From an uncultured Planctomycetales bacterium (GTDB lineage Bacteria; Omnitrophota; Gorgyraeia; Gygaellales; Profunditerraquicolaceae): a stretch of 64,000 nucleotides of DNA. Below the pieces are notes generated by a model. The model did not search any database, had not been told where the DNA came from, and worked only from the letters and a program-made list of their open reading frames with translations. How positions within the stretch are numbered: the stretch's first letter is position 1; each line of letters begins with the position of its first letter. A program made the translations under genes and the position numbers. Where the stretch lies: assembly GCA_964579435.1 (NCBI GenBank), contig CAZOGI010000010.1, positions 23,583-87,582 on the forward strand, given 5' to 3'. Positions 1-64,000 of the stretch are shown piece after piece.

Positions 1-39
1 CCAAAGGCCGGCCGGTTTTTATCGTGAAGGAATCCTCCC

Positions 40-774
40 TTGAGCGCTAAAATCCTTCCCAAAGTAGTCATCCTCTGCGGCGGACAGGGCAAGAGACTGC
101 GCCCCCTGACCCAGAAACTCCCCAAGCCCCTGATCAAGCTCCACGACAAGCCGGTTCTGGAGCACATCATCGAGTTTTACTGGAAACGGGGATTCAAGGA
201 CTTCGTGCTGCTAGTCGGGTTCAACGCAGCCGCAATCAGGCGTTTCGTCGTGCGCTTGAAGCTGCCGGTCAGGATCGAACTTTCCGACGCGGGTGAAAAG
301 GCGGGGATCCTGGAACGCATCTACCGGGCGCGCGGACTGTTCGGGGACCGCGCGATCATCACCTACGGCGACACCTTCATCGACGTGGATATCGCAGCGA
401 TGCTCAAACGCCACCTTGCCCGAAAGCCTCTGGCGACGATCACCATCGCCGACATCCGCAGCCCCTTCGGACTGGTATCGCTGGACAGACAATCCCGTAT
501 TCGATCATTCGACGAGAAACCCCTGCAGCCATTCTACATCGGACATATGATCCTGGAAAAAACGGCCCTGCGGCGCCTTGACCGGCGAACGGTCAGCCTG
601 CCGGACGGGGAGGGGCTGGTCCGTTTCTTCAAACAGCTTATCCGCGGCAAGCATATTGACGCCTTCAAGCACGCAGGCCTGCAGATCACCTTCAACACGA
701 TGCAGGAATACCGCAAAGCCCAGACCGCATTCCTTCAATTCTACACCCAACGTGAGGAGAACGAAAGACCATGA
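40..774 (+). CDS. sugar-1-phosphate nucleotidyltransferase (NTP_transferase fold)
   Basis: 244-aa ORF with TTG start. N-terminal VVILCGGQGKRLRPLTQKLPKPL pyrophosphorylase signature. Stop overlaps the next start (ATGA at 771-774). Confidence 0.8.
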   Translation: MSAKILPKVVILCGGQGKRLRPLTQKLPKPLIKLHDKPVLEHIIEFYWKRGFKDFVLLVGFNAAAIRRFVVRLKLPVRIELSDAGEKAGILERIYRARGLFGDRAIITYGDTFIDVDIAAMLKRHLARKPLATITIADIRSPFGLVSLDRQSRIRSFDEKPLQPFYIGHMILEKTALRRLDRRTVSLPDGEGLVRFFKQLIRGKHIDAFKHAGLQITFNTMQEYRKAQTAFLQFYTQREENERP

Positions 775-1751
775 GCACCCTCAAGGGAAAACGAATCCTG
801 GTAACCGGAGGCAGCGGATTCATCGCTTCGCATCTGGTCAAGCGGCTCCTCGGCGAGGGCGCGCGCGTCGCGATCCTCACCAAATACAACAGCGTCATCG
901 ATAACGTGCGCCTCAGCGGCGTCTGGAGCCGGATACTGCCGCTGGAGGCGGACCTGCGCAACGGCGACTCCCTGGAGAAGGTGCGCGCGCTGCGGCCCCA
1001 GATCGTCTATCACTTCGCCGCCTACAACCACGTCGGCGACAGCTTCGAAAACGTCGCCGAGGCTATCGACTCAAACTCCAAAGGAACCGTCAACCTCATG
1101 CAGGCCTACGGCGGTTACGAGCGCTTCGTCTACATCTCTTCTTCCGAGATTTACGGGTTCCAGAAGACGGTTCCCTTCAAGGAAACGATGACGCCGTTTC
1201 CGACCTCCCCCTACGCGGTCGGCAAATACTCCGGAGAACTCTATGCGCGCATGGTCCGGCACGTCTTTAAAAAACCGGTGGTCGTCCTGCGTCCGTTCAA
1301 TGCCTTCGGCCCCTACCAGAGCCCGCGCGCGATCATCGCCGAGCTTATCCTCAAGGCCCTGCGCGGGGAGGAGATCGTCACCACCAAAGGCATCCAGACC
1401 CGCGATTTCAACTTCGTCGAAAACCTCGTCGACGGATTCATCCTCGCCGCACAGAAAGACGCGGCGATCGGGGAGGTCATCAACATCGGCTCGGGCCGGG
1501 AGATCACTATCCGCGACCTGGTGACACTGGTCCACTCCCTCAGCGGCTCCCGCTCGAAGCTCTCGATCGGCAAACTCCCGTACCGGCCGACCGAGATCTG
1601 GCGCATGCAGGCTGACGCAAGAAAAGCGAAAAAGATCCTCGGCTGGTCACCGCGGGTGAACCTCGAAGAAGGGCTGCAGCGCACCATCGCCTGGTTCCGG
1701 GATTTCGTCGCGCTCTATACGCAGGAAGATTCCCCCCTCAACCAGTTATGA
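771..1751 (+). CDS. NAD-dependent sugar epimerase/dehydratase (extended SDR)
   Basis: 326 aa. Rossmann motif ILVTGGSGFIASHL and catalytic YAVGK (YxxxK). ATGA coupling at both ends. Confidence 0.85.
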   Translation: MSTLKGKRILVTGGSGFIASHLVKRLLGEGARVAILTKYNSVIDNVRLSGVWSRILPLEADLRNGDSLEKVRALRPQIVYHFAAYNHVGDSFENVAEAIDSNSKGTVNLMQAYGGYERFVYISSSEIYGFQKTVPFKETMTPFPTSPYAVGKYSGELYARMVRHVFKKPVVVLRPFNAFGPYQSPRAIIAELILKALRGEEIVTTKGIQTRDFNFVENLVDGFILAAQKDAAIGEVINIGSGREITIRDLVTLVHSLSGSRSKLSIGKLPYRPTEIWRMQADARKAKKILGWSPRVNLEEGLQRTIAWFRDFVALYTQEDSPLNQL

Positions 1752-2596
1752 GCAAAGATCGGCGCAAGATACTGGTGACCGGGGCGCAAGGCTTTTTGGG
1801 CACACACCTCCTCAAGGCCCTGCGCGACGGCGGGCTCATTCCCTTTCAGTACGAGGGGGACGTGCGTCTCATCCACACCCTGCGCGCGCATTTCCCCGCG
1901 GTCTGCCATCTCGCAGGTTTCACGAAGACAAGCCCCTGCGTCTCCGAGCGGCTGCTGTTTGACTCCAACGTCACCGGCACCGCCAGCGTGATGCTCTACT
2001 GCGCGAGGGAAAACGCGCGCTGCGTATTCGCCTCGTCGGCTGCCGTGTATGAGCCGAAACCTATACTCCGGCGGATCAAAGAGGAAGACGCACTCGCCCC
2101 GGTTTCTGCCTATGGGATCAGCAAGCTGCTGGCGGAAAACATCTGCGCCCAATTCGCCCAGAGCGCCGGCGTCGCGACCGTTGCCCTGAGGATCTTCAAC
2201 CTTTACGGGCCGGGACAGAAGATGCCGTTTCTCGTCCCGTCCCTGCTGGATGCGCTCTCCCGGAACAAACCGGCGGACCTGGCCACCCCCGCAGCCATGC
2301 GCGATTTCGTGCATGTCCAGGATGTCTGTGCGGCGTTCGTGGCTGCCTGCGGGATAAAAACTTCAGGTTTCCTGGCCCTGAACGTCGGCACCTCCCAGGG
2401 CCACTCGGTCGAAGAAGTTGCCCGCCTGGCGGCGCAGATCCTGAAAGTGAAACCGCGGTTGCGACGCGATCCCCGGCGCAGAAAAGAACGGGACTTCGTC
2501 ATCGCTGAAACACGCGCCATCAGAAGAACGCTTGGCTGGAAACCATCCGTGCTTTTGCGCGCCGGGCTGGAACAGACAGCACAAACAGTATCCTAA
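1748..2596 (+). CDS. NAD-dependent sugar epimerase/reductase (extended SDR)
   Basis: 282 aa. ILVTGAQGFLGTHL Rossmann motif and SAYGISK YxxxK motif. Confidence 0.8.
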   Translation: MSKDRRKILVTGAQGFLGTHLLKALRDGGLIPFQYEGDVRLIHTLRAHFPAVCHLAGFTKTSPCVSERLLFDSNVTGTASVMLYCARENARCVFASSAAVYEPKPILRRIKEEDALAPVSAYGISKLLAENICAQFAQSAGVATVALRIFNLYGPGQKMPFLVPSLLDALSRNKPADLATPAAMRDFVHVQDVCAAFVAACGIKTSGFLALNVGTSQGHSVEEVARLAAQILKVKPRLRRDPRRRKERDFVIAETRAIRRTLGWKPSVLLRAGLEQTAQTVS

Positions 2597-2601
2597 CCCA
2601 T

Positions 2602-3315
2602 ATGCAAAAATCGACCATCGATCCGGCGCTGCGCCGGCACATCGAATCAGTAGGGGGCAAATACCGCCAGCTCACCGATACCCCCAGCTTCCGCTACTAC
2701 CTGAAGCGCCGGACCCGGCTGATGCAGGAACTTTTATGCCCCCGTATCAACGCCTCAACCGTTATACTGGACCTGGGCAGCGGCAACGGCGACTACCTGC
2801 AGACACTGCCGGGGCGCAAAAAACTCATCTGCCTGGATTTGTCTTTCAACGCCCTCAAGGCAAGCCGCAACGAAGCCGAAGATACCGTGCCGCTGAATGC
2901 CGACGTCCTGCGCCTGCCCCTGCAGGACGGCTGCATCGACGCGATCCTGCTCTTCGGCATGCTCCACCACGCCCCCGACCACCTGGCGCAGATATTCCGG
3001 GAGCTGGCGCGCGTCCTGCGCGCAGGCGGCATCGTGCTTATCGACGAGCCGAACGGCTACAACCTCTTCTGGTTCCTCTTCATGAAACTCAACGAGATAG
3101 ACCGCATCGGCGCCCGGCCCCTCTTTGCCCATACCCTCAAGAGATGCGCGCGACACAGCGGCCTGACCTTGAAAAGCTCCTCCTTCTGGGGCCTGGTTCC
3201 GCCGTTTTTGAAAGGAGAGTCGGGCGTGCTTTTTTTCGAACGGCTCTCCCGGGCGCTTGAGCGCACCCCGCTGGCCTTTGTCTGCACGCGCCTGACCATG
3301 GTGCTGGAGAAGTAA
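2602..3315 (+). CDS. class I SAM-dependent methyltransferase
   Basis: 237 aa. Motif I VILDLGSGNGDY, plus downstream LRAGGIVLIDEPN typical of Methyltransf_11-like enzymes. Confidence 0.8.
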   Translation: MQKSTIDPALRRHIESVGGKYRQLTDTPSFRYYLKRRTRLMQELLCPRINASTVILDLGSGNGDYLQTLPGRKKLICLDLSFNALKASRNEAEDTVPLNADVLRLPLQDGCIDAILLFGMLHHAPDHLAQIFRELARVLRAGGIVLIDEPNGYNLFWFLFMKLNEIDRIGARPLFAHTLKRCARHSGLTLKSSSFWGLVPPFLKGESGVLFFERLSRALERTPLAFVCTRLTMVLEK

Positions 3316-3317
3316 CC

Positions 3318-5156
3318 GTGCGCCCACTCATTCCCCGGCTGATACTCTGCGCGGCGCTGGCCTTTCCGGCGCTCCTGAGCGTTCCGGCGATCACCAGCCA
3401 TATCGATGATCCCAATGCGATCGTCTACTTCAACAACGACGAAGGCTACCTCATGGACCTGGTCTGGCACTATTACTCCGGGGAAAAACGCGCCAGTTAC
3501 CAGGCGGATTTCGATTACGGGCTGCAGCTGCTCTACCTCTCCGACGCCGCGAAGCTCTTCCTGCCGGCACACATCCGATTGAGCCCCGGATCGTTCGTCC
3601 TCTTCCTGCGCTGGCTCCACCTGTGCGCCTGGATCGCCTGCATCGCACTGCTCTACCGGATCATGGCGAAGCAGTTCAACTCTGAGGCTGCGGCAGCCGC
3701 GGCCGCAGCGCTCCTTGCGGTGCGGCCGGCATTCGCCTATTTTTCGATGAACCTCAAGCCCGAACCACTCGTCTTGCTCTTTACACTCCTGGGACTCTTT
3801 TTCTGCCTGCGCATTCTTCATGAAAAACCCCTGCCGAACATGCTGCTCTCGTGCGCATTCGCGTCCCTGGCGTTCCTGACCAAGTACGCCGGGGCGCTGC
3901 TCTTGCCGGCGATAGTCTGCGCGCTGTACCTGCGCCAGCGGACGGACCGTTCGACGCCGCGCCTGCGCGTCAGCACATTGCTGCCTTCTCTTTTCGGTCT
4001 GGCGCTTGTGGGGATCATACTCTTCCTCGTCACCGGCTACGTCCGCAAATCAACCGGCACGACCTGGGCGCAGGAATACGGGATAGGCCACTGCCTTTTC
4101 GCCGAACGCGCTTTCAGCCTCCCTTTTGCCTTAGCCATACTGCTGATACTCGTTCCGCTCATCGCCGCGCTGCTCAAGCGTATCCGTCACCCGCCTATCG
4201 AGCGTCTGGTCAAAGAAGGAGAGAGGCTCGAGGCCGCTGCGCTTCCGGTCTGCGCCGCCTTTGCTGCCTTCAGCACGATTTTCGGGATTCGCTGGCTTTT
4301 CAATCCCCGGCATTTCGTAACCACCTACGCCTTCCTGGGCTCATCCGCCACATCCTCTCGCCACCTCAGCGCACTCACGGGCAACGCCTCGATCGCGGTT
4401 GAGTTCCTGAAGAATGCGCTTGAGCAGATCGTTGCCCTCGACCCCTTCCTGTGCCTGGGACTGCTGGCGTACGCTTACGCCGAATACAGAACCGTTTGCC
4501 GCCTCAACGCCGCAGCGGACCGCTTTGCGGCACACCAACGCCTCGTGCTCGTCGTTTTTCTCTTGCCCGGGCTGGCCCTGGCCTTCTCGATGCTGCGCAT
4601 GGCGCAACACCACCTGCTCGCCTACACGGCGGTCATGATCGTACTGACCCTGCAGGCGATCCCGCTCCTTGCCGGGTTCCTGCGTCCGCCGAAGCTGCGT
4701 ACGGCCCTCGCCGTCCTTTTGTGCGCGGGGATAATCCTTGATCTGTCGATCAACGGCTCGATCGTCATCGCCCAACGCAGGAGATATCTCCTGCAAAGTC
4801 ACGACGTGGCTTTCCGGGTCAAAGACTGGTTCCTGCGCACCATCCCCAGAAACGCGCGGATCGTCGCCGACCATCCGACGCGCGTCTATGTGCCCGATGG
4901 ATACACGGCTATACGCCATTTCATCGGTTATCAGGATGACCGGGTCGAGCAGCTCCGAAGCCTGGTTGAGCTTGTGAAGCCGGAGTTTATCTATTATAAT
5001 AGAGGTCCCAGCGGCGGGGAACCGATCCCGGCGCTCGAGCGGATACTTCCGGAAGCACCCTACCGGCTTATCAAGCTTTTTAAAGACGATACCGGACCCT
5101 TCCAGCGCAGGGAGGGCGACGAATTCGCGCTGTACCAAAGGACCGTCAAACAGTAA
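3318..5156 (+). CDS. polytopic membrane protein, probable GT-C type (ArnT/PMT_2-like) glycosyltransferase
   Basis: 612 aa. GTG start 2 nt after the previous stop, behind a GGAGAAG SD. About 10 or more hydrophobic helices, acidic first-loop motif NNDEGY, C-terminal soluble domain. Confidence 0.55.
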   Translation: MRPLIPRLILCAALAFPALLSVPAITSHIDDPNAIVYFNNDEGYLMDLVWHYYSGEKRASYQADFDYGLQLLYLSDAAKLFLPAHIRLSPGSFVLFLRWLHLCAWIACIALLYRIMAKQFNSEAAAAAAAALLAVRPAFAYFSMNLKPEPLVLLFTLLGLFFCLRILHEKPLPNMLLSCAFASLAFLTKYAGALLLPAIVCALYLRQRTDRSTPRLRVSTLLPSLFGLALVGIILFLVTGYVRKSTGTTWAQEYGIGHCLFAERAFSLPFALAILLILVPLIAALLKRIRHPPIERLVKEGERLEAAALPVCAAFAAFSTIFGIRWLFNPRHFVTTYAFLGSSATSSRHLSALTGNASIAVEFLKNALEQIVALDPFLCLGLLAYAYAEYRTVCRLNAAADRFAAHQRLVLVVFLLPGLALAFSMLRMAQHHLLAYTAVMIVLTLQAIPLLAGFLRPPKLRTALAVLLCAGIILDLSINGSIVIAQRRRYLLQSHDVAFRVKDWFLRTIPRNARIVADHPTRVYVPDGYTAIRHFIGYQDDRVEQLRSLVELVKPEFIYYNRGPSGGEPIPALERILPEAPYRLIKLFKDDTGPFQRREGDEFALYQRTVKQ

Positions 5157-5167
5157 GGGAGAGACCG

Positions 5168-5965
5168 ATGAAGGCAGCAGCCAATATCCCGGCCATCATT
5201 CTCTGCGGCGGCAAGGGAGAGCGCATGCGGGAAGAGACCGAGATCAAGCCCAAACCGATGGTTGAGATCGGCGGAAAACCGATCCTCTGGCACATCATGA
5301 AATATTACTCTCATTTCGGAATGAGTTCGTTTATCCTGGCCCTTGGCTATAAGGGCGACCTCATCAAAAAGTACTTTTTCGACTATCGACTGCTCTGCAG
5401 CGACCTGACGATCTCACTCGACCCGAAGGTCCCGGCGCATATCCGCTCCCTTTCGACCGAAACCCACTGGGAGATCACCTGCGCCGATACCGGAGAAAAT
5501 ACGCTTAAAGGCGGCAGGATCAAACGGCTGGAACCGTACCTGAAGAACGAGCTCTTCCTTTTGACCTACGGCGACGGGCTGTGCACGGTCGACATCAAAA
5601 AACTCCTGGCGTTCCACCGTTCCCACGGCAAAATCGGCACCGTCACCGCCGTGCGTCCGCCGTCGCGCTTCGGCGAGATACTGCTCTCGGGAGACCGGGT
5701 CAGGGAATTCGAGGAGAAACCGCAGCTGACCAGCGGTTACATCAACGGCGGATTTTTCGTCTTCAAGCGCGAATTCCTCGAATACCTCACCGCCGAGGAA
5801 ACCTGCGATCTTGAATTCGGCGCCTTGCAGCAACTGGCCCGGGACAAACAGCTCATGGCCTACCGGCACGACGGATACTGGCAGTGCATGGACACGATCC
5901 GCGACCGGGACTACCTCAACAAACTCTGGGAGACAGAGACACCTCCCTGGAAGGTATGGAAATGA
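5168..5965 (+). CDS. rfbF: glucose-1-phosphate cytidylyltransferase
   Basis: 265 aa, full length. AIILCGGKGERMREETEIKPKPMVEIGGKPILWHIMKYYSHFG is the characteristic RfbF N-terminus. Confidence 0.9.
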   Translation: MKAAANIPAIILCGGKGERMREETEIKPKPMVEIGGKPILWHIMKYYSHFGMSSFILALGYKGDLIKKYFFDYRLLCSDLTISLDPKVPAHIRSLSTETHWEITCADTGENTLKGGRIKRLEPYLKNELFLLTYGDGLCTVDIKKLLAFHRSHGKIGTVTAVRPPSRFGEILLSGDRVREFEEKPQLTSGYINGGFFVFKREFLEYLTAEETCDLEFGALQQLARDKQLMAYRHDGYWQCMDTIRDRDYLNKLWETETPPWKVWK

Positions 5966-7029
5966 CCCCGTCCGCTCAAAGAACGGTCCTGGTGACCGGG
6001 AACCTTGGCTACATCGGTCCGGTAATGGTCAAAACTCTCAAGGAAAACGGATACCGGGTCGTGGGGCTGGATACCGGCTGGTTCGGCGATTGCGACTTCT
6101 TCAGGCTCCCGCCGGCGTACCTGCCGGACCGACAGATCCGCAAGGACGTACGCCGCGCCGGCCCCGAAGACGTAGCCGGGATAGATGCGATCGTGCATCT
6201 GGCGGCGCTCTCCAACGACCCCCTCGGGGAGCTCAACCCCATTCTGACCGACGAGATCAACCGGCAGGCGAGCGTACGCCTGGCGCGGATCGCCAAGGAA
6301 GCGGGGACGCAGCGCTTCATCTTCGCCTCATCCTGCAGCGTCTACGGCATCATGGACTCCGACGCGCCCATCGATGAGAGCGGACAGCTCAACCCCCTCA
6401 CCGCGTACGCGAAGGCAAAGGTCGGCGCAGAGGAGGAATTGCGCGCGCTGGCCGATGACTCCTTTCACCCGGTCTTCCTGCGCAACGCCACCGTGTACGG
6501 CGTTTCGCCCCGGTTACGCCTGGACCTGGTCGTCAACAACCTCTGCGCCGTCGGCTTTCTCACCAAGGAGCTGCTTATCCTCAGCGACGGCACGCCCTGG
6601 CGTCCGTTGGTGCACATCGAGGATTTCTGCGCCGCATTCGCCGCCGCCCTGCAGGCGCCGGCGGAACAGATCCATGCCCAGGCATTCAACGTGGGCACGG
6701 ACGCGGGAAATTACCGGGTGAGCGAAATCGCCGAGGCTATACGCCTGCAGCTGCCGGGTGCGACCGTACGCATCTCCCGCACCAGCTCTCCCGACGAACG
6801 CAGTTATCGCGTCAGTTTCTCCAAGATACGCTCGAGACTGCCCGGGTTCAAACCGTGCCGCGACCTGCGCCAGGGCATCGCCGAGATCCTGCAGGCGTAC
6901 GCGCAGCAACGCCTCTGCCCAGACGATTTCCAGGGAAAACAGTTCTTCCGCCTGCGCGCGCTCAAGGCCCTCATTGAGACAGGCTCGCTGGATGAGCGGT
7001 TATATCAAACCATAAGGAGCTCACGATGA
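5956..7029 (+). CDS. NAD-dependent sugar epimerase/dehydratase (extended SDR)
   Basis: Track ORF 5884-7029 trimmed to in-frame ATG 5956; ATG 5962 is an alternative that forms an ATGA overlap with the rfbF stop. TVLVTGNLGYIGPV Rossmann motif and YAKAK YxxxK motif. Confidence 0.8.
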   Translation: MEMTPSAQRTVLVTGNLGYIGPVMVKTLKENGYRVVGLDTGWFGDCDFFRLPPAYLPDRQIRKDVRRAGPEDVAGIDAIVHLAALSNDPLGELNPILTDEINRQASVRLARIAKEAGTQRFIFASSCSVYGIMDSDAPIDESGQLNPLTAYAKAKVGAEEELRALADDSFHPVFLRNATVYGVSPRLRLDLVVNNLCAVGFLTKELLILSDGTPWRPLVHIEDFCAAFAAALQAPAEQIHAQAFNVGTDAGNYRVSEIAEAIRLQLPGATVRISRTSSPDERSYRVSFSKIRSRLPGFKPCRDLRQGIAEILQAYAQQRLCPDDFQGKQFFRLRALKALIETGSLDERLYQTIRSSR

Positions 7030-7475
7030 TCGACGGAGTTCAGGTCATTCCCTTGAAAAAAATATGCGACGAACGCGGCATGATCATGCACATGCTCAAA
7101 AAAACCGATCCGCACTTCGAGCAGTTCGGCGAGATATATTTCGCCACCGCTTATCCCGGGGTGGTCAAAGGCTGGCACGAGCATACCCGTCAGGTACAGA
7201 TGTACGCCTGTATCGTCGGCATGATCAAACTGGTCCTCTACGACAACCGGCCGAAATCGCCGACGATTCGGCAACTGGCGGAGCTCTTCATCGGAGAGGA
7301 CAACTACCAGCTCGTGCGCATCCCCACCGGCGTCATCAACGGCTGGAAGAACATCGGCACCGATACCGCGATCCTGGCGAACTGCTCCAGCCTGCCTCAT
7401 GAGCAGGACGAGATGCTGCGCTATGACCCGCACGGGGAAACCGTGCCGTACCGCTGGGAACGGGCCGACCGCTGA
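7026..7475 (+). CDS. cupin-fold sugar-nucleotide 3,5-epimerase-like protein (RmlC-related)
   Basis: 149 aa. GVVKGWHEH and IPTGVINGW beta-barrel motifs. Sits between an SDR gene and an RmlD-like gene. Confidence 0.6.
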   Translation: MIDGVQVIPLKKICDERGMIMHMLKKTDPHFEQFGEIYFATAYPGVVKGWHEHTRQVQMYACIVGMIKLVLYDNRPKSPTIRQLAELFIGEDNYQLVRIPTGVINGWKNIGTDTAILANCSSLPHEQDEMLRYDPHGETVPYRWERADR

Positions 7476-7478
7476 GCC

Positions 7479-8369
7479 ATGATCAAAACCTATGCGTTGG
7501 TGATCGGGGCAAACGGTCTTATCGGACGGCAGGTTGGCAGGCTCCTGGGGGAGGAGTCCAAGAGCTGGCAGGGAACGGTGCGCAGCCGGCCGGAAGAGCG
7601 CCTGCGGCAACTGGACCTCACCGACTCCGTGGCTACCGAACGGCTCCTGTACGAACTGATGCCGGAGGGGGTATACCTATGCGCGAACCTTGCCGGAGGG
7701 GTCGACTTCTGCGAACGCACCCCCGAGGCCGGCAGGGCCTTCTACGTCGAAGGCACCCGCACGATCGCCCTGGCCTGCAAACGTCTTGGCTGCTGGCTGG
7801 GGTTCATCTCGACGGACTATGTCTTCGACGGGCAGGCCGGCCCCTACCGCGAAGAGGATGCGACGCACCCCCTGAACAAATACGGGGAGTTCAAGCTCGA
7901 GGCAGAGGATATCATCCGGCAGACCCTGCAGCGTTACTCGATCGTGCGCACCACCAACGTCTACGGATGGGACCCGCTCACCGTGACCCCGAATTTCATG
8001 ATGCAACTCTACCGCAGCATCTCTCAGGACAAACCCTTTCGCGCCGCCAGCTACCTCTGGGGAAACCCGACCTACGCGGCGGACCTGGCTGCGGCCCTGA
8101 TCGAGCTGCAGGAGAAAAGAGGCTACGGGACCTTTCACGTCGTGGGCCCGACCTTCATTAACCGCTACGATTGGGCCCTGAAGGCATGTGCCGCCTGGGG
8201 TTTCAACACCTCGCTCATCGAAGAAGCTCGCGAGATTCCTCCGGGAATGGTAGCGCGGCCCCTGAAAGCCCCGCTTTCCTGCGAACGGTTCCAGACAAAC
8301 TACCGCACGCGCCTGATGCCGCTGGAGGAAGGGCTGCTGCGCATGAAGGATACGATGGGCGGACGATGA
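7479..8369 (+). CDS. RmlD-family NAD(P)-dependent 4-keto-sugar reductase
   Basis: 296 aa. VIGANGLIGRQ Rossmann motif, STDYVFDG, and NKYGEFK (YxxxK). Confidence 0.8.
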   Translation: MIKTYALVIGANGLIGRQVGRLLGEESKSWQGTVRSRPEERLRQLDLTDSVATERLLYELMPEGVYLCANLAGGVDFCERTPEAGRAFYVEGTRTIALACKRLGCWLGFISTDYVFDGQAGPYREEDATHPLNKYGEFKLEAEDIIRQTLQRYSIVRTTNVYGWDPLTVTPNFMMQLYRSISQDKPFRAASYLWGNPTYAADLAAALIELQEKRGYGTFHVVGPTFINRYDWALKACAAWGFNTSLIEEAREIPPGMVARPLKAPLSCERFQTNYRTRLMPLEEGLLRMKDTMGGR

Positions 8370-9289
8370 ACAAACCGTTTTTCAGCGTGATCATCTCCAC
8401 ATACAACCGCGCGGCGGTTCTGCCCCGGGCGATCGCCAGCGTCCTCGACCAGACCGAGAAGGATTTGGAGCTCATCATCATCGACAACGGCTCAACCGAC
8501 TCCACCCCGCAGACGCTCGCCCAAATCAAGGATCCGCGCATCATCGCCCTGCGCAACCCCGTTTCCACCGGCTCCTGCGACGGGCCGCGCAACCTCGGCA
8601 TAGAGAAAGCCCGCGGCGCTTACACCTCTTTTCTCGACGATGACGACCTCTGGTACCCCGAGAAACTCGCCAAGACCCGCGCCGCGATCGAGCGCCATCC
8701 CGGGATAGACGTCGTCGCTCATTACGAGAACAGGCGCGTCAACGGGATCTTAAGCGGATTGATCCGGCACGAAGCAGAACCGGACCAACTCTTTGAAACC
8801 CTGCTCTACGATACCAACTGCCTTTCGCCCTGCGCCATCTCTTTGCGCACGCCGCTGCTGCGAGAACTGAAAGGGTTTGACCTGCGCCCGGAGTTCGCCG
8901 CGGCAGCGGATTACGATTTCTGGCTGCGCATGGCAAAACGGGGGGTGAGCATCCATTTCATAAAGGAGGCGCTGGGGGAATTCAACCAGAACGCAGAAAA
9001 CGGCAGCGTCACCGACGGCCGCTTCGATGCCAAGATCGCCTGGCTCATCGAATACCACATCCGTCTTTACGAGCACAGACGTTTCCCCCGGTATTCCGCC
9101 CGGGCCCTCAACCGGCTCTTCGTCCTCAACCTGATCGCCGCGCGCTCGTTTTTTTGCCGCCGCGCGATCGGCTCGGCGCTGCGCCACGCGACCAAGGCGG
9201 CGGCCTGCCTCATCTTCGAACCGCTGATGCCCAACCGCATACCGAAAGAGAAAAACCCATGCCCCGGCATGAACGCATCGCCCTCATAG
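8366..9289 (+). CDS. glycosyltransferase family 2
   Basis: Track ORF 8171-9289 trimmed to ATG 8366 (ATGA with the upstream stop). FFSVIISTYNRAAVLPRAI...LELIIIDNGSTD, with the DxD motif present as FLDDDD. Confidence 0.85.
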   Translation: MNKPFFSVIISTYNRAAVLPRAIASVLDQTEKDLELIIIDNGSTDSTPQTLAQIKDPRIIALRNPVSTGSCDGPRNLGIEKARGAYTSFLDDDDLWYPEKLAKTRAAIERHPGIDVVAHYENRRVNGILSGLIRHEAEPDQLFETLLYDTNCLSPCAISLRTPLLRELKGFDLRPEFAAAADYDFWLRMAKRGVSIHFIKEALGEFNQNAENGSVTDGRFDAKIAWLIEYHIRLYEHRRFPRYSARALNRLFVLNLIAARSFFCRRAIGSALRHATKAAACLIFEPLMPNRIPKEKNPCPGMNASPS

Positions 9290-10227
9290 GAGGGGCCGGT
9301 TTCATCGGCGTCTCCCTCGCAGAGCGTCTGGTCGCGGACCAGCGCGTCCTGATCATCGACAACCTCCACCGCAACGCCCTGCACAAAAATCCCTTACGGC
9401 GCAACAGGAACCTGCGGCTGATCAAGGCCGACATCCTGAAGCCACGGACCTTCGCCCCGCACCTGCGCGGCGTCAATACGATCGTGCACCTGGCATCGAT
9501 CGCGGGAGTAGATACCGTCATCTCCCATCCGGTCAAGACCATGGAGGTCGCCCTGATCGGAACCTATAATGTCCTGAAGGCGATCAAAGATCCCGGGACC
9601 CTGCGGCGGTTCGTCTTTTTCTCGACAAGCGAGATCTACGGCCCGCAGGCGGAACAGGTCAAAGAGACCGACCCGGCGACGATCGGCCCGGTTTCGCAGC
9701 CGCGCTGGACCTACGCGGCGGCAAAGTACGCCGCCGAGCACCTGGTCATGAACTGGGCGCGCCAGAACCGGGCGGATGCGCTCACCGTCCGGCCGTTCAA
9801 TGTCTTCGGCCCGCGACAGGTGGGGATCGGCGCCATCCACACCTTTATCCGCCGCGCCCTCGCCGGGCAAGACCTCCTGCTCAACAACGCCGGAACGTCC
9901 GTGCGCTCCTGGTGTTACATCGACGATTTTATCGACGGGCTCCTGCGCTGCCTGAGCGTCAAAGAGGCAAACGGATATGCCTTTAACCTGGGCAATCCCG
10001 ACAATACCGTCCGGACGCGCTCGCTCGCAGAGACGATCGTGGCGTTGACCGGGTCAAAGAGCCGGATACTGAAAACCCCGCAGGCCGGGGTCGACGTGCG
10101 CACACGTATCCCGGATATCACCCTGGCAAAGAGCATCCTGGGGTACTGCCCGCGCATTGACCTGGAGACCGGCCTCAAACGCACGATCGAGTGGTACCGC
10201 AGGCAGAAAGACGAAGGCAGGCCATGA
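9259..10227 (+). CDS. NAD-dependent sugar epimerase/dehydratase (extended SDR)
   Basis: Track ORF 9154-10227 trimmed to ATG 9259. [14 protein letters not shown] Rossmann motif and YAAAK YxxxK motif. Confidence 0.8.
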
Positions 10228-10748
10228 ATTCCCGACCGTTCAGATCCCACGGAAACGGCACCTTCAAGCGCGCGGACTTCGCCGCGCTGGGTAAGAACGT
10301 CATTTTCGAAAAGGGAGTGCTGGTCTTTCATCCCGGAACGATCCGCATCGAAGATAACGTCTACATCGGCCACAGCACGATCCTCAAAGGCTATCATCAG
10401 AACACCCTAAAGATCGGCAGCGGCACCTGGATCGGCCAGCAGTGCTTCCTGCACAGCGCCGGAGGCCTGCGCATCGGCAGGAACGTCGGCATCGGCCCCG
10501 CGGTCAGGATCTTGACGTCTTCCCACAGCGCCGAGCCGCGGGGCATCCCCATACTGCAGACGCCGCTCATTTTCAGAGCGGTCGTGATCGAAGACGACGG
10601 CGATATCGGGACGGGAGCGATCATTTTGCCCGGGGTTTCCATCGGCCGCGGCGCCCTTATCGGGGCCGGCAGTGTCGTCACCAGGGACATACCCGCATAC
10701 AGCGTCGCCGCGGGTGTCCCGGCCCGCGTCAAGCGCAAACGAACTTGA
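10224..10748 (+). CDS. hexapeptide-repeat (left-handed beta-helix) O-acetyltransferase
   Basis: Trimmed to ATG 10224 (ATGA overlap). Tandem hexapeptide units, e.g. [25 protein letters not shown]. Confidence 0.8.
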
Positions 10749-10753
10749 ATACC

Positions 10754-11458
10754 GTGAACGCGCCGCCGCAGATCAGCGCTGTCGTCATGGCCTACAACGA
10801 GGCTGGGTCCCTGCGCAGCGTCGTCGAAGAGATCGGCAGGGAATTGCAGGGGCTCTCGCGTCCCTGCGAGATCATCATCGTAAACGACGGCTCGACCGAC
10901 GGGTCCGCGCAAGCGGCAGAGGAGCTCGCCCGGGCCAACCCGTCGGTAAGCGTGATACATCATCCGGCCAACCGCGGGTTAGGGGGGGTGTACGCGACCG
11001 GATTCGCCAAGGCGCGCGGCGACTACATCACCTTTTTCCCCGCGGACGGCCAATTCCCCGCCTCGATCATCAAACGCTTCTTGTGCCGCATGGACGATGC
11101 GGACCTGATCCTGGGATACATCCCCGAACGCAAAAGCCCCGTCCTGGGGATACTTCTGTCGGCATGCGAAAAACTGCTCTACCGCTGCCTTTTCGGCCCG
11201 GTCCCGCGGCTCCAGGGGATATTCATGGTGCGCCGCTCGATACTCCGGGAGCTGAACCTGCAGAGCGACCCCGCGCGGGGATGGGGGATCGTCATGGAGC
11301 TGATCATCAGGGCCCACCGCGCACGAATGCGGATCGCGCACGAATCAACCACCATGCGCCCCCGTTCCTGCGGCTCCTCGAAAGTGAACAACATACGGAC
11401 TGCAGCGGCTAATTTCAAACAGCTCCTGCGGCTCTTCTTCATCCTCAGACGCCGATGA
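10754..11458 (+). CDS. glycosyltransferase family 2, polyprenyl-phosphate glycosyltransferase-like (DPM1/ArnC/GtrB type)
   Basis: Track ORF 10442-11458 trimmed to GTG 10754 (TTG 10745 also possible). ISAVVMAYNEAGSL...IIIVNDGSTDGS...ANRGLGG. ATGA-coupled to the downstream GT-C-like gene. Confidence 0.75.
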   Translation: MNAPPQISAVVMAYNEAGSLRSVVEEIGRELQGLSRPCEIIIVNDGSTDGSAQAAEELARANPSVSVIHHPANRGLGGVYATGFAKARGDYITFFPADGQFPASIIKRFLCRMDDADLILGYIPERKSPVLGILLSACEKLLYRCLFGPVPRLQGIFMVRRSILRELNLQSDPARGWGIVMELIIRAHRARMRIAHESTTMRPRSCGSSKVNNIRTAAANFKQLLRLFFILRRR

Positions 11459-12975
11459 AACGCTCTAGCGGCATTATCCTGGCCGTACTGCTGGCGGCCA
11501 ACCTCGTTGCGCATTTCCTGCCCCTGGAACGCCAGGCCCTGGCGCCCGACGATTACGCGGCACTGGTCCGCGCCCGGGGAGTCTCCCTGAAACAGGCCCT
11601 GAGCAACACGCTGCGCTACCCCGACCGGCCGCTCAATTATCTGGTCCTGTATCTTCAGGCGCGCTTTACCGGCGACCATCCGCAAAGAGGGCTTGTCCTT
11701 GTATTTCTCTCCAGCACGCTTTTGCTGCTGTGCGTTTTCCTCCTCTTTGATGCGCTCACCGGCGAGCGGCGCCTGGCGCTGCTGGCAGGATTCTTTTACT
11801 GCCTGCTCCCTGTAAAGCTGGAGACCTACCATACGCCGATCTTTTTCAACACCAACCTCGCCAGCTGCCTTTTCGTGCTGAGTTTCTATTTCTTTGTGCG
11901 TTTCGCGAACGAAAACCGGCGTCTTTATCTGTCTCTGTCGCTGTTGCTCTACGGAACCGGCATCTTCTGGTACGAAATCGGATTTTTCCTCCCCATCATC
12001 GCCGCGTGCTACTACCTTTTCCAGCGCAAAGAAAAGATCGACTCCCGGGCGCTCCTGCCGTACCTGTCTCTCATGGGTATCTATGCGGCGTATCGCCTCT
12101 CGGGCGGGTTCGGTTGTGCGGACAGACCGGAGAGCACGCACCAGCTCCGGGCGGCGGCGTTTCCGCTCAATCTGCTGGAGCTGGCGCACCACCTGGGCGG
12201 CCGCTATCTCCTGCGCACCGCCGGCTACGGCCTTATGCAATTTTTCAAAGCGGATCTTGCCTGGCCGCTGGTATGGGCCGGGTGCAATGCGGCGTTACTC
12301 ACCCTGATCCAAAAGAGACACATGACACAGGACACAAGACACAAAAAAGAACCGGTCAACAACCTGTTTCTGACGTGTGTCTTCGCCTTTTTCGCGCTGC
12401 CCATCCTGCTCAACGGGGCAGGGGGGGTTGCCGGAAGACACCTGGTCCTGCCGTCGCTGGCCCTGGCACTGTGGCTTGCCCTCTGGTGCGACCGGCCTGC
12501 GCCCGCGGGCCGCCGGTTTTGGATCTGGATCAGCGCAGGGCTCCTGTGCATCAGCCAGGGGACTGCCTGGAGCCAGGTCGTCGCCTGCCGGATCAATGCG
12601 GGGATCTACCGCGCATTGAAAGCCAATGCCCCGCAGTTGCAGAAGGCCGAAACGGTCATCATCGATCTGGAGAGCTTCGCCCGCCACATCCCGTTCACCC
12701 TCGTGCAGCGCGATTTCAATGTGCTCAACACCTATTACGGCGTCCAGTGCCTGGAAGACTGGGGACTGGTCTCGATGGTGCGCCTTGCCGGCGGCTCCCG
12801 GCACCGGACGTATAGCGCGGTTTCTACGCCCGCTCCCGAAGGGGCCGATGAGCTGCGCTTCTCGATACTGCAGGACGCCGGCTACCGTACCAAGAAACGC
12901 CTGACGATAACCGTGCCGAAGAAAAACTCCTTCCTCCTCGACTATGCAGACGCACAACGATACTTTCCCCGCTAA
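11455..12975 (+). CDS. polytopic membrane protein, probable GT-C glycosyltransferase
   Basis: 506 aa. Many TM helices and a first-loop acidic motif APDDY. Carries an in-frame GACACNN heptamer repeat at 12316-12344. Confidence 0.5.
   Translation: MKRSSGIILAVLLAANLVAHFLPLERQALAPDDYAALVRARGVSLKQALSNTLRYPDRPLNYLVLYLQARFTGDHPQRGLVLVFLSSTLLLLCVFLLFDALTGERRLALLAGFFYCLLPVKLETYHTPIFFNTNLASCLFVLSFYFFVRFANENRRLYLSLSLLLYGTGIFWYEIGFFLPIIAACYYLFQRKEKIDSRALLPYLSLMGIYAAYRLSGGFGCADRPESTHQLRAAAFPLNLLELAHHLGGRYLLRTAGYGLMQFFKADLAWPLVWAGCNAALLTLIQKRHMTQDTRHKKEPVNNLFLTCVFAFFALPILLNGAGGVAGRHLVLPSLALALWLALWCDRPAPAGRRFWIWISAGLLCISQGTAWSQVVACRINAGIYRALKANAPQLQKAETVIIDLESFARHIPFTLVQRDFNVLNTYYGVQCLEDWGLVSMVRLAGGSRHRTYSAVSTPAPEGADELRFSILQDAGYRTKKRLTITVPKKNSFLLDYADAQRYFPR
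12316..12344. repeat. GACACNN heptanucleotide tandem repeat (4 units), copy inside a CDS
   Basis: AGACACATGACACAGGACACAAGACACAA matches 29274-29302 at 26 of 29 positions (23 of the 26-nt paired 12-mer core). Read in the same codon phase at both loci. Confidence 0.75.
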
Positions 12976-12991
12976 AAGCGGGAGATCGCCG

Positions 12992-14281
12992 ATGCGCATG
13001 CTGCTGGCAGCCGCCTTTGTGGGCGCCTGCGCGCTCTCTCCCGCATTCGGGCTCTGCAGCGCGCTCACCGTTGCATTTTTCCTCTTTGCGCGCTCCAGAA
13101 CCCCGAAAGAGTACCGGCTGCCCCTGACCGTTATCCTGGCAGGATCGCTTGCCGTCAGGCTGTTCCTGTTGGCCCTGCTGCAGCTGTTTTTACTCTCCCA
13201 GCAGCGGCTGGACCTCTTCGGCGACGCTGCCGACAATATCACGCACGGCATCCTGATCGCCCGGGCCCTGCCTGATCTAAACAGCCCCCTGGTCTACCAC
13301 ATCTCGCATCTCTGGTCGAATATCGCCTATAATATCCACATCAAAACCTTCTTCAACGGATTCTTCTTCCTCTTGGCCGGCCCGGATCTGCTGAGCCTCA
13401 AATACACCAACGCCCTGGCGATCGCCGCGGCCGCGTTTCTGCTCTTCCGGGTAGGCTGCGCGCTGCGCGGCCCCCGGACCGGGCTGTTCGCAGCAGCCCT
13501 GCTTTGCTTCTGGCCGACCCTGTTGATCTGGTCGCTCTCGGATCTTAAAGAGGCGCAGACGATCCTGACTATTTGCCTGCTCTTATTCTGCGGGGTGCGC
13601 ATCATCCTCAACCCTGGCGATGCGCGGATACTCGGTGCGCTCGTTCTCGCCGGAGGATACCTGGTGCTGCTGCGGACGAAACTGTTGCCGATCGTGATCG
13701 CCTATACGACGGCGGTCACGGTAACCGCTTTTTTCAAAACCATCCCTTCCGGCAAGCGCCCCTTCGCGGTTCTGATCCTGGCGCTGCTTTCGGGTGCGCT
13801 GCTCCTCTGGCAGCAAAAATACTTCTGGATCGGGTACGATCTGGTCCTCGGCGCCCAGATCGGCTTTCTCACCAGCGGCGGATGGAATTACGATTTCCTC
13901 CGTTATCTCAACGTACTCCCGCCACATTCACCCGGCTTCATGCTGCTTTTCTCTCTCTTTGCCTGGTTCCATTTCCTGAGCGAACCCTTGCCCTGGCACG
14001 GTTTTTCGCTGGGGCTGCGCACGCTCATTCCCTTTACCCTGCTCTGGTATGCGCTCTTGGCGATGGCCGTGCGCGGACTCTTTATGGTTTGGCAGCACCC
14101 GAACAAACGGTCCCGGATCGTACCTCTTTGCCTGTGGTTCTTGATCTACGGGACGATGGTCGGTATGTCCATCGCCAATATCGGCACCGCCGTGCGTTTT
14201 CGCGACGCGCTGCTGCCGGCCGTCGTCCTCCTGGCCGGCTGCGGGCTGCGCTCACACGATGACTCGACCGCCTGCCCATAA
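12992..14281 (+). CDS. polytopic membrane protein (glycan polymerase or GT-C-like; function unknown)
   Basis: Track ORF 12944-14281 trimmed to ATG 12992, which is preceded by a GGGAG SD. About 11 hydrophobic helices. No diagnostic motif recognised. Confidence 0.45.
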   Translation: MRMLLAAAFVGACALSPAFGLCSALTVAFFLFARSRTPKEYRLPLTVILAGSLAVRLFLLALLQLFLLSQQRLDLFGDAADNITHGILIARALPDLNSPLVYHISHLWSNIAYNIHIKTFFNGFFFLLAGPDLLSLKYTNALAIAAAAFLLFRVGCALRGPRTGLFAAALLCFWPTLLIWSLSDLKEAQTILTICLLLFCGVRIILNPGDARILGALVLAGGYLVLLRTKLLPIVIAYTTAVTVTAFFKTIPSGKRPFAVLILALLSGALLLWQQKYFWIGYDLVLGAQIGFLTSGGWNYDFLRYLNVLPPHSPGFMLLFSLFAWFHFLSEPLPWHGFSLGLRTLIPFTLLWYALLAMAVRGLFMVWQHPNKRSRIVPLCLWFLIYGTMVGMSIANIGTAVRFRDALLPAVVLLAGCGLRSHDDSTACP

Positions 14282-15416
14282 CCGTTTTTTCGATCCGCAA
14301 CGCTGCCGGCTCTTTGCCCTCGGCCGTAACGGCATGTATGCGGCAGGGCTCCTTGCCGGTATCGGTAAAGGGGATCAGGTGCTAACCCCTGCCTTTGACT
14401 GTGACGCAGCGCTACAGCCTTTCCGCGCGCTCGGGGCCGACTGCGTCTTTTACCGCAGCGATCCGCTGACCCTGGAGGCAGACCGGCAGGACCTCCAACG
14501 GCGGATCGGCCCGCGCACCAAGCTCATCCACATCATCCAGCATTTCGGCATGCCGCAACCGTGGGATGAGATCGCAAAGATCCGGGAGAGAACCGGCATC
14601 CCGATCCTGGAAGACAATGCCTACTCGCTTTTTTCCTCGTACCGCAACCGCCCCTTCGGCACGTTCGGCGACATGGCGGTCTTCTCCCTGCGCAAGAATT
14701 TTCCGTTGACCGACGGGGGGATGCTGCGCCTCAATGCCCCGGGATACAGCCTGCAACGCTTTCCCGACCGGAAACCGCCATTGCTGTACCGCGAACAGAC
14801 AGGCCCGCTCCTGAGCCTGACCAAACGCCGCCTTGTTTCGATGCCATATTTGGGGACCGCACTGCGCGGCCTCCGGCACCGCCTGGGGCAGGCCCCTTTG
14901 GTTGCGCCGCCGCTCTATTGCGAAAACGCCGGGATCCCCGTAGTGGCGCAGCGCGACAAAACCGGCACAGAATTCTCCTGCGACTATCTGCGGCCGATGT
15001 CGGGGTATGCGCGAAAGCGATTTTTCTCCTATACGGACGGACTGATCCGGGAGATAGGGGAGAAGAAACGCTTTTTCTACGCGCAGGCGACGCTGCGGCT
15101 TAAACAGGCGCCGGGAATCTCGGTACTCTGGCCACAGCTGCCCGAAGGCATCGTTCCCTTCGGCGTGCTGTTACTGGTACCGCGCGGCCGCGACCGGCTC
15201 TATGAGCGCCTCTGCAGGCAACACGAAGTATTGACCTGGCCGACCCTGCCGGGCGCGGTCCTGGAACGCCTTGCGGAATTTCCCGAAGTCCTCACCCTGG
15301 GAAGGCAACTGCTGATACTCAACCTTCCCGCCGACAGGATCCTGCGCAAAGACTTTGCCTCATCCTGGGAGCAGCTCCTTGAACGGACCGCCTCACTGAG
15401 CGCAGAATATTCATGA
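14259..15416 (+). CDS. DegT/DnrJ/EryC1-type PLP-dependent sugar aminotransferase-like protein
   Basis: 385 aa. GDQVLTPAFDCDA, ILEDNAYS, and FSLRKNFPLTDGGML with Lys at the expected PLP position. Confidence 0.65.
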   Translation: MTRPPAHNRFFDPQRCRLFALGRNGMYAAGLLAGIGKGDQVLTPAFDCDAALQPFRALGADCVFYRSDPLTLEADRQDLQRRIGPRTKLIHIIQHFGMPQPWDEIAKIRERTGIPILEDNAYSLFSSYRNRPFGTFGDMAVFSLRKNFPLTDGGMLRLNAPGYSLQRFPDRKPPLLYREQTGPLLSLTKRRLVSMPYLGTALRGLRHRLGQAPLVAPPLYCENAGIPVVAQRDKTGTEFSCDYLRPMSGYARKRFFSYTDGLIREIGEKKRFFYAQATLRLKQAPGISVLWPQLPEGIVPFGVLLLVPRGRDRLYERLCRQHEVLTWPTLPGAVLERLAEFPEVLTLGRQLLILNLPADRILRKDFASSWEQLLERTASLSAEYS

Positions 15417-16528
15417 GACACTCCTGGATCACGAGCCTGGAAGACTTTCTGCCCCTCGCCGCCGAATGGGACGCGGCCGCACAAAAGGCCAACAACGATA
15501 ACCCGTTTCTTCTTTCCAGTTTCATCACCGCCTGGTGGCAGTATTTCAAAAAGGGAAAGGCGTTGCGGATACTGGCCCTCTTCGACCACGGCCGGCTGTG
15601 CGCGGGACTGCCGCTCTTTAAAGAACGCCTCGGCACCCGGGCCGCAGGCATATCCGTCCTGCGTTACCCGGGCGGTTCAGCGGCGAATTACACCGAACCG
15701 TTCACGCTACTTGACGGAGCGCATTTTTGGGAGGCCTTCGAGGAAGCGCTGGGCGCACGCCGGGACTGGGACGCGCTTGCGCTCACCGACGTGCGCGCCT
15801 CATCGGTCCTCGTCGCTTCACAACCGTCTCTCTCTTTTGCGCGGACCGCGCAGCTGATTGCGCTGCACGACCATGACAATTACGTCCTGGACCTGGGCGC
15901 TGCCGCAGGTCCCGGCGCGCAACTCTCCAAAAAGCTCCTCAAAGATCTGCGCGCCAAACGCAAACACGCCGAAACGCGGCTGGGCCCGATCAGCTTGCGC
16001 GAAAAGACCGCTGAAGGGCACGTCCGGGAGCTCTTCGATACCTATCGCGCCTTTTCGCGCGCCGCCTTTTCGCAGCGCAGCCGCAGGAGCGCCTTCGAAG
16101 ACGGCGCCTACGCCGATTTTTTCCGGACCTTCCTGTCGGATATGCAGCGCCAGGGCCGCCTGGAGGCGCACGGGCTCTACGCGGGAGAGACCATCCTGGC
16201 GATCAGCTTCGCCTACCGCTTCGGCCCGGGATTCAACTGGGTACTCACCGGTTTTGACTACCGCTACCGGTATTTCCGGCCCGGCTACCTTCTCATCGAG
16301 GAGATCATTAAAATGCTCCTGAAGAGGGGAGAGACGCGCTATAATTGGTACGGGTACGGACGTTTTTACAAGGACCAGTGGTGCAACCGTACCGAGCCGC
16401 TCCTGCGCTTCTGGGCGATACGCAACAGCTTTCGCGGCGCGGCGTTCTGGACCGGGGAACGGATCAAACAGCGCGCCAGGCAGAACCCCTTGCTGGCAGG
16501 GATCAAACGAAAGCTCCAGCCCCGCTAA
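15413..16528 (+). CDS. GNAT/FemAB-like acyltransferase (CelD/BcsL-type)
   Basis: 371 aa with ATGA start. The C-terminal FNWVLTGFDYRYRYFRPGYLLIEEIIK region is typical of the Acetyltransf_6-like family. Confidence 0.55.
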   Translation: MRHSWITSLEDFLPLAAEWDAAAQKANNDNPFLLSSFITAWWQYFKKGKALRILALFDHGRLCAGLPLFKERLGTRAAGISVLRYPGGSAANYTEPFTLLDGAHFWEAFEEALGARRDWDALALTDVRASSVLVASQPSLSFARTAQLIALHDHDNYVLDLGAAAGPGAQLSKKLLKDLRAKRKHAETRLGPISLREKTAEGHVRELFDTYRAFSRAAFSQRSRRSAFEDGAYADFFRTFLSDMQRQGRLEAHGLYAGETILAISFAYRFGPGFNWVLTGFDYRYRYFRPGYLLIEEIIKMLLKRGETRYNWYGYGRFYKDQWCNRTEPLLRFWAIRNSFRGAAFWTGERIKQRARQNPLLAGIKRKLQPR

Positions 16529-16532
16529 CACC

Positions 16533-17495
16533 ATGAAGATCGCCTCTGGCCTTCTGAACTCATACCGCAGCGTCAAAAAAAGCGCCCGCCATTTTCATAA
16601 TACCCGGCTGGACCGCTCGCCCAAGATGCTGGTGATTACCTATCACCGGGTAGTGCCTGCGGCCTGCTTCGATCCGCTGGGCGTCACCGTGAACCTGGAG
16701 ACGTTCAGGAAACAGATCCTCGGGATCGGCAGGAGATATCCGATCATTCCCCTGGCGACTGCCGCGGATTGGAGCAAAAACGGATTCCCCCGCCTGCCGC
16801 GCACGCACGCGGTCATCACGTTCGACGACGGCTATGCCGACAATTTCGCGTACGCCGCGGAATTCCTGAATGCACAGGGCATCCCGGCGGCATTCTTTGT
16901 GGTGACCGACTGGGCCGGTTCAAACCGGCTGCCCTGGGAGCATGTGCTGATGAGCGAACTCCTTCGGAAGAACACGGCGCTACGCGAACTGACGATCGGC
17001 ACTCGAACGATTTCCCAACGCACCGCCGAGTCGCGGCGGGCGTTCGCCCTGCGCGTCTTTGCGGCGGTCAAAACCGCTGCGCCCCAGGCGCGCCGCGGGC
17101 TTCAGGAGCGCCTCAACGACGGCGAAAAAACAGGAGAGCGCCTTTTTATGACCTGGGAGGAGCTGCACAGCCTCACCCGTTTTGGCCATGAGATCGGCTC
17201 CCACACCCAAACGCACCAATCGCTGCCGACCCTGCCGTTGGAAGAAGCGCTCCGGGAGATCCGTCAGAGTAAGGTTACCGTCGAGCGTCATACCAAAAGG
17301 CCCTGCCGTCATTTCGCCTTTCCCTTCGGCAGCCCCGACGACTACACCGATGAGCTTATCGAAGCGGTGCGCGCCGCCGGATATGATACCTGCCTCCTGA
17401 ATACCCAGGGCCCGACCCGGTTCGGACCGGAAACGTTCTGTTACCGCAGGATCGCCATGAGTGAGACAACCCGTATCTCCTCGCTGGCGGGATGA
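16533..17495 (+). CDS. polysaccharide deacetylase (NodB homology domain)
   Basis: 320 aa. HAVITFDDGYADNF (TFDDG motif) and a downstream His-rich HTQTH. Confidence 0.8.
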   Translation: MKIASGLLNSYRSVKKSARHFHNTRLDRSPKMLVITYHRVVPAACFDPLGVTVNLETFRKQILGIGRRYPIIPLATAADWSKNGFPRLPRTHAVITFDDGYADNFAYAAEFLNAQGIPAAFFVVTDWAGSNRLPWEHVLMSELLRKNTALRELTIGTRTISQRTAESRRAFALRVFAAVKTAAPQARRGLQERLNDGEKTGERLFMTWEELHSLTRFGHEIGSHTQTHQSLPTLPLEEALREIRQSKVTVERHTKRPCRHFAFPFGSPDDYTDELIEAVRAAGYDTCLLNTQGPTRFGPETFCYRRIAMSETTRISSLAG

Positions 17496-18448
17496 CCATG
17501 ATCTCCGTCGTCATCCCGACGCACAACCGGGCGGCATTCCTGCCCGAAGCGATCGAAAGCGCGCTGGCGCAGACGCACCCCGAGCGCGAGGTCATCGTTG
17601 TCGACGACGCCTCCACCGACGGGACCGGGGCGATCCTCACGCGCTTCGGCACGCGCATCCGCGCGCTCTTTCAGCAAAACAGCGAACGCGCCGCCGCGCG
17701 CAATAACGGCATCCGCCACGCACGCGGCGAGATCATCGCGCTGCTTGATTCCGACGACGCCTGGCTGCCCGAACACCTGGAATCCTGCTGGAAGTTGCTG
17801 CGGGATAACCCGCGCCTGGGCGTCGCTTTTGCGGGGTCCTACCTGATCGACGGGCAGGGACGCACCCTGGGGCGGATGCCGATACGCCGCCAGGAAGGGG
17901 CGCTTTTCGAAAAGATCGTCTCGAGCTTCTCCTCGGGCGGCTGCAACGCCTCATCCTGCCTGATCCGCCGGGATATCCTGCTCAAAGCGGGGCTCTTCAA
18001 CGAAAACCGGGCCCTCTGCGGCTCAGAGGACTGGGAGCTCTGGGCGCGCCTTGCGGCGCTAACACAGATCGCCCCGACCGACCGCTACACCGTCAAGGTC
18101 CGCACCCACGCACAGCAGACCTCCGCCAACGCCGAGCGCATGAGCGCGTCGATGCAGCTTGCCCTGCGCACGGTACTTGACAACCCGGCGCTGGCCGCAC
18201 GCACCGCCGGATTGCGCCGGCAGGCCGAATGCAGCATGCATACGGTCATCGCGACCGGCTATTACGGCTGCAAGGATATGCGCCGCGCCCGTGCGCACCT
18301 GGGTAAGGCGCTGCGCGCGTATCCAGCGGGGCTCTTCACCAACCGCCTCATTATCTTTACGCTGCTGCGTTCGCTCCTCGGAGGAGAACTCAGCAGTGCG
18401 CTGCGAAAGCTCAAATGGAAACTCCAGCACCAAACACTCAGCCGATAA
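17492..18448 (+). CDS. glycosyltransferase family 2
   Basis: 318 aa with ATGA start. ISVVIPTHNRAAFL...VIVVDDASTDGT and LLDSDD (DxD). Confidence 0.85.
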   Translation: MTMISVVIPTHNRAAFLPEAIESALAQTHPEREVIVVDDASTDGTGAILTRFGTRIRALFQQNSERAAARNNGIRHARGEIIALLDSDDAWLPEHLESCWKLLRDNPRLGVAFAGSYLIDGQGRTLGRMPIRRQEGALFEKIVSSFSSGGCNASSCLIRRDILLKAGLFNENRALCGSEDWELWARLAALTQIAPTDRYTVKVRTHAQQTSANAERMSASMQLALRTVLDNPALAARTAGLRRQAECSMHTVIATGYYGCKDMRRARAHLGKALRAYPAGLFTNRLIIFTLLRSLLGGELSSALRKLKWKLQHQTLSR

Positions 18449-19698
18449 ACACCCTCTTCATCAGCTATAACGGGGCGCTGCAGCCGCTCCTGCAATCGCA
18501 GGGCATCCCGTATCTGGAAGGCCTCACCCGCCACGGGTTTCGTCCGGTACTCCTCACCTTCGAGCGTCCGGATGACCTAAAGAAAGAGGGAGGCGAAGAC
18601 ACGGAAGAGACGCTGCGCAGGCGTCTCCGGGGAAGCGGCCTCATCTGGCGCCGCCTTATCTACCACAAACGGCCGACGGTTCCGGCGACTTTTTTCGACA
18701 TCGCCCTGGGGACGTGCGCCTCTATCGGCCTGGTCCTGAAATACCGGATCCGCCTCATCCACTGCCGCGCAACCATCCCGGCGCTCATCGGGTTCCTGGT
18801 CAGCCGCCTGACCCGGACACCCCTGATCTTCGACCTGCGGGGGCTGATGGCAGAGGAGTACGCTGACGGTGGGATGTGGAAGAAAAACGGGTTCCTCTAC
18901 CGCCTGACCCGCTGGATCGAAAAAAGGCTCCTCGTCAAATCAGACGCGCGCATCGTGCTGAGCGAGAATATCGCAACGTTCCTGAAGGAGAGCGATTACC
19001 TTCCGGCCCCGGCGGGCGATCCGGGAAAGGAGAGCACGGTCATTCCCTGCTGCGTCGACTCCCGCCGCTTCAGTCTAAACGCCGCCCCGGCATTGCCCGA
19101 ACCTGCCCGCACTGCCTCTGCCGGGCGTTTCGTGCTTCTCTACAGCGGGTCACTGGGCACCTGGTATCTCCTGGATCAGATGCTTGACTTTTTCCAAGAG
19201 CTGCGGCTGCGCGTTCCCGCAGCGCACTTCGTACTGGCAACCCATACCGGCACGGACGCTGTGCTCCGGCGCAGAGACGAACGCCGGATTCCCCAAAACT
19301 CCCTTTCGGTCATCGAAGCCGCGTTTGCGCAGATGCCCGGGGTAATCTCGGCAGCCGACGCCGGCATCTTTTTCATAAAGCCGGTTTTTTCGAAACGCTC
19401 TTCCTGCCCGATAAAATTCGCCGAATACCTGGCCTGCGGCAAACCCGTGGTGCTCAATGCCGGGATCGGGGACACCGACGCGATTGTCGAGAAGAGGAAG
19501 GTAGGAGTGGTAATAAAATCCTTCCATAGACGCGATCTTTCGGATAAGATAAGTGAATTGCTCGCCCTTCTGGCCCAGCCGCGCAGCATCCTGGCGCAGC
19601 GCTGTGCCGAGACCGCGGAGGAACTCTTCGGCCTCGCCGAAGGGATAGAGCGTTACGCGGCGGTGTATCGACGCGTTTTGGCGCGCAGCACCCCGTGA
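18415..19698 (+). CDS. glycosyltransferase family 4 (GT-B fold)
   Basis: 427 aa. C-terminal FAEYLACGKPVVLNAGIGD donor-binding motif. Confidence 0.7.
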   Translation: METPAPNTQPINTLFISYNGALQPLLQSQGIPYLEGLTRHGFRPVLLTFERPDDLKKEGGEDTEETLRRRLRGSGLIWRRLIYHKRPTVPATFFDIALGTCASIGLVLKYRIRLIHCRATIPALIGFLVSRLTRTPLIFDLRGLMAEEYADGGMWKKNGFLYRLTRWIEKRLLVKSDARIVLSENIATFLKESDYLPAPAGDPGKESTVIPCCVDSRRFSLNAAPALPEPARTASAGRFVLLYSGSLGTWYLLDQMLDFFQELRLRVPAAHFVLATHTGTDAVLRRRDERRIPQNSLSVIEAAFAQMPGVISAADAGIFFIKPVFSKRSSCPIKFAEYLACGKPVVLNAGIGDTDAIVEKRKVGVVIKSFHRRDLSDKISELLALLAQPRSILAQRCAETAEELFGLAEGIERYAAVYRRVLARSTP

Positions 19699-19709
19699 GA
19701 GAGGAATCC

Positions 19710-20594
19710 ATGCCCCCCAAAGCTTTCGTTACCGGCGCCAACGGCATGCTCGCCGACGCGCTCTGCCCGCTCCTGGCCAAAAGCGGCATGACCGTTATCG
19801 GTTCGGACATAGTCCCTGCTGAAGGGCTCCTGAAGCTCAATGTCGCCGAACGCAGCGCCGTCCAAGAAGCGATCCGGGAATGCCGGCCCGCCTTTGTCTT
19901 TCATCTTGCCGCAGAGACCAACGTCGACAAATGCGAGAGCGAAAAGGAACACGCCTTCGCCATTAACTGGCGGGGAACCGAATACGTGGCGCAGGCGGCG
20001 GCCGCGGCCGGCGCGACGCTGGTCTATATCAGCACCGGTGCGGTCTTTGACGGCCGCAAGAAAGGCGGCTACACCGAAGAGGATACCCCGGCGCCTTTGA
20101 GCGTTTACGGCACCAGCAAGCTCAAAGGAGAAGAGGCGGTCCGCTCCATCACCCCGCGCCATTGTATCGTACGCGCCGGATGGATGATCGGCGGCCTCAA
20201 TAAGGACAAAAAATTCGTCTGGAAGATCCTTCAGCAGCTCAAGGAGAACAAACCCCTCAAGGCGGTGGTCGACAAATTCGGCAGCCCGACCTTCACCGCC
20301 GATTTTTCCCGCGGGATCCTTTCGATCGTCGAGAAGGGCGCCTACGGCACCTACCATTGCGCCAACGAAGGGATCTGCACCCGCTACGATATCGCGCGAA
20401 AGATCGTCGAATTCCTGGGCCGCCGGGACATTGTTGTCGAAGCGGTCACCTCGGAGGCATTTCCGCTCCCGGCACCGCGCGGAGAATCAGAAGCGCTCCT
20501 CAACGCACAGATGCGCCGGCTGGGGCTTCCTGCGCAGCGGCACTGGGAAGAAGCCTTGCGGGAATACCTGAAAACCGCGACCGCCCCGGTATGA
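19710..20594 (+). CDS. RmlD-like NAD(P)-dependent sugar reductase
   Basis: Track ORF 19695 trimmed to ATG 19710, behind a GAGAGAGGA SD. AFVTGANGMLADAL and VYGTSK (YxxxK). Confidence 0.8.
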   Translation: MPPKAFVTGANGMLADALCPLLAKSGMTVIGSDIVPAEGLLKLNVAERSAVQEAIRECRPAFVFHLAAETNVDKCESEKEHAFAINWRGTEYVAQAAAAAGATLVYISTGAVFDGRKKGGYTEEDTPAPLSVYGTSKLKGEEAVRSITPRHCIVRAGWMIGGLNKDKKFVWKILQQLKENKPLKAVVDKFGSPTFTADFSRGILSIVEKGAYGTYHCANEGICTRYDIARKIVEFLGRRDIVVEAVTSEAFPLPAPRGESEALLNAQMRRLGLPAQRHWEEALREYLKTATAPV

Positions 20595-21676
20595 GGATCC
20601 TGTTCCTGCAGCCGTATCCGACCGAAGGACCCAGCAGCCGATACCGCGTCGAGCAGTTCATTCCCGGACTGCGCGCGCGGGGATGGGACTGCTGTGTGCG
20701 GCCGTTTCTTTCACCCGGGTTCTATCGCATCCGCTACACGAAAGGCCAGACCCTGCGCAAGATCTGGCTCTTCTTTCTCTGCAGTATCCGCCGCGCCGCA
20801 GACCTGGGGCGCGCCTTCGCCAGCGATATCGTCTTCATCCATCTTGAGGCATTCCCCCTGGGGCCGCCGCTCTTTGAATGGATACTCTTTCGCTGCGGCA
20901 AAAAAATAGTCTACGATATCGACGACGCCATCTACCTGGGCAGGACCAGCCCCGCAAACCGTTCCCTGCGTTTCCTGAAATGCCCCGGGAAGATCCCTCA
21001 CCTCATCCGCATGGCAGATGCGGTCGTCACCTGCAACACGTACCTGGGAGACTATTGCCGGCGCTGGAACAAAGAGGTATCCGTCATCCATACCGCCCTC
21101 GACACCGACCGCTTCAGCCCGCCGCCGGCATCCCGGCGGGGCGCGGGAGCGTTGACGATCGGCTGGATCGGCTCCCACAGCACCGCTGCCTACCTGGACC
21201 GGCTGCAGGGCATACTCGTGACGCTGGCCCGGGAATTTTCCTTCCGGTTCCTCATCGTCGGCGCAGGAGAATACCTCTTGCGCGCGCCGGGGGTTCGCGT
21301 CGAATACGCCGCCTGGCGGCTCGACGAAGAGGTGGAGCGCTTCCGGTCTCTCGATATCGGCGTCTACCCCTTACCGGACGACGAATGGGTGTTGGGCAAG
21401 ACCGGCTTCAAGACGCTGCAGTTTATGAGCGTCGGCGTCCCGTGCGTCGCCTCGGCAGTCGGGACGAACAGGCAGATCATCCGCGACGGCGTCAACGGCT
21501 TCCTGGCCAAGACCGACGATGAATGGCTGCGCAAGCTGCGGCTGCTGCTGCAGGATGAGCGGCTGCGCCGTTCGATCGGCGATGAAGGCCGCCGTACCGT
21601 CGAAAGCACCTATTCCCTCAAAATCGCTGCGGCGCGCCTGGAAGCGCTCCTGCAGTCAGTTCACCAACGGCGATAG
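20591..21676 (+). CDS. glycosyltransferase family 4 (GT-B fold)
   Basis: Track ORF 20357 trimmed to ATG 20591 (ATGA overlap). MRILFLQPYP N-terminus and LQFMSVGVPCVASAVGTN...DGVNGFL. Confidence 0.75.
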   Translation: MRILFLQPYPTEGPSSRYRVEQFIPGLRARGWDCCVRPFLSPGFYRIRYTKGQTLRKIWLFFLCSIRRAADLGRAFASDIVFIHLEAFPLGPPLFEWILFRCGKKIVYDIDDAIYLGRTSPANRSLRFLKCPGKIPHLIRMADAVVTCNTYLGDYCRRWNKEVSVIHTALDTDRFSPPPASRRGAGALTIGWIGSHSTAAYLDRLQGILVTLAREFSFRFLIVGAGEYLLRAPGVRVEYAAWRLDEEVERFRSLDIGVYPLPDDEWVLGKTGFKTLQFMSVGVPCVASAVGTNRQIIRDGVNGFLAKTDDEWLRKLRLLLQDERLRRSIGDEGRRTVESTYSLKIAAARLEALLQSVHQRR

Positions 21677-21680
21677 CCTT

Positions 21681-23585
21681 ATGTGCGGCATCTGCGGATT
21701 CATCGACAACCGGGCAGACGGGGCATGCGGCGAAGAGGTGCTGCGGGAGATGAACCGCCGCCTTTCGCACCGCGGACCCGACGACGAAGGAACCTACCTT
21801 GCCCGTTCGCCCCGTGTGGGGACCGTGGGCCTGGGCCACCGGCGCCTCAAGATCATCGATCTCTCCGCCGCCGGAAGGCAGCCGATGGCCAATGAAGACG
21901 GCAGCATCCGCCTCGTCCTCAACGGGGAAATCTACAACTACCGCCAGCTGCGCGCCCTGCTGCAGGAGAAAGGCCATGTCTTCTCTTCCGAGACCGACAC
22001 CGAAACCCTGGTCCATCTCTACGAAGAGGAGGGGACGGGACTGCTGCAACGGCTGCGCGGGATGTTCGCCTTCGCCCTCTGGGACGAAAAGAAACAGCTC
22101 CTCTTGCTTGCGCGTGACCGCATCGGGAAGAAACCGCTCGTGTACGCACAGGACGGCCGGTTTTTCTGTTTCGCTTCGGAGCTCAACAGCCTGATGGCTG
22201 CGGCAACCGGCCGCCCCCAGATGGAAATGCCGGCGCTGGACGACTACTTAAGCTTCGGGTACATCCCGGCGCCGCTGACCATTTACAAGGGTATCCGCAA
22301 ACTCCCGCCGGGACATTTCCTCATACTCAGGGATGGGCGGATGAGCCTGGAGCGCTACTGGCGGCTGCAGTACGGGCCGAAGCGGCGCATCAGCGAAGAG
22401 GATGCCGCCCAGGAAACCCTGCGGCTGCTGGAGGAATCGGTGCGCGTTCGGCTCAACAGCGACGTGCCCCTGGGCGCTTTCTTAAGCGGAGGTATCGACT
22501 CAAGCGCGGTGGTCGCGCTCATGAGCCGGGCAGGGGCGGGACAAGTCAAAACCTTCTCGATCGGATTCGGCGACGCCGATTACGACGAGCTCAAATTCGC
22601 GCGCCTCATCGCCCGCCGTTACGGGACCGACCACCACGAATTCACCGTCCGGCCCAACGCCCTCGGGATCATCGACGAGCTCGTGACCCGTTACGGCGAA
22701 CCGTTCGCCGACTCCTCCTGCATCCCGACCTACTACGTCTCCGAGATGACCCGCCGCTCGGTCACCGTCGCCCTCAACGGCGACGGGGGAGACGAATTGT
22801 TCGCCGGCTATGACCGGTACCGGGCGATGCTCATCGCGCAAAAGCTCTTCGAATACCCGCATGCGCTGCGCAGCAGGCTGCGGGCGCTGGAACGGCTCCT
22901 GCCGGATTCACCCAACCCCCGCAGCAGGCTGCGCAGGGCAAAACGGTTCCTGCAGGCCGCGTTCATGCCCGAAGCGAAACGCTACTGCCGGTGGCTGGGG
23001 ATCTTCACCCCCGAGCAGCGGCACAGCCTCTATTTAACGCGGGACAGCAGCCTGTACGAAAAAGACCGCGCCGCTGACCTCATCACCGCACTCCTGGGCG
23101 AGGCAAACACCGAGGCGCTTCTGGACAGGATACTCTATACCGACAGCCTCCTGTACCTGCCCTTTGATCTGCTGGTCAAAGTCGATATCGCCAGCATGAC
23201 CCATGCGCTGGAAGCGCGTTCTCCGTTCCTGGACCAGGAACTCATCGAATTCGTCGCCCGGCTTCCGGCGGATTACAAGCTGCGCGGCTCGACGAGCAAG
23301 TACCTCCTCAAAAAAGCGCTCCACCCCCATCTGCCCGGCCCGATACTGTCGCGGGGCAAGATGGGATTCGGCGTCCCCCTGGGCAGGTGGTTCCGCGGAG
23401 AGCTGCGCGATTTCGTCAAAGACAACCTCTGCTGCGCGCAGACGCGTATCACCTCATTCCTGAACGCGGAAGAGATCGACCGCATCGTCCACGAGCACAT
23501 CGTGCTGAACAAAGACCGTTCGTACCAGATATGGAGCCTGCTGATGCTGGAGTTGTGGCATCGCCGTTTTATGCCGTCGCCGTAA
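21681..23585 (+). CDS. asparagine synthase (glutamine-hydrolysing) family amidotransferase
   Basis: Track ORF 21519 trimmed to ATG 21681, giving the N-terminal MCGICG nucleophile. PP-loop FLSGGIDSS. Confidence 0.9.
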   Translation: MCGICGFIDNRADGACGEEVLREMNRRLSHRGPDDEGTYLARSPRVGTVGLGHRRLKIIDLSAAGRQPMANEDGSIRLVLNGEIYNYRQLRALLQEKGHVFSSETDTETLVHLYEEEGTGLLQRLRGMFAFALWDEKKQLLLLARDRIGKKPLVYAQDGRFFCFASELNSLMAAATGRPQMEMPALDDYLSFGYIPAPLTIYKGIRKLPPGHFLILRDGRMSLERYWRLQYGPKRRISEEDAAQETLRLLEESVRVRLNSDVPLGAFLSGGIDSSAVVALMSRAGAGQVKTFSIGFGDADYDELKFARLIARRYGTDHHEFTVRPNALGIIDELVTRYGEPFADSSCIPTYYVSEMTRRSVTVALNGDGGDELFAGYDRYRAMLIAQKLFEYPHALRSRLRALERLLPDSPNPRSRLRRAKRFLQAAFMPEAKRYCRWLGIFTPEQRHSLYLTRDSSLYEKDRAADLITALLGEANTEALLDRILYTDSLLYLPFDLLVKVDIASMTHALEARSPFLDQELIEFVARLPADYKLRGSTSKYLLKKALHPHLPGPILSRGKMGFGVPLGRWFRGELRDFVKDNLCCAQTRITSFLNAEEIDRIVHEHIVLNKDRSYQIWSLLMLELWHRRFMPSP

Positions 23586-23601
23586 GGCCCAAGAGAACCC
23601 C

Positions 23602-25488
23602 ATGACCGAAACCGTCAAAGAAGACATCATCTGCATTTCCTCCATCGACTGGGATTTCATCTGGCAGGGGCACCAGGAGATCTGCTCGACCCTGGCCCGC
23701 CAGGGCAACCGCGTCCTCTTCATCGAGAATACGGGAGTTCGCTCCCCCGGGATCCGGGATATGGGCAGGCTGCGCAGCCGCATCCGCAACTATCTGCGCG
23801 GGACCAAAGGCATACGCAAGGAAGCCCCCAACCTCTACGTTTACTCGCCGCTTGCCCTGCCGTTCCCGTATTCCCGCCTCGCCCGGATGATCAACCGGCG
23901 GCTGATGCTCTCGATGATCCGGCGCTGGATGGATGCGATCGGGTTCCAGCGGCCCGTGATCTGGACCTTTCTGCCGACCGGCACGGCGCTGGACCTCATC
24001 CACAGCCTCGAACCGAAACTCCTCATCTACTATTGCATCGACAATTTTACCGCCAGTTCCGCAGCCGCCGCCAGGATCCGTTCCAGCGAGCGAGCGCTGA
24101 TCAGGGAAGCGGACCTGGTCTTTACGACCTCGCACGCCCTCTATGAGTACTGCGCCCGGGACAGCTCCCGCGTGCACCTGTTCCCTTTCGGGGTCAACAT
24201 AAGCCGCTTCGAGGCGGTGCGCGACGATCCCAACGCGCCCGTCCCGCCGGACATCGCGGCGCTGCGCCCGCCGATCGTCGGCTACGTCGGCGGCATCCAC
24301 AAATGGATCGATTTTCCCCTCCTGGAGCATGCGGCGCGCGCGCTTCCCGATGTCACCTTCGCCCTGGTCGGCCCCCTGCAGGCCGACCCGGGAACGCTGC
24401 GGGGCCTGCCCAACGTGCATTTCCTGGGGAACAAACAGCACACCGAACTGCCGCACTACATAAAACGGTTCTCGGCTGCCGTCATTCCCTACCGCCTCAG
24501 CGAATACACCCGTAACGTCTATCCGACAAAACTCAACGAATACCTCTCCCTCGGCACCCCGGTTGTCTCAACCGCGCTGCCGGAAATAGAGGCATTCGCG
24601 CGCAAACATCCCGGGACCGTCGAGCTTGCCGATTCTCCGGAATCTTTTTCCCAGCGCCTCAAGGAAACCCTCCGCAAGAAAGAGGATGCGCCGCAACGCT
24701 CGGCGCGGATAGCCGCCGCGCGCCTGAACAGCTGGGAGGCGCGCATCGCCGAGATGTCCGCGCTTATCGGCGAAGCTCTGGAGAAAAAACGCATCCAGCA
24801 GGAAGCGCACTGGACGGAAAACATTCTGGCCTTCTCCCGCGCTGCTTCGCGCAAGATCTCCTCCATAATCCTCTTGACCGGCCTCGCCTACGGCGCCCTT
24901 TTTTACACCCCCTTGCTCTGGACCCTGGCCCGGCCGTTGCTGGTGGTCGAGAAACCGCTCAAGAGCGACGCGATAGTCGTCTTTGCCGGAGGGGTGGGGG
25001 AGTCGGGGAAATGGGGGCAAGGGTACGAGGAACGCGTGCAGTATGCCGTCGAACTGTACCGGCAGGGATTCGCCCCCAAGCTCCTCTTCTCCTCCGGCTA
25101 CAGCTACGCCTTCAAGGAACCGCAGATCATGAAAGCCCTGGCCGTTTCGCTGGGCGTCCCAACCACTGACATACTCCTGGAAGAGAATGCGATCCGCACC
25201 TACGAAAATGCCCTCTACAGCAGCGCCCTGTGCCGCGCGCACGGCTGGCACTCGATCCTCCTGGTCACTTCGCCCTATCATACGCGCCGCGCCTGCCTGG
25301 TCTTTCGAAAGATCGCGCCGCAGCTTTACGTCAGGTATACGCCCATTCCCCAAAGCCTTTTTTACACCCCGCCTGCCCGCAACGCAGGCGGCGGTATCCT
25401 GAAGAGATGGGCCACCCCCGATCAGGTCAGCGGCATACTGCATGAATATATAGGCATCGTCTACTATTGGATCAAAGGCTGGATTTAA
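23602..25488 (+). CDS. fusion protein: GT-B glycosyltransferase (TuaH-like) + C-terminal DUF218/YdcF-type domain
   Basis: 628 aa. N-terminal ICISSIDWDFIWQGHQE, a central hydrophobic segment, and C-terminal AIVVFAGGVGESG...LLVTSPYHTRRA. Confidence 0.65.
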   Translation: MTETVKEDIICISSIDWDFIWQGHQEICSTLARQGNRVLFIENTGVRSPGIRDMGRLRSRIRNYLRGTKGIRKEAPNLYVYSPLALPFPYSRLARMINRRLMLSMIRRWMDAIGFQRPVIWTFLPTGTALDLIHSLEPKLLIYYCIDNFTASSAAAARIRSSERALIREADLVFTTSHALYEYCARDSSRVHLFPFGVNISRFEAVRDDPNAPVPPDIAALRPPIVGYVGGIHKWIDFPLLEHAARALPDVTFALVGPLQADPGTLRGLPNVHFLGNKQHTELPHYIKRFSAAVIPYRLSEYTRNVYPTKLNEYLSLGTPVVSTALPEIEAFARKHPGTVELADSPESFSQRLKETLRKKEDAPQRSARIAAARLNSWEARIAEMSALIGEALEKKRIQQEAHWTENILAFSRAASRKISSIILLTGLAYGALFYTPLLWTLARPLLVVEKPLKSDAIVVFAGGVGESGKWGQGYEERVQYAVELYRQGFAPKLLFSSGYSYAFKEPQIMKALAVSLGVPTTDILLEENAIRTYENALYSSALCRAHGWHSILLVTSPYHTRRACLVFRKIAPQLYVRYTPIPQSLFYTPPARNAGGGILKRWATPDQVSGILHEYIGIVYYWIKGWI

Positions 25489-25501
25489 AAGAGGAGACCG
25501 C

Positions 25502-26353
25502 ATGAAACTCATCGACCCCAAAGGCAGACTCTTCGGCGTCATCAACGTCATCGACCTTCTCGCGCTCATCTTCCTTCTTTCCTTCATCCCGCTTTTCATC
25601 TTCTCCCTGCGCCTGCTCATGCCGCGCAAAATCGCCAAGCCGCAGGTCGAATACGTGACCATCGAGCTCTATGGGCTGTTCAAAAAGCTTCCGGCCGAAA
25701 CAGCCGAGACAGTTGCCGCCGCCGACACCGAACGCGCGCCCGACGGCTCTATCCTGGGCACCATCCTCTGGCGCGGAGAAACACGGCCGCACACCTGGAA
25801 GATAGACCTGGGCAACAACAAATTCCAGACCGTCCAGGACCCCTCCCTCAAGGAAATCCCGGTGAAACTGGCGCTTCGCGTCGAGCGGGTCGGCGAAAAG
25901 GCGACCTATAACATGCACCCAATCTCGCTGAATGAAGAACTGATCTTTTGCGCGGAAAAATACACCGCCCGCCTTCAGCTCAGGCCCGAGGGATTCCCGA
26001 CGGAATGGCTTACCGTTAAGGTCTGCTTCACCGGCCTATCCCCCGAATTGAGCAAATTGATCCGGGAAGGGGCCAACGAAAAAGACGAAACAAACCAGAT
26101 CATCGGCAAGGTCAGCAGGATCATCTCGTCGATCGTTTTAGAGCCCTCCCCGAACAAACTGCTGCAGGCGCAATTCGATCAAAACACAAAAGAGTACAAT
26201 CGCGTGATGACCGTGGTCGCAATGAAGCTTTTCTGCAGGAAGAGCCCTACCGGAGAATTCCAGTACAAGGATTTCGCCGTGCGCGTCGGCTCCCAGATCG
26301 TTTTCGCGACGCCGCACTTCATCATATCCGGGGATGTTCTCGAAATGGAATGA
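25502..26353 (+). CDS. DUF4330-like membrane-anchored protein
   Basis: 283 aa. The N-terminus MKLIDPKGRLFGVINVIDLLALIFLL resembles that family as I remember it. Confidence 0.5.
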   Translation: MKLIDPKGRLFGVINVIDLLALIFLLSFIPLFIFSLRLLMPRKIAKPQVEYVTIELYGLFKKLPAETAETVAAADTERAPDGSILGTILWRGETRPHTWKIDLGNNKFQTVQDPSLKEIPVKLALRVERVGEKATYNMHPISLNEELIFCAEKYTARLQLRPEGFPTEWLTVKVCFTGLSPELSKLIREGANEKDETNQIIGKVSRIISSIVLEPSPNKLLQAQFDQNTKEYNRVMTVVAMKLFCRKSPTGEFQYKDFAVRVGSQIVFATPHFIISGDVLEME

Positions 26354-26991
26354 CCATGAAATCTGAGGTCCTCAGCAAAAGCCTGACCAGACACCTCTTG
26401 AACGGGATGCGGCTATCCGCTATCCGGTGGCTGCGCCTGTTCGCATATGCCTATCCGCAGAGCGTCTCCTGCCGGTCGCTGCAACGCCTCGGATCCCCGT
26501 ACGGCAACAGCCGCACGCGCACGACAATCGCTCTGGCTCAACAGCTCTTTAATAATTCCGCTCACGGATACCCGTTCAGTCTTTTGCGAAGAGCCATGCT
26601 CATGCTTTCAGGAGTGCTGCTGCGGGAAAGGGGATTGCTCAAGAGCAGCCTTTTCGCTGCCGGCATGCGCACCGCAGGCGCACGGCTTATGCGCACGCTC
26701 GTTGACATTTCCGAGAACAGCATCCTGCGCGTCAGGGCAAAGCAACAAACCCGCGCGCCGGAATGGGCGATACTCCTTTTCTGCGGCCTGGGCATCGCCG
26801 CGGCACAGGCGCTCCTGGCACCGCCTCTGTGGACTTGCGTGTCTCCCCCCGTCGTCGTTTTTCGCAGCCTGTGCGCAGGACTGGGGGCATTGTCGGCGAT
26901 CGGCCTCATCGCCTTTCCCGATGAGCTCAAAAGGACCGCTGCGGGAAGCCTCGTCGCGGGGATCATAAATAGGTGTTGTAAAGGGGGCTGA
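26350..26991 (+). CDS. hypothetical membrane protein
   Basis: 213 aa. ATGA-coupled start, GC3-rich codons, C-terminal hydrophobic helices. No recognisable motif. Confidence 0.35.
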   Translation: MTMKSEVLSKSLTRHLLNGMRLSAIRWLRLFAYAYPQSVSCRSLQRLGSPYGNSRTRTTIALAQQLFNNSAHGYPFSLLRRAMLMLSGVLLRERGLLKSSLFAAGMRTAGARLMRTLVDISENSILRVRAKQQTRAPEWAILLFCGLGIAAAQALLAPPLWTCVSPPVVVFRSLCAGLGALSAIGLIAFPDELKRTAAGSLVAGIINRCCKGG

Positions 26992-27004
26992 TTTCCCTTA
27001 CAAT
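26976..27004 (+). promoter_or_regulatory. sigma70-like promoter TTGTAA-17 nt-TACAAT
   Basis: -35 at 26976-26981 and -10 at 26999-27004 with an exact 17-nt spacer. Lies across the stop of the upstream gene, about 45 nt before ATG 27053, which has a GAGGA SD. Confidence 0.4.
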
Positions 27005-27052
27005 ATGCGCCAGATGAAAGATAACCAAGGCTCACCCAAACGAGGACAAAAG

Positions 27053-28027
27053 ATGAATATACTGATCACCGGCGGCGCCGGATTCATCGGTTCGCACCTG
27101 GCAGAGCGCCTCCTGCGCGCGGGACACCGGGTAACGGCATTGGACAACCTTTCGACCGGCAAGATTTCCAATATCGCGCACCTGCAGAAAGACCGATCCT
27201 TCCAGCTGGTCATCGGCACGATCCTCAACGAGATGCTCGTCGACAAGCTGGTGGAGCGTTGCGACTGCATCTTCCATCTGGCGGCGGCGGTCGGCGTTGA
27301 GCTCATCGTCAAAAAGCCGATGGAATCACTCACCACCAACATCAAGGGCAGCGAGATCGTCCTGAACATGGCCCACCGTTACCACAAAAAGATCCTCATC
27401 ACCTCCACCTCCGAGATATACGGCAAAAACACCTCCGGCCCCCTCAAGGAAGACGGCGACCGGATCCTCGGATCCCCCTTAAAGACCCGCTGGAGCTACT
27501 CGACCGCCAAGGCAGTCGATGAGATGCTGGCATACGTCTACTGGAAGGAATACGGGGTCCCCTCGGTTATCGTGCGGCTCTTTAACACCGTCGGCCCGCG
27601 GCAATCAAGCGCCTACGGCATGGTCATGCCGCGTTTTATCGAGCAGGCGCTGGCAAACAGGCCGCTGACGGTCTTCGGCTCGGGCAAGCAAACGCGCTGC
27701 TTTATCCACGTCAAGGACGTGGTGAGCGCCCTCATCAAGCTCAGCAACGAGCCGCGCGCGATAGGGGAGGTCTTCAACATCGGCTCCCAGGAAGAGATCA
27801 GCATCGAAAAACTCGCCCTCAGGATCATCGCGCTCACCAGGAGCAAATCCAAGATCCAATACCTCCCGTACGAAAAGGCCTACGAAGAGGGATTCGAGGA
27901 TATGCAGCGTCGTGTCCCCGACACCTCCAAGATAAAAAAACTGGTCGGTTTTAAGCCGACGGTTTCCCTCTCCGGGATCATCCTCGACACCCTGCGCTCT
28001 CTTAAGAAAACAGCCAAGACACGCTAG
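27053..28027 (+). CDS. NAD-dependent sugar epimerase/dehydratase (UDP-sugar 4-epimerase/decarboxylase-like SDR)
   Basis: Track ORF 27005 trimmed to ATG 27053, behind a GAGGA SD. MNILITGGAGFIGSHL and YSTAK. Confidence 0.85.
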   Translation: MNILITGGAGFIGSHLAERLLRAGHRVTALDNLSTGKISNIAHLQKDRSFQLVIGTILNEMLVDKLVERCDCIFHLAAAVGVELIVKKPMESLTTNIKGSEIVLNMAHRYHKKILITSTSEIYGKNTSGPLKEDGDRILGSPLKTRWSYSTAKAVDEMLAYVYWKEYGVPSVIVRLFNTVGPRQSSAYGMVMPRFIEQALANRPLTVFGSGKQTRCFIHVKDVVSALIKLSNEPRAIGEVFNIGSQEEISIEKLALRIIALTRSKSKIQYLPYEKAYEEGFEDMQRRVPDTSKIKKLVGFKPTVSLSGIILDTLRSLKKTAKTR

Positions 28028-28049
28028 GCTCTTGCGCCATACGCACGCT

Positions 28050-29297
28050 ATGGCCGACTCCCGTCACCGACAACCAACCGCTGCGGTGCGCGTCATGCGC
28101 ATCATCGCCCGCCTGAATATCGGCGGCCCGGCAATCCATGCGGTACTGCTCAGCAGCTGCCTGGACCGGAACCGTTTCGAAACGCTCCTGGTCACCGGGG
28201 AAAAAGAGCCCCGGGAAGGGGACATGTCCTATCTGGCCAGGCGCGCGCGGATAGAAGCGGTGGTCATCCCGCAGATGCGCCGGTCACTCAACCCCTTGCT
28301 CGACCTGATCGCCTTCTTTAAGATCTGCGGCTTGATCTCCCGTTTCCGGCCGCAGATCCTGCACACCCACACCGCCAAAGCCGGCACCCTCGGGCGCCTG
28401 GCTGCCTTAACGATCAACCTCTGGCGCGCCCTGACCTTGAGCCCCTTCATCCGCACGGTGCATACGTTCCACGGTCATGTGCTCAGCGACTATTTCAACC
28501 CGATCCAGACCGCTTTCTTCCGAACGCTTGAACGCCTTCTCGCGGCAGGGACCGACCGGCTCGTGACCGTCAGCGAAACGGTTAAACAGGATCTACTGCG
28601 CCTCAAGATCTCCTCCGGGAAACGATTGAGCGTCATCCGGCTTGGGTTCGACCTCGAGCCTTTTTTGTCGCTTGAGCCGGCCCGTTGCGCTACCAGACCG
28701 CGGGTCGGCATCGTCGGCAGGCTCGTGCCGATCAAGAACCACCGCATGTTCCTGGACGCGGTCACGCTCCTGGAAACGGACGCGCAGGCGCATTGTGACT
28801 TTGAAATCATCGGTGACGGCGAGCTGCGCGAATCGCTTCAGTCTTATGCGCAACAGAAAGGCATCGCAGCGCACCTTGAGTTCCGGGGCTGGCAACAGGA
28901 CCTGCCGGCCGTCTACCGCAACCTCGACATCGTCGCGCTGACCTCACTCAACGAAGGCACGCCCGTCTCGATCATCGAAGCGCTCGCCTCAGGGCGAGCG
29001 GTCGTCGCAACCCAGGTCGGAGGGGTCAGCGATCTGCTCGGAGCGGCCCGCAGCGGTTTCGAGGATAACGCTGGTTTCAAAGTATGCCAGCGGGGAATAC
29101 TCATCCGCTCCGGCGATGCGCGCGGCCTCTTTGAGGCGCTGCGGTTTCTCTGCGCGCATCCGCAGCTGTGGCCGGCGCTTACCGAAGCAGGCAGGATATT
29201 CGCCCGGGAGAATTTCGGCAAGGAGCGGCTGGTGGGGGAGATAGAGCGACTGTACGGGGAGTTATTGAAACATAGACACATGACACCTGACACATGA
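28050..29297 (+). CDS. glycosyltransferase family 4 (GT-B fold)
   Basis: Track ORF 28032 trimmed to ATG 28050. RIIARLNIGGPAIH and EGTPVSIIEALASGRAVVAT. The last 8 codons and the stop lie inside the GACACNN repeat. Confidence 0.75.
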   Translation: MADSRHRQPTAAVRVMRIIARLNIGGPAIHAVLLSSCLDRNRFETLLVTGEKEPREGDMSYLARRARIEAVVIPQMRRSLNPLLDLIAFFKICGLISRFRPQILHTHTAKAGTLGRLAALTINLWRALTLSPFIRTVHTFHGHVLSDYFNPIQTAFFRTLERLLAAGTDRLVTVSETVKQDLLRLKISSGKRLSVIRLGFDLEPFLSLEPARCATRPRVGIVGRLVPIKNHRMFLDAVTLLETDAQAHCDFEIIGDGELRESLQSYAQQKGIAAHLEFRGWQQDLPAVYRNLDIVALTSLNEGTPVSIIEALASGRAVVATQVGGVSDLLGAARSGFEDNAGFKVCQRGILIRSGDARGLFEALRFLCAHPQLWPALTEAGRIFARENFGKERLVGEIERLYGELLKHRHMTPDT

Positions 29298-29334
29298 CAC
29301 AAGGTGGAGCACACGAACACAGGAACACAAGGAA
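29274..29334. repeat. GACACNN heptanucleotide tandem repeat
   Basis: GACACATGACAC CT GACACATGACAC is a perfect 12-mer repeated at a 14-nt period, i.e. 4 GACACNN units. It is followed by degenerate 7-nt units (GGTGGAG CACACGA ACACAGG AACACAA). Confidence 0.8.
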
Positions 29335-29390
29335 ATCCCGTGCCCTGATGCTCTTGTGCACCGGTGCGCCTGGCTCTTATAACTGGTGTC

Positions 29391-29419
29391 TTGTGCCTGG
29401 TCACCCGATTTGTTATAAT
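29391..29419 (+). promoter_or_regulatory. sigma70-like promoter TTGTGC-17 nt-TATAAT, leaderless-type
   Basis: -35 at 29391-29396 and -10 at 29414-29419. Only 8 nt separate the -10 from ATG 29428, and there is no SD. Confidence 0.5.
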
Positions 29420-29427
29420 ATAGACTT

Positions 29428-31233
29428 ATGACTCTGCCGATCGCACCCATACTCAGCTACCTGCCGGTATTCCTGCTGGCCTTCGCCCTGAGTTTTTTCG
29501 CCACCCCGATCGTGCGGCGCATCGCTCTGCACCAGGGCCTCATCGCCTACCCGCGCTCCGACCGCTGGCACAAGCAACCGACCGCCCTCATGGGAGGCAC
29601 CAGCATCTTCCTGGCAACGCTGGGGACGATCCTTTTTTTCCGGCTCTTTTCGCCCCCGATGACCGGGCTGCTCCTGGGAGGGACATTCCTCTTCCTCGCC
29701 GGCCTTGCCGATGATAAAATCCACCTGACGCCCTATACCAAGCTTTTCTTCCAGATCGCCGCCGGGTGCATCGCGGTCCTCTTCGGGACGACCCTGCCGC
29801 TCCCGCTGCACTCGATGCTCACCGTGCCGCTGACCCTGCTGTGGATCGTCGGGGTGACGAATTCTTTCAACCTCCTCGACAATATCGACGGCCTCGCGGC
29901 GGGGATCGCGACCATCTCCTCGCTCATGCTCTTCTTCACTTCACTGGTGCTCTCGCAGAACCCCTTCAGCATATTCGCGCTGATCCTGGCTGCTGCCGCG
30001 CTGGGATTCCTGCCCTATAATTTCAATCCCGCCCGGATCTTCATGGGAGACTCCGGCAGCATGTTCCTGGGATTCTCCCTGGCGGTCATCTCGATCTCGG
30101 GGAGCGGACGGCACCTCTCGAGCCTGTCCCTGACCATGCTCATCCCGGTCCTCATCCTTTCGGTGCCGATCTTCGATACTCTTTTCGTGATGATCGTGCG
30201 CACGCTCAACGGCCGCCGGATATTCGACGGCGGCAAAGACCATACCTCGCACCGTCTGGTCACCCTGGGGCTCTCCCAGCGCAAAACCGTCCTTCTGCTC
30301 TACGCCGTCAGCGTCGCCTTCGGCCTGATCGCAATACTCTATACCGCCCGCTTCAACCTCTTCGTCATCTCGGCGGTCGCCTTTCTTTCGGCGACGGTCC
30401 TGCTGTTCTTCGGCATCTTCCTCTTCGACGTAACCTCTTTCCCCGACGAAAAATCGGTCCGCCGCAAACAGCGGATGATGGCCGATGCCACGATCCTCAA
30501 CAACATCCTCATGCACAAACGCCGCTTCGTCGAGGTGCTCCTGGACCTGTCCTTTATCTTTATCGCCTACTACGCGTCGTATTTCCTGCGCTTTGAGGGC
30601 GTGGCCCTGCGGACCAACCTCGTGCTGATGCGGGAATCGCTCCTCTGGGTCATCCTCATCAAACTCTCGGTTTTCTTCATCTTCGGCATGTACCGGGGGA
30701 TGTGGCGTTATATCAGCGTCTCCGACCTGCTGACGATCTTCAAGGTCGTTTCCATCGGCTCGGTCTCCTCGATTATCTTCGTGACTTTCCTCTACCGCTT
30801 CCAGGATTATTCGCGCAAGGTCTTCTTCATCGACTGGATACTGCTGCTCTTTTTGACCTTGGGCTCGCGCATCATCATCCGGGTCATGGGCGAATTCTTC
30901 AGCGGATCGAAAAAAGGCAACACCAAGGTACTGATCTTCGGGGCAGGGGACACCGGCGAGATGCTCGTGCGCGAGATAAAACGAAACGCCGCGCTCTGCT
31001 ACAGCCCCGTCGGTTTCATCGATGACGACCCCACCAAGATCGGCACCAAGATACAGGGGGTCGCGGTTTTGGGCAACCGCGAACGCCTCGACCAGATCGT
31101 CCGGGAACGGGGGATACAGCTGCTCCTGGTCGCGGCCCCGGACATCGGCACCGAAGAATTCCAGGAACTGAGCGCCTACTGCAAGGAAAAAGGTATCGCG
31201 CTCAAGAAGATCAAGGGGCTTCTCGACGACTAA
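29428..31233 (+). CDS. WecA/MraY-family polyprenyl-phosphate sugar-1-phosphate transferase fused to a CapD/WbpM-N-terminal-like membrane + Rossmann module
   Basis: 601 aa. NSFNLLDNIDGLAAG and FMGDSGSMFLGF signatures. C-terminal KVLIFGAGDTGEMLVREI...VGFIDDDPTKIGTKIQGVAVLG. Confidence 0.8.
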   Translation: MTLPIAPILSYLPVFLLAFALSFFATPIVRRIALHQGLIAYPRSDRWHKQPTALMGGTSIFLATLGTILFFRLFSPPMTGLLLGGTFLFLAGLADDKIHLTPYTKLFFQIAAGCIAVLFGTTLPLPLHSMLTVPLTLLWIVGVTNSFNLLDNIDGLAAGIATISSLMLFFTSLVLSQNPFSIFALILAAAALGFLPYNFNPARIFMGDSGSMFLGFSLAVISISGSGRHLSSLSLTMLIPVLILSVPIFDTLFVMIVRTLNGRRIFDGGKDHTSHRLVTLGLSQRKTVLLLYAVSVAFGLIAILYTARFNLFVISAVAFLSATVLLFFGIFLFDVTSFPDEKSVRRKQRMMADATILNNILMHKRRFVEVLLDLSFIFIAYYASYFLRFEGVALRTNLVLMRESLLWVILIKLSVFFIFGMYRGMWRYISVSDLLTIFKVVSIGSVSSIIFVTFLYRFQDYSRKVFFIDWILLLFLTLGSRIIIRVMGEFFSGSKKGNTKVLIFGAGDTGEMLVREIKRNAALCYSPVGFIDDDPTKIGTKIQGVAVLGNRERLDQIVRERGIQLLLVAAPDIGTEEFQELSAYCKEKGIALKKIKGLLDD

Positions 31234-32466
31234 ATGACCGCGCCTTCGGCTCTGCTGACGCTCATCCAGGCACTCCTCTTCGGCGGCTGCCTGTGCTTTT
31301 TGCTCTTCGCCCCGTTCTCCAACGTCCTGGTCAAGGTCTGCTTCGGCGTCGGATCCTTTCTCTGGCTCGTCTATAACGTCCTCGATCGCAAAAAAAAGTT
31401 CCTCCGGGGCGTCCTGCCCGCACACCCGGTCAACCGCGCCCTTGCGTTCTTCGCCCTTGCCGGGCTGGCGTCGGTCCTCCTGGGCCATAACCCCTACCAG
31501 AGCCAGGGCGTATTTTTCGACAAATACCTGACCTATTTCTTCCTCTACGCTATCGGCATGGGACTCGCCGCGCGCATCGCTTCGGCGCCGCGCTGCCTCT
31601 CCTGGATACTGGTAACCGTCGCCCTGCTTTTCGGGATAGGGGGGGTGCACGATCTTATTCTCTACCACCGCATCAATGCGGCGCTCGCCGAACGGTTGTG
31701 GTCTGTCTTCAGGCACCAGATTAAATTCTACGCCTTCCCGCTGTATGTGACCTTCTATCTGCCGTTGTGCTTTTACCTTTTCATCGGATCCCGCAAACGG
31801 TTCCTGCGCGCCTCGGCGGCATGCGCCACGGCGCTCTTGTCCGTCTGCCTCTTCGCCAATGCCTCGCGCATCGCCTTCGGCGCCGTCCTCTCCAGCATCC
31901 TGCTGATCGCCTTTCTGCGCAGCCGCCGCAGCGCCCTCACCGTTTCGGCATTCTGCCTCCTGGCCGTCGGCGCGGTCCTGCTCATCCCGCAGGCGCGCGT
32001 GCGCATGAAGACCATCCCCAAGCCGGCTGAATGGTCCAACCGCCTGCCCCTGTACCGCTCGGCCTGGATGATCTACCGCGACAATCCGCTCTTCGGCGTC
32101 GGGGTCGGCAACTTTGAGCGGAGCCTGCATATCCCCAAATACGAACTCCCCGCCGATTATCCGGTCCCCCGCGAGCTTAACCTCCATGCCCACAACACCT
32201 ACCTTGAGCTGGCTGCCGAGATGGGGACGATCGGCCTTGCCGCGTTCCTGGGCGTATTTGCGGCATTCTTCATCGCCCTGCGGCGCAGGCTTACGCACAC
32301 TCCTGCCCCGCAGGACACCGCGCTTCTCTGCGGCATGGCGGCATCGATACTGGCGGTTTTGATTTTCGGCGTCGGCGCCTCGATCATTACCGTCGGCCTT
32401 ACCGTCTCCAGTTATTTCTGGCTTTTCTTCGGCCTGGCTTCCGGATTGCTGATCTCTAAACAATAA
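31234..32466 (+). CDS. O-antigen ligase/polymerase family (Wzy_C-type) membrane protein
   Basis: 410 aa with about 10 TM helices. Loop motif LHAHNTYLELAAEMGTIGL. Confidence 0.75.
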   Translation: MTAPSALLTLIQALLFGGCLCFLLFAPFSNVLVKVCFGVGSFLWLVYNVLDRKKKFLRGVLPAHPVNRALAFFALAGLASVLLGHNPYQSQGVFFDKYLTYFFLYAIGMGLAARIASAPRCLSWILVTVALLFGIGGVHDLILYHRINAALAERLWSVFRHQIKFYAFPLYVTFYLPLCFYLFIGSRKRFLRASAACATALLSVCLFANASRIAFGAVLSSILLIAFLRSRRSALTVSAFCLLAVGAVLLIPQARVRMKTIPKPAEWSNRLPLYRSAWMIYRDNPLFGVGVGNFERSLHIPKYELPADYPVPRELNLHAHNTYLELAAEMGTIGLAAFLGVFAAFFIALRRRLTHTPAPQDTALLCGMAASILAVLIFGVGASIITVGLTVSSYFWLFFGLASGLLISKQ

Positions 32467-32482
32467 CCGCTCCTTTTCCCGC

Positions 32483-34717
32483 ATGAACCGGTTTGCCGCA
32501 GGCATTACCTTCAGCGCCGCCGCAGGCATCATTGCCCAAGCGCTCCTTTTCCGGGAACTCTCGGTTGCCGTCTATACAAACGAGCTGCTCCTGGGGGCGC
32601 TTTTGTGCCAGTGGCTCATCATTGCCGCCCTGGGCGCAGCCGGTGCGATTTTCTTTCTGCGCCGCGCTACCCCTGCAAATTGGTTTTTTCTTTTCCTTGA
32701 GATCGCCTTCGCCCTTACCCTGGCTGCCGCCGTTACCTTCATTCGCTCCTTCAGGATTGTCTTTGCGATCGCTCCGGGAAAAGAACCGGGCCTCGGCATC
32801 GCGCTCCTCGTCTGCGGCATGAGCTGTCTGATCCCGGCCCTTATTCACGGAGCGCTGTTCCCTCTCTGGGCGCGCGTGCTGCCCGGGGAAAAAACAGTCG
32901 CACGGGCGTACGGCTGGGAAGCCCTCGGAGCGGCAGGCGGGGGAGTACTCTGCAGCTTCTGGCTCTTCCCGCACTTTTTTACGTACACAATACTCTTTGC
33001 GCTTTTTTCGGGTTGTCTGTGCATCGGCATAAGCATGCTGCGCAGGCCGGCGAAAACACGTCTGGCTTGGTGCGCCTTGGTTCTCGGAACCGCCCTGATC
33101 GTACGGCACCCGCTCGGCGCAGCCCTGGACCGGATCGAAAAAACAACCGCAGCCCGGCAGTGGGCGCATGCCGGCAGGCTCCTGGATTCCCGGCATTCGC
33201 GTTACGGACACCTCGCCCTTATTGCACGCAACGGACAACATACATATTATTACAACGGGACGCCGTTGCTGAGTTTGCCCGGATCGGACATCGACTTCGA
33301 AGAAACCGTCTCCCATCTGGCGCTTCTGGCGCATCCGTCTCCGGCGCAGGTACTGCTCCTGGGCCAAGGAAGCATCCGGCTCATCCCGCAGATACTCAAA
33401 CACCCCGTCGAAAAACTCGACTACGCCGAGCTTGACGACACACTCTTCTTTCTCATGGAACACAACGACCCGCAGAGCTCCCGCGCCTCCCTCAGCGACC
33501 CGCGCGTCAACCTGCGCTACCGCGACGGCCGCGCCTTCCTGACGGAGACGAACGCACTCTATGACGTCATCCTTATCATGCCTTCGAGTCCCCGCAGCCT
33601 TTTTACCAACCGCTTTTTGACGCGCGAATTTTACCTTCTGGCGCGCCAACACCTGAAACCGGGCGGCATCGTTGCCGCCTGGCAGGACGGATCAGACCAT
33701 TACCTGAGCCCGCAGAGAAATCGTATCCTCTCCAGCGTCTATGCCGCTTTCTCTTCTGCGTATCCCCGAACCCTGCTGCTGCCCGGGACGACCACCGTTC
33801 TTATCGGAACCGAAGACGAAGCCGCGTTTACAAAGACAGGGGATTGGGCCGAAGAACGCTACAGTGAACGCGGGCTGAAGCTATCGACGACGAACGAAAT
33901 GCACCTGCGCGATCGTTTCGCGCTGGGCCTGCCGCCTGCGAACTGGATGCTGCGGGAACTCCTCCCGCAAACACCCCGCAACAGCGACCGCCGTCCTTTT
34001 GGCGTCTTTGCCGGGATGGCCTTCTGGCAGAAACAGAATAGCCCCTCAACGGCATGGATTCTGGAGTCTGTCTCAGGCATCAGGACAAAACACTTGCTTT
34101 TCTTTTTACTGTCGGCAATGGCGTTTTGGGGAACAGCGCTTCGGCGCAGAAGAGACCCGGTCTCCCGCATTACAGAAATCGCGGTCTTTTCAACCGGATT
34201 CTGGGGGATGTGCTCTTCGATGCTGATCCTGTGTTCCTATCAAACAGTTCAGGGATACATCTTCGAGCGCTACGGGCTGATCGCGGGACTGTACATGGCA
34301 GGCCTGGGCATCTCAAGCTTCTGGGCGGCGAGAAGCGGAAGAAGAACAACGCGGCAGTTTCTCCTGCGCACCGAGATCGGCATGGTGCTGGCCTCATTCG
34401 GGCTCCTCCTGCTGCCGTCGATACGGGTACCCCATGCAACTGCGGTTTTTTGCCTGGCCTCTTTTGCGGCGGGCCTTCTCTGCGGGGCGGATTTCGCTTT
34501 TTCCAGCATCCTTGCATCAAATGATTCCGGCAAAGAAAACGCCCGGTTATACGTCGCGGATTTGGCCGGAGGATGCCTGGCGGCTTTGAGCGCGGGGGTC
34601 GTCCTGCTGCCGGTCATCGGGATGGCCTCGACGGCAGCGCTTTTGGCTGCGCTCAAAGCCTGCAGCGCCGCCTTCGCCTGGCGTTTAGGGCGCTTCCTGC
34701 CGCTGCCTTCCGATTAA
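32483..34717 (+). CDS. polytopic membrane protein with embedded spermidine-synthase-like (class I MTase fold) domain
   Basis: 744 aa. VLLLGQGSIRLI, ELDD, RDGRAFL and YDVILI motifs lie between two TM bundles. Confidence 0.65.
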   Translation: MNRFAAGITFSAAAGIIAQALLFRELSVAVYTNELLLGALLCQWLIIAALGAAGAIFFLRRATPANWFFLFLEIAFALTLAAAVTFIRSFRIVFAIAPGKEPGLGIALLVCGMSCLIPALIHGALFPLWARVLPGEKTVARAYGWEALGAAGGGVLCSFWLFPHFFTYTILFALFSGCLCIGISMLRRPAKTRLAWCALVLGTALIVRHPLGAALDRIEKTTAARQWAHAGRLLDSRHSRYGHLALIARNGQHTYYYNGTPLLSLPGSDIDFEETVSHLALLAHPSPAQVLLLGQGSIRLIPQILKHPVEKLDYAELDDTLFFLMEHNDPQSSRASLSDPRVNLRYRDGRAFLTETNALYDVILIMPSSPRSLFTNRFLTREFYLLARQHLKPGGIVAAWQDGSDHYLSPQRNRILSSVYAAFSSAYPRTLLLPGTTTVLIGTEDEAAFTKTGDWAEERYSERGLKLSTTNEMHLRDRFALGLPPANWMLRELLPQTPRNSDRRPFGVFAGMAFWQKQNSPSTAWILESVSGIRTKHLLFFLLSAMAFWGTALRRRRDPVSRITEIAVFSTGFWGMCSSMLILCSYQTVQGYIFERYGLIAGLYMAGLGISSFWAARSGRRTTRQFLLRTEIGMVLASFGLLLLPSIRVPHATAVFCLASFAAGLLCGADFAFSSILASNDSGKENARLYVADLAGGCLAALSAGVVLLPVIGMASTAALLAALKACSAAFAWRLGRFLPLPSD

Positions 34718-37456
34718 CGCAGAGAGCTCCGGGGCAAGGGGAGAACGCATCTGCCGCAATCTCTGCAGCTGCTCCTGCGCCGAAGCGAAATCCTTACGTT
34801 CCAAAAAAAGCCTCCCGAGGTGAAAAACTGCCAGGGGAGAGGGGCTGGGCAGCGACAAAGCCCGGACGAACGCCTCCTGAGCCTCATCGAGCCTGCCGCG
34901 TGCCATTTCAATGACACCGACGCTCACCCATGCCTCGCAGGATTTGGGGTCTCGCGCAAGGAAATCCTGAAGCACAGCCAGGGCATCATCGAAACGCCGC
35001 TGCGTTGCCAACAGAGCGCTCAGGTTCAACGCTGCCCGCCGGTGTCCCGGCTCAAGCCGGAGGGTTAAGCGGTATTCATCGATCGCCGGCGCCGTGATCT
35101 TCTGGCTTTCGTACGTGACTGCAAGATTGTAATGCGCCCGGGCGTTGGAAGGATCCAGGTCCAGCGCGCGCTTCAGGGCATTCGCCGCTTTGACGGGATC
35201 GCGCCGTTTTCCGCTCAAGATCCCCATCCGCAGGAATGCCTCGGCTGAACCCGGGTCGATCTCGGCCGCCGCCTGGTACAGGCGCAACGCTTTCTCCTGC
35301 ATCCCCAGCTCCTCCAAAACGCCGCCGAAGGCAAGATACGGTCCCGCACCCGGGGTTTGGCGCCGCGCCTTTTCAAAAGCCTGCTCCTGCGCCGTAAACG
35401 TCGCCTGTTCCTCCCGCAAGCCGATTAGTTGCCGCAGAAGGCGTTTGTCCTGAGGCCGGCGGGAAGCCTCTGACTGCAGAAGCTCCAGCGCCTGCGCGAA
35501 GAGTCCTTCCTGGCGGTAAAGCTTCAGGAGCAAGCGCAGGGCCGGGACAAAATCAGGCGAACGCTGCACGCACTCCCGGGCATACCGGATTGCTTGCGGG
35601 GAATCATTCTTCTGCTCAAAAAGCTGAGCCAGAGTGTAGAGCGCCAGGTAATCCCCGGGGTTCAAAGAGAGAGCGGTGCGCAGCGATTCTTCGGCGCGTT
35701 CCATCATACCCTTGCGCAGATACAACGCTCCCAGATCGGAGTAAACCCGGGATTCCTGCGGTTCTCGGGAAATAAGCTTCAGATACGTATCGATCGCTCC
35801 GGTAATATTGCCTGCCGCCACATAAGATTCGGCAAGGTTAAAATACGCCTCTTGGTATCGCGGTTCGACGGAAATCGCGGTCCGGAATGAGGCGATTGCC
35901 CGCTCATACCGCTCGCGCGAACGGTACAGTACGCCCAGGTTATTATGCACCTCCGGCAGCCGGGGATTGACCGCAAGGGCCTGGCGCAGGAACGCCTCGC
36001 CTTTATCCGTTTCGCCCCGCTCAAAATAGAGCACGCCCAGATTGGCGATTCCCCTGACATACGAAGGGTCAAGGCGGAATGATTCGCGAAACGCCCGCTC
36101 GGCGCGCTGGAAATCATGCGCATTCTTGTAGGCCATCCCCAGGTTGAGCTGCGCGCGCGGCTTGCGGGGAGATTTGGAGACCACATCCTCCCACAGTCCG
36201 GTATCGGTAAGCCAGACATTTCCGTAACGCAGCGTCCCCGCGCCGAAGGCGAAAACAACCAGAGCCAGAAACAAAACCCATGCACGCGTTGCCGCCTGAG
36301 CGCCGAGTTCGGCCCGCTGCTGCGGCATGATGCGCCCGAAAAAACGGTACAGGGCCAGCACCCCCAGCACGATCCAGCCCACGGAGGGCAGATACAGCCG
36401 GTGCAGGAAGACCGTATCTTTAAGCGGCACAAAACTGGAATCGGGAGCGCTGATCAGAAAATAGAACAGCGCCCAGAAAACCAGGGACGGATGCGACCGG
36501 AAGCGGCGTCGCAGCCACACCAGAAGCGAAAACAGCGCCGCGCAGGCCACAAAGGTCAGCGGCTCGAATATCGACGCCGCATAACGCCAGTCATAATCGA
36601 GGTTGAGCCCAACGGGAAAAATAAGGATAAAAAGGTAATACCAGAAAACCGAACACTGCGTCAGCAAATACGTCCAGGCGCTCACAAACGGTATGCCAAA
36701 ACCTGCAGCCGCTTGTTCCCCGTACGCGCCGCTGCGGTAACCTCCCCCGATCAGATATGCGCCGAAGAGCAGGGTCGCCGCAAGGCACAGGTAGAACCAG
36801 CGTCTCCTTGAAAGTGCGCGCAACGAGCGCCCGGAAATAAAACAGTAATCGAAGAGCGCAATTACCAGGGGGGCGGTATTTCCGGTCTCCTTGGAGCCGA
36901 TCGCGCACAAAACCGCAACGACGGTTGCCGAAAGCAGCGGCACGCGGAAACGCCGAAACCGTTCGGCGAGGATGAATAAAACCAGAGACGCCAGATAAAA
37001 GAACGAACACAACAGGACTGACCGGCTCGAGACATAGACGACTGACTCCACGCGCACCGGATGGACCACGAAAATAAGCGCGCTCAGGAACGCGGCACGA
37101 ATCCCCGGCGCACGCCATCTCTCGGGCACCGACGGGAGCGAAAACGTCAGGGAGAGGAAAACGAAGAGCAAAACCCCGTTGAGCGCATGCAGCAGCGTAT
37201 TGAAGAGATGGTATCCGAAAGGCTCGAGCCCGCCGAGGCGATAATTGATCGCGAAACTCAATTGGTACAGCGGACGCTCGCTGAAACGCAGGAAGGGATT
37301 GCTCAGGTTCCGGATAAACCGGTTCTCGGTAACCGTCCCCTGGTCGTCGAACTGAAAAGGGCTGCTCAGCGTGTGGGCATACAGCAGGAAGGCGCTTGCC
37401 ACCAGCAGCACCGCCAGGAATACGACCGGAACGGTTTGTTTCGAGCTCATAGTCAT
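34685..37456 (-). CDS. TPR-repeat GT-C glycosyltransferase-like protein (TMTC/DUF1736-type)
   Basis: Track ORF runs to 37795; trimmed to ATG 37456 (MTMSSKQ...). TM1 is followed by FQFDD, then about 10 TM helices, then 10 or more TPR units. Confidence 0.7.
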   Translation of the reverse strand: MTMSSKQTVPVVFLAVLLVASAFLLYAHTLSSPFQFDDQGTVTENRFIRNLSNPFLRFSERPLYQLSFAINYRLGGLEPFGYHLFNTLLHALNGVLLFVFLSLTFSLPSVPERWRAPGIRAAFLSALIFVVHPVRVESVVYVSSRSVLLCSFFYLASLVLFILAERFRRFRVPLLSATVVAVLCAIGSKETGNTAPLVIALFDYCFISGRSLRALSRRRWFYLCLAATLLFGAYLIGGGYRSGAYGEQAAAGFGIPFVSAWTYLLTQCSVFWYYLFILIFPVGLNLDYDWRYAASIFEPLTFVACAALFSLLVWLRRRFRSHPSLVFWALFYFLISAPDSSFVPLKDTVFLHRLYLPSVGWIVLGVLALYRFFGRIMPQQRAELGAQAATRAWVLFLALVVFAFGAGTLRYGNVWLTDTGLWEDVVSKSPRKPRAQLNLGMAYKNAHDFQRAERAFRESFRLDPSYVRGIANLGVLYFERGETDKGEAFLRQALAVNPRLPEVHNNLGVLYRSRERYERAIASFRTAISVEPRYQEAYFNLAESYVAAGNITGAIDTYLKLISREPQESRVYSDLGALYLRKGMMERAEESLRTALSLNPGDYLALYTLAQLFEQKNDSPQAIRYARECVQRSPDFVPALRLLLKLYRQEGLFAQALELLQSEASRRPQDKRLLRQLIGLREEQATFTAQEQAFEKARRQTPGAGPYLAFGGVLEELGMQEKALRLYQAAAEIDPGSAEAFLRMGILSGKRRDPVKAANALKRALDLDPSNARAHYNLAVTYESQKITAPAIDEYRLTLRLEPGHRRAALNLSALLATQRRFDDALAVLQDFLARDPKSCEAWVSVGVIEMARGRLDEAQEAFVRALSLPSPSPLAVFHLGRLFLERKDFASAQEQLQRLRQMRSPLAPELSALIGRQRQEAP

Positions 37457-37475
37457 CGGGCCGTTTTGCGGCCGT

Positions 37476-37814
37476 TCATGTCTTCTGGCCCTCTGCCTCC
37501 AGCAGCACGAGTCTTTGGGTAAGCAGTTTGATCTTCTGTTCGAGACAGGAGATAGCGATCGAAAAATGGAGCAGCATCGCCGTGATGACGAAAAACGCTG
37601 CAAGAAAGAGCAGGGAGGGAGGGTAGTAGACGCCGACGAGCGCCGAGACCCGCTCCAGCAACGCGCGCCAAAGGCACAGGGAGAGGAGCATCCCGCAGCC
37701 CAGAAGCCACAGCAGGGCATACTTCTCCTTAAGACGCCCCGTGCGGATGCTGTAGAAGACAAAACCGACCAGCGCCAGGATCCCGCATACCGCAAACACT
37801 TGTATCCGGCTCAT
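37476..37814 (-). CDS. DUF2304-family small membrane protein
   Basis: 112 aa. LKEKYALLWLL...YYPPSLLFL core plus a C-terminal coiled-coil tail. Start overlaps the stop of the upstream GT2. Confidence 0.7.
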   Translation of the reverse strand: MSRIQVFAVCGILALVGFVFYSIRTGRLKEKYALLWLLGCGMLLSLCLWRALLERVSALVGVYYPPSLLFLAAFFVITAMLLHFSIAISCLEQKIKLLTQRLVLLEAEGQKT

Positions 37815-38548
37815 TCCTCGCCTCCCGGGTTATCCGTTTTTCCTGCCGACACCAGCAACAGCGCCAAAGAGACTTTGGCCATGTAATACAACGCCCGCAA
37901 AGGGGTAATGCTCGAGCGGCCGCCGCAACGTCCCCGCATCGCCACCGGCACCTCAAGCACCCGGAAACCGCTCTTGAGCGCCAAAACCGTCGATTCCGGC
38001 TCCGGATAATCATCCGCATACTCCCGGGAAAAAAGCTCGACCACCTCACGCCTCATGAGACGCATACCCGAAGTCGGATCGGTTATCCAAACTCCGGTCC
38101 GCAGCCAGATCAGGCAGGACAGGAACCGGATACCGATCCTGCGCAGGAACGTGGAAGGATAGCCGCCTGCGGCACGGAAACGCGAGGCAATGACCATATC
38201 CGCACCCGCCTGCGAAGCGCGGCGGCACAGCAGCGCCGCCATCGCCGGGAGCGCCGCGGCGGGATGCTGTCCGTCGCCGTCAACCTGAACGAGGGCGTCA
38301 AATCCTTGGCGCAGGCAATAACGGAAACCCGTCTGCATGATCGCGCCGATCCCCATGTTGAAAGGCATCCGTAACACCGTAGCCCCGGCGGCACGGGCGG
38401 ACTCATCCGTCGCGTCCCCAGAAGCATCGTCGATCACCAGGACCTCGGCAGCCACGCCCGAACCCTTGACCTCGGCGATGACACCCCGAATGCTCTCTTC
38501 CTCGTTGTATGCGGGGACCACCGCCAGAACCCGCAATTGCTCACTCAT
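37811..38548 (-). CDS. glycosyltransferase family 2, polyprenyl-phosphate glycosyltransferase-like
   Basis: Track ORF trimmed to ATG 38548 (MSEQLRVLAVVPAYNEEESI). VLVIDDASGD and VDGDGQHP. Confidence 0.8.
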   Translation of the reverse strand: MSEQLRVLAVVPAYNEEESIRGVIAEVKGSGVAAEVLVIDDASGDATDESARAAGATVLRMPFNMGIGAIMQTGFRYCLRQGFDALVQVDGDGQHPAAALPAMAALLCRRASQAGADMVIASRFRAAGGYPSTFLRRIGIRFLSCLIWLRTGVWITDPTSGMRLMRREVVELFSREYADDYPEPESTVLALKSGFRVLEVPVAMRGRCGGRSSITPLRALYYMAKVSLALLLVSAGKTDNPGGEE

Positions 38549-40769
38549 AGGCCGGCGCATCCTCCCGCAACGGATCAACCGCTGCCCCCGCGAGGCTGCG
38601 CTCGATCATCCAGATCTTATCCTTCAACTGCTCCTTTATCAACGCCTCCTGCCGGGAATCCCCGAGCCGTTCCACCACCCGCCGGTAGACGGCAATACTC
38701 TCCTGCGCACGGCCAAGGCGCTCATAGCACACCCCCAGGTAATACTGTGACAGGGAAAATTCCGGGACAACGCAGACGATCCCTTCCAGATGGGGGAGCG
38801 CCTCGCTAAAAAGGGACTGGGACATAAGCGTCATGGCCAGGTTATACCGGGCCGGCAGCAGGGCCGGCATGATCTCCAAGCAGCGCTGATACAGCCGGAC
38901 CGCTTTTTGCGGATTTCCCGCGCTGCGGTAACAGACCGCCGCGTTTATCATCGCTTGCACCGCCTGCGGGTGCTCCTTAAGGACGGCCTCGAACGAGGCG
39001 ATCGCGTCAGAGTAGCGTTTCTGCTGCAGGAAAGAAAACCCCTGCGCATACGCCGGGCTGGCGCCTGCGTCATTGAGGAACGCAGCGATCTTCTTCTCTA
39101 CTCCCATCTTCAGGAAGGCCTCGCGGGCATCCCGGGGCGCCATCCCCTGTAACCGCAGCGCCGCCTCGAGCAACAGGTACAGCTCAAGCGCATCATGATG
39201 CAGGAGCAGCGTCTGCTTGATGACCGTTTCCGCCGCCGCAGCCTCGCCGCTGCGCAGCAGCGCCTCGGCGAGATTGCGCCCGGCCCACAGATGGTTCGGG
39301 CGCAAACGCAGAGCCTCCCGGTATTCGCCGATTGCCCGCGGCAAATCCCCCCGCGCGTGATAGAGGAGCCCGACCTGATTATGCGCATCCGCCAGCGGCA
39401 CCTGGTCGAAATTGGGCGCGTGCAGGCTCGTCGCCCTTACCATGACCAGCACCAGCGCGCCCCGCGCCAGGAGTTCCCTGCCGCGCTGCGCGCGCGCGGC
39501 ATTCACGGTTGCGGCCAAAAAATCAGCCGCCCAGAGAGCCAAAACCGGCACCAGGACTTCCCGGTACCGGTCGATTATGTGGCCCAGGATCAACACCAGC
39601 GACGTCACAAAAAAATAGAGGATCAGCGGACCGTGCCCTTCCAGACCGCGCCGGCGCAGGATCATCCACGCCAATCCGCTTAGACCAAAGACGGCCAGCG
39701 GCCAGAACCCGATCGAGCCGTAGCGCAGGAGGCGCGAGCGCAGCCGGAAATACGCCATCTGGTAATTATCGGAGAGCCCGGTCCGGTTTACCAGGAGTAT
39801 GGATTTGCGGCCGAGAAGCTGCCAGAAATGCGCCGGATCGGACCGGATCTCCTCGATCGTCTGTCGGGTCCAGAAACGGGAGACCTGCGACGGCTTCAGG
39901 GGACGGCCGCTGCGGCGCCGGGCCTCGCGCAGCGAATCGATCTCTTCGAACGCCGGGTCGATGCGCATGAAATCCGGCTCTTTGAGGCCGCCGTCGGCAC
40001 CCCGGAAATTACCGATGTAAAAGTTGATCCCGGCGCCGTAGGTCGTCAAAACCGCATCTTTACCGACAACCAAATTGCGCACGGCAAGGACGCCGATGAC
40101 CAGGCCGAAACCGAGCAGGAAAGAGAAAACGCGCTTGACGGCGGGTGCGCTGAGGCGGCCGGTAACGGCGATGAAAACGGCCAACGCCAGGGCAAAAACA
40201 AGCACGGTATCCTTTGCCAGGGCGGCAAACCCCAGGCACATCCCCGCGGCGAACCAGGCCGCAGGTTTCAAAGAACGCTGCGCCCGCATGACGCACCAGA
40301 GGCCGGCCGTGCACCAGAAGACTTCCAAAACCGATTTCAGGAGCAAGCTCTCGAAAAAGATCGCCGGTCCGTAGAAAACGCTGATCAGGGAAGCCAGGAG
40401 CGCCCTGCGGCGCGACATGAGCATGCACCCCATCGAATACACGAAAAGCGGGACGCAGGAACCGATCAGGAACTGGATAAGGCGAGCGGCGGTGATCGAA
40501 CCTCCGAGGGCGTACACCACCGCCAAAAAATACGCGTACAGCGGCGAGACAAAATAGATGCCGTTGCCCAGCCACCCTTTGGAGAGAAGCGAGCGCGCCC
40601 AGGCGTCATAATACTGGGAATCGAAAAGGAGGGAACCAAAAAGGATGTCGCCGCGCACCTCAAAAAAATAGGCCAGGCGCAGCACAAGGGCGGCGGCAAA
40701 GAGAGCTCCCCAGAGCCATCGGGGGGGAGGTTTGAGCGCCGCACCGGGAGTGGCGGGTGATCGCGACAT
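38541..40769 (-). CDS. ArnT/PMT_2-like GT-C glycosyltransferase with C-terminal TPR domain
   Basis: 742 aa. N-terminal LFDSQYYDAWARSLL...SPLYAYFLAVVYALGG, about 11 TM helices, and a C-terminal TPR array (e.g. AIASFEAVLKEHPQAVQAMINAAVCY). Confidence 0.7.
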   Translation of the reverse strand: MSRSPATPGAALKPPPRWLWGALFAAALVLRLAYFFEVRGDILFGSLLFDSQYYDAWARSLLSKGWLGNGIYFVSPLYAYFLAVVYALGGSITAARLIQFLIGSCVPLFVYSMGCMLMSRRRALLASLISVFYGPAIFFESLLLKSVLEVFWCTAGLWCVMRAQRSLKPAAWFAAGMCLGFAALAKDTVLVFALALAVFIAVTGRLSAPAVKRVFSFLLGFGLVIGVLAVRNLVVGKDAVLTTYGAGINFYIGNFRGADGGLKEPDFMRIDPAFEEIDSLREARRRSGRPLKPSQVSRFWTRQTIEEIRSDPAHFWQLLGRKSILLVNRTGLSDNYQMAYFRLRSRLLRYGSIGFWPLAVFGLSGLAWMILRRRGLEGHGPLILYFFVTSLVLILGHIIDRYREVLVPVLALWAADFLAATVNAARAQRGRELLARGALVLVMVRATSLHAPNFDQVPLADAHNQVGLLYHARGDLPRAIGEYREALRLRPNHLWAGRNLAEALLRSGEAAAAETVIKQTLLLHHDALELYLLLEAALRLQGMAPRDAREAFLKMGVEKKIAAFLNDAGASPAYAQGFSFLQQKRYSDAIASFEAVLKEHPQAVQAMINAAVCYRSAGNPQKAVRLYQRCLEIMPALLPARYNLAMTLMSQSLFSEALPHLEGIVCVVPEFSLSQYYLGVCYERLGRAQESIAVYRRVVERLGDSRQEALIKEQLKDKIWMIERSLAGAAVDPLREDAPAYE

Positions 40770-40773
40770 TGGG

Positions 40774-41757
40774 TTACCTCTCCTGGCGCGCCTGAAAAAG
40801 CGCCAGCGCTTTCAGGACGACGCAGGTGGTATGCAAATAGAACCCCTCATCGACGCGCCTGCCGTAGAGGGCGCGCAAGCGCTCGTAGTCCCCGAAGGAG
40901 CCGTTCGGATTCTGGCAGGAGAGAAGGAACTTTACTCCCTGAGGGATAATCGTTGCTGTGCGCATTTTGAGCAGTTCCATGCACAGTAAAAGCTCGGCCA
41001 CCAGGTCGGGATCCCGCTTTCCGATATATGCCGCAGCCAGATCGCTCAGGACCGAATCCAGGTATTGCGCATCGCTTTCGCTCAGCAGCTCCGACAGGGA
41101 GTCGTCACCGAAGCCGGCGAGCGCCAGGACCTCATGCGTCAGCGCGTACACCTCCAGCGTATCGAGGGCAGAAGCATCGGGACGCGCCTGGATAATGCCC
41201 GCGCGGTATGCCGCACGCAGGTCAAAGGGCGGCTCGATGCCGAAAAAACGGTAATAGACGGCGAAAGCCAGCTGCTGGTTAACGCCCCGGGAAGAAAGGT
41301 GCGCGTTCAGGCGGGGGAGGATGGCGCGGATCTCTTGGCGGTATGCGGTTGTCTCGAAGCCGGATTTCTCCAGGAGGTAACAAAAACGCAGGTACGAGGT
41401 CGCATCCTCGGCAAACTGCTCCGCCGGGATCGCTCCCATATCGTGAAACGAAGCCTCCTCGGTGATGCGGGCGATCTTGCGCAGGCGCAGCTCGAGGGAC
41501 GGCCGCAGCTGCGGCGGCAGACGGGGCGCGATCGCCGTATACGCTTCAAAAAGCTCGACGGTCTTTTTCTTCCCCTTGATCCCGAAACGGCGCAATTGCC
41601 CCGGGTTAAACTCGATCGTATCCAGCCAGGGCGCAGCCTTGATCATGCTGCGCAGCAGGAGTTCCCGGAGCAAAGGCTCCGAGGAAGCGCCGCAACCGGG
41701 CACCGCGACAGAGAGGCCGACAACCAAAGCAAGGGGGAGGAAGGTACGGTTCGTCAT
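40774..41757 (-). CDS. secreted protein or lipoprotein with a prenyltransferase/terpene-cyclase-like alpha/alpha-toroid repeat
   Basis: 327 aa. Signal peptide LALVVGLSVAVPGCG with a possible lipobox. C-terminal LLSCQNPNGSFGDY. Confidence 0.45.
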   Translation of the reverse strand: MTNRTFLPLALVVGLSVAVPGCGASSEPLLRELLLRSMIKAAPWLDTIEFNPGQLRRFGIKGKKKTVELFEAYTAIAPRLPPQLRPSLELRLRKIARITEEASFHDMGAIPAEQFAEDATSYLRFCYLLEKSGFETTAYRQEIRAILPRLNAHLSSRGVNQQLAFAVYYRFFGIEPPFDLRAAYRAGIIQARPDASALDTLEVYALTHEVLALAGFGDDSLSELLSESDAQYLDSVLSDLAAAYIGKRDPDLVAELLLCMELLKMRTATIIPQGVKFLLSCQNPNGSFGDYERLRALYGRRVDEGFYLHTTCVVLKALALFQARQER

Positions 41758-41773
41758 AGCGACTTGAGGAAAT

Positions 41774-41802
41774 ATTATAACATGAAAGGTCGCAGGGACA
41801 CA
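41774..41802 (-). promoter_or_regulatory. candidate promoter for the minus-strand block (TGTGTC-17 nt-TATAAT)
   Basis: On the minus strand, TATAAT (plus-strand 41774-41779) lies 16 nt upstream of ATG 41757. The -35 is weak. Confidence 0.3.
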
Positions 41803-41831
41803 ATGACCCTTGATACCAGCCTAAAATCCCA

Positions 41832-41860
41832 TTGAGTTAACCGGCGGCGGTTGATAGAAT
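41832..41860 (+). promoter_or_regulatory. sigma70-like promoter TTGAGT-17 nt-TAGAAT, leaderless-type
   Basis: -35 at 41832-41837 and -10 at 41855-41860. ATG 41869 lies only 8 nt after the -10. Confidence 0.5.
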
Positions 41861-41868
41861 AAGGGCAG

Positions 41869-43308
41869 ATGAATATATTACTCCTGAACCCCTCCTTCGG
41901 CCCCGACTTCTGCAAATCCGCCCGCTGGTTCGCCCGCTCGCGCGGCAGGGTGCAGCGCCATCCCGATTTCCTCTGCGAGGCAACGGCGCTTCTGGAAGCG
42001 CACGGACACGACTGCGCGCTTATCGACGCGGCTGCCGGGAACCTCGGCGCCGAAGAGACCGCCCAACACATACGCCGCATCCGGCCGCAGTTGACGCTCA
42101 TCCAGGCAACGACCCCGAGCATCGATTCCGACATCTCCTGGGCCCGGCAGGCAAAAGAGCTGACCGGCGGCAGGTCCCGCACCGTTCTGGTCGGAGCGCA
42201 CGTGACCGCCGAACCCGAAGACACCTTGCGGCGGGGCAGGGGCGCGGTTGATGCCGTTGCCCGGGGAGAGTACGACCTGACGCTCAAGGAACTGGCAGAT
42301 GGATCTGACTTCGGCTCGATCCTTGGCCTTGCGTACCTGAGCGCCGACACGTTCGTCGCCACCGCGCCGCGCCCGTTCATCGAAGACCTGGACACGCTGC
42401 CCTTTCCGGCGTGGAGACACATCGACCCGCGCACCTACCGCGACGGGACCAAACGCCACCCCTTTATCACGCTGCTGGGCTCCCGGGGGTGCTTGGGGAC
42501 ATGCACCTTCTGCCTTTTGCCGCAAACGATGTACGGCCGCCGCGCCCGGACCAAGAGCCCGCAGCGCATTATCGATGAGATCCGCTACGATCTTGGCCTC
42601 TTCCCGTTCCTGAAGGAGATCATGTTCGAGGACGACACCTTTGTCAGCGCCGCTAACGCGGGGCGCCTCGAAAGCATATGCCGCCTCCTGGAAAAAGAAC
42701 GCATCCGCATACCCTGGAGCGCAAACGCGCGCGCCGACCTGCTCGACCGCGCGCTCCTGGAGCGCCTTAAAAAATGCGGTTGCAGGATGCTCTGCGTCGG
42801 TTACGAATTCGGCGCCCAGGAGATGCTGGATGCGGCCGGCAAGAATATTCCGCTTTCGACGATGCGCGAATTTTCCGCGTGGGCTGCCGAAGCCGGTATC
42901 CGCCTGCACGGCTGTTTCATGTTCGGCGGACCGGGGGAGAACGAGCGGACCTGCAGACAGACCCTGGAGTTCGCCAAAGAGCTTCCCCTGGAAACGGCCC
43001 AGTTCTCGGGGATCGCCGCGTACCCGGGCACCGCGTATTACCGGTGGTCGAAAGAGAAGGGATATCTGTGCGCCCGCGACTGGAGCGACTGGGTCCGCGC
43101 AGACGGCGAGCAGGCGACGGTGCTGCAGTTCCCCGGACTCCCCAAAGAAGAAATAAACCGCTGGATCAACAGGAGCCTGCGCGAATTTTACCTGCGTCCG
43201 GCGCAGCTCGCCCGGCTCGCGGGGGCGAGCCTGCGCAGCTGGAACGATTTCGAAACAAGGCTCTACGGTCTGCGTCAATTACTCGCGGGCGAGGCGCTCA
43301 AACGATGA
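41869..43308 (+). CDS. B12-binding-domain radical SAM enzyme (paralogue 1)
   Basis: 479 aa. N-terminal MNILLLNP...HGHDCALIDA (B12-binding-like). LLGSRGCLGTCTFC CxxxCxxC cluster motif. Confidence 0.85.
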   Translation: MNILLLNPSFGPDFCKSARWFARSRGRVQRHPDFLCEATALLEAHGHDCALIDAAAGNLGAEETAQHIRRIRPQLTLIQATTPSIDSDISWARQAKELTGGRSRTVLVGAHVTAEPEDTLRRGRGAVDAVARGEYDLTLKELADGSDFGSILGLAYLSADTFVATAPRPFIEDLDTLPFPAWRHIDPRTYRDGTKRHPFITLLGSRGCLGTCTFCLLPQTMYGRRARTKSPQRIIDEIRYDLGLFPFLKEIMFEDDTFVSAANAGRLESICRLLEKERIRIPWSANARADLLDRALLERLKKCGCRMLCVGYEFGAQEMLDAAGKNIPLSTMREFSAWAAEAGIRLHGCFMFGGPGENERTCRQTLEFAKELPLETAQFSGIAAYPGTAYYRWSKEKGYLCARDWSDWVRADGEQATVLQFPGLPKEEINRWINRSLREFYLRPAQLARLAGASLRSWNDFETRLYGLRQLLAGEALKR

Positions 43309-44705
43309 ACGTGCTCTTTATCGAACCTCCTGCCTTCGGCCCGTTCGGGACCCTGCGGATCCTGGGCAGCATCGGCTCGCTCAAGGCCGACATCCGCTGG
43401 CCGCCGTACGACCTGATGATCCTGGCGGGGATGGCGCGCGCGCAAAAACATCGCGCGCAGATCATCGATGCCCAAACCCGGGGCATGGACCTGCGCGCCG
43501 TGAAAGCCGCGATCGCCTCGCGCAATCCCGATTTTGTCGTTTTCACGACGACGCCGTTGACGCTGAGAGAGGATGCCCGCGTCGCAGAAGCCGCAAAAGC
43601 GGCTTCTGCCGCCATTCGCACCGTTGCCGTCGGACTCTCCATGCGCGCCTATCCGCTCAACCCCCTGCAGGAGACCCCGGCGCTGGACTATGCGGCGTAT
43701 GCCGATCCCGAGCCGATCCTCTCACAACTCCTGGAAGGGTGCCCCCCCGAAACAATCCCCGGGATATACCGCAGAGGCGCCGATCTTGCCGTCAAGAACC
43801 CGCCTGCGCAGCCGGCCCCGGATCTTGACCGCTTCGGTATACCCGCCCAGGACCTCATCGAGCATGCGCGATACCGCGATCCGCTCATGCGCGCGCGGCC
43901 GATGACCATCGTCAACTGTTCCCGCGGCTGTGCGGGATCCTGCGCCCACTGCCTCTCCGTTTTCCAGAAACCCCTGCGCTACCGAAGCGTCGCTTCGGTG
44001 ATGGAGGAGCTGCGGCTGTGTTGGCGGCTGGGCGTGCGCGAGATAAAATTTTTCGATTGCGGATTGACCAACGACCCTGACTGGACACGAAGGCTCTGCG
44101 AGGAGATGCTGCGCGGGGGGCTGTGCTTCTCCTGGAACGCAAACAGCCGTTGCGACCGTCTCAGCCTGCCGCTTTTGAAGCTGATGAAAAGAGCGGGGTG
44201 CCATACGGTGGCGATCGGCTCGGAGAGCGCAAGCAATACGGTACTGCGGGAGATGAACAAAGGGGTCACCCGCGATGGCATTGCCAAAGCCGTCGCAGAA
44301 GCCCGGAAGGCAGGCCTACGCATCATGCTCTATTTCACCCTGGGGCTCAAAGGGGAAACCGAAGAGACCGTCAAAGAGACCATCTCCTTCGCAAAAAGAA
44401 TGAACCCGGACTTCGCCACCTTCGGCCTGGCCGTGCCCATCCCGCAGACTCCCTTTTACGATTATCTCGTATCACAGGGGCTGCTCAAGAACGCCGGGAA
44501 CGCCTCCGGCGACCCGGACAACATACCCGCGTTTTCCTATCCGGGTTTAAGCGCTGCGCGGCTCTTTGCGCTCTCCCGAGAAGCATACCGTTCGTTTTAT
44601 CTGCGCCCGTCCTACATCCTGAAGAAACTCCTGGGGGCAACGCCCCGGGGGCTGATCAACGACGCGCGCAACGCCGTATACCTGGCGAAACGGATACTGC
44701 AATGA
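43305..44705 (+). CDS. B12-binding-domain radical SAM enzyme (paralogue 2)
   Basis: Track ORF 42774 trimmed to ATG 43305 (ATGA overlap). MNVLFIEPP..., VNCSRGCAGSCAHC. Confidence 0.85.
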   Translation: MNVLFIEPPAFGPFGTLRILGSIGSLKADIRWPPYDLMILAGMARAQKHRAQIIDAQTRGMDLRAVKAAIASRNPDFVVFTTTPLTLREDARVAEAAKAASAAIRTVAVGLSMRAYPLNPLQETPALDYAAYADPEPILSQLLEGCPPETIPGIYRRGADLAVKNPPAQPAPDLDRFGIPAQDLIEHARYRDPLMRARPMTIVNCSRGCAGSCAHCLSVFQKPLRYRSVASVMEELRLCWRLGVREIKFFDCGLTNDPDWTRRLCEEMLRGGLCFSWNANSRCDRLSLPLLKLMKRAGCHTVAIGSESASNTVLREMNKGVTRDGIAKAVAEARKAGLRIMLYFTLGLKGETEETVKETISFAKRMNPDFATFGLAVPIPQTPFYDYLVSQGLLKNAGNASGDPDNIPAFSYPGLSAARLFALSREAYRSFYLRPSYILKKLLGATPRGLINDARNAVYLAKRILQ

Positions 44706-46093
44706 CCGGACAAACAATCCTCCTGGTCAATCCCGGTCACCGCGAATGGGCGCGTGTGCTGCCGCTGGGCATCGCCTACGTTGCCGCTGCCGCCCGGAAA
44801 GCGGGATTCCCGGTGCGCACGATCGACGCAACCGCCGAACGACTTTCACCGCAGGCGCTGGCCCTGCGATTGAAAAAACTCAAACCTGCGGTCCTGGGGA
44901 TCACCGCGACCACGGTGCAGATCGCCTCTGCCTGGGAGATCGCCCGCCTGGCAAAAGAGCATGATCCCGGCTGCGTCACGGTGCTGGGAGGAGTCCACCC
45001 CAGCGCGCTGCCCGAGGAGAGCCTGGGACAGCCGTCTGTTGATTTCGTCTGCAGGGGAGAGGGAGAAGCAACTTTCGTTTCTTTACTCAGCGCCCTTTCC
45101 TCCCGCACTCACCCAGGGTCGGTCCAGGGGATATCCTTCCGCTCAAACGGCTCTGTCGTGCACACGCCGGACCGCCGGCTCGTTCCCGATCCGGACCTCT
45201 TCGCGTTTCCGGCGCGGGAGCTCTTTGACTTCCCCCGCCGGTACCAAAGCCCCCTTGCCCTGCGAAGAAGATGCGCGACGATCCTGACCAGCAGGGGCTG
45301 CCCGGGCACCTGCACCTTCTGCAACAAAAATATCTCCGGAAGCGTCTTTAGGCCGCGCAGCCCCGCCTCGGTCATCGAAGAGATGGAATCGCTCATCCGC
45401 ACCTTCGGCATCCAGGAATTCCATATTGCCGACGACTGTTTCAGCTGGGACATGCAGCGGGTCATGGACCTCTGCGCGCTGATGCGCAAACGCATCCCCG
45501 CCATCCGCTGGGCCTGCACCAACGGCATCCGCGTCGACCGCTCGACCAAACCGTTCTTTCGCGAAATGAAAGCCGCCGGCTGTTACCGCGTCTCCTTCGG
45601 CGTCGAATCGGGAGACGAGGCGCTGCTGAAGCGCATCGGCAAGAATATAGACCAGGAATCGATACGCAGGGCCGTCTCGCTTGCCCAAAGCGCAGGACTC
45701 GTCACCATCTGCTTTTTTATGCTCGGCAATCACGGCGAGACTGCCGCTCACGCTCAAAAAACCATCGAATTCGCCCGCTCTCTGCGCACCGATTACGCCC
45801 AGTTCACGCTGGCCATGCCCTATCCGGGAACCGCATTTTTCAGGCAGCTGGAGAAAGAAGGCCGGATCCGCAGCCGCGATTGGAGGAGGTATTCGGTGTA
45901 CGGGCCGGACATTCCCTACGAGCCGGCCGGGATGAGCGCAGAGGAATTGCTGGGCTTCTACAGACAGGCGTACCGCGCCTTTTATCTGCGGCCACGGCAG
46001 ATCGCCTTTCTCCTTTCCCGGCGGCTGCGCCTCGGCGCCGGCATCGGCAGCTTCGTACGCTCATCAGCGGAGGTCTTGCGCCGTGCCCGATAA
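44702..46093 (+). CDS. B12-binding-domain radical SAM enzyme (paralogue 3)
   Basis: Track ORF 44123 trimmed to ATG 44702 (ATGA overlap). TILLVNPGH..., LTSRGCPGTCTFC. Confidence 0.85.
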   Translation: MTGQTILLVNPGHREWARVLPLGIAYVAAAARKAGFPVRTIDATAERLSPQALALRLKKLKPAVLGITATTVQIASAWEIARLAKEHDPGCVTVLGGVHPSALPEESLGQPSVDFVCRGEGEATFVSLLSALSSRTHPGSVQGISFRSNGSVVHTPDRRLVPDPDLFAFPARELFDFPRRYQSPLALRRRCATILTSRGCPGTCTFCNKNISGSVFRPRSPASVIEEMESLIRTFGIQEFHIADDCFSWDMQRVMDLCALMRKRIPAIRWACTNGIRVDRSTKPFFREMKAAGCYRVSFGVESGDEALLKRIGKNIDQESIRRAVSLAQSAGLVTICFFMLGNHGETAAHAQKTIEFARSLRTDYAQFTLAMPYPGTAFFRQLEKEGRIRSRDWRRYSVYGPDIPYEPAGMSAEELLGFYRQAYRAFYLRPRQIAFLLSRRLRLGAGIGSFVRSSAEVLRRAR

Positions 46094-47084
46094 GAGCGCC
46101 ATGCCGGACATAGCCATCATCATTCCCGCCCGCAACTGCGCCGGCACCATACCGCTTGCGCTACAGGCGTGCCTCAAGCAGGATTACGCCGGCAGATACG
46201 AAATAATCGTCGTGGATGACGGCTCAACCGATGATACCGCAGCGGCCGTCAAAAATTTCCCCGTGCGTCTCATCGAACAAAAACACGCCGGCCCTGCCTG
46301 CGCGCGCAACCGGGGGACAAAAGCTTCAGAGGCGCAGCGCTACGCTTTCATCGATGCGGACTGCGTGCCGCCGTGCGATTGGCTGCGGCGCCTCAACGCT
46401 GCCTTCACGGCAACGGGGTACGCCTGCGCCTACGGCAGCTACACGATCCGCAACAAAAACTCCCTCCTGGCGGAAGGGATCTACCGGGAAATACTCCTGC
46501 GCCACAGCCGCCTCAAACAGGACTCTGCCGCACTCGGCTCCTACAACGCAATCTTCGACGCGACAGTCTTTCACGAATGCGGCGGCTTCGACGAATCATT
46601 CCGGGACGCAAGCGCCGAGGACACGGAGCTGGCGTACCGCCTTCGCCGCAACGGCAAACGCATACTTTTTCTGCCGGAGTGCACAGTGGCGCATCTTTTC
46701 CCCGAGCAGCTGGATTTCTATCTGGCTTCCCAATTCCGCCACGGTTTCTGGAGAGCGCGTCTCTACAGGCTGCATCCGGCAATGGCGGCAGGGGACGGAT
46801 ACACGCGGCTCAAGGACATCATCGAGACGCCCGCGGCGCTCCTGCTGAGCCTCTGCGCCGCGTTCTTTTTTCATCACGCCTGCCGCGTTGCCGCACTCCT
46901 GCTCTTTGCGGGACTGCTGCTTGCGCATGGCGCCTCCGCGGCGCAGCTCTCCCTGCAGGCGAAAAAGCCGGCGCTCCTCCTGTATGCCGGCGCGCTGCTC
47001 CTGCGCAGTTTTGCGCGGGCATACGGATTCTTTTTCGGGCTTCTGGCACTTCCCGGCAAAAACCGATGCGCTGCTCGATCGTAA
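46083..47084 (+). CDS. glycosyltransferase family 2 with C-terminal TM helices
   Basis: 333 aa; GTG 46083, or ATG 46101 as an alternative start. IAIIIPARNCAGTI...IIVVDDGSTDDT and FIDADC. Confidence 0.75.
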   Translation: MPDKSAMPDIAIIIPARNCAGTIPLALQACLKQDYAGRYEIIVVDDGSTDDTAAAVKNFPVRLIEQKHAGPACARNRGTKASEAQRYAFIDADCVPPCDWLRRLNAAFTATGYACAYGSYTIRNKNSLLAEGIYREILLRHSRLKQDSAALGSYNAIFDATVFHECGGFDESFRDASAEDTELAYRLRRNGKRILFLPECTVAHLFPEQLDFYLASQFRHGFWRARLYRLHPAMAAGDGYTRLKDIIETPAALLLSLCAAFFFHHACRVAALLLFAGLLLAHGASAAQLSLQAKKPALLLYAGALLLRSFARAYGFFFGLLALPGKNRCAARS

Positions 47085-47752
47085 TCCCCGCCCACAACGA
47101 AGAGGGCACGATCCGGACGCTCCTGGAAAGAACCCGGGAGTTTCTCGGCGGAACCGGGGAATGCGAGATCATTGTGGTCGATGACGGCTCAAGCGATAAA
47201 ACCGCAGAGCGGGTGCAGAAACTGGCGGCATCGATCCCGACGATACGGCTCCTGCGTCTTTCTCCCCGCAGAGGGCAGGGGATGGCGCTTGCCGCCGGGA
47301 TTGCTGCCGCACAGACCGGCATCATCGTCACGATGGATGCCGACCTGCAGAACGACCCGGCCGATATCCCGGCCCTGCTTGAGCGTCTCGAAAACGGCTT
47401 TGACGTTGTCTGCGGCTGGCGCAAAAACAGGAAAGACCCGTTCGTAAAACGAATAAAATCCCGGGTCGCCAACCTCTTGCAACGCCTTTTGCTCGGCGTT
47501 AAACTGCATGATATGAGCTGCACCCTGCGCGCCTACCGGCGGGAGGCGCTCGAAGGGATCGAATTCGGGCGGGGGTATGATTTTTCGCTCCTGCCGTACC
47601 TGATCGCGCGCCGCAAAGCCATGCGCATCTGCGAGGTCCCGGTCAGCCACGAGCGCCGGCACAGCGGCACCTCCAAATACGGGTTTTGGGGGACCTGCGC
47701 CGGGACATTCGTCAGTTTTGTGCGCTGCGTTGCAGCGCGACCGCATAAATGA
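47066..47752 (+). CDS. glycosyltransferase family 2, polyprenyl-phosphate glycosyltransferase (ArnC/GtrB/DPM1 type)
   Basis: Track ORF 46373 trimmed to ATG 47066. CSIVIPAHNEEGTI...IIVVDDGSSDKT...MDADLQNDP...CTLRAYRREAL. Confidence 0.85.
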   Translation: MRCSIVIPAHNEEGTIRTLLERTREFLGGTGECEIIVVDDGSSDKTAERVQKLAASIPTIRLLRLSPRRGQGMALAAGIAAAQTGIIVTMDADLQNDPADIPALLERLENGFDVVCGWRKNRKDPFVKRIKSRVANLLQRLLLGVKLHDMSCTLRAYRREALEGIEFGRGYDFSLLPYLIARRKAMRICEVPVSHERRHSGTSKYGFWGTCAGTFVSFVRCVAARPHK

Positions 47753-47799
47753 GGCGTGACCATCTAGAAACAAGAGACCTGGGTCAGGAAACATGCACA

Positions 47800-49704
47800 A
47801 TGCAAGGATACCCCATGACTGATCGCCGATTCAACCTTTTCATCAGCTTCGCCTGCCTGGCGCTCATCGCGCTCTCCTACGCCAACACTCTCAAGGCGGA
47901 TTTCCACTTCGACGATTTCGACAGCATCGTCAATGTCCCGGCGATCCGCAGCCTGACCAATTTCAAGGAGATATTCCGTCTCACCGAACGGCCGCTCGTC
48001 AACTACTCCTTCGCCGTCAACTACTTCTTCGGAAAACTCAACGTCACCGGATTCCATCTGGTCAATATCGGGCTCCACGCGCTCTGCACGCTGCTGGTCT
48101 TTTTCTTCCTGCGGGAATTGCTTGGCGTACCCCTGCTTAAGGAACGCTACAGCCAAAAGATTGGCCGGTGGCTCTCTGCGGGAAGCGCGTTTCTTTTTGC
48201 CGTCCATCCGGCCAGAGTGGAAGCGGTCACGTATATTACCGCCCGATCGGAGAGCATGGCGTCGGCTTTTTATCTGCTCTCCTGCCTTTGCTTCCTGAAA
48301 TCCCTCTCTGACATCAAGAGAGAGCGGCTCTTCCAAGCGGCGGCAATTGTAGCCAGCGCCATCGGCATGGCAACCAAGGAGATCGTCGCCACACTGCCGG
48401 CGTCCCTGCTGCTGCTCGATTATCTTTTTGTGTGCGCCGGGAATCCCGCCTGCCTGAAGAAACGCGCCCGGTTCCATGCCTCGATGTTCGCCACGATCGC
48501 CGTTACCGTTGCGCTGGTGCTCTATTCGGACAAATGGGGAGCAGCCGGACTGGGTAACCCGAACCTGCACACGCCCCTTCAACACGCCCTCAGTGGTTTG
48601 CGCGCGTACGTCTATTATCTGGCCCTTTTCATCTTTCCGGCACCCGGACGCCTTAACTTCGACACCGATTTTGCCCTCTCCCGCAGCTTCACCGAACCGC
48701 AGGTCCTCGGCGCAAGCCTCTTCATCGCCGCGGCACTTGTCTTGGCCCTGTACGAATCGCGCCGGTGCCCCTTGATCACCTTCGCGATCTTGTGGTATTT
48801 TCTCCTGCTTCTGCCGACCACCAGCTTCATTCCGATCGAAGACCTCGTCTATGAGCGCAGGATGTATCTGGCCGCGCTCGGGCCCGGGCTCATCACGCTC
48901 CTTGCCCTCGGGCCGCTTCCCCGACGCCTGCGCATCGGCATTCTGGCGCTGACAGTCGGGATCCTCTCCCTGTGGACCATCCAGCGCAACGCCATCTGGC
49001 GAACCGAATTCTCCCTCCTGAGCGATTCGCTCAAAAAATCTCCGTACAAAACCCGCACGCTTACGAATATGGGCATGTTTTACCTCACCAAACAACAGGA
49101 CTTAGCTGCTGCCCGCTCCTACCTTGCCAGGGCCTTGCACTACAACCCGGATGCGGCAAACAGCCTGCTGAATATGGGCGTGGTGCAGCTGTTGGAGAAC
49201 AATCTGTCCGGGGCAGAACAACTTTTCCGTAAATTGCTTTATCTCTTTCCGGACGCAACCGCCGGCTATGTCAACCTGGCGACCGTATACCGCCGCTCCG
49301 GCCGGCTCCGGGAAGCAGAAGAGCTTCTACGAACCGCAATCACCATCGAACCTTCCTTCGCGGAAGCGTACGGGAATCTGGGCGTTATTCTGGCAAGCAA
49401 AAGAGAATTTGAGGAAGCCGAAAAGGCGCTTATTAAATCAATCGCTCTGAATCCCGATCTGCCTGAGCCGCACCATAGCCTGGGGCTCATCTATCAGAAG
49501 AGGGGTGACCATAAAAACGCTATCACTCAATTCCAGAGAGCCGTCACTTTGCAGCCTCAATTTTCAAAGGCTCTTTACAGCATGGGCATCTCGTACCTGG
49601 CGCTTGGAGATAAAGAAAAAGCAGAGGAGACGTATGCGAAGCTCCTGAAAATCAATCTTGATCTGGCGCTAAACTTGTTGTCCAGGATTGAGTTAAGACT
49701 TTAG
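47800..49704 (+). CDS. TPR-repeat GT-C glycosyltransferase-like protein (TMTC/DUF1736-type)
   Basis: Track ORF 47749 trimmed to ATG 47800. TM1 then FHFDDFD, about 10 TM helices, and a C-terminal TPR array. Paralogue of 34685-37456. Confidence 0.7.
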   Translation: MQGYPMTDRRFNLFISFACLALIALSYANTLKADFHFDDFDSIVNVPAIRSLTNFKEIFRLTERPLVNYSFAVNYFFGKLNVTGFHLVNIGLHALCTLLVFFFLRELLGVPLLKERYSQKIGRWLSAGSAFLFAVHPARVEAVTYITARSESMASAFYLLSCLCFLKSLSDIKRERLFQAAAIVASAIGMATKEIVATLPASLLLLDYLFVCAGNPACLKKRARFHASMFATIAVTVALVLYSDKWGAAGLGNPNLHTPLQHALSGLRAYVYYLALFIFPAPGRLNFDTDFALSRSFTEPQVLGASLFIAAALVLALYESRRCPLITFAILWYFLLLLPTTSFIPIEDLVYERRMYLAALGPGLITLLALGPLPRRLRIGILALTVGILSLWTIQRNAIWRTEFSLLSDSLKKSPYKTRTLTNMGMFYLTKQQDLAAARSYLARALHYNPDAANSLLNMGVVQLLENNLSGAEQLFRKLLYLFPDATAGYVNLATVYRRSGRLREAEELLRTAITIEPSFAEAYGNLGVILASKREFEEAEKALIKSIALNPDLPEPHHSLGLIYQKRGDHKNAITQFQRAVTLQPQFSKALYSMGISYLALGDKEKAEETYAKLLKINLDLALNLLSRIELRL

Positions 49705-49810
49705 TGAGGAGTGAGGAGTTAGGAGTTTGGAGTTTGGAGCTATGCTTTTAGTTCGTATTTTCTCCCAACTCCTAACTCCCTACCCCCAACTCCCTACTCC
49801 CAACTCCCGA
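49705..49810. repeat. inverted arrays of heptanucleotide tandem repeats (long imperfect hairpin; possible terminator/insulator)
   Basis: Left arm: GAGGAGT GAGGAGT TAGGAGT TTGGAGT TTGGAGC. About a 20-nt AT-rich spacer. Right arm: CTCCCAA CTCCTAA CTCCCTA CCCCCAA CTCCCTA CTCCCAA CTCCCGA. The arms are largely complementary. Confidence 0.8.
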
Positions 49811-49910
49811 ATCACCTTGCCGCCTAAAATGAGCGATGGCATACTTTATAATAGGTAAGAAGATCGGCAACAAAAACCATGACACCAGAGACAAGAAAAC
49901 AAAAAAGAAA

Positions 49911-49938
49911 GTGACTCTTGAGAATAAAATAATATAAT
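49911..49938 (+). promoter_or_regulatory. candidate promoter GTGACT-16 nt-TATAAT, very short leader
   Basis: Sits in the AT-rich 245-nt intergenic region. -10 at 49933-49938, with ATG 49951 lying 12 nt downstream and no SD. Confidence 0.4.
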
Positions 49939-49950
49939 AATAGTTAAGCC

Positions 49951-52900
49951 ATGAAGAGCTTACCGACAAAGAAATTTTTCCGCACTTTTCTCATCCTGGG
50001 GATAACGACGCTCCTGTGCGCAACCCCGCATGCCCTTGCCGCAACCCGTTTCTATTTCGACGCCTCAACCGCAGCAGATGTCACTGCCTCCTATGACGCC
50101 GGCTGGGAATACCAATCCGAGGCAGGCCGCTACAAACTCAACAGGACCAAAGGCTCCTCCGCAATAACCATCGGCACCCAGATCGGCCCCTGGACCGCCG
50201 GCAGCGCCAACCAGGCCCTTGACCGCCAGTACATAAGCGATCCGATCGAAGCCCAGACCATAAGCGGCACGGTCAAAGGCCAGGTCATGTCGCGTGAATA
50301 CAACACCAGCGATAACGTGAACCGGATGTACATCACGGTCAAAGTCGTCTCCAACGACGGTTCCAGCGTGCGGGGGACACTCCTTGCCCTCAATACCTAT
50401 TACACGAATGCCGAACTGATCAGCAACGTAACCCACCGCAACGCCATCCTTGCCAATTCCGACACCGTCACCAACGTCACCGCGCAGCAGGGCGACCGCA
50501 TCCTCATCGAGATCGGCTTCGGCAGCTCGACAACCCAGACCACGCCCGAAGGCTCCTGCAAATGGGGGGAGAATGCATCCGACCTCCCGGAAAACGAAAC
50601 CCAAACAACCGACGGTGCGGGGTGGTTTGAGTTCTCCGCGGATATCACTTTCTATACTCCGCCCAAACCGCAATTCACCCAGAAAGCCTACCAGTGGGAG
50701 AATGACGATTCAACCTCAGGCGTCAACGCCAATTCACAGGCAGCCGAAGACAATACCGCCCTTACCGACGTGCGCATCGGACAGCGCCTCACCTGCAGGA
50801 TGCAGGTCGAGAACGACTCAACCGCCGCATCGAGCGACACCGTCTATCAGCTGCAGTGGGAGAACAACACCGATAACCCCGGGCGCTGGTTCCCGGTCGG
50901 CTACGGGACGCAGATCTCGTACGCAACCGGGCTCGCCGGCTTAAGCGGCGCCTCAACCGGCACCACCGCGCTCTGCGGAACCCCCACGTACACCATGGTC
51001 GCCGGCACCTGGCAGTCAGGGACGAGCCAGAACCCGCCCCACTCCATGGAGACGCAGCGAAGCGCGGAATTCTCTTTTGTCATCGACACCGCCAACGCAA
51101 AAGAAAATAAAGTCTATCGCCTGCGCCTCTTCGACAAAACAAACGCCCAGGCTTTCAATGCCTACACCGTCTATCCGCAGCTGACCACCGTCACCGCCGC
51201 CAACAACACCCTGCGCTACAGCAAAGAGCCACTCGATGCGGTGCAGAACACCTGGCGCATGGCCTCCTATCTGGACGAAACCGGCTATGACAACAGCGCC
51301 TCGGATAACTCGGTTTACGATTCGCTCCCCGCCCGGCGGCTTGCCCTTCGTGCGCAAGCCGACCTGACCTTTACCTCATTCGATGTTTCGCAATACCCGA
51401 CCTCGCAGATGGCCGTAGGCGTGGGAGACTTCAACAACGACGGCTACAACGACCTGCTCATGGGCGGCCAGCGCTACGCGACCTATGTCGGCCGGGCATA
51501 CCTTTATCTCGGCGGCAGCCCGATGGACAGCGTCTGTGACCTCACCATGCAGGCCGGTGCCCTCTACACCAATTCTTATTTCGGCTCCGCGGTCGCGGTC
51601 GGAGATATCAACAACGACAGTTTCGACGACGCCGTGGTCGGCAACTGGGGGTATTACCGTATGTACCTCTACTACGGCTCCACGACCATGAACAACGTCA
51701 TCGACATGACCTTTACCGGCGAAGCGACGAGCGACTACTACGGCTATTCGATCGGCATCAACGACGTCAACGGCGACAGCTTCAAGGATATCGTCACCAA
51801 CGCCCAGTGGTGGAATAACGGCCAGGGAAGACTCTACGTCTATTACGGCGGCACCACGATGAACAATGTTTGTGACCTGACGATAAACGGACAGGGAGGG
51901 GTGCACAACTATCCCGGGTTCGCCTGCGTCGTCGAAGACGTCAACAACGACAGTTTTGCCGACATACTCGTCAGCTCTCCCTACTACTACTATTCGGACA
52001 TGCGCGGCAGGGCATGGCTCTGGTACGGCGGAAACCCGATGGATGCCACCTGCGACAAGACCTTTACCGGAGAGACAACGGGCTCCTATTTCGGCGCTTC
52101 GGGATTATCGATCGGCGAAGTCAATAACGACGGCTTTAAGGACATCCTTATCGGAGCCTACGTCTACAGCTCCACGAAGGGCCGATCGTATCTTTTTTAT
52201 GGAGCGACCGGCACGAGCATGGATATAACCGCTGACAAAACCATCACCGGGAACGCGGGAGACTATCAGGGACAGGGAGAGCAGATCGTCGACGTCAATA
52301 ACGACGACTACGCTGACCTGGTCATCGGCGCCGATGCCTTCGGCAACAGCAGGGGAGTGGTCAAGATTTACTACGGCGGCGCCGACATGGACATCGTCGA
52401 AGACCTCAGCATCGCCACGGGCCAGACAGGCAACTATTTTTCCCAATCGGTCAATACGGGCGACCTGAACAACGACGGGGCCGCTGACCTGATCATCGGA
52501 GCCAACAGCTATCCGAGCCTCACCTACCAGGGCCGCGCCTGGGTTTATTACACCAAACCCCTCTTTGCCCCAACCCAGATCTTCGCCAAAAAGAACACCA
52601 ACAACACCGATTACATCGCCTTTGCCTGGAAAGGCAAAACCGACATGGCCGCAACTTCCGACAACATCATCGTCGAGGCTGCCCAGCAGACGGCGATGGA
52701 TGGCACTAACGACGAGACATTCACCGGAGAAGCGGGGAGCAATTTTTTCAGCAACTGTATCGCGCTTGCCGATTTCAACAACGACCATTACCAGGACCTG
52801 GTGCTGGGCGCCGACGGCTACAACAGCAACCAGGGCCGCGCCTATCTCTACTACGGCGGCACCGGCATAGTCGACACCGCCGCGGCACTTACGTTTAATT

Positions 52901-55900
52901 GTCCGGACACCGGCACCAATTATTTTGCGGGAGGCGGCTGGACCGTATCAACCGGGGACGTAAACGGGGACCTTTATGCCGACCTGCTCCTGGGGGCCGT
53001 CGGCTATAACACGAACATGGGCCGGGCTTTCCTGTACTTAAGCAAGCGCTTCGGCCTCATGGACGGCAGCCCTGACCTGACGCTCACCAGCCCGGCGACC
53101 GGCACAAACTCTTTCGGCAGGAACGCCGTCGGAGACGTCAACGGCGACGGTTTTGCCGATATGCTTATCGGTGCGCCCAGCTACGACACCAATAGGGGCC
53201 GGGTATACCTCTACTACGGCGCCTCAACTCCCGACGCCACTGCTGACCTGGTCCTCGCCGGCGAGACAACCGGAACCTATTTCGGCGACCGGATTGCGGT
53301 CAGTGACGTGAACGGCGATTATTTCTCGGACGTGCTGGTTATGGCTTATGCCTATGCCTCGACCCGCGGCAGGGCATACCTCTATTACGGCGGCACGACC
53401 ATGGATGCCACCTGTGACAAGACCTTTACCGGAGAAGCATCAAACACCAATTTCGGCCGCAGCGGCGGCATCGGCGATATCGATAACGACGGCTACGGCG
53501 ACGTCGTCATCGGGGCCAACCTGTACGCAACAAGCAGCGGCCGCGCCTATCTGTTCTGGGGCGCCACCAACATGGATGTCACCTGCGACAAAACCTTCAC
53601 CGGCGAAACAGCAAGCATACAGTTCGGCCAGGATGTCAGCATTTCCGACCTCAACGCCGACTCCTACGGGGATCTGGTCGTCACCGCCTACACCTGGAAC
53701 ACCAGCCAGGGCCGCGCCTATGTCTACAAAGGCGCCAGCCAGGCCTCCTTTGATACGACCTGTGACCTCACCTTAAGCGGCCTCACCACTACCGACAACT
53801 ACGGACGGGCCGCCCGCTCAGGCGATGTCAACAACGACGGATTCGCCGACCTGGTCGTCGGCGCCTACAATTACAACAGCGGACGCGGCCGGGCGTACCT
53901 CTATTACGGCGATACCGTCTCCTGGGTGACCCAGGCAACCGAAAGTTCCCTGGCAGCAGACACCCCCGGATGGATATACGCGTTCATCGATACCGACCCG
54001 AACCTCTATTACACGCCGGATAACTGGACGTATTGGCGGGTCTATCAGGCTCCGGGACAAGATACCAAAATTCTGGATATCGATTACGTGCAGTTCGACT
54101 TCCAGGCAACGGCGGTCAAGCTCATCTCTTTCTGGGCATTCGGCAAGGACGAAGAGGTCCAGGTCAGATGGGAAACCGCCTCTGAATCGCAGAACCTGGG
54201 CTTCAACCTCTACCGCTCGACATCCTCCGACGGAACTTACACCAAGATAAACGCAGGGATCATCTCCGGCCTCGGCAGCTCGCTGACCGGCAAAGAATAC
54301 TCCTTTACCGACGCCGATGTCTCAAACGGCCGCACCTACTACTACAAGCTGGAATCGATCGAGTTCACCGGCACCCGCGTCATGCACGGCCCCATCGAAG
54401 CGCATCCCGGGCTCGATGCCGACTCAGACGGCATGAGCGACGACTGGGAGGCGCATTACGGGCTCAACAGCGCTGACGCCTCGGACGCAGGGGCAGACCG
54501 CGACAGCGACGGACTGACGAATCTGCAGGAATACACCCTGGGCACCGACCCGACCCGCTCGGGCCAGGTAAGCGCAGGCGCAAGCGGCAGCGGCGGGCTC
54601 ACCGTCGTCTCCAGCGACTCAACCGGCATCACCCTGGAACTGCGCACCCCCGGGATCGAAAGCCGCACCGTCACCGTCAACAAACAAGCGTATCAATCCC
54701 TGAGCATCCCTGCCTATGCGCACGGCTATACGGCCATAAGCGCAAGCGCGCGCATGCCGGTCAAGCCGGTGATGCTTGCCCTGCCGCCCAATGCCGGCTG
54801 TTCCGTAGAAATCCTCAGCGAAGAGACGGAGATCTTCAGTAATTATACGGTAGAGCCGGTTACCACCTACACCCTGGAAGCGGATGCCAACGAAGAAGCG
54901 CTGCAATCGGGAGGCTTCGGCAAAACAGGACCGCTCGAGATAACGGTCGATCCGGCCGCGATCAACACCGTCTTCTATCAGCAGGACAGCAGCTATCCCG
55001 GGGAGCGCGCCGAGGTCGAATGGGTGGGAGATCTGCGCTCTCAGCGTATCGCCTGCCTGCGCCTGGCGCCGCTGCGCTTCAACCCGGCAAAGAAGGAGCT
55101 GACGATCTCCAAAGTCCTGCGCGTGCGGGTCACCTTTACCCAGGGAGGCGCTGCATCGGGAAACTGGCAGCTCTCCGAAACGGCCAAAAACGCGCGCATC
55201 AAGATCAAAACCGAAGGAGGCGGCATCCGCCGGCTTACCTGGACCGACCTGTATAACGCCGGCCTCACCGACGTGATCTGGTCCGACCCGCGACTCCTTT
55301 CCATGACCAACCTCGGCACGGAAATCGCTATCCGCGTCAAAGGCGAAGAGGACGGGATCTTCAATTTCGACGATTACGTGGAATTTTACGCCCGGGAAAT
55401 ACCGGCGCATTACGATGGATCGAGCCCCTACGCCGCGTATGCAAAATACTCTCCCCACAATGTTTACTTTTTGGGCTTTGGATCCTCCAACGGCAAACGC
55501 ATGGAGACGCGCGAAAGCAGCGCCAATGAAGGAAGCGTCTCGCCCGCGCGCTTCCGCCACACCGCCACCTTCGAGCAGAACGATTTTTACTGGAGCACCC
55601 GGGCGGGAGGGGAGCACGCAGACCGCTGGTTCTGGTCGCCTGCCCTCTGGGAAGACACGAGCCAGGAATACGCGCTGAACCTGCCCCATGTCGATGTCGA
55701 CAGCGCCGCCGAGACGGCAAGCGTCTCTTTGGTGTACTACCCGCTCCTGTACCTGCCGCAGCCCAGCGAAACCGCCAAAGCGACCGTCGCCCACGAAACA
55801 AGCGCAACCCTCAACGGCGTCTCCCTCGGCAGTGACACCTGGCAGGGCATGCAGGAACGCACCATCGAGGCGGAAATCGCACACGCCAGCCTTATTACCG

Positions 55901-57924
55901 GAAGCAACACCCTCAAGCTCGCGCACAAGAAAGTATCGCCTGCCGAGCACGACGCTCTTATCGCCAATTATTGCACGATCACCTACTGGCACACATTTGA
56001 GGCGGATTCGGACGCGCTCTCCTTCTCCTGCGCGAGCGAAACAGGGGACACCGCCGCATTCACGGTCACCGGCCTGACGACCCAGGAATGCTCTGCTTAC
56101 GATATTACCGATCCTGCCCAGCCGGTCGCCTTTTCCGGGCTCTCCGCGGTTTTCGACCCCGGAACCAACACCTACTGCGTTTCCTTCAAAGACGATATCC
56201 CGGCGGCGCAGGAGCGCCGTTATCTGGTGCTGGCCGACGCGCAAAAGACAGCCCCCGCGGCCCTTTCCTTCGTTGCCGCGCCGGCGCTTGACCTGAGCCT
56301 CGCCGGCAACCACGCCGATTACCTGATCATCACTCATTCCTCTTTTTCGGACGCCCTGGAGCCCCTCAAAAACCTGCACACCGCCCAGGCACTCGACGTG
56401 CAGATCATCGACATCGAAGATATCTATAACGCCTTCGCGTACGGGTTCCCGACGCCGCAGGCGGTCAAGGACTTCGTCAGCTACGCCTACGCGAACTGGA
56501 AAGGGCTCTGCCAAAAAACCTCGCCGCCCCGGGTCATGGCCCCGACGTACGTGCTCCTCGTCGGAGACGCCCACTACGATTACCGCGACAATCTCGGGAC
56601 CGGGCGCAGCATCTATGTGCCGACCTACCTCATTGCGGATCAACCCAATATCGGCGAGACCGCATCCGACAACTGGTTCGCCTGCATGGGGGGACAGGAG
56701 GATACCCTTGCGGATCTCTTTATCGGAAGGCTGCCGGTCAGGACAAACCAGGAGTGCCAGGCGGTAGTCTCCAAAACAATCGCCTACGCGGCACAGGAGG
56801 CCGGGGGAGCGTATACGCGGGCAACCTTCCTGGCCGATGTCGGCAGCGAATTCGAGCAGACCTGCGAGAGCCTCTCCGGCAAACTCTCCGCCGAAGTAAC
56901 CGGGCAAAAACTCTATTTGTCGGACTACCCCAGCGCCGCCTCGTTCGTCTCCGGACTCATCTCCTCCGTCAACAGCGGGACGCTCCTCTTGACCTATGTC
57001 GGCCACGCCGCAACCTATCTCTGGACCGCCGACGGCTCATTCGACACCGACTCCGTCGCCTCTCTGAACAACACCGCCGCCTTCCCGCTGGTCGTTTCCC
57101 TCGACTGCCTCGACGGCTACTTTATCAACCCCCAGGAACAGTACGAATCCCTCGCCGAGACCTTCCTGCGCAAATCCGGCTCCGGCGCCGTCGCCTGTTT
57201 CTCGCCCTCGGGCATGGGCATGCCGTCAAGCCATCTCATACTCGGCACCTATTTCTATAAAGCGCTCTTTGAGAGCGGCTCAACCCATCTGGGACAGGCG
57301 GCAACCGAAGCAAAACTCAATTATTTCGCCAGCACCGGCGCCGCCGGGCTGGACTTGGTGCATACCTATAACCTCTTGGGGGACCCGGCGCTCGCCCTGA
57401 AGATCCCGGCCGCTGCGTCCCAGACCGGCCAGACCGCCGTGACGACGACTGCCGCCGCGACAACTCAAACCGCAACAGAATCGGAATCCGCAACGACAAC
57501 GAGCGCGGAAACAGACGCCTTTACCTCGATCCTCGGCTCGGCGCTGGCCAACGTTGAAGAAGGCAAGAAATGGCGCGACGAAACCAAACAGGCCAAAGAC
57601 CCCCAGGACCCGGCAGAAACATCCGCGGAACCGCAGGGCGTCCTCGCGAAACTGCCGATCCCCAGGATCATCAAAGAGATCGTCAAGAAACAGAAGACGG
57701 CGCTGACGCAGCCAGCCGGCCAACCCGCGGCAACCGGTCTCACCCATGCGGATACCGCGCCGGAGGGAAGCGAATACGCTCAAGACGCAACAGTCCCGGA
57801 GCGTTCATCCGCCGTGCAGCAGAAATCCCCGCGCACGAATATCCTGCGCACCGTCATCGAAACAGTCTGGAAAGCTGTAGTCACCTTCTTCAAAAAACTC
57901 CTGGCCCTGATCCTGGGTAAATGA
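49951..57924 (+). CDS. giant secreted protein: 14 FG-GAP repeats (two predicted 7-bladed propellers) + TSP3-like acidic motif + peptidase C25 (gingipain-like) domain
   Basis: 2657 aa. Signal peptide ...LLCATPHALA. 14 D-x-N-x-D-x-x-x-D / GRAYLYYG units. DADSDGMSDDWE...DSDGLTNLQEYTLGTDP. C25-like ADYLIITH..., YVGHA (His codon 57004-57006), SLDCLDGYF (Cys codon 57106-57108). T/A/E-rich linker and a hydrophobic C-terminal tail. Confidence 0.9.
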   Translation: MKSLPTKKFFRTFLILGITTLLCATPHALAATRFYFDASTAADVTASYDAGWEYQSEAGRYKLNRTKGSSAITIGTQIGPWTAGSANQALDRQYISDPIEAQTISGTVKGQVMSREYNTSDNVNRMYITVKVVSNDGSSVRGTLLALNTYYTNAELISNVTHRNAILANSDTVTNVTAQQGDRILIEIGFGSSTTQTTPEGSCKWGENASDLPENETQTTDGAGWFEFSADITFYTPPKPQFTQKAYQWENDDSTSGVNANSQAAEDNTALTDVRIGQRLTCRMQVENDSTAASSDTVYQLQWENNTDNPGRWFPVGYGTQISYATGLAGLSGASTGTTALCGTPTYTMVAGTWQSGTSQNPPHSMETQRSAEFSFVIDTANAKENKVYRLRLFDKTNAQAFNAYTVYPQLTTVTAANNTLRYSKEPLDAVQNTWRMASYLDETGYDNSASDNSVYDSLPARRLALRAQADLTFTSFDVSQYPTSQMAVGVGDFNNDGYNDLLMGGQRYATYVGRAYLYLGGSPMDSVCDLTMQAGALYTNSYFGSAVAVGDINNDSFDDAVVGNWGYYRMYLYYGSTTMNNVIDMTFTGEATSDYYGYSIGINDVNGDSFKDIVTNAQWWNNGQGRLYVYYGGTTMNNVCDLTINGQGGVHNYPGFACVVEDVNNDSFADILVSSPYYYYSDMRGRAWLWYGGNPMDATCDKTFTGETTGSYFGASGLSIGEVNNDGFKDILIGAYVYSSTKGRSYLFYGATGTSMDITADKTITGNAGDYQGQGEQIVDVNNDDYADLVIGADAFGNSRGVVKIYYGGADMDIVEDLSIATGQTGNYFSQSVNTGDLNNDGAADLIIGANSYPSLTYQGRAWVYYTKPLFAPTQIFAKKNTNNTDYIAFAWKGKTDMAATSDNIIVEAAQQTAMDGTNDETFTGEAGSNFFSNCIALADFNNDHYQDLVLGADGYNSNQGRAYLYYGGTGIVDTAAALTFNCPDTGTNYFAGGGWTVSTGDVNGDLYADLLLGAVGYNTNMGRAFLYLSKRFGLMDGSPDLTLTSPATGTNSFGRNAVGDVNGDGFADMLIGAPSYDTNRGRVYLYYGASTPDATADLVLAGETTGTYFGDRIAVSDVNGDYFSDVLVMAYAYASTRGRAYLYYGGTTMDATCDKTFTGEASNTNFGRSGGIGDIDNDGYGDVVIGANLYATSSGRAYLFWGATNMDVTCDKTFTGETASIQFGQDVSISDLNADSYGDLVVTAYTWNTSQGRAYVYKGASQASFDTTCDLTLSGLTTTDNYGRAARSGDVNNDGFADLVVGAYNYNSGRGRAYLYYGDTVSWVTQATESSLAADTPGWIYAFIDTDPNLYYTPDNWTYWRVYQAPGQDTKILDIDYVQFDFQATAVKLISFWAFGKDEEVQVRWETASESQNLGFNLYRSTSSDGTYTKINAGIISGLGSSLTGKEYSFTDADVSNGRTYYYKLESIEFTGTRVMHGPIEAHPGLDADSDGMSDDWEAHYGLNSADASDAGADRDSDGLTNLQEYTLGTDPTRSGQVSAGASGSGGLTVVSSDSTGITLELRTPGIESRTVTVNKQAYQSLSIPAYAHGYTAISASARMPVKPVMLALPPNAGCSVEILSEETEIFSNYTVEPVTTYTLEADANEEALQSGGFGKTGPLEITVDPAAINTVFYQQDSSYPGERAEVEWVGDLRSQRIACLRLAPLRFNPAKKELTISKVLRVRVTFTQGGAASGNWQLSETAKNARIKIKTEGGGIRRLTWTDLYNAGLTDVIWSDPRLLSMTNLGTEIAIRVKGEEDGIFNFDDYVEFYAREIPAHYDGSSPYAAYAKYSPHNVYFLGFGSSNGKRMETRESSANEGSVSPARFRHTATFEQNDFYWSTRAGGEHADRWFWSPALWEDTSQEYALNLPHVDVDSAAETASVSLVYYPLLYLPQPSETAKATVAHETSATLNGVSLGSDTWQGMQERTIEAEIAHASLITGSNTLKLAHKKVSPAEHDALIANYCTITYWHTFEADSDALSFSCASETGDTAAFTVTGLTTQECSAYDITDPAQPVAFSGLSAVFDPGTNTYCVSFKDDIPAAQERRYLVLADAQKTAPAALSFVAAPALDLSLAGNHADYLIITHSSFSDALEPLKNLHTAQALDVQIIDIEDIYNAFAYGFPTPQAVKDFVSYAYANWKGLCQKTSPPRVMAPTYVLLVGDAHYDYRDNLGTGRSIYVPTYLIADQPNIGETASDNWFACMGGQEDTLADLFIGRLPVRTNQECQAVVSKTIAYAAQEAGGAYTRATFLADVGSEFEQTCESLSGKLSAEVTGQKLYLSDYPSAASFVSGLISSVNSGTLLLTYVGHAATYLWTADGSFDTDSVASLNNTAAFPLVVSLDCLDGYFINPQEQYESLAETFLRKSGSGAVACFSPSGMGMPSSHLILGTYFYKALFESGSTHLGQAATEAKLNYFASTGAAGLDLVHTYNLLGDPALALKIPAAASQTGQTAVTTTAAATTQTATESESATTTSAETDAFTSILGSALANVEEGKKWRDETKQAKDPQDPAETSAEPQGVLAKLPIPRIIKEIVKKQKTALTQPAGQPAATGLTHADTAPEGSEYAQDATVPERSSAVQQKSPRTNILRTVIETVWKAVVTFFKKLLALILGK

Positions 57925-58745
57925 CAACCCGTCTTTTTTGCATCGAAATAGCCGATTATCCCTTCGGCATAGAAGCGCCCGAACCCCTCTGGGGCGCATT
58001 TCAGGAAACCTATCTGCCGTTCCTGAGCGCCCGGGAGCCGCGCTACCGCATCCGCGCCGAGATCGACCCCACCGCGCAACCCGTTGACCTCTGGGAGGGG
58101 ATGACCCTGGATAAGACGACGCTCTCGATCAGCGATGACACCTCGAGTGCGCGTTTCGATTTCAAGACAAAAGAAGGGACGATCCGCCTGAACCCCGCCA
58201 GACTCCTGGTGCCGTTGGGCGCCTTCCTGCGCAATATCGTCACTGTGCTCTTGAGCCTCCAGGATGACGGCCTCCTGATGCATGCCTGCGGGGTCCTGTA
58301 CGAAGAGGAAGCATTCCTCTTCACCGGGCGTTCCGGCGCCGGAAAAACGACGGTATCGCGCGCGCTCGCCCATTTGCCGACGATCTCCGACGATCTTTTG
58401 CTGGTCAAGCCCACCCCCGGAGGATTCGGCGTCTGGCCGCACCCGCGCTGGGGAGACCGCCAGAGCGGATCATTCCAAAACCGGCCGCACCGGATCAGCA
58501 GTATTTACCTCTTGTGCCAGGATACCGGGGTTTTCGTGAAAAGGCTCGGCCCGGCCCGGGCCACCGCGCACCTCTTGACCGTTCCGCACGTCCCCGTCAA
58601 CCGCATCCCCGCCGCGCGCATCCTGGAAAGCACCCAACGCCTGGCGGAGACGGTCCCGGTGTACGAACTGCACTTCCGGCCCGACCCGTCGTTCTGGGAA
58701 AAGATACTGCAGGAGAGAGAAAGGATTGTCGCTGCATGGAAATGA
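57921..58745 (+). CDS. HPr kinase-related (HprK-like) P-loop kinase
   Basis: 274 aa. ATGA overlap with the giant gene stop. MHACGVLYEEEAFLFTGRSGAGKTTVSRAL...ISDD aligns with the HprK C-terminal catalytic core. Confidence 0.7.
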   Translation: MTTRLFCIEIADYPFGIEAPEPLWGAFQETYLPFLSAREPRYRIRAEIDPTAQPVDLWEGMTLDKTTLSISDDTSSARFDFKTKEGTIRLNPARLLVPLGAFLRNIVTVLLSLQDDGLLMHACGVLYEEEAFLFTGRSGAGKTTVSRALAHLPTISDDLLLVKPTPGGFGVWPHPRWGDRQSGSFQNRPHRISSIYLLCQDTGVFVKRLGPARATAHLLTVPHVPVNRIPAARILESTQRLAETVPVYELHFRPDPSFWEKILQERERIVAAWK

Positions 58746-59017
58746 AATCAGCAATCCCGTTCAAGAACGAGAAGACCGCTTCCCGCATCATCCAGGACCA
58801 GGCCGTGATCGTCATCCTGGAAAACCAGGAGACGGTGGTCCTCAACGAGAGCGCCTCGCGCATCTGGGAACTAAGCGACGGGAAACGCACGCTCGGGGAA
58901 ATCGCCCGCATACTGGAAGAGGAATTTTCGGTATCCGCGCAAACCGCCCTGCAGGACGCCGCCGCCTTCCTGGGCGAAGCGGAAGGCAAGGGGATCTTTT
59001 CACTCAACCGCCCATGA
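58742..59017 (+). CDS. PqqD-family protein (stand-alone RiPP recognition element-like)
   Basis: Track ORF 58514 trimmed to ATG 58742 (ATGA overlap); ATG 58736 is an alternative. VVLNESASRIWELSDGKRTLGEIARILEEEFSV...AAFLGEAEGKGIF. Confidence 0.75.
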   Translation: MKSAIPFKNEKTASRIIQDQAVIVILENQETVVLNESASRIWELSDGKRTLGEIARILEEEFSVSAQTALQDAAAFLGEAEGKGIFSLNRP

Positions 59018-60036
59018 CCCCGACCGGCTTCACCGATATCTTTGCGCACAGCATGCGGCAGAACCTCTGCCTGATCGCGCACCTGGAGCTCACCCACGCC
59101 TGCAACCTGCGCTGCCGGCACTGTTACTGCGTCCCCGACGCGGACCGGCCGGAGTGCTCGTTCGGGGAAATCCGCTCGGTCCTGCGGCAGCTCAAAGAAG
59201 CGGGAACGCTCTTTTTGTGCCTCAGCGGAGGCGAACTGCTCTGCAGAGCGGACATCTTCGAGATACTCTCCTGCGCGCGCGCCGAAGGGTTCGCCCTGCG
59301 CCTGATGACCAACGGCACGCTCATCGACGAAACGGCAGCCGCGCGCATCGCAGCCGCAGCCGCGGTTACGGTCGACATGAGCATCTACGCGGCAAATCCC
59401 CGGCTGCACGACGCGGTGACGGGAAAACCCGGATCGTTGCACCTGACCCTGCAGGCAGCAGCGCTCCTGAGGGAACGGGGGATACGCGTCGTGTTCAAGT
59501 TCATCGTCATGAAAGACACCGTCGGGGAATTCAAAAACATCCGCGCGCTCTGCCAAGAGAGAGGGATCGATTTCATCTACGACGTCTGCCTGGTCGAGCG
59601 CACCGACGGCGACGCCCGGCCGCTGCAGTACCGCCTGGACAAAGAAGGAATCAAATCGTTCCTGCGCCGGAACGCGCTGTCTCCCGCGGCATCGCCCGAC
59701 GGGTCGGTTTTGTGCACCGCCGGACTCAACAACATCTTCATCTCTCCGCAGCTGGACGTCTATCCCTGCATCGGCATCCGTGAAAAGATCGGCTCCCTGC
59801 GCCAAGGTTCCCTGAAGGACATCTGGGAATCCGCGCCGCTGCTGCGGAGGCTGCGCACCCTCACCGATGCCGAACTGAACGCCTGCTCTTCCTGCGCGAA
59901 GCGCGCCTACTGCTTCCGCTGCGCCGGCCTGGCGCTGGAAGCGTCAAACGACCTCTGCGCCCGCTCGCCGTTCGACTGCGAAGTTGCCCAGGCGCTCGCG
60001 GAAACCGCACAAAGAGAAAAGGAGACCGTCCTATGA
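59014..60036 (+). CDS. radical SAM enzyme with C-terminal SPASM domain (peptide-maturase type)
   Basis: Track ORF 58726 trimmed to ATG 59014 (ATGA overlap). LELTHACNLRCRHCY. C-terminal Cys array CTAG...YPC...CSSCAKRAYCFRCAG...C...C. Confidence 0.85.
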   Translation: MTPTGFTDIFAHSMRQNLCLIAHLELTHACNLRCRHCYCVPDADRPECSFGEIRSVLRQLKEAGTLFLCLSGGELLCRADIFEILSCARAEGFALRLMTNGTLIDETAAARIAAAAAVTVDMSIYAANPRLHDAVTGKPGSLHLTLQAAALLRERGIRVVFKFIVMKDTVGEFKNIRALCQERGIDFIYDVCLVERTDGDARPLQYRLDKEGIKSFLRRNALSPAASPDGSVLCTAGLNNIFISPQLDVYPCIGIREKIGSLRQGSLKDIWESAPLLRRLRTLTDAELNACSSCAKRAYCFRCAGLALEASNDLCARSPFDCEVAQALAETAQREKETVL

Positions 60037-60194
60037 ACAAGAAAAATCAACCCGCCGCGAAACGACCGTACACCAAACCCGCTATCGCCTTCAGCAAAAA
60101 GATCGAGATCATCTCCGCGGTATGCGATTCCGGCTTCGGCGGACTGAGCAACTGCCGCAAATCATCGACGCCCTGCCTGCGTTCCCGGGCCTAA
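60033..60194 (+). CDS. 53-aa candidate precursor peptide (not in the supplied ORF track)
   Basis: ATG 60033 overlaps the rSAM stop (ATGA), with GGAG 8 nt upstream. Translation: MNKKNQPAAKRPYTKPAIAFSKKIEIISAVCDSGFGGLSNCRKSSTPCLRSRA. GC3-rich codons. Three Cys and several Ser/Thr lie in the C-terminal 23 residues. Confidence 0.55.
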   Translation: MNKKNQPAAKRPYTKPAIAFSKKIEIISAVCDSGFGGLSNCRKSSTPCLRSRA

Positions 60195-60207
60195 GCTCAG
60201 GCGTACC

Positions 60208-61824
60208 GTGGACCGTTCAGACCCCGAGACCGTCTCGCTCTCGCTGGTACGCGACAGCCTCAATGTCCGCGGCGGGACGATCACCCTCACGATCGCCGGA
60301 TCCTGCATGTCGCCGCTGATCCGGGCAGGAGACCGCGTCACCATACGATCGGTTTCTTTCGCTGAACTCACTCCCGGCGACATAATCGCCTTCCAGGACC
60401 GCAACCTGCTCTACGCGCACCGCCTGACCGGCAAAGATCCCCGCACGCAGAATCTGCACACCCAGGCGGACCGGTCATGGCAGACGGACATCGCGTTCTC
60501 CTTTTCCCAGGTGTTGGGAAAAGTGACCGCCGTCTCGAAACAGGGCAGGACCCTGCATCTTGACCGCTTCCCCGGCCGGCAGATCAACCGTGCCTATGGC
60601 GCCTGCCGCCGCCTGCTTCAGGCGATCACGCTCCCCGCGCGAGCGGCGCATGAGGCCCTGCGCCGGAGGCAGGGGACAGAGGAGCGGCAAGCACTCTTTG
60701 CGGTTGTCTCTGTCGCCAGCCGCGGCTTTCTGGAGACCCCGTTCCCGCTGCCGGAGCGCATCGATGAGCCCCTCTTTGGGGAACAGGCGCGCGCCCAAAC
60801 ACTGGCACCCTGGTGCTTTTGCGTACTGCGCGATCGGCAGCGCGACCACGATGTTTTTTCTCCCACTCTGCGCGAAACGCTCAGGCTCGAATATTACGAA
60901 ACCTTTTCCCTGAATGCCCAATCCCTCCCCGGGACACAGGAACTCTTCGCTCACCTGCGCGCCCAGGAGATCGGATTCCTCGTCTTCAAAGGCCTGGTGC
61001 TGGCCCAGGGCGTCTATGCGGATATCGGAGCGCGCCGCCTGGGAGACACCGATATCCTCATCAGAAGGGAGGACCTCTCCCGTCTCGACCGGGTCCTGCG
61101 CGAGAGAGGCTTTCGTTGTCCGGTTCCCCTCACGGCAGTCCCGGAGGCGCCCAACGCGTACCGCAATGCGCTGCTGTATTTGCCTCCCGACGGATCCCTG
61201 CAGAGACCGCTGCATGTGTACTGGCACTGGGTCAATCTCGCCGCGTTTTCCCGGCGCCTCCCCGGGTCGATACGGATGGAACGGATCTGGCAGGACCGCA
61301 TCAAGGTCGACATCGCCGGCATCTGCCTGGAGACGTTCTCCTGGGAACATCACCTCATCTACCTGTCCATGCACGCGCTCGCCCATTCCTATTTCCCGCT
61401 CAGCACCCTTATCGACATCGCCGGGCTGCTGACGAAACGCCGAAAAGACCTCGAGTGGAACGGCATCCTCAAAGACGCCCAGACCTTCGGCCTGGAGCGG
61501 CCGCTCTTGCTTGCCCTCACCCTGGCCCGGGAGATCTGCTCCGCCCCGGTTCCCGCCGCGGCGTTAAGCCGGCTACGGCCAACCCGCCTGAGCTTATTCG
61601 AAAGACGCTTCATCGCAGACGCGCAGCGGTTACGGCTGAAAACGGGAAAAGAGTGGCTCCTTTACCTGGGCATGAACGACACGCCGCTTGAGCGCCTCGA
61701 TTTTATCCTCCGCGCGCTTTTTCCGCCCGCGCACCTTCTTGCCCTCATCCGCCAGCAGCCGCGCGCCGCCCTCGCCGCATCGTACGGGAAACGCCTGGTC
61801 GCGGCAATGCGCAGCGCCTCCTAA
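60208..61824 (+). CDS. fusion protein: S26B (SipW/Sec11)-like signal-peptidase domain + NTP_transf_5-type nucleotidyltransferase
   Basis: 538 aa with GTG start. N-terminal IAGSCMSPLIRAGDRV...GDIIAF...YAHRL...ADRSWQTD...LGKVTAV follows the ER-type SPase pattern. Central KGLVLAQGVYADIGARRLGDTDILIRREDL nucleotidyltransferase motif. Confidence 0.7.
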   Translation: MDRSDPETVSLSLVRDSLNVRGGTITLTIAGSCMSPLIRAGDRVTIRSVSFAELTPGDIIAFQDRNLLYAHRLTGKDPRTQNLHTQADRSWQTDIAFSFSQVLGKVTAVSKQGRTLHLDRFPGRQINRAYGACRRLLQAITLPARAAHEALRRRQGTEERQALFAVVSVASRGFLETPFPLPERIDEPLFGEQARAQTLAPWCFCVLRDRQRDHDVFSPTLRETLRLEYYETFSLNAQSLPGTQELFAHLRAQEIGFLVFKGLVLAQGVYADIGARRLGDTDILIRREDLSRLDRVLRERGFRCPVPLTAVPEAPNAYRNALLYLPPDGSLQRPLHVYWHWVNLAAFSRRLPGSIRMERIWQDRIKVDIAGICLETFSWEHHLIYLSMHALAHSYFPLSTLIDIAGLLTKRRKDLEWNGILKDAQTFGLERPLLLALTLAREICSAPVPAAALSRLRPTRLSLFERRFIADAQRLRLKTGKEWLLYLGMNDTPLERLDFILRALFPPAHLLALIRQQPRAALAASYGKRLVAAMRSAS

Positions 61825-61859
61825 CCCAACTCCTTCAGCGACTGGGAATTAAAAAAATC

Positions 61860-61888
61860 TTGCCCGATCGGATGAATTGTGTTAGAGT
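61860..61888 (+). promoter_or_regulatory. sigma70-like promoter TTGCCC-17 nt-TAGAGT
   Basis: -35 at 61860-61865 and -10 at 61883-61888. The downstream gene has an AAGAGGGG SD 4 nt before ATG 61915. Confidence 0.4.
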
Positions 61889-61914
61889 ATTAAAAATATA
61901 GGTAAGAGGGGACA

Positions 61915-63846
61915 ATGCCGCAATACGATTTCAACCTTCGCGATTATTTCCGGATCTTCCGCAAACGCAAGCTCGTCATCATCCTGACCTTTCTTCTGGT
62001 TTGTGCCGTCAGCTATGCCTTTCTTTCCACCCAGCCGACCGTCTATCAGGCCGATTGCACCGTCAAGATCGAAGAGCGCAAGACCATCGCCGGGCTCCTG
62101 ACCGAATGGATCATGTACAATCCGGGCGATGTCATGGAATCCCAGACCAAGATCATCCGGGGGTTCCCGATCATGCGCCAGGTCGCCCTGCGCCTGAAGC
62201 TCATCGACCAGAACAGCTCGGAGGATCAGATAAACGAAGCGGTGAACCGGCTCCAGGACCAGGTCGAGACCGAGCGTATCGAGTCGACCAACATGATCAA
62301 GATCAAGACCTCTTCCGCATCGCCCGACGAAGCGATGAACCTGGCCAATACCGTCGCCGAGGTCTATATAGAAGAGAACCTCACCGAAAAAGCCAAACAG
62401 GCACGCCACGTGCGCCAGTTCATCCAGGACCAGCTCTCGGGGCTTGACTCCCGACTCAAGGAATCAGAAGAGAAACTCAAGGAATTCGGGACCGGTACCG
62501 ACGTCAAATTTGCCGCGCCCATCGAACAGAAACTCATCGAGCTGGAATTCCAGCGCGCGGAACTCCTGCAGAAATACACCGAAAAACACCCTCTGGTCAT
62601 CCAGATCCGCGAACAGATCAAAGAGCTCCAGCAACGGGTCAGCGATTACAGCGGCCAGGAGCTGGAGTACGCGCGGCTGACCCGGGAGATCGATGTCAAT
62701 AAGAAGCTCTACGCCATACTCAAGGAAAAGCTCGAAGAGGCGCGCATAACCGAGGCACAGAAGGTCGGCGACATCTCGATCGTCAACCCGGCCTTTTTGC
62801 CGACGACGCCGCTTTCCGGGAACAAACAACTCAAATTTCTCATCGGCGCCTTCCTCGGGCTCCTGCTGGGACTGACCTTCGCCTTCGTGACCGAAACCCT
62901 GGACACCTCCATCGCCACGATCGAGGACGTCGAATCGGTGATCAAGCTGCCGGTCCTGGGGGTCGTGCCTTCCTTCGAATCCGCGGCCCAGGAAGACCGC
63001 AGCATGCTCGACGAAATAAAAGAGCTCTTCCGGGGGAAAAAACGCACGCCGAGCGAAGAAGCCGCGATCCGGCTCATCGCGCACTATAAGCCGCAGTCGC
63101 CGATAACCGAGGCCTACCGCAACATCCATACCAACCTGAAACTGGACCAGAGCAAGAAGACGATCCTCATCACCAGTTCCAACCCGCAGGAAGGCAAGAG
63201 CAGCGTCGTCTGCAACCTGGCCATCGTCATGTCGCAGCTGGGGCTTAAAACCCTGATCATCTCCTCAGACCTGCGCCGTCCCGTGCTCTCCAAAACCTTC
63301 GGGATCCCGCGCGAACCGGGGCTCAGCGAGCTTGCCATGGGTACGGCGACCCTGGACCAGGCCCTCTACAGCATCACCGACATCCTGCTGGGGACCCTCA
63401 AGATCGAAGACATCCAAAAGACCCGCGGCATCGACAATATCTGGATCATCCCCTCGGGGAGCATGGTCACCAACCCCGTGGAGATCATCGAATCCGCCAA
63501 GCTGCAGGAGATCGTCGAGGCCGCCAAGAAACGTTTCGATTTCATCATCTTCGATTCCCCGCCGGTCCTTCCCGTCACCGACGCCAGCCTCCTGGCGCCG
63601 AAAATGGATTGCGTCATCATCGTCTACGAGATCGGCCGCACCAGCCGTGAAGCGCTCCTGCGCACCAAGATCCAGCTGGAAACCGTCGGCGCGCGTATAA
63701 CCGGGATCGTGCTCAACCATACCAAGCCCCAGACCGAAGCCCTGGCGACCTATCCCTACAATTACCGGTACAAATACCGCTACTATGACGAAGAGCACCA
63801 GAAGAAGCAGGGAGGGTTTTTCAAAAAGGCGCGCAAGAGAAGCTAA
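61915..63846 (+). CDS. polysaccharide co-polymerase (Wzz domain) fused to BY-kinase tyrosine autokinase
   Basis: 643 aa. N-terminal TM + coiled-coil Wzz region. Walker A SSNPQEGKSS, A-prime ISSDLRRP, Walker B IIFDSPPV. C-terminal Tyr cluster YPYNYRYKYRYYDEE. Confidence 0.9.
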   Translation: MPQYDFNLRDYFRIFRKRKLVIILTFLLVCAVSYAFLSTQPTVYQADCTVKIEERKTIAGLLTEWIMYNPGDVMESQTKIIRGFPIMRQVALRLKLIDQNSSEDQINEAVNRLQDQVETERIESTNMIKIKTSSASPDEAMNLANTVAEVYIEENLTEKAKQARHVRQFIQDQLSGLDSRLKESEEKLKEFGTGTDVKFAAPIEQKLIELEFQRAELLQKYTEKHPLVIQIREQIKELQQRVSDYSGQELEYARLTREIDVNKKLYAILKEKLEEARITEAQKVGDISIVNPAFLPTTPLSGNKQLKFLIGAFLGLLLGLTFAFVTETLDTSIATIEDVESVIKLPVLGVVPSFESAAQEDRSMLDEIKELFRGKKRTPSEEAAIRLIAHYKPQSPITEAYRNIHTNLKLDQSKKTILITSSNPQEGKSSVVCNLAIVMSQLGLKTLIISSDLRRPVLSKTFGIPREPGLSELAMGTATLDQALYSITDILLGTLKIEDIQKTRGIDNIWIIPSGSMVTNPVEIIESAKLQEIVEAAKKRFDFIIFDSPPVLPVTDASLLAPKMDCVIIVYEIGRTSREALLRTKIQLETVGARITGIVLNHTKPQTEALATYPYNYRYKYRYYDEEHQKKQGGFFKKARKRS

Positions 63847-63852
63847 GAACGC

Positions 63853-64000
63853 ATGTCCGGCATGAACTCGTTTTGCACCCCAGGGCCACAGCGCCTTTTT
63901 TTTTCGCCCCGCGATGCTTTTGCGCAAAAGAGAGCGCAGGCAAGCCTTGCCCTCGTTTTTTCCCTCATCGCCCTCGCGCTCATCCTGCCGGTCGGCCTCC
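63853..64000 (+). CDS. 5-prime fragment of a downstream ORF (truncated by the window edge)
   Basis: ATG 63853 is open to the window end (49 codons). MSGMNSFCTPGPQRLFFSPRDAF...LVFSLIALALILPVGL suggests an N-terminal TM helix. Function unknown. Confidence 0.3.
   Translation, partial: MSGMNSFCTPGPQRLFFSPRDAFAQKRAQASLALVFSLIALALILPVGL

Follow-up and report, generated by a model that had tools for sequence, protein, structure and literature searches.

The closest described counterparts of the arrangement reported here are the TA-led genes of Actinobacteria and Deinococcus-Thermus, in which a TANNNT or TATAAT hexamer lies within about 12–14 nt of an ATG start, no Shine-Dalgarno (SD) sequence is present, and SD-led genes occur alongside in one genome (Zheng et al. 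2011, PMC3160421). Leaderless mRNAs defined by experiment, those of Caulobacter crescentus and model transcripts of E. coli, for which transcription start sites (TSSs) have been mapped and translation measured, carry a 5'-terminal AUG, prefer AUG as start codon and are low in 5' structure, weak structure being expected of leaderless mRNAs; in both species 1–2 extra nucleotides already cut leaderless translation strongly (PMC8459731). On the promoter side, extended -10 promoters of E. coli combine TGnTATAAT with TTGnnn at 16–18 nt and a Y-R-Y sequence within positions 6–9 after the -10 box (PMC5730371, PMC12641261). These positions are where transcription usually starts (PMC5730371), and Y-R-Y is the 'start' element of the TSS (PMC12641261). 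Non-SD genes likewise lack an SD and have A/U-rich, unstructured start regions; the two studies concerned deal with leaders that are long enough for a 30S subunit to bind (PMC5397173, PMC5850609).

Here we describe a window of 64 kb, meaning the whole stretch of DNA that was analysed, whose source is an Omnitrophota MAG. The named best matches of its WecA-like gene product are all Candidatus Omnitrophota/Omnitrophica, with 58–64% identity. Leaderless initiation is a known phenomenon for which Omnitrophota would be a new phylum, and no description of leaderless starts in Omnitrophota was found in the paper library searched.

Predicted promoters abutting the first genes of operons

An earlier note on this DNA had placed three promoter-like sequences 8–12 nt before ATG codons, with no room for an SD. 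All three were found exactly as described in position and spacing, none of the three ORFs has a start codon before its ATG, and the N-termini agree with the respective protein families. The first, on the plus strand like the other two, consists of a -35 hexamer TTGTGC (29391–29396), with its TTG 17 nt 5' of the -10 box, an extended -10 box TGtTATAAT (29411–29419, TATAAT at 29414–29419) and an 8-nt discriminator, ATAGACTT, that runs into ATG 29428 (29420–29430). This codon opens a WecA-like GT4 + CoA_binding_3 gene of 601 aa (29428–31233), the first of a WecA-like/Wzy_C/spermine-synthase-like group whose synteny is kept in Omnitrophota. The N-terminus is TM1 of a WecA-like GT4 protein, and homologues have 585–618 aa. 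Positions 6–8 after the -10 box are C, T and T. Because the A of the ATG is the sole purine in positions 6–9 and is preceded by T, the TSS is predicted at A 29428, position 9 after the box, where T-A-T fits the Y-1 R+1 Y+2 rule (PMC5730371, PMC12641261). SD pairing is +0.5 kcal/mol, and from the predicted TSS the mRNA is probably truly leaderless.

The second promoter has TTGAGT (41832–41837), 17 nt before the -10 box, an extended -10 box TGaTAGAAT (41852–41860, TAGAAT at 41855–41860) and the 8-nt discriminator AAGGGCAG before ATG 41869 (41861–41871). It leads an HpnJ-like B12-binding radical SAM gene of 479 aa (41869–43308), first in an operon of three radical SAM genes, two GT2 genes and one TPR gene; the product opens MNILLLNPSFG, matching HpnJ-like homologues of 475–480 aa. 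C-A-G at position 7 after the box gives a Y-R-R start site at the modal position, and the predicted TSS, A 41867 or A 41869, would leave a leader of 0–2 nt. The AAGGG only 3 nt before the ATG is too near to serve as an SD and pairs with just -3.9 kcal/mol. Homologous loci were inspected and were uninformative.

A fourth case, newly found, lies on the minus strand (41774–41803). TTGTGT (41803–41798), 18 nt and TGtTATAAT (41782–41774) are followed by 16 nt (ATTTCCTCAAGTCGCT) and ATG 41757 (41755–41773), the start of an operon that extends from 41757 down to 34685 and diverges from the HpnJ-like gene out of a 111-nt gap. Its 327-aa product begins with a signal-peptide-like sequence. The ATG is at position 17 after the -10 box, SD pairing is 0.0 kcal/mol, and the predicted leader would be about 8 nt, without an SD.

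The remaining promoter (49911–49938) precedes a giant gene whose N-terminus is a signal peptide and for which no full-length homologue was found. It comprises GTGACT (49911–49916), 16 nt and TATAAT (49933–49938), matching the consensus at 10 of 12 positions, with an A-rich tract before it; the -10 box has no TG extension. Twelve nucleotides (AATAGTTAAGCC) separate it from ATG 49951 (49939–49953), which thus stands at position 13 after the box, beyond the usual TSS range of 6–9 (PMC5730371). A TSS is predicted near A 49946, which would leave a leader of about 5 nt without an SD (pairing +0.8 kcal/mol). The gap is very A/T-rich and holds a second TATAAT (49847–49852), 98 nt before the ATG, with no recognisable -35, which is a possible alternative promoter for the giant gene. 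Similar sequence follows each of the two boxes (ATAATAGGTAAG and ATAATAGTTAAG). Directly after the stop of the TPR gene is a long imperfect hairpin built of heptamer repeats, (GGAGTNA)n against (CTCCNAA)n (49703–49807; -42.5 kcal/mol, z = -4.3, no shuffle equally good), which may insulate the giant gene against upstream transcription.

Two other promoters that the note had set against these do lead to SD-bearing leaders. TTGTAA, 17 nt and TACAAT, then 48 nt with GAGGA (26976–27055, plus strand), precede ATG 27053 of an epimerase gene (SD -5.9 kcal/mol), at which the conserved MNILITG N-terminus begins. TTGCCC, 17 nt and TGtTAGAGT, then 26 nt with AGAGGGG (61860–61917, plus strand), precede ATG 61915 of a Wzz/GNVR tyrosine-kinase-like gene (SD -8.1 kcal/mol). 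The further contrast with internal genes, said to use GGAG-type SDs or ATGA coupling, is weaker than had been stated, as many have neither. An SD is present in 43% of window genes, against 21% of random positions, and 57% are without one; with so few SD-bearing genes, a missing SD is not distinctive. Rfam found no leader RNA.

Of the features of described leaderless genes, a -10 box about 6–8 nt from the start is seen at the WecA-like and HpnJ-like genes (8 nt each) and at nine WecA-like and three MarC orthologues (6–10 nt), and is absent from the giant gene (12 nt) and the minus-strand operon (16 nt). All four window cases combine an AUG start with the lack of an SD. TGn with a TATAAT-like box and a -35 at 16–18 nt, as in extended -10 promoters, marks the WecA-like, HpnJ-like and minus-strand cases as predicted promoters. 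The three genes of the earlier note would resemble the Caulobacter and E. coli mRNAs in their 5'-terminal AUG, and do so in AUG use and low 5' structure, although those systems have mapped starts and measured translation and the window genes are known from sequence alone. As 1–5 extra nucleotides strongly lower translation there (PMC8459731), the giant gene and the minus-strand operon would not count as leaderless by that standard. Together with many internal genes they share with the non-SD genes the lack of an SD and an A/U-rich, unstructured start region; the leaders predicted here, 0–8 nt, are shorter than those treated in the two studies (PMC5397173, PMC5850609).

Frequency and structure within the window

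The window contains 11 copies of TATAAT where 5.1 are expected, a count that none of 100 shuffles reached, and four of the 11 lie within three large intergenic gaps of about 490 nt in total. TANAAT-N8-ATG occurs twice (0.61 expected); because two or more were also found in 16 of 100 shuffles, the window by itself is not significant. Promoter-like matches across 26–46 kb are just about twice the shuffle mean. Significance comes from where the boxes lie, at the first start codon of ORFs that lead operons, and from the orthologues.

The first 40 nt past the ATG fold with -1.9, -1.7 and -1.5 kcal/mol in the WecA-like, HpnJ-like and giant genes, against a mean of -6.4 (sd 3.4), placing them 5th, 4th and 3rd least structured of 46 genes. 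The corresponding region of the minus-strand operon is average (-6.0 kcal/mol).

Conservation of the layout in Omnitrophota

Box-to-start distances were scanned in about 415 kb of Omnitrophota DNA plus the 64 kb of the window genome, and counts of called genes come from nine related loci with gene calls (161 genes). Canonical promoters are in use in these organisms: pgk is preceded by TTGACA-17-TATATT, -TATAGT or -TATAAT with SD leaders, and groES by TATAAT and a CIRCE operator. In 10 of 20 WecA-like orthologues a -10 box, mostly TGnTATAAT, lies 6–10 nt before the gene's own start; the distance is exactly 8 nt in six of the ten and 6, 7, 9 or 10 nt in one each. Extended -10 boxes 8 nt before the start are found in loci L083, L165, L168, L169 and L170 (TGnTATAAT, with TGtTAAAAT in L170), and -35 elements of the form TTGnnn-17 in L165 (TTGCTG), L168 (TTGTTG) and L170 (TTGCTT); L090 has TTGAAC with a 16-nt spacer. 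The orthologues are 59–71% identical to each other, with leadered and abutting forms intermixed. Their N-terminus varies by 0–8 codons while the box stays 6–10 nt from the start, so that the box tracks the start codon. Seven orthologues are leadered (29–58 nt) and several are operon-internal, so the abutting layout is not required for the WecA-like gene. All three MarC orthologues have the same layout, and further genes with it start at 7262 in L081, 14631 in L090 and 15393 in L169. Among the three cases of the earlier note, comparative backing for the predicted layout exists for the WecA-like gene only.

Of 18 abutting cases, 15 have a pyrimidine at -1, against 60 of 161 genes overall (37%; Fisher p = 2e-4), which fits initiation on the A of the ATG. 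Followed by ATG, this pyrimidine yields the Y-R-Y start element (PMC12641261), and position 9 still falls in the 6–9 range (PMC5730371); 17 of the 18 starts are ATG and one is GTG. The layout occurs in 12 of the 161 called genes, and seven of these belong to the 58 genes preceded by a gap of 30 nt or more. Every one of the 12, which have a strict -10 box 5–11 nt from the start, begins with ATG and lacks an SD, the latter partly by construction, since the box fills the space that an SD would take.

From TGnTAnAAT to the next long ORF start, the distance is 5–9 nt in 9 of 30 instances in Omnitrophota DNA (2.5 expected, p = 5e-4), against 5 of 101 and 2 of 17 in mostly non-Omnitrophota controls. 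Exactly 8 nt, with the first T at -14, is seen in 8 of 55 instances in the 415 kb; this peak is missing from control loci, and about half of it is one gene family. At this modal spacing the first T lies 2 nt farther out than the -12 usual for predicted leaderless genes of other phyla (PMC3160421). The Omnitrophota boxes also differ from the TA-led systems in having the full extended -10 consensus, where high-GC phyla have a bare TAnnnT, and in being limited to a minority of genes. The scan for TANNNT upstream of ATG that the earlier note proposed is essentially the published method of Zheng et al. 2011 (PMC3160421); applied loosely to the limited DNA sampled, it was swamped by codon periodicity.

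Alternative explanations

We consider it rather probable, from motif, spacing and comparative evidence, that these boxes are genuine sigma-70-type promoters set against the first start codons of operons, and that some of the resulting mRNAs are leaderless or nearly so. The main competitor, which we regard as unlikely, is that the boxes are internal promoters of little or no activity and that the functional mRNAs are long, coming from upstream promoters or read-through: from the epimerase-GT4 operon for the WecA-like gene and from TATAAT 49847 for the giant gene. Ribosomes would in that case enter such mRNAs internally at the first cistrons with no SD to guide them, as they must at over half of the genes here (57% of window genes lack an SD). 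The WecA-like gene stands 130 nt behind co-oriented related genes, a glycosyltransferase gene next to it and no terminator-like site called in the gap, so read-through transcripts of it are also probable. Most of the related loci examined have the GT4 and WecA-like genes side by side, and in some the WecA-like gene lies inside an operon, behind another gene. In the window, the promoter of the WecA-like gene has a weaker duplicate, TTGTGC-18-TATAAC, about 27 nt farther upstream; the second TATAAT, 98 nt upstream of the giant gene, points the same way. However, long transcripts leave unexplained why a near-perfect TGnTATAAT with TTG at -35 should be kept 6–10 nt from the start across orthologues of 59–71% identity, why the box moves with the start codon in proteins with a longer or shorter N-terminus, and why -1 is a pyrimidine. 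Nor is there upstream read-through into the HpnJ-like gene or the minus-strand operon, which diverge from their 111-nt gap, and a strong hairpin separates the giant gene from the operon before it.

It is improbable that the TATAAT-like sequence acts in RNA, as an A/U-rich unstructured element of a longer transcript that recruits ribosomes through protein S1. Low SD use, the A/T-rich and weakly folded start regions and the strikingly A-rich leader of the giant gene would suit such an element, yet it would require no exact TATAAT, no TG one base before it and no TTG 17 nt farther upstream, and all three recur; the same motifs stand at normal distances before SD-led pgk and groES, where they are plainly promoters. 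Least credible of all is chance, by which A/T-rich intergenic DNA in a 60% G+C genome would yield -10-like hexamers near starts. The shuffle results for TANAAT-N8-ATG, the merely twofold excess of promoter-like matches and the A/T-richness of the gap before the giant gene lean towards it, but the enrichment of TATAAT and its concentration in the gaps, the layout in nine further WecA-like and three MarC orthologues, and a sharp 8-nt peak without counterpart in control loci argue the other way.

A model of initiation at abutting promoters

What is observed comprises the motifs, their spacing, the sound starts, the recurrence in distant Omnitrophota, the -1 pyrimidine and the weak 5' structure. 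From these we infer promoter activity, the exact TSSs and the route by which ribosomes would load. The boxes would belong to sigma-70-type housekeeping promoters, in most cases extended -10 promoters in which TTGnnn precedes TGnTATAAT by 17 nt. At the WecA-like gene, RNA polymerase would start on the A of ATG 29428, and the ribosome would bind the 5'-terminal AUG without an SD. At the HpnJ-like gene, transcription would start at the ATG or 2 nt before it. With predicted leaders of about 5 nt for the giant gene and about 8 nt for the divergent minus-strand operon, these two mRNAs would have no room for an SD, and their translation would therefore be SD-independent yet not strictly leaderless. 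The proposal of leaderless or near-leaderless mRNAs thus keeps its footing where promoters abut starts and the layout recurs in distant Omnitrophota, and loses it at the giant gene, outside the TSS range. Its extension to the first cistron of major envelope operons was overstated, being generalised from four cases.

In this model the start element of the Omnitrophota cases would be the start codon itself, usually at position 9, where the E. coli range ends on its downstream side, and the modal position may differ for the RNA polymerase of Omnitrophota. With transcription starting at position 7, the modal site in E. coli, an 8-nt spacing would give a leader of 2 nt, which counts against strictly leaderless mRNAs.

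More tentatively, and with slightly less than even confidence, the comparisons suggest that Omnitrophota may carry a conserved TTGnnn-17-TGnTATAAT-N8-ATG module that starts transcription exactly on the start codon and is kept for the sugar-phosphate transferase initiating envelope polysaccharide and for MarC. If so, the module has been kept across lineages whose proteins are just about 60% identical, and leaderless translation would be a selected, gene-specific feature of a major uncultured phylum, not a by-product of promoter drift.

Promoter motifs close to start codons

Judged from sequence, the motifs ahead of four start codons in the window are probably real promoters, predicted to yield a leaderless mRNA from the WecA-like gene, a leader of 0-2 nt for the HpnJ-like radical SAM gene, and very short leaders lacking a Shine-Dalgarno (SD) sequence for the other two. 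TTGTGC-17-TATAAT ends at 29419, 8 nt before ATG 29428 of the WecA-like gene (+ strand), while TTGAGT-17-TAGAAT ends at 41860, 8 nt before ATG 41869 of the HpnJ-like gene (+ strand). GTGACT-16-TATAAT ends at 49938, 12 nt before ATG 49951 of a giant gene (+ strand). These three motif sets had been reported in an earlier note, and all of their coordinates and spacings were reproduced. The gene identities it gave also agree with the annotation. The WecA-like product is of the GT4 plus CoA_binding_3 type, the second product is a B12-binding member of the HpnJ-like radical SAM group, and the giant gene (49951-57924, + strand) encodes an FG-GAP / peptidase C25 protein of 2657 aa. Additional to these is TTGTGT-18-TGtTATAAT on the minus strand (41803-41774), located 16 nt before ATG 41757, which opens a divergent four-gene operon. 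The -10 boxes of the WecA-like and HpnJ-like genes are extended (TGtTATAAT and TGaTAGAAT, respectively).

Each of the three plus-strand ATGs is the earliest possible start of its ORF, and homology supports those of the WecA-like and HpnJ-like genes. The WecA-like homologues span 585-618 aa, and the ORF in the window offers no alternative start codon ahead of codon 29, itself within the conserved first membrane helix. HpnJ-like homologues open at the same M-x-[IV]-L-[LFI]-L-N-P residues as the protein in the window. The giant protein carries a signal peptide at its N-terminus.

The top-scoring promoter-like match near the HpnJ-like gene is TTGATA-17-TATATT (41851-41879, + strand; 10 of 12). It was rejected because transcription would begin within the conserved MNILLLNPSFG N-terminus, with the next in-frame start 27 codons downstream, and it most likely arises incidentally from the A/T richness of the gene's first codons (AAT ATA TTA). 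ATG 27005, which directly abuts a TACAAT, was rejected as the start of the epimerase gene, since both the epimerase domain and the conserved MNILITG N-terminus start at ATG 27053. Two apparent gaps (10228-10441 and 60037-60207) are not gaps, being occupied by overlapping ATGA-coupled ORFs from 10224 and 60034. The second of these ORFs (60034-60195, + strand) has 53 codons (MNKKNQPAAKRPYTKPAIAFSKKIEIISAVCDSGFGGLSNCRKSSTPCLRSRA) and a good SD (AAGGAG). It sits between a radical SAM/SPASM gene (58726-60036), to whose stop it is coupled, and a PF14907 nucleotidyltransferase gene downstream, and it looks like a RiPP precursor adjoining its maturase. An Rfam search of the window returned no match, so the gaps are not explained by a riboswitch or a known leader RNA.

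Within the window alone, the evidence against chance is mixed. TATAAT occurs 11 times on the two strands versus 5.1 expected, a count reached in none of 100 shuffles, and four of the 11 lie within three large intergenic gaps totalling approximately 490 nt. TANAAT-N8-ATG occurs twice versus 0.61 expected, and at least two occurrences were obtained in 16 of 100 shuffles. The case therefore rests on the positions of the boxes and on related genomes.

Predicted 5' ends of the transcripts

In E. coli, transcription most often starts at position 7 after the -10 box and usually at positions 6-9, with a strong preference for a purine as the start base and a pyrimidine directly before it (PMC5730371). 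Across bacteria, the transcription start is the centre of a conserved Y-R-Y triplet (PMC12641261), and a pyrimidine followed by ATG constitutes such a triplet. For the WecA-like gene, positions 6-9 after the box are C, T, T and A, and the predicted start is the A of ATG 29428 (position 9), leaving no leader. For the HpnJ-like gene, AAGGGCAG precedes the ATG and the start is predicted at the A of position 7, which has a C before it, or at position 9, for a leader of 2 nt or none. The ATG of the giant gene falls at position 13, with a predicted start around position 8 and a leader of about 5 nt, and ATG 41757 of the minus-strand operon falls at position 17, with a predicted start around position 9 and a leader of about 8 nt. 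Because additional 5' nucleotides strongly lower leaderless translation in the systems studied (PMC8459731), the latter two are better called very short SD-less leaders. As a prediction, the earlier reading of leaderless or near-leaderless mRNAs thus stands for the WecA-like gene (leaderless) and the HpnJ-like gene (0-2 nt), but gives way to short leaders in the giant gene and the minus-strand operon.

A pyrimidine precedes the start codon in 15 of 18 abutting cases (those with a -10 box a few nucleotides before the start codon), versus 60 of 161 among all called genes (Fisher p = 2e-4), and all six WecA-like boxes spaced 8 nt from the start are followed by pyrimidines at positions 7 and 8. 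Ranked by structure in the first 40 nt after the ATG, the giant, HpnJ-like and WecA-like genes take the 3rd, 4th and 5th places among the least structured of 46 window genes, and such weak 5' structure agrees with the needs of leaderless mRNAs (PMC8459731). What defines a leaderless mRNA is transcription starting on the start codon, here a prediction. Of the other features, the WecA-like and HpnJ-like genes show all: both begin with AUG, lack an SD and combine a -10 box abutting the start with an open 5' end.

Shine-Dalgarno use and competing transcripts

With an assumed anti-SD sequence for the 16S rRNA 3' end, SD pairing of -4.4 kcal/mol or stronger was found for 43% of window genes versus 21% of random positions, and for 50% of genes versus 22% of random positions in the related Omnitrophota loci. 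As just 43% of window genes have an SD, its absence is not distinctive, and the contrast that had been drawn with SD-led or coupled internal genes was overstated. The SD leaders attributed to two comparison promoters are indeed present, the promoter at 26976 being followed by GAGGA and ATG 27053 and that at 61860 by AGAGGGG and ATG 61915.

A co-oriented glycosyltransferase gene precedes the WecA-like gene at a distance of 130 nt and no terminator-like site was called in between, so read-through transcripts probably coexist with those predicted from the WecA-like promoter. In the intergenic gap before the giant gene, a second TATAAT located 98 nt ahead of ATG 49951 is a real alternative candidate promoter for that gene.

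The region 29259-29432 contains a direct repeat of GACACATGACAC, with copies at 29275 and 29289 in the 3' end of the GT4 gene. The 26-nt stretch 29259-29284 shares 73% identity with the promoter/start stretch of the WecA-like gene (29407-29432), and a weaker promoter copy, TTGTGC-18-TATAAC, lies approximately 27 nt upstream of the main promoter. These repeats suggest a local duplication moving or copying the promoter/start region. In the gap before the giant gene, immediately past the stop of a TPR gene, there is a long imperfect heptamer-repeat hairpin (49703-49807; -42.5 kcal/mol, z = -4.3; no T-run). Its arms, (GGAGTGA / GGAGTTA / GGAGTTT)n facing (CTCCCAA / CTCCTAA / CTCCCTA)n, resemble SD and anti-SD in sequence. 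Termination, insulation or stabilisation of an mRNA end are its possible functions.

Conservation across Omnitrophota

The named best matches of the WecA-like protein, which are a minority of its matches, all belong to Candidatus Omnitrophota/Omnitrophica, with 58-64% identity. A single NCBI entry, located on a 92.6-kb contig, matches the protein exactly. No close relative was found; intergenic DNA is therefore not alignable and layout alone can be compared. Omnitrophota loci (denoted by L numbers) were drawn from a metagenome scan, one genome scan and eight contig look-ups. The metagenome scan, performed with the WecA-like C-terminal domain, gave at least about 16 useful loci. The scan of genome contigs by full-length alignment picked up generic MraY/WecA motifs, returning mostly Firmicutes and other phyla and two Omnitrophota loci, and its mainly non-Omnitrophota loci were reused as negative controls.

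The shared synteny consists of epimerase, GT4, WecA-like, Wzy_C and spermine-synthase-like genes, then often pgk-tpi-secG. In L161, L163, L165-L170 and the window (27005-34717) this order is strongly kept despite approximately 60% protein identity, with DUF4330 and a small ORF ahead of the epimerase gene and a membrane form of the spermine-synthase-like protein. Upstream of pgk, the Omnitrophota loci contain TTGACA-17-TATATT, -TATAGT or -TATAAT; the leaders that come next are about 30 nt long and carry a GGAGG-type SD. Upstream of groES-groEL in L169 (16090-16170) are TATAAT, a perfect CIRCE operator (TTAGCACTC-N9-GAGTGCTAA) and a GGGAGG SD, and HrcA/CIRCE heat-shock control seems to be present in Omnitrophota. 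Given these canonical pgk and groES promoters, TATAAT-type boxes of the phylum can reasonably be read as promoter -10 elements.

In 10 of 20 WecA-like orthologues with readable upstream DNA, the window counted, the gene's own start lies 6-10 nt beyond a -10 box. The spacing is 8 nt in the window, L083, L165, L168, L169 and L170 (to its second ATG), 7 nt in L090, 6 nt in L094, 9 nt in L086 and 10 nt in L166. TGnTATAAT is the form taken by most of them, and TTGnnn precedes many by 16-17 nt. Seven of the remaining 10 orthologues are leadered, with the same type of box 29-58 nt upstream (two with a clear SD), two are operon-internal and one is ambiguous. Abutting and leadered forms are intermixed among proteins that are 59-71% identical to each other. 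The WecA-like N-terminus differs by 0-8 codons between orthologues, yet the distance from box to start is constant within 6-10 nt; the box therefore tracks the start codon and not the conserved protein body, which we regard as the strongest argument for a functional link between promoter and start codon. The layout also occurs in all three MarC orthologues (TTGAAG or TTGCCT, 16-17 nt, TATAAT, 8-9 nt, ATG), with further single examples at L081 7262, L090 14631 and L169 15393.

The called WecA-like start in L170 (10001-10021) is an ATG within the -10 box, and the earliest in-frame ATG of the ORF in L086 (880-903) sits at the box. In both loci a second ATG, 8-9 nt past the box, matches the family N-terminus and the promoter. 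The upstream ATGs are probably not true starts, that of L170 probably being a mis-call of the type that SD-trained gene finders make on leaderless genes. In L081, TATAAT and the WecA-like start are separated by two GC-rich hairpins of near-identical sequence (8530-8620), GTAGGCGAGGTTTAAACCTCGCCTAC and GTAGGGGCGGGTTTGAAACCCGCCCCTAC, which may be a repeated intergenic element.

The HpnJ-like gene gained no comparative support, its three homologue loci being operon-internal or of uncertain phylum. Orthologue comparison was precluded for the giant gene because its protein has no full-length homologue, the best match covering about 31% of the query with about 32% identity; among 5.8 billion proteins, its own entry aside, none matched the 2657 aa at full length and the best matches had about 30% identity over about 30% of the length.

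Independently of gene calls, we determined how far each TGnTAnAAT lies from the next ORF start (ORFs of at least 100 aa). Omnitrophota DNA (241 kb) gave 9 of 30 distances in the range 5-9 nt versus 2.5 expected (p = 5e-4); the counts were 5 of 101 in control loci (891 kb, mainly other phyla) and 2 of 17 in mixed metagenome loci (606 kb). An enlarged Omnitrophota set (415 kb) contained 8 of 55 distances at exactly 8 nt and 16 of 55 at 6-10 nt. About half of the signal is supplied by the WecA-like family, so the scan speaks for conservation more than for genome-wide frequency. In the nine loci with gene calls, a strict -10 box is found 5-11 nt from the start of 12 of 161 genes, seven of which belong to the 58 genes preceded by a gap of at least 30 nt, and all 12 have an ATG start and no SD.

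A loose TANNNT scan was swamped by 3-nt codon periodicity and was dropped. A TATAAT peak 21 nt ahead of ORF ‘starts’ was traced to a coding motif (PYNFNPAKIFMG) within WecA-like genes, and an extra TGNTATAAT-N8-ATG match at L083 5202 (- strand) is antisense within a gene and was set aside as a chance match.

Relation to known leaderless genes

Leaderless (‘TA-led’) genes were predicted by Zheng et al. across 953 bacterial genomes from a TANNNT box with its first T approximately 12 nt ahead of the start (PMC3160421). The Omnitrophota signature is the same, although the mode of the first T is -14 compared with approximately -12 in that survey. Leaderless mRNAs are well known and a -10 box near the ATG is a published predictor of them, so the mechanism is not new. 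Our literature search found no study on promoters, translation initiation, leaderless translation or SD use in Omnitrophota. What appears to be new, and the novelty is modest, is the presence of the signature and its conservation over deep divergence in this widespread uncultured phylum. Gene callers that rely on SD sequences can misplace starts in Omnitrophota genomes, and the recurrent TGnTATAAT-N8-ATG offers a cheap and concrete target, in vitro or in metatranscriptomes, for testing the rules that promoters and start sites follow in an uncultured phylum.

Follow-up and report, generated by a model that had tools for sequence, protein, structure and literature searches.

The 64,000-nt stretch of DNA analysed here (the window) contains three tandem radical SAM genes at the head of a glycosyltransferase operon. 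All are on the forward strand: R1 (41869–43308, 479 aa), R2 (43305–44705, 466 aa), and R3 (44702–46093, 463 aa). The initial annotation described tandem ORFs with ATGA start/stop overlaps at 43305 (R1/R2) and 44702 (R2/R3), and both the ORF list and the sequence bear this out; the overlaps suggest that the three may be translationally coupled. It also described an N-terminal B12-binding-like domain and a CxxxCxxC motif in each, together a class-B-type architecture, and this holds as well. The translations all have xILLxNP...IDA at the N-terminus, followed by SRGCLGTCTFC in R1, SRGCAGSCAHC in R2, and SRGCPGTCTFC in R3. Pfam scores exceed the gathering score for both B12-binding (43.5, 39.2, and 80.3 bits for R1, R2, and R3; gathering score 32.1) and Radical_SAM (54.7, 78.6, and 73.0 bits; gathering score 29.5). 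R1 is of an HpnJ-like subfamily, R3 is the best B12-domain match of the trio, and R2, with a weak B12-binding-like domain, is of the rarest subfamily. No membrane segments are apparent by hydropathy in any of them. Each has hundreds of homologues, with best E-values of ~1e-145 to 1e-179, which marks them as real genes rather than chance ORFs.

Downstream on the same strand are two GT2 genes and a gene for a TPR protein, as annotated initially, although the GT-C assignment of the last is by remote homology only. GT2a (46083–47084, 333 aa) is membrane-anchored, with hydrophobic helices at the C-terminus by hydropathy; it matches Pfam Glycos_transf_2, Glyco_trans_2_3, and Glyco_transf_21, and over its full length the membrane GT2 structure 6yv7. 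GT2b (47066–47752, 228 aa; the true start is the ATG at 47066) is a short soluble GT2 by Pfam, of the ArnC/DPMS class (polyprenyl-phosphate glycosyltransferase type), scoring 130 bits on the NCBIfam ArnC-type model, below its cutoff. The third product (47749–49704) is a polytopic membrane protein with C-terminal TPR repeats, and ~9–11 hydrophobic segments and an FHFDD motif/loop in its N-terminal half. Beyond the TPR region no direct Pfam or PDB sequence match was found, but a profile comparison (hhalign) gives 94.7% probability (E 6e-8) for its match to a GT-C profile of PMT_2 type, and the protein is probably a GT-C transferase. The probable operon end is marked by a long hairpin of roughly 7-nt repeat units (49704–49810, forward strand; MFE -42.5 kcal/mol, z -4.67), with none of 200 shuffles equally stable. 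Farther on, 8–12 kb downstream, is a ScmC/PqqD/rSAM-SPASM set, found likewise in the related locus L003.

The functional unit appears larger than the operon first described: the trio does stand with glycosyltransferases, but a divergent operon on the reverse strand (34685–41757 of the window) contributes a GacI/GacJ-like GT2 and DUF2304 pair and further GT-C genes. The two operons are separated by 111 bp (41758–41868) with promoter-like hexamers, which are consensus matches only. The first divergent gene (40774–41757) encodes a DUF6895 protein (Pfam, 80 bits) with a lipoprotein-type signal (VPGC), and is kept at the same position in L003. Next is a GT-C glycosyltransferase (38541–40769) with a PMT_2 domain (Pfam, 37.5 bits) and C-terminal TPR repeats, 45% identical to its L003 orthologue. 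GT2c (37811–38578) is a short GT2 of the GacI/PpgS/DPMS class; its best PDB matches are DPMS and ArnC, it scores 90.6 bits on NCBIfam PpgS (cutoff 370), and orthologues with 38–50% identity occur in the cassette at many loci. The small membrane protein that follows (37476–37814) is of the GacJ/Rv3632 family (Pfam DUF2304, 82 bits), with 59% identity to the L003 copy by tblastn. The last gene (34685–37468, start approximate) encodes a TPR/GT-C-like membrane protein with an SPFQFDD motif, a paralogue of the 47749–49704 product (30% identity over 654 aa).

Pairwise identities among R1, R2, and R3 are just 27–33%. They fall into three deep clades, each with members in many other loci and usually one member per locus; they are therefore ancient, non-redundant paralogues, belonging to distinct orthogroups across phyla. 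The “iterative” action suggested initially, which would here mean action by recently duplicated copies, is thus unlikely, and three different steps are indicated. R1 orthologues have 50–58% identity and an invariant Arg-rich loop. Those of R2 are at most 50% identical, and in many of them the PF02310 domain is undetected, while C209, C213, and C216 are invariant. R3 orthologues (~50% identity) share contigs with those of R2.

MAGs from at least eight bacterial phyla (Brocadiaceae MAGs included) and from Aenigmatarchaeota carry the array together with the same kinds of genes: one for a membrane GT2, one for a short GT2 of the DPMS/ArnC class, and one for a DUF2304 (GacJ/Rv3632-like) protein, often with GT-C, GT4, and sugar-nucleotide enzymes as well. 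Synteny was counted at the 12 loci flanked by 4 kb or more on each side: GT2a and a short GT2 are each present at 10, DUF2304 at six, at least two rSAM genes at 10, and at least three at seven, frequencies that do not amount to an unbiased census since loci were gathered via R2 or hand-picked R1 homologues. In an unbiased clustering of neighboring genes, glycan families alone recur: GT2 (18 loci), NAD-epimerase/dehydratase (11), DUF2304 (10), and GT4 (7), along with NTP-transferase and with PMT_2 GT-C proteins in two clusters of four plus the type shared by the window and L003. Of the partners of R1-type genes, GT2a is the most constant, and in an independent sample of R1 orthologues (L035, L036, L039, and L040) GT2a-type genes adjoin again, with PMT_2, GT87, or TMEM260-like GT-C genes nearby. 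LPG_synthase_TM genes are found at some R1 loci only, and a separate class I SAM methyltransferase is fused to, or encoded next to, several of the R1 orthologues. At one locus (L005) a compact cassette, lacking sugar-nucleotide genes, lies within housekeeping DNA, so the cassette behaves as a self-contained module. Overall, the genes linked most tightly are those for the membrane GT2a and the GacI/GacJ-type pair rather than those for sugar-nucleotide enzymes. An obvious flippase or deacetylase was not seen in the cassette, and shc and hpn genes are missing from the window and from all related loci. In relatives, the array shows strong synteny with glycan genes; it is absent from characterized EPS and O-antigen loci, but is recurrent in MAGs and not a one-off. 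No paper describing the cassette was found.

All three proteins score below every NCBIfam equivalog cutoff by a wide margin, and none falls in an established clade. R1 reaches 331 bits on HpnJ (TIGR03471, cutoff 577.6) over its full length, with residues 4–465 aligned to model positions 5–457 of 472; its next family scores 116 bits. R2 has 182 bits on the same model, and R3 has 206 on BchE and 192 on HpnJ, both below cutoff. By sequence, the best solved-structure relative of all three is AprD4 (75–95 bits, the highest for R2). It is also closest by fold to the AF2 model of R1 (pLDDT 88.8; TM 0.76–0.80), with the same two-domain layout. The nearest characterized relatives are thus HpnJ and BchE by HMM and AprD4 by structure, all of them non-methylases, and two of them, HpnJ and AprD4, are sugar-acting. 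The C-methylation emphasized initially is therefore only one option.

Knowledge of the reaction of HpnJ itself comes solely from genetics. In hopanoid side-chain biosynthesis, on the branch to bacteriohopanetetrol cyclitol ether (HpnI/HpnJ, with HpnK), a membrane GT2 likewise partners a radical SAM enzyme that has a B12 domain and the identical architecture: HpnI glycosylates bacteriohopanetetrol (PMC13459092), and contraction of the glucosamine ring has been proposed for HpnJ (PMC9204698), which would rearrange a lipid-linked hexosamine by radical chemistry. However, R1 falls well short of the HpnJ cutoff and GT2a has only 26 bits on HpnI; the cassette also differs in lacking an HpnK-type deacetylase and in its GT-C transferases and two or three additional rSAM paralogues. 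A second parallel is the three-component paradigm of extracytoplasmic glycosylation, GacI/GacJ/GacL in Streptococcus and PpgS/Rv3632/Rv3779 in Mycobacterium (bioRxiv 10.1101/180810). As there, the short DPMS/ArnC-class GT2 adjoins a DUF2304 protein with a GT-C in the same locus, but those systems transfer unmodified GlcNAc or GalNAc and have no radical SAM enzymes, whereas the cassette embeds 2–4 of class-B type and its GT2c misses the PpgS cutoff. AprD4 (PDB 6FD2), the radical SAM enzyme that serves as a sugar 1,2-diol dehydratase in apramycin biosynthesis, binds no cobalamin (PMC12931638). It too works on a sugar ring, but is only ~22% identical to the trio (90–110 bits on NCBIfam AprD4, cutoff 500), and its aminoglycoside pathway is unlike their context.

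From the gene content, domain assignments, three ancient orthogroups, and conserved synteny, we infer a substrate, carrier, order of steps, and chemistry for the cassette. The trio would supply the radical chemistry of a conserved cassette for glycan tailoring that acts on a sugar held on a phosphate carrier, a reading to which we give a probability of about 0.45. The short DPMS/ArnC-class GT2 and its DUF2304 helper, like GacI/GacJ or PpgS/Rv3632, would, at the cytoplasmic membrane face, make a sugar whose phosphate carrier is most likely polyprenyl phosphate. R1, R2, and R3 would then each, non-redundantly, modify an unactivated carbon of this sugar via a 5'-deoxyadenosyl radical. For R1 the most likely reaction may be an HpnJ-type rearrangement of the sugar skeleton on the GT2a product, as HpnJ acts on the HpnI product, an analogy founded on partial similarity below the curated cutoff. 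R2 and R3 may carry out further steps, possibly dehydration, C-methylation, or another rearrangement. The modified sugar would then be flipped, and the GT-C/TPR transferases would join it, outside the membrane, to a polysaccharide, protein, or lipid of the envelope. Judged by sequence alone, a polyprenyl-P-sugar, an NDP-sugar, a glycolipid head group, or a finished polymer would all fit as substrate. Since the trio sits in a cassette that recurs across many uncultured phyla and would make lipid-carried sugars for the envelope, it probably does unusual, so far uncharacterized sugar chemistry.

That all three are instead cobalamin-dependent C-methyltransferases, each for a different sugar or glycan carbon in the manner of MoeK5, GenK/GenD1, or BotRMT1-3, we regard as doubtful. 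All three clear the Pfam threshold for the B12-binding domain, R3 strongly, and R3 also scores 100–130 bits on P- and C-methyltransferase models. Characterized class B enzymes are mostly methylases, and multi-methylation pathways typically have paralogue arrays (PMC9204698). MoeK5, GenK, and GenD1, set beside the trio here by description, are B12-domain radical SAM enzymes of sugar tailoring, though from antibiotic pathways and not envelope glycan loci; the saccharide that MoeK5 methylates is lipid-phosphate-linked, and a published similarity network places MoeK5 with HpnJ and Fom3 (PMC9204698). Against this, the top-scoring characterized families are non-methylases, an N-terminal domain of this type need not bind cobalamin, as in AprD4 (PMC12931638), and in R2 and many of its orthologues the domain is weak or undetected. 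The class I methyltransferase beside several R1 orthologues suggests, as a weak argument, a separate enzyme for methylation. It seems unlikely that the trio acts in the cytoplasm on soluble nucleotide-activated sugars, yielding unusual donors for GT2 or GT4 enzymes, and not on a lipid-linked intermediate: the tightest linkage and the minimal L005 cassette both speak against it, and the nearest analogues, HpnJ and MoeK5, work after glycosyl transfer onto lipid. It would nonetheless suit the recurring NAD-epimerase/dehydratase and NTP-transferase genes, the lack of membrane segments, and the Arg-rich loop of R1, which could bind (pyro)phosphate. The substrate of Fom3 is CMP-linked, a further point in favor. 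OxsB also works on nucleotides (PMC9204698).

It is improbable that the trio modifies the lipid moiety of a glycolipid, be it an isoprenoid or an acyl chain, with the GT2s adding only head groups. Hopanoid methylases, GDGT ring synthases, and proposed ladderane enzymes are precedents, the cassette occurs in Brocadiaceae MAGs, and LPG_synthase_TM neighbors some R1 genes; but all the recurring families are glycan enzymes, with no recurring isoprenoid or fatty-acid synthesis genes in the neighborhoods, and the 78–119 bits on the “lipid biosynthesis B12-binding/radical SAM” (ladderane-associated) and HpnR models are below the HpnJ and BchE scores and far under those models' own cutoffs. Peptide (RiPP) maturation linked to the downstream PqqD/rSAM-SPASM genes is very improbable. 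Besides the presence of those genes in the window and L003, ApyD-type matches (131 bits for R3 and 162 for a fourth L003 paralogue) could point to it, but these are far under the cutoff of 750, no conserved precursor-like small ORF was found, and trio, GT2, and DUF2304 are kept at loci lacking peptide-maturation genes (e.g., L005, L012, L018, and L021).

The usual automatic annotation of such proteins in JGI data is BchE, the anaerobic Mg-protoporphyrin IX monomethyl ester cyclase. Although this is the best NCBIfam model for R3, the score is well under the cutoff of 481 and no (bacterio)chlorophyll genes are nearby; the “BchE” and “YgiQ” labels on these proteins in public data are over-annotations.

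The operon is headed by R1, R2 and R3, three consecutive genes for radical SAM (rSAM) proteins with a B12-binding domain. All are on the forward strand of the window, which has a G+C content of ~60%; the ORF list and translations place R1 at 41869–43308 (479 aa), R2 at 43305–44705 (466 aa) and R3 at 44702–46093 (463 aa), with start and stop codons overlapping as ATGA at 43305 (R1/R2) and 44702 (R2/R3). Each protein carries an N-terminal xILLxNP...IDA pattern and a CxxxCxxC motif, read from the translations as CLGTCTFC (R1), CAGSCAHC (R2) and CPGTCTFC (R3), the cysteines being invariant across the R1 and R2 alignments. The Radical_SAM domain (PF04055, cutoff 29.5 bits) scores 54.7, 78.6 and 73.0 bits in R1, R2 and R3, and the B12-binding domain (PF02310, cutoff 32.1) 43.5, 39.2 and 80.3 bits; the R2 match is a weak one, and among R2 orthologues many have no PF02310 match on record. 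The initial annotation had described three overlapping ORFs with these two motifs, and the ORFs, translations and Pfam matches agree. Full-length homologues number in the hundreds, with E-values down to ~1e-145 to 1e-179, so these are real genes.

Two GT2 glycosyltransferase genes follow, also on the forward strand. GT2a (46083–47084) has hydrophobic helices at its C-terminus and matches the membrane GT2 6yv7 over its full length. GT2b, with its true start at ATG 47066, encodes a 228-aa protein of the ArnC/DPMS class. The last gene (47749–49704, forward) encodes a polytopic protein of 651 aa with ~9–11 hydrophobic segments, an FHFDD motif after the first of them, and TPR repeats at its C-terminus. 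It has no Pfam match at E ≤ 0.1, no PDB sequence match, no BLASTP match to the PMT_2 protein of the window and no signal against a single TMEM260-like sequence; in profile–profile comparison (hhalign) it matches a PMT_2-type profile over 131 columns with 94.7% probability and an E-value of 6e-8. The TPR half of its original label, “TPR GT-C,” stands; the GT-C half is a tentative assignment from this remote profile match, with no direct counterpart in Pfam or PDB. Directly 3′ of its stop codon is a very stable hairpin (49704–49810; MFE −42.5 kcal/mol, z −4.67), the arms of which are tandem units of ~7 nt, GGAGTTN on the left and AACTCCC on the right. It is probably either a terminator or a REP-like element and probably closes the operon. 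Promoter and terminator scans gave only consensus-level matches, and terminator counts were not above those in shuffled sequence.

R1, R2 and R3 are 27–33% identical to one another. It had been asked at the outset whether they fall in clades with established, unrelated functions such as BchE; against the NCBIfam equivalog models, with cutoffs of 577.6 bits for HpnJ (TIGR03471), 481 for BchE (TIGR02026) and 500 for AprD4 (NF033070), none of the three reaches a curated family cutoff. The best model is HpnJ for R1 (331.3 bits over the full length, with the next family at 116) and R2 (182.2 bits), and BchE for R3 (206 bits, with HpnJ next at 192.3). BchE scores for R1 and R2 are 116 and 96 bits, and AprD4 scores are 89.6, 109.6 and 91.8 bits for R1, R2 and R3. 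R1 orthologues score 333–407 bits against the HpnJ model, also below cutoff; one of them, P0074, which NCBI names “HpnJ,” scores 357 bits and has glycan rather than hopanoid genes as neighbors. No hopanoid genes (shc, hpnH, hpnI, hpnK) were found in the 64-kb window or the annotated related loci, and no pigment genes near R1–R3. Identification of R1 as a true HpnJ was rejected on both score and gene context, as was identification of R1–R3 as BchE, there being no bacteriochlorophyll gene context. Public “BchE” and “YgiQ” labels, and the one “HpnJ,” are over-annotations.

By sequence, the closest solved relative of all three proteins is AprD4, a radical SAM sugar 1,2-diol dehydratase. In an AlphaFold model built from an alignment of 38 sequences (pLDDT 88.8, pTM 0.89), R1 also matches AprD4 best among solved structures (TM 0.76–0.80), followed by the cobalamin enzymes MgmA/QCMT, TsrM, OxsB, CysS and TokK; its N-terminal domain is five-stranded and Rossmann-like. 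After the first beta strand of R1 comes an Arg-rich loop (residues 14–33, window 41908–41967) in which F14, R19, W20, A22, S24, R25, R27, Q29, R30, H31, P32 and D33 are invariant. AlphaFold confidence is low here; the loop could bind phosphate or a cofactor. Some R1 orthologues carry a C-terminal class I SAM methyltransferase domain, for a total of ~700 aa, and in others such a gene lies immediately upstream (fused or adjacent cases: L036 10001–12094; L039 7291–9446; P0008, P0015, P0017 and P0019).

Upstream, on the reverse strand, a divergent operon forms part of the same system. From first gene to last it encodes a DUF6895 lipoprotein (40774–41757), a PMT_2 GT-C protein with TPR repeats (38541–40769), the short GT2 protein GT2c (37811–38578), a DUF2304 membrane protein (37476–37814; Pfam 82 bits) and a protein (34685 to ~37468) paralogous to the TPR membrane protein at 47749–49704. 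The DUF2304 gene, whose start overlaps the GT2c stop, was overlooked initially because it is nested inside a longer spurious ORF. GT2c is of the PpgS/DPMS class, with DPMS and ArnC as best PDB matches. Against the PpgS model NF058614 it scores 90.6 bits, under the cutoff of 370; this places it in the enzyme class of PpgS, though not necessarily as an orthologue. The DUF2304 gene immediately follows GT2c, and a pair of a short DPMS/ArnC-class GT2 gene and a DUF2304 gene recurs in ~10 related loci.

Related loci were sought by a pattern scan with the R2 alignment, using one genome per species. The 28 found are all from MAGs, assigned to Omnitrophota, Nitrospirota/Thermodesulfovibrionia, Brocadiaceae and other Planctomycetota, Elusimicrobia, Bdellovibrionota, Bacteroidota and Aenigmatarchaeota; Gemmatimonadota-type loci come additionally from metagenome contigs. 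In the 12 that have 4 kb or more of sequence on each side, GT2a and the short GT2 are each present in 10 and DUF2304 in six; 10 have two or more rSAM genes, and seven have three or more. In the closest relative, L003, both operons of the window are matched gene for gene, with a fourth rSAM gene added and GT2b missing. L005 has a compact block, GT2a-GT2c-R1-R2-R3-DUF2304, between uvrB and groES/EL. Independently chosen R1 orthologues again adjoin GT2a-type and GT-C genes (PMT_2, GT87, TMEM260-like), sometimes with just one further rSAM gene or none. It looks as if R1 and GT2a form the core of the cassette (R1–R3 with their GT2, DUF2304 and GT-C-type genes), R2 and R3 being additions. R2-clade genes also occur on MAG contigs of DPANN archaea (L017, L023 and L025, all Aenigmatarchaeota), and L025 has a nearly full cassette, with GT2a, R1, an R3-like gene, R2 and a short GT2; either inter-domain transfer or binning contamination could account for this. 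Some R1 orthologues are flanked by an LPG_synthase_TM (MprF-flippase/HpnL-like) gene (L001 11460–13578; L035 12970–13893; L040 10990–11883), the one in L001 by an rSAM/SPASM gene as well. The LPG_synthase_TM gene could supply the flippase otherwise missing from the cassette.

In a neighbor-joining tree of 74 rSAM ORFs, and in a tblastn map, R1, R2 and R3 each fall in their own deep clade. Most loci have one member per clade, and heterogeneity is greatest in the R3-side clade. This makes the paralogues old and non-redundant, and favors three different steps over iterative action of recent copies. Recent tandem duplication is ruled out by the tree, which also argues against the iterative action suggested in the initial annotation.

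Gene content, orthogroups and synteny are observed directly; for substrate, carrier and chemistry we infer the following, with a probability of roughly 0.45. R1–R3 would carry out three distinct radical modifications of a sugar linked to a phosphate carrier, probably polyprenyl phosphate, and the GT-C/TPR proteins would then pass the modified sugar to an envelope acceptor. The short GT2 and DUF2304 pair corresponds to GacI/GacJ and PpgS/Rv3632, which make GlcNAc- or GalNAc-phosphoryl-polyprenol, the product being used by a GT-C outside the membrane (bioRxiv 10.1101/180810). GT2a and R1 parallel HpnI and HpnJ: HpnI, a GT2, puts GlcNAc on bacteriohopanetetrol, and HpnJ is proposed to contract the ring to a cyclitol (PMC13459092, PMC9204698). 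A more specific version, which we consider rather doubtful, is that the three rSAM proteins, dedicated to this task, start from a hexose or HexNAc on its carrier and produce either a carbocyclic (cyclitol-type) sugar or a C-branched/deoxy one, placed on the cell surface by the GT-C enzymes, and that this is one widespread, unrecognized pathway in Omnitrophota, Nitrospirota, Elusimicrobia, Planctomycetota, Gemmatimonadota, Bdellovibrionota, Bacteroidota and DPANN archaea. If true, the product would represent an envelope sugar of a new class, and HpnJ-type chemistry would extend outside hopanoids.

Other substrates and chemistries can be considered. The architecture of R1–R3 is class-B-like, but cobalamin use and methyl transfer should not be assumed from it, because HpnJ and BchE are considered non-methylases (PMC9204698, PMC12931638), and AprD4 has a similar Rossmann-like domain yet binds no cobalamin (PMC12931638). 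That R1–R3 are purely C-methylation enzymes is accordingly judged unlikely. When all neighboring ORFs were clustered without bias, the only recurring families were glycan-related: GT2, NAD-epimerase/dehydratase, DUF2304, GT4, PMT_2 GT-C and NTP-transferase. This clustering and the 12 flanked loci uphold the expectation that the array is syntenic with glycan genes in relatives. With epimerase and nucleotidyltransferase families among these neighbors, R1–R3 might act on soluble NDP-sugars, although beside the polyprenyl-phosphate-sugar synthase-like pair this seems quite improbable. Modification of the lipid tail is very unlikely in such surroundings, and modification of a peptide (RiPP) scarcely credible.

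Class B radical SAM enzymes make up a very large group, mostly uncharacterized, for which function prediction is poor. To our knowledge, rSAM enzymes are absent from every characterized three-component glycosylation system, and we know of no HpnJ-like enzyme characterized as working outside hopanoids. Literature searches found no description of this cassette, and pursuing a tie to the anammox S-layer, which is heavily O-glycosylated, yielded nothing. Its parts are from known superfamilies and its logic resembles known systems; it is a solid, well-delimited lead for the enzymology and envelope biology of uncultured lineages, with no surprising mechanism evident so far. What stands out is a defined, portable module of 6–8 genes kept across many uncultured anaerobic phyla, with three distinct rSAM proteins linked to a glycosylation scheme that is well understood (polyprenyl-P-sugar synthase, helper and GT-C). 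For three orphan rSAM subfamilies, this link yields a substrate hypothesis that is concrete and testable. The cassette may indicate that lineages with essentially unknown envelopes bear unusual surface sugars, and if R1 is truly HpnJ-like, it would offer a hopanoid-independent system for studying the unsolved HpnJ reaction.

All 64 kb of the window form an envelope-glycan supercluster. Besides a Wzc-like tyrosine kinase (61915–63846) and several GT2, GT4 and PMT_2 genes, it holds genes for sugar-nucleotide enzymes and for an XrtA/PEP-CTERM-like amidotransferase that scores 632 bits, short of the cutoff. Adjoining the divergent operon is a gene for a 744-aa protein (32483–34717) that combines a membrane region at its N-terminus with a spermine/spermidine-synthase-like domain. 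A giant ORF of 2657 aa (49951–57924) separates the glycan operon from the genes downstream; it has many FG-GAP repeats and gingipain-like Propeptide_C25 and Peptidase_C25 domains, and is missing at this position in the syntenic L003. A set conserved between the cassette and the Wzc-like kinase (57921–61824 in the window, 16185–20130 in L003) encodes a P-loop/ScmC-like protein, an rSAM/SPASM protein and an NTP_transf_5 nucleotidyltransferase. In the window, the rSAM/SPASM protein has an N-terminal extension of ~110 aa; L003 has a separate PqqD gene. The set looks like a peptide-maturation system within an EPS locus.

Follow-up and report, generated by a model that had tools for sequence, protein, structure and literature searches.

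Heptanucleotide-repeat palindromes behind stop codons and within reading frames, seen from an envelope gene island of a probable Omnitrophota relative

What kind of element separates the gene of a TPR/GT-C-like protein from the giant gene downstream of it, and what could its arrays of seven-nucleotide repeats do to the transcripts that carry them? The question is raised by a 64-kb stretch of DNA, referred to here as the window, which constitutes one large envelope/polysaccharide island with genes for GT2, GT4 and GT-C (PMT_2 plus TPR) enzymes, nucleotide-sugar epimerases, B12-radical-SAM enzymes, an asparagine synthase and a Wzz/GNVR kinase. The giant gene (49951..57924) encodes a protein of 2657 aa with FG-GAP repeats and a peptidase C25 domain. 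A search of 5.8 billion proteins with the TPR/GT-C-like protein returned only the source protein itself and one homologue of 42% identity (P0002), which is encoded in a different gene context, and a scan of genome contigs with it gave no match above 30% identity. The BLASTP alignment with this homologue reaches to 3-4 residues from both C-termini, and the TAG that precedes the element is therefore the native stop of the gene. All named top matches of the epimerase encoded at 27005-28027 belong to Candidatus Omnitrophota (75-78% identity), and the gene order epimerase, GT4, WbaP-like, Wzy and spermine-synthase-like is common to the window and Omnitrophota contigs.

Table 1. Positions of the element and of neighbouring features in the window
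Feature	Position	Strand	Basis or remark
TAG stop of the TPR/GT-C-like gene (47749..49704)	49702..49704	+	Native C-terminus
Left arm, 5 tandem heptamers, GGAGT core	49706..49740	+	GAGGAGT x2, TAGGAGT, TTGGAGT, TTGGAGC
Spacer, 21 nt, AT-rich, TATGCTTTTAGTTCGTATTTT	49741..49761	+	Sequence
Right arm, 7 tandem heptamers, complementary CTCCCAA-like type	49762..49810	+	Sequence
Predicted RNA/DNA hairpin, ~32 bp in coaxial helices	49703..49798	+	Minimum-free-energy fold
Promoter-like site GTGACT-16 nt-TATAAT, 10/12 matches	49911..49938	+	Consensus match only; regional count equals shuffle expectation

The element is made up of two opposite-strand arrays that lie close together and are able to form a stem-loop (Table 1). 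Each array consists of head-to-tail 7-nt units and is longer than expected by chance, as in the LSSR/STRR-like heptanucleotide repeats, and both are called by Tandem Repeats Finder with period 7, at 5.3 and 6.7 copies, respectively. The left array begins 1-3 nt past the stop codon; the units of the right arm read, in order, CTCCCAA, CTCCTAA, CTCCCTA, CCCCCAA, CTCCCTA, CTCCCAA and CTCCCGA. An earlier inspection of the letters and open reading frames, the sequence-only reading, had placed the element at 49705-49810; its unit sequences stand, and its start has to be moved, since the first unit begins one base later. The bases just 5' of the array, CTTTAGT, resemble a degenerate heptamer unit. An inverted-repeat search gave 76% complementarity for arms of 37 nt and 89% for a core of 18 nt, and overall the arms are only 76-80% complementary. 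The sequence GGAGTNNGGAGTNNGGAG has, with up to 2 mismatches, 10 matches in the 64-kb window, all of them within 49701-49814, where shuffles lead one to expect 0.63. The array-pattern search found no second GGAGT copy in the window, and Rfam covariance models gave no match at gathering threshold across its whole length. The element cannot be described as a MITE, given that a target-site duplication is missing: the flanks GACTTTAG|T... and ...CGA|ATCACCTTG have no direct repeat in common.

When periods 4 to 12 were compared, period 7 was the sole enriched short tandem period in the window (4 regions versus 0-1). Two further heptamer arrays, absent from the sequence-only reading, are located at 12316 and 29266, and as hairpins they fold no better than shuffles (z -0.3 and -0.7). 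The second of these (29266-29334) overlaps the stop of the GT4 gene and is missing at the orthologous junction of the syntenic Omnitrophota relatives, which would be consistent with a lineage-specific gain. On an Omnitrophota contig (L147/L149), a stretch of 21 kb holds six period-7 arrays and no array with a period of 5, 6, 8, 9 or 10. The tract at 61818-61835 that had been taken for a relative of the element is present as described, but its CTCC cores are 12 nt apart, off the 7-nt register, and the array pattern misses it; its membership in the same feature is not supported.

The proposal that the two arrays form a long hairpin is borne out by folding energies and z-scores on both strands. 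As RNA, the + strand folds with -42.5 kcal/mol (z -4.4; 0 of 200 shuffles as good) and the - strand with -55.3 kcal/mol (z -6.6), meaning that the antisense strand folds better than the sense strand. Among 4260 sliding windows of 110 nt across the 64 kb, the element is the top GC-corrected structure outlier on both strands. The minimum-free-energy fold has a perfect 13-bp core, in which 49715-49727 would pair with 49767-49779, and a small 6-bp inner helix at the spacer edges (49737-49742 with 49749-49754). The terminal 12 nt of the longer right arm are unpaired in this prediction, and alternative 7-nt registers are possible.

A role as a terminator or insulator had been considered for this hairpin, and the idea survives in part. 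Its position right after the native stop, with a promoter-like site ahead of the giant gene, suits a 3'-end or insulating structure. The element is not a canonical intrinsic terminator, however, because no U-tract follows the stem: a terminator scan found no intrinsic-terminator-like site at the element, the sequence 3' of the stem, CGAATCACCTTG, is devoid of a U-run, and the combination of a G+C-rich stem, a short loop and an immediate U-run is thus not present. The promoter-like site is embedded in an AT-rich stretch before the ATG of the giant gene and, as context, suggests that this gene has a transcript of its own; probably, the giant gene is transcribed separately from the upstream glycosyltransferase operon.

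The architecture recurs far outside the window. An exact search for three GGAGT units, 8-38 nt and three ACTCC units, that is (GGAGTNN)n-loop-(NNACTCC)n, returned 5 loci in viral contigs and at least 120 in metagenome contigs. Among the matches listed, the G+C content of the loci spans 0.37 to 0.74, and the flanks are unrelated at the DNA level except for one duplicate pair. The variable NN of the unit differs between loci, yet within each locus it is complementary between the arms. The same contigs also carry inverted heptamer arrays of unrelated units (TGTCAGG, TTGGTGG, GCGGAAC, CAGTGGT and GATGAGT), and direct searches with other cores as palindromes gave 2 loci for GTGGA, 8 for GAGTG and, in the viral contigs searched, none for GACAC. 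One of the viral contigs (L025), with genes for portal, S49 protease, capsid and head/tail completion, is a genuine structural module of a phage, and heptamer arrays are present in nearly every one of its intergenic gaps. Inverted heptamer-array palindromes are therefore found at many independent sites with unrelated flanks, and the element of the window, whose reality is beyond doubt, is very probably a member of this class, which is one of widespread, dispersed repeat palindromes. No direct target-site repeats are evident in the aligned family members elsewhere; the flanks of some copies are themselves inverted (L131 and L072). We also considered whether the arrays could be a universal three-frame stop cassette and rejected this, because many unit families, such as GGAGTGG, GGAGTCG, GGAGTCT and GGAGTGC, contain no stop triplet.

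The class follows positional rules. For these counts, only ORFs with the coding signature GC3 > GC1 > GC2 were used, at 97 loci with a G+C content of at least 0.55. Among the matches listed, the gap between an array and the nearest stop codon has a median length of 3.5 nt (n=70). The setting of 41 hairpins was resolved: the neighbouring genes are co-directional in 35 cases and convergent in 6, and in no case are they divergent. Divergent gaps make up 9.9% of the other gaps in the same contigs by count and 12.6% by length, so the absence of hairpins from them corresponds to P=0.03 and P=0.008, respectively. The depletion reaches only modest significance, and hairpins show no enrichment in convergent gaps over the background; for these reasons, the distribution fits simple promoter avoidance as well as it fits a 3'-end function. 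In the 35 co-directional cases the GGAGT arm comes first in 17 and second in 18 (among the matches listed). This lack of orientation bias argues against the suggestion that the GGAG-rich arm sequesters an SD or anti-SD sequence, as does the fact that many unrelated heptamer cores form the same structures, and that suggestion is not supported. A T-run of at least 4 follows the stem in only 3 of 58 oriented family members elsewhere, and T-runs are enriched neither past the stem nor in the loop in the sense direction; the sense strand folds better in 26 cases and the antisense strand in 32 (61 one-sided cases), so that sense is not favoured. All of these counts refer to the matches listed. With neither T-run enrichment nor a sense folding bias, the class is not one of canonical terminators, and it is not a strand-specific RNA motif either.

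Loop sequences are common to hairpins with unrelated flanks, far above a shuffled null. A GGTAC...GTACC loop is found at four loci (L038, L062, L070 and L113) and an AGG..GCAGGTCT loop at four others (L059, L072, L080 and L102), and in one contig (L035) two copies that are separated by 1.1 kb have identical loops. About 10% of the hairpins among the matches listed are in frame within long ORFs that show the coding signature on both sides. Hosts with Pfam support comprise an MFS transporter, in its central loop, an AMP-binding enzyme and LigD, each in a linker, a protein kinase domain and ABC-type ATPases. Such gene-internal copies cannot be terminators, and the class as a whole therefore need not have an RNA function. 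The clearest comparison is provided by two phage contigs (L024 and L155), which are collinear with ~74% DNA identity and have a hairpin at the same codon position of an ABC-like ATPase, between LSGGE..ARAL and AFDEFTS. The units of the two hairpins differ (GGAGTGG/GGAGAAG in one, GTGGATA/GTGGAGA in the other), as do their lengths, by 51 nt or 17 codons, and they fold with -101 and -61 kcal/mol as compared with -57 and -28 kcal/mol for shuffles. Since the sequence of these hairpins changes without loss of pairing or reading frame, selection or a process that homogenises one arm against the other must act on them.

On this basis, we consider it moderately likely that the element is a heptanucleotide-repeat palindrome of a REP/RPE-like kind and that its RNA hairpin brings the upstream transcript to an end or protects it, with the giant gene being expressed from its own promoter-like region. 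Any effect on RNA, as well as the mechanism of spread, is something that we only infer. According to this view, heptamer palindromes of the LSSR/STRR type, here with a GGAGT core, behave like REP DNA or DNA of the Rickettsia-palindromic-element type: they appear at many unrelated sites and are tolerated only at those where the harm is small, either directly past a stop, if the gap is short and the genes are co-directional or convergent, or in frame, if the protein has a loop or linker there, and their arms stay complementary while the unit sequence drifts. They may originate by 7-nt replication slippage together with palindrome-templated copying between the arms, or by a copy-and-paste process. 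If co-transcribed with the TPR/GT-C gene, the element would fold into a hairpin of ~32 bp (-42 kcal/mol) that ends the upstream cistron. As a 3'-end structure, this hairpin could block 3'-to-5' exonucleases, and it could also, or instead, offer a double-stranded processing site of the RNase III type or give partial termination without a U-tract. An RNase III substrate resembling the stem of an intervening sequence (IVS) is defined here by about two turns or more of near-continuous double-stranded RNA and by cleavage in vivo. By such means, the hairpin would separate the giant FG-GAP/peptidase-C25 gene, with its own promoter-like region, from the glycosyltransferase/radical-SAM operon that precedes it.

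It is possible, although less probable, that the element is purely selfish or neutral DNA, generated by slippage and palindrome-templated repair or mobilisation and persisting because the site behind the stop is harmless, with no selected effect on expression. This alternative comes close behind because the antisense strand folds better, the arms are imperfect and the class has no strand bias; indeed, the better fold of the - strand, the complementarity of the window arms and the sense and antisense counts given above are not what selection for an mRNA hairpin alone would predict. It is also supported by the loop-sharing copies in unrelated contexts, by the in-frame copies in protein loops, which are like those of Rickettsia palindromic elements, by the absence of an orientation bias in the class, by the array at 29266 that is missing from the relatives, and by a distribution that departs from the background only in avoiding divergent gaps. 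Against it speaks the self-complementarity kept over ~25% nucleotide divergence with changing units, which shows that some force maintains the pairing, and a stem of -42 kcal/mol located 3 nt past a stop is unlikely to be without an effect on the mRNA. It should be noted that the force that maintains the pairing could be mechanical (arm-to-arm conversion) rather than selective.

A wider and rather doubtful proposal links the hairpins to gene cassettes. The contig of the closest TPR/GT-C homologue has a GxxExxY (PDDEXK_3) gene that is bracketed by inverted CACAGAT-type arrays, and five independent GxxExxY loci are bracketed alike (CACAGAT/CGCAGAT, CAGAT-type), all of them between co-directional operon genes and with flank-to-flank folding energies of -35 to -65 kcal/mol. 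CAGAT-type hairpins that have no ORF are present in unequal numbers on two related contigs (L177 and L178). A search for GxxExxY relatives in viral contigs found nothing usable. The 23S IVS of Coxiella has a terminal inverted-repeat stem that is cleaved by RNase III in vitro. Mapping placed the 5' cut at the first tandem GACAGAT heptamer, and the copy number of this heptamer varies between strains (PMC4990558). The flanks of 23S IVS, GxxExxY and S23p-type cassettes resemble the element in forming a long stem of inverted short-repeat arrays between co-directional genes, with GACAGAT x3 in the Coxiella stem and the CACAGAT/CGCAGAT arrays in the GxxExxY brackets. However, an ORF of ~400 nt lies within those stems, the repeats of which depart from a strict 7-nt period, whereas the element of the window has a 21-nt loop and no ORF. 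The possibility that GGAGT hairpins are the specific ends of GxxExxY or four-helix-bundle gene cassettes was rejected, because the genes bracketed by heptamer arrays in GGAGT loci are ordinary housekeeping or phage genes (L9, Hsp20, HisH-like, portal and capsid), and the GxxExxY link is for the same reason one of analogy, not of membership. If one goes further nonetheless, the heptamer palindromes might be a single unrecognised class of small elements that actively spread or maintain themselves in many bacterial phyla and phages, landing right after stops or in frame in protein loops. Their arms would be kept paired by a dedicated mechanism common to the GxxExxY (PD-(D/E)XK) and S23p 'intervening sequence' cassettes, their life cycle would include the GxxExxY nuclease or processing by RNase III, and the hairpin of the window would be an ORF-less derivative that punctuates operon transcripts. 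We regard this speculation as unlikely as a whole.

Protein binding, phase-variable read-through, G-quadruplex formation and SD sequestration are less likely roles. A set of sites at which a nucleoid or regulatory protein binds the DNA, after the 'global regulator / IHF-HU' proposal for Geobacter metallireducens, is very improbable. Paired inverted arrays of 7-9-nt repeats were so annotated in that species (PMC2700814), and tandem short units are typical of multimeric binding. Within the same contigs, however, this palindromic architecture is built from many different heptamer units, which is opposed to one sequence-specific protein, it is the complementarity of the arms and not their sequence that is conserved, and the annotation in G. 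metallireducens is itself only a proposal (PMC2700814).

Slightly less credible still is the idea that the element is a slippage-variable (phase-variable) spacer, or a canonical intrinsic terminator, that sets the read-through into the giant gene. Heptamer arrays are prone to slippage, their copy number varies among Coxiella strains (PMC4990558) and between Xanthomonas species (PMC4692102), the numbers of ORF-less hairpins differ between the related contigs mentioned above, and the context of cell-envelope genes is typical of phase variation. Nevertheless, there is no U-run past the stem here or in 55 of the 58 oriented cases elsewhere among the matches listed, and the element lies outside the reading frames and ~100 nt upstream of the promoter-like site, so that gain or loss of 7 nt would have no obvious on/off effect.

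A G-quadruplex that competes with the hairpin and impedes polymerases is less probable again: the C-rich right arm is a G3N4 repeat on the template (-) strand, where 49762-49810 reads GGGAGTTGGGAGTAGGGAGTTGGGGGTAGGGAG with G3-tracts 4 nt apart and is thus capable of forming one, and G-rich heptamer repeats of Xanthomonas and Nostoc form G-quadruplexes in vitro (PMC4692102), but the left arm and many family units (GGAGTGA, GGAGTCA, GGAGTTA and GGAGTCT) have only GG runs and unrelated heptamers that are not G-rich build the same palindromes, so that this potential is not a property of the class.

For the window alone the consequence is modest, and the single locus is ordinary for its class. For the class, three rules make the question of the heptanucleotide repeats testable: the palindromes are near stop codons in either orientation, they avoid divergent promoter gaps, and the in-frame copies in protein loops remain strong hairpins over ~25% divergence. 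Should the hairpins punctuate the mRNAs of operons, through processing or stabilisation, they would be relevant to operon annotation in phages and in little-studied phyla such as Omnitrophota; should they be selfish, they would constitute a REPIN/RPE-like system with a much broader host range. Stop adjacency, orientation neutrality, in-frame copies and the maintained pairing deserve a genome-wide study.

How does the element compare with known systems? Like intrinsic terminators, it is a stable stem-loop just 3' of a stop codon; it differs from them in a far longer stem, a loop of 21 nt and the missing U-tract. REPs have been proposed or shown to stabilise the upstream mRNA and to affect termination and translation, and in-frame intragenic copies are not known from them. 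Rickettsia palindromic elements, by contrast, reportedly occur as palindromic repeats in intergenic DNA as well as in frame within coding sequences, where protein loops tolerate them (Ogata et al. 2000). These elements are 100-150 bp long, have a conserved sequence, are known only from Rickettsia and are without the 7-nt tandem units of the heptamer class. The placement of our element agrees with that of REPs and REPINs, in that it is an extragenic imperfect palindrome at a gene 3' end, 1-3 nt past the stop, and in that the class avoids divergent promoter regions (0 of 41 cases). REP, BIME and REPIN sequences likewise are imperfect extragenic palindromes by gene 3' ends at many dispersed sites, and in a REPIN a spacer separates two inverted units (PMC3116915, PMC3337134); REPs, however, have a fixed sequence of 20-35 nt, present in tens to hundreds of copies in a genome, and depend on a RAYT transposase, whereas the element is built of tandem heptamers.

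A limited literature search found no description of the GGAGT family, of its stop-codon adjacency or of maintained in-frame hairpins. Heptanucleotide repeats as such have been known since 1990, and the canonical STRR units of cyanobacterial genomes are CCCCAGT, TTGGTCA and CAACAGT. The element is not a cyanobacterial STRR in the strict sense, as its units are GGAGTNN/NNACTCC and the relatives of the epimerase are Candidatus Omnitrophota; the likeness to STRR-type repeats noted by the sequence-only reading does hold at the level of the heptanucleotide repeat class, with period 7 called by Tandem Repeats Finder and array matches over chance. According to published summaries, heptanucleotides are the commonest long SSR class in many bacterial genomes and are intergenic, and the STRRs share with the element their tandem heptanucleotides and intergenic location while being mainly direct arrays, not hairpin-forming inverted pairs (PMC4679880, PMC4692102). 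In G. metallireducens, multicopy paired arrays of 7-9-nt repeats occur on opposite strands around a variable spacer, as with five MTYCTGA units between proB and proA, and a family of four GGACCGG heptamers is also found within genes; IHF/HU or regulator binding sites or regulatory RNAs have been proposed for them (2009, PMC2700814). These arrays are like the element in being paired inverted short tandem repeats between operon genes, and they differ from it in their unit sequences. In Xanthomonas, 70-75 inverted pairs of the GGGAATC heptamer are present per genome, mainly intergenic and mostly transcribed, and related genomes differ in array length but agree in the type, single or paired (PMC4692102). 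The unit GGGAATC differs from the GGAGTNN of the window, as does the host, a member of the Gammaproteobacteria as compared with a probable Omnitrophota relative; that study addressed G-quadruplex formation, and its available part does not describe stop-codon adjacency or in-frame copies. The GGGAATC pairs of X. campestris and X. axonopodis (Rehm et al. 2015, PMC4692102) are nevertheless built like the element, from tandem 7-nt units in two close, convergent arrays on opposite strands.

Among the comparison contigs, viral or metagenomic, that the searches returned, heptamer arrays and hairpins are found both between and within genes of phage contigs. In the phage structural module of L025 (1-14211), which encodes a portal protein, an S49 protease, a major capsid protein and head and tail completion proteins, almost all intergenic gaps carry heptamer arrays or hairpins built from units such as AGGAGTT, TTTTGGA, TGGTCAG and TGGGGAT, some of them filling the whole interval between the stop of one gene and the start of the following gene. 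In the collinear phage contigs L024 and L155, orthologous ATPase genes each contain an in-frame hairpin in the linker from the LSGGE signature to the Walker B (AFDEFTS) motif. The inserts lengthen this linker, which is normally short, by 23-40 low-complexity residues; the two hairpins are composed of different units and differ in length by 17 codons.

Features discussed in the text, with positions in the window or on comparison contigs (L-numbers)
Feature	Location	Context
GACACAN heptamers, x4	window 12316-12344 (to about 12380)	in frame within PMT_2/GT-C ORF 11455..12975, 506 aa
GACACAN x4-5 + GAACACA array	window 29266-29334 (partner to about 29400)	overlaps TGA 29295-29297 of GT4 gene 28032..29297
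AT-rich TATAAT-like boxes	window 29409-29430, 49845-49862, 49931-49953, 61893-61917	before start codons
In-frame heptamer-repeat hairpin	L024 2551-2670; L155 5590-5690	phage ABC-like ATPase and its ortholog
Inverted repeat longer than the heptamer arrays	L131 8690-8780; L072 5140-5225; L023 235-345	extends into otherwise unique flanks
GxxExxY (PDDEXK_3) loci	L177 + L178 (about 430-1000 and 1390-1560); also L018, L165, L172, L173
Five period-7 arrays	L147/L149 3589-4724; one inverted pair 4115-4254	units GCTTTCA, GACTATC, CGCTATC

Inverted arrays of another type, CACAGAT/CGCAGAT, flank on both sides every GxxExxY gene seen, and each of these loci is located between co-directional operon genes. 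The GxxExxY genes (76-89% identity) come from contigs of Omnitrophica, Nitrospira and others. Upstream of its GxxExxY gene, L177 contains about four hairpins of this type that enclose no ORF, versus about two in L178. The period-7 arrays of L147/L149 begin directly past the SecA stop and extend into the N-terminus of the called LNT (apolipoprotein N-acyltransferase) gene, and the sequences of this region are identical between assemblies of different samples. The copies whose inverted repeats reach into the flanks suggest, from their sequence, that the element either inserted into a palindrome already present at the site or grew out of one; the extended repeat of L131 takes in one stop triplet per side (aagTAGcacgacag ... 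ctgtcgtgCTActt), positioned like the stops of convergent reading frames.

Window 27005-34717 has its genes (epimerase, GT4, Glycos_transf_4/CoA_binding_3, Wzy_C and spermine-synthase-like) in the same order as the Candidatus Omnitrophota contigs L150, L151, L152 and L153. The G+C content of these contigs is 0.35-0.49 against 0.61 in the window, which therefore derives from an unusually G+C-rich relative. After the main heptamer hairpin, the next most structured 110-nt windows, GC-corrected (z about -3.3 to -4.2), are 22846-22970 and 12511-12620. Both are coding: the first lies in the asparagine synthase gene, the second in the PMT_2 ORF. TATAAT-like boxes are positioned only 8-12 nt upstream of starts 29428, 49951 and 61915, the motif ATA(A/T)TAG(G/T)TAAG recurs at 49848, 49937 and 61897, and no clear Shine-Dalgarno sequence was found at start 49951. 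Starts with such close boxes may, judging by sequence, give rise to short-leader or leaderless transcripts.

The GACACAN array inside the PMT_2/GT-C ORF codes for a short hydrophilic stretch and is followed by a weak complementary GTGTGTC at about 12374; it folds no better than shuffled sequences (z -0.3). This array may belong to the same kind of element as the main hairpin, as a copy lying in frame inside a gene; alternatively, the ORF may represent two genes fused through a stop-less array. At the GT4 stop, the complementary arm 3' of the array has decayed, the fold of the array with its partner scores z -0.7 versus shuffles, and the array is missing at the orthologous GT4/WbaP-like junction of the syntenic contigs L150 and L152. 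In the Coxiella 23S intervening sequence the heptamer is GACAGAT, one base different from the unit of this array.
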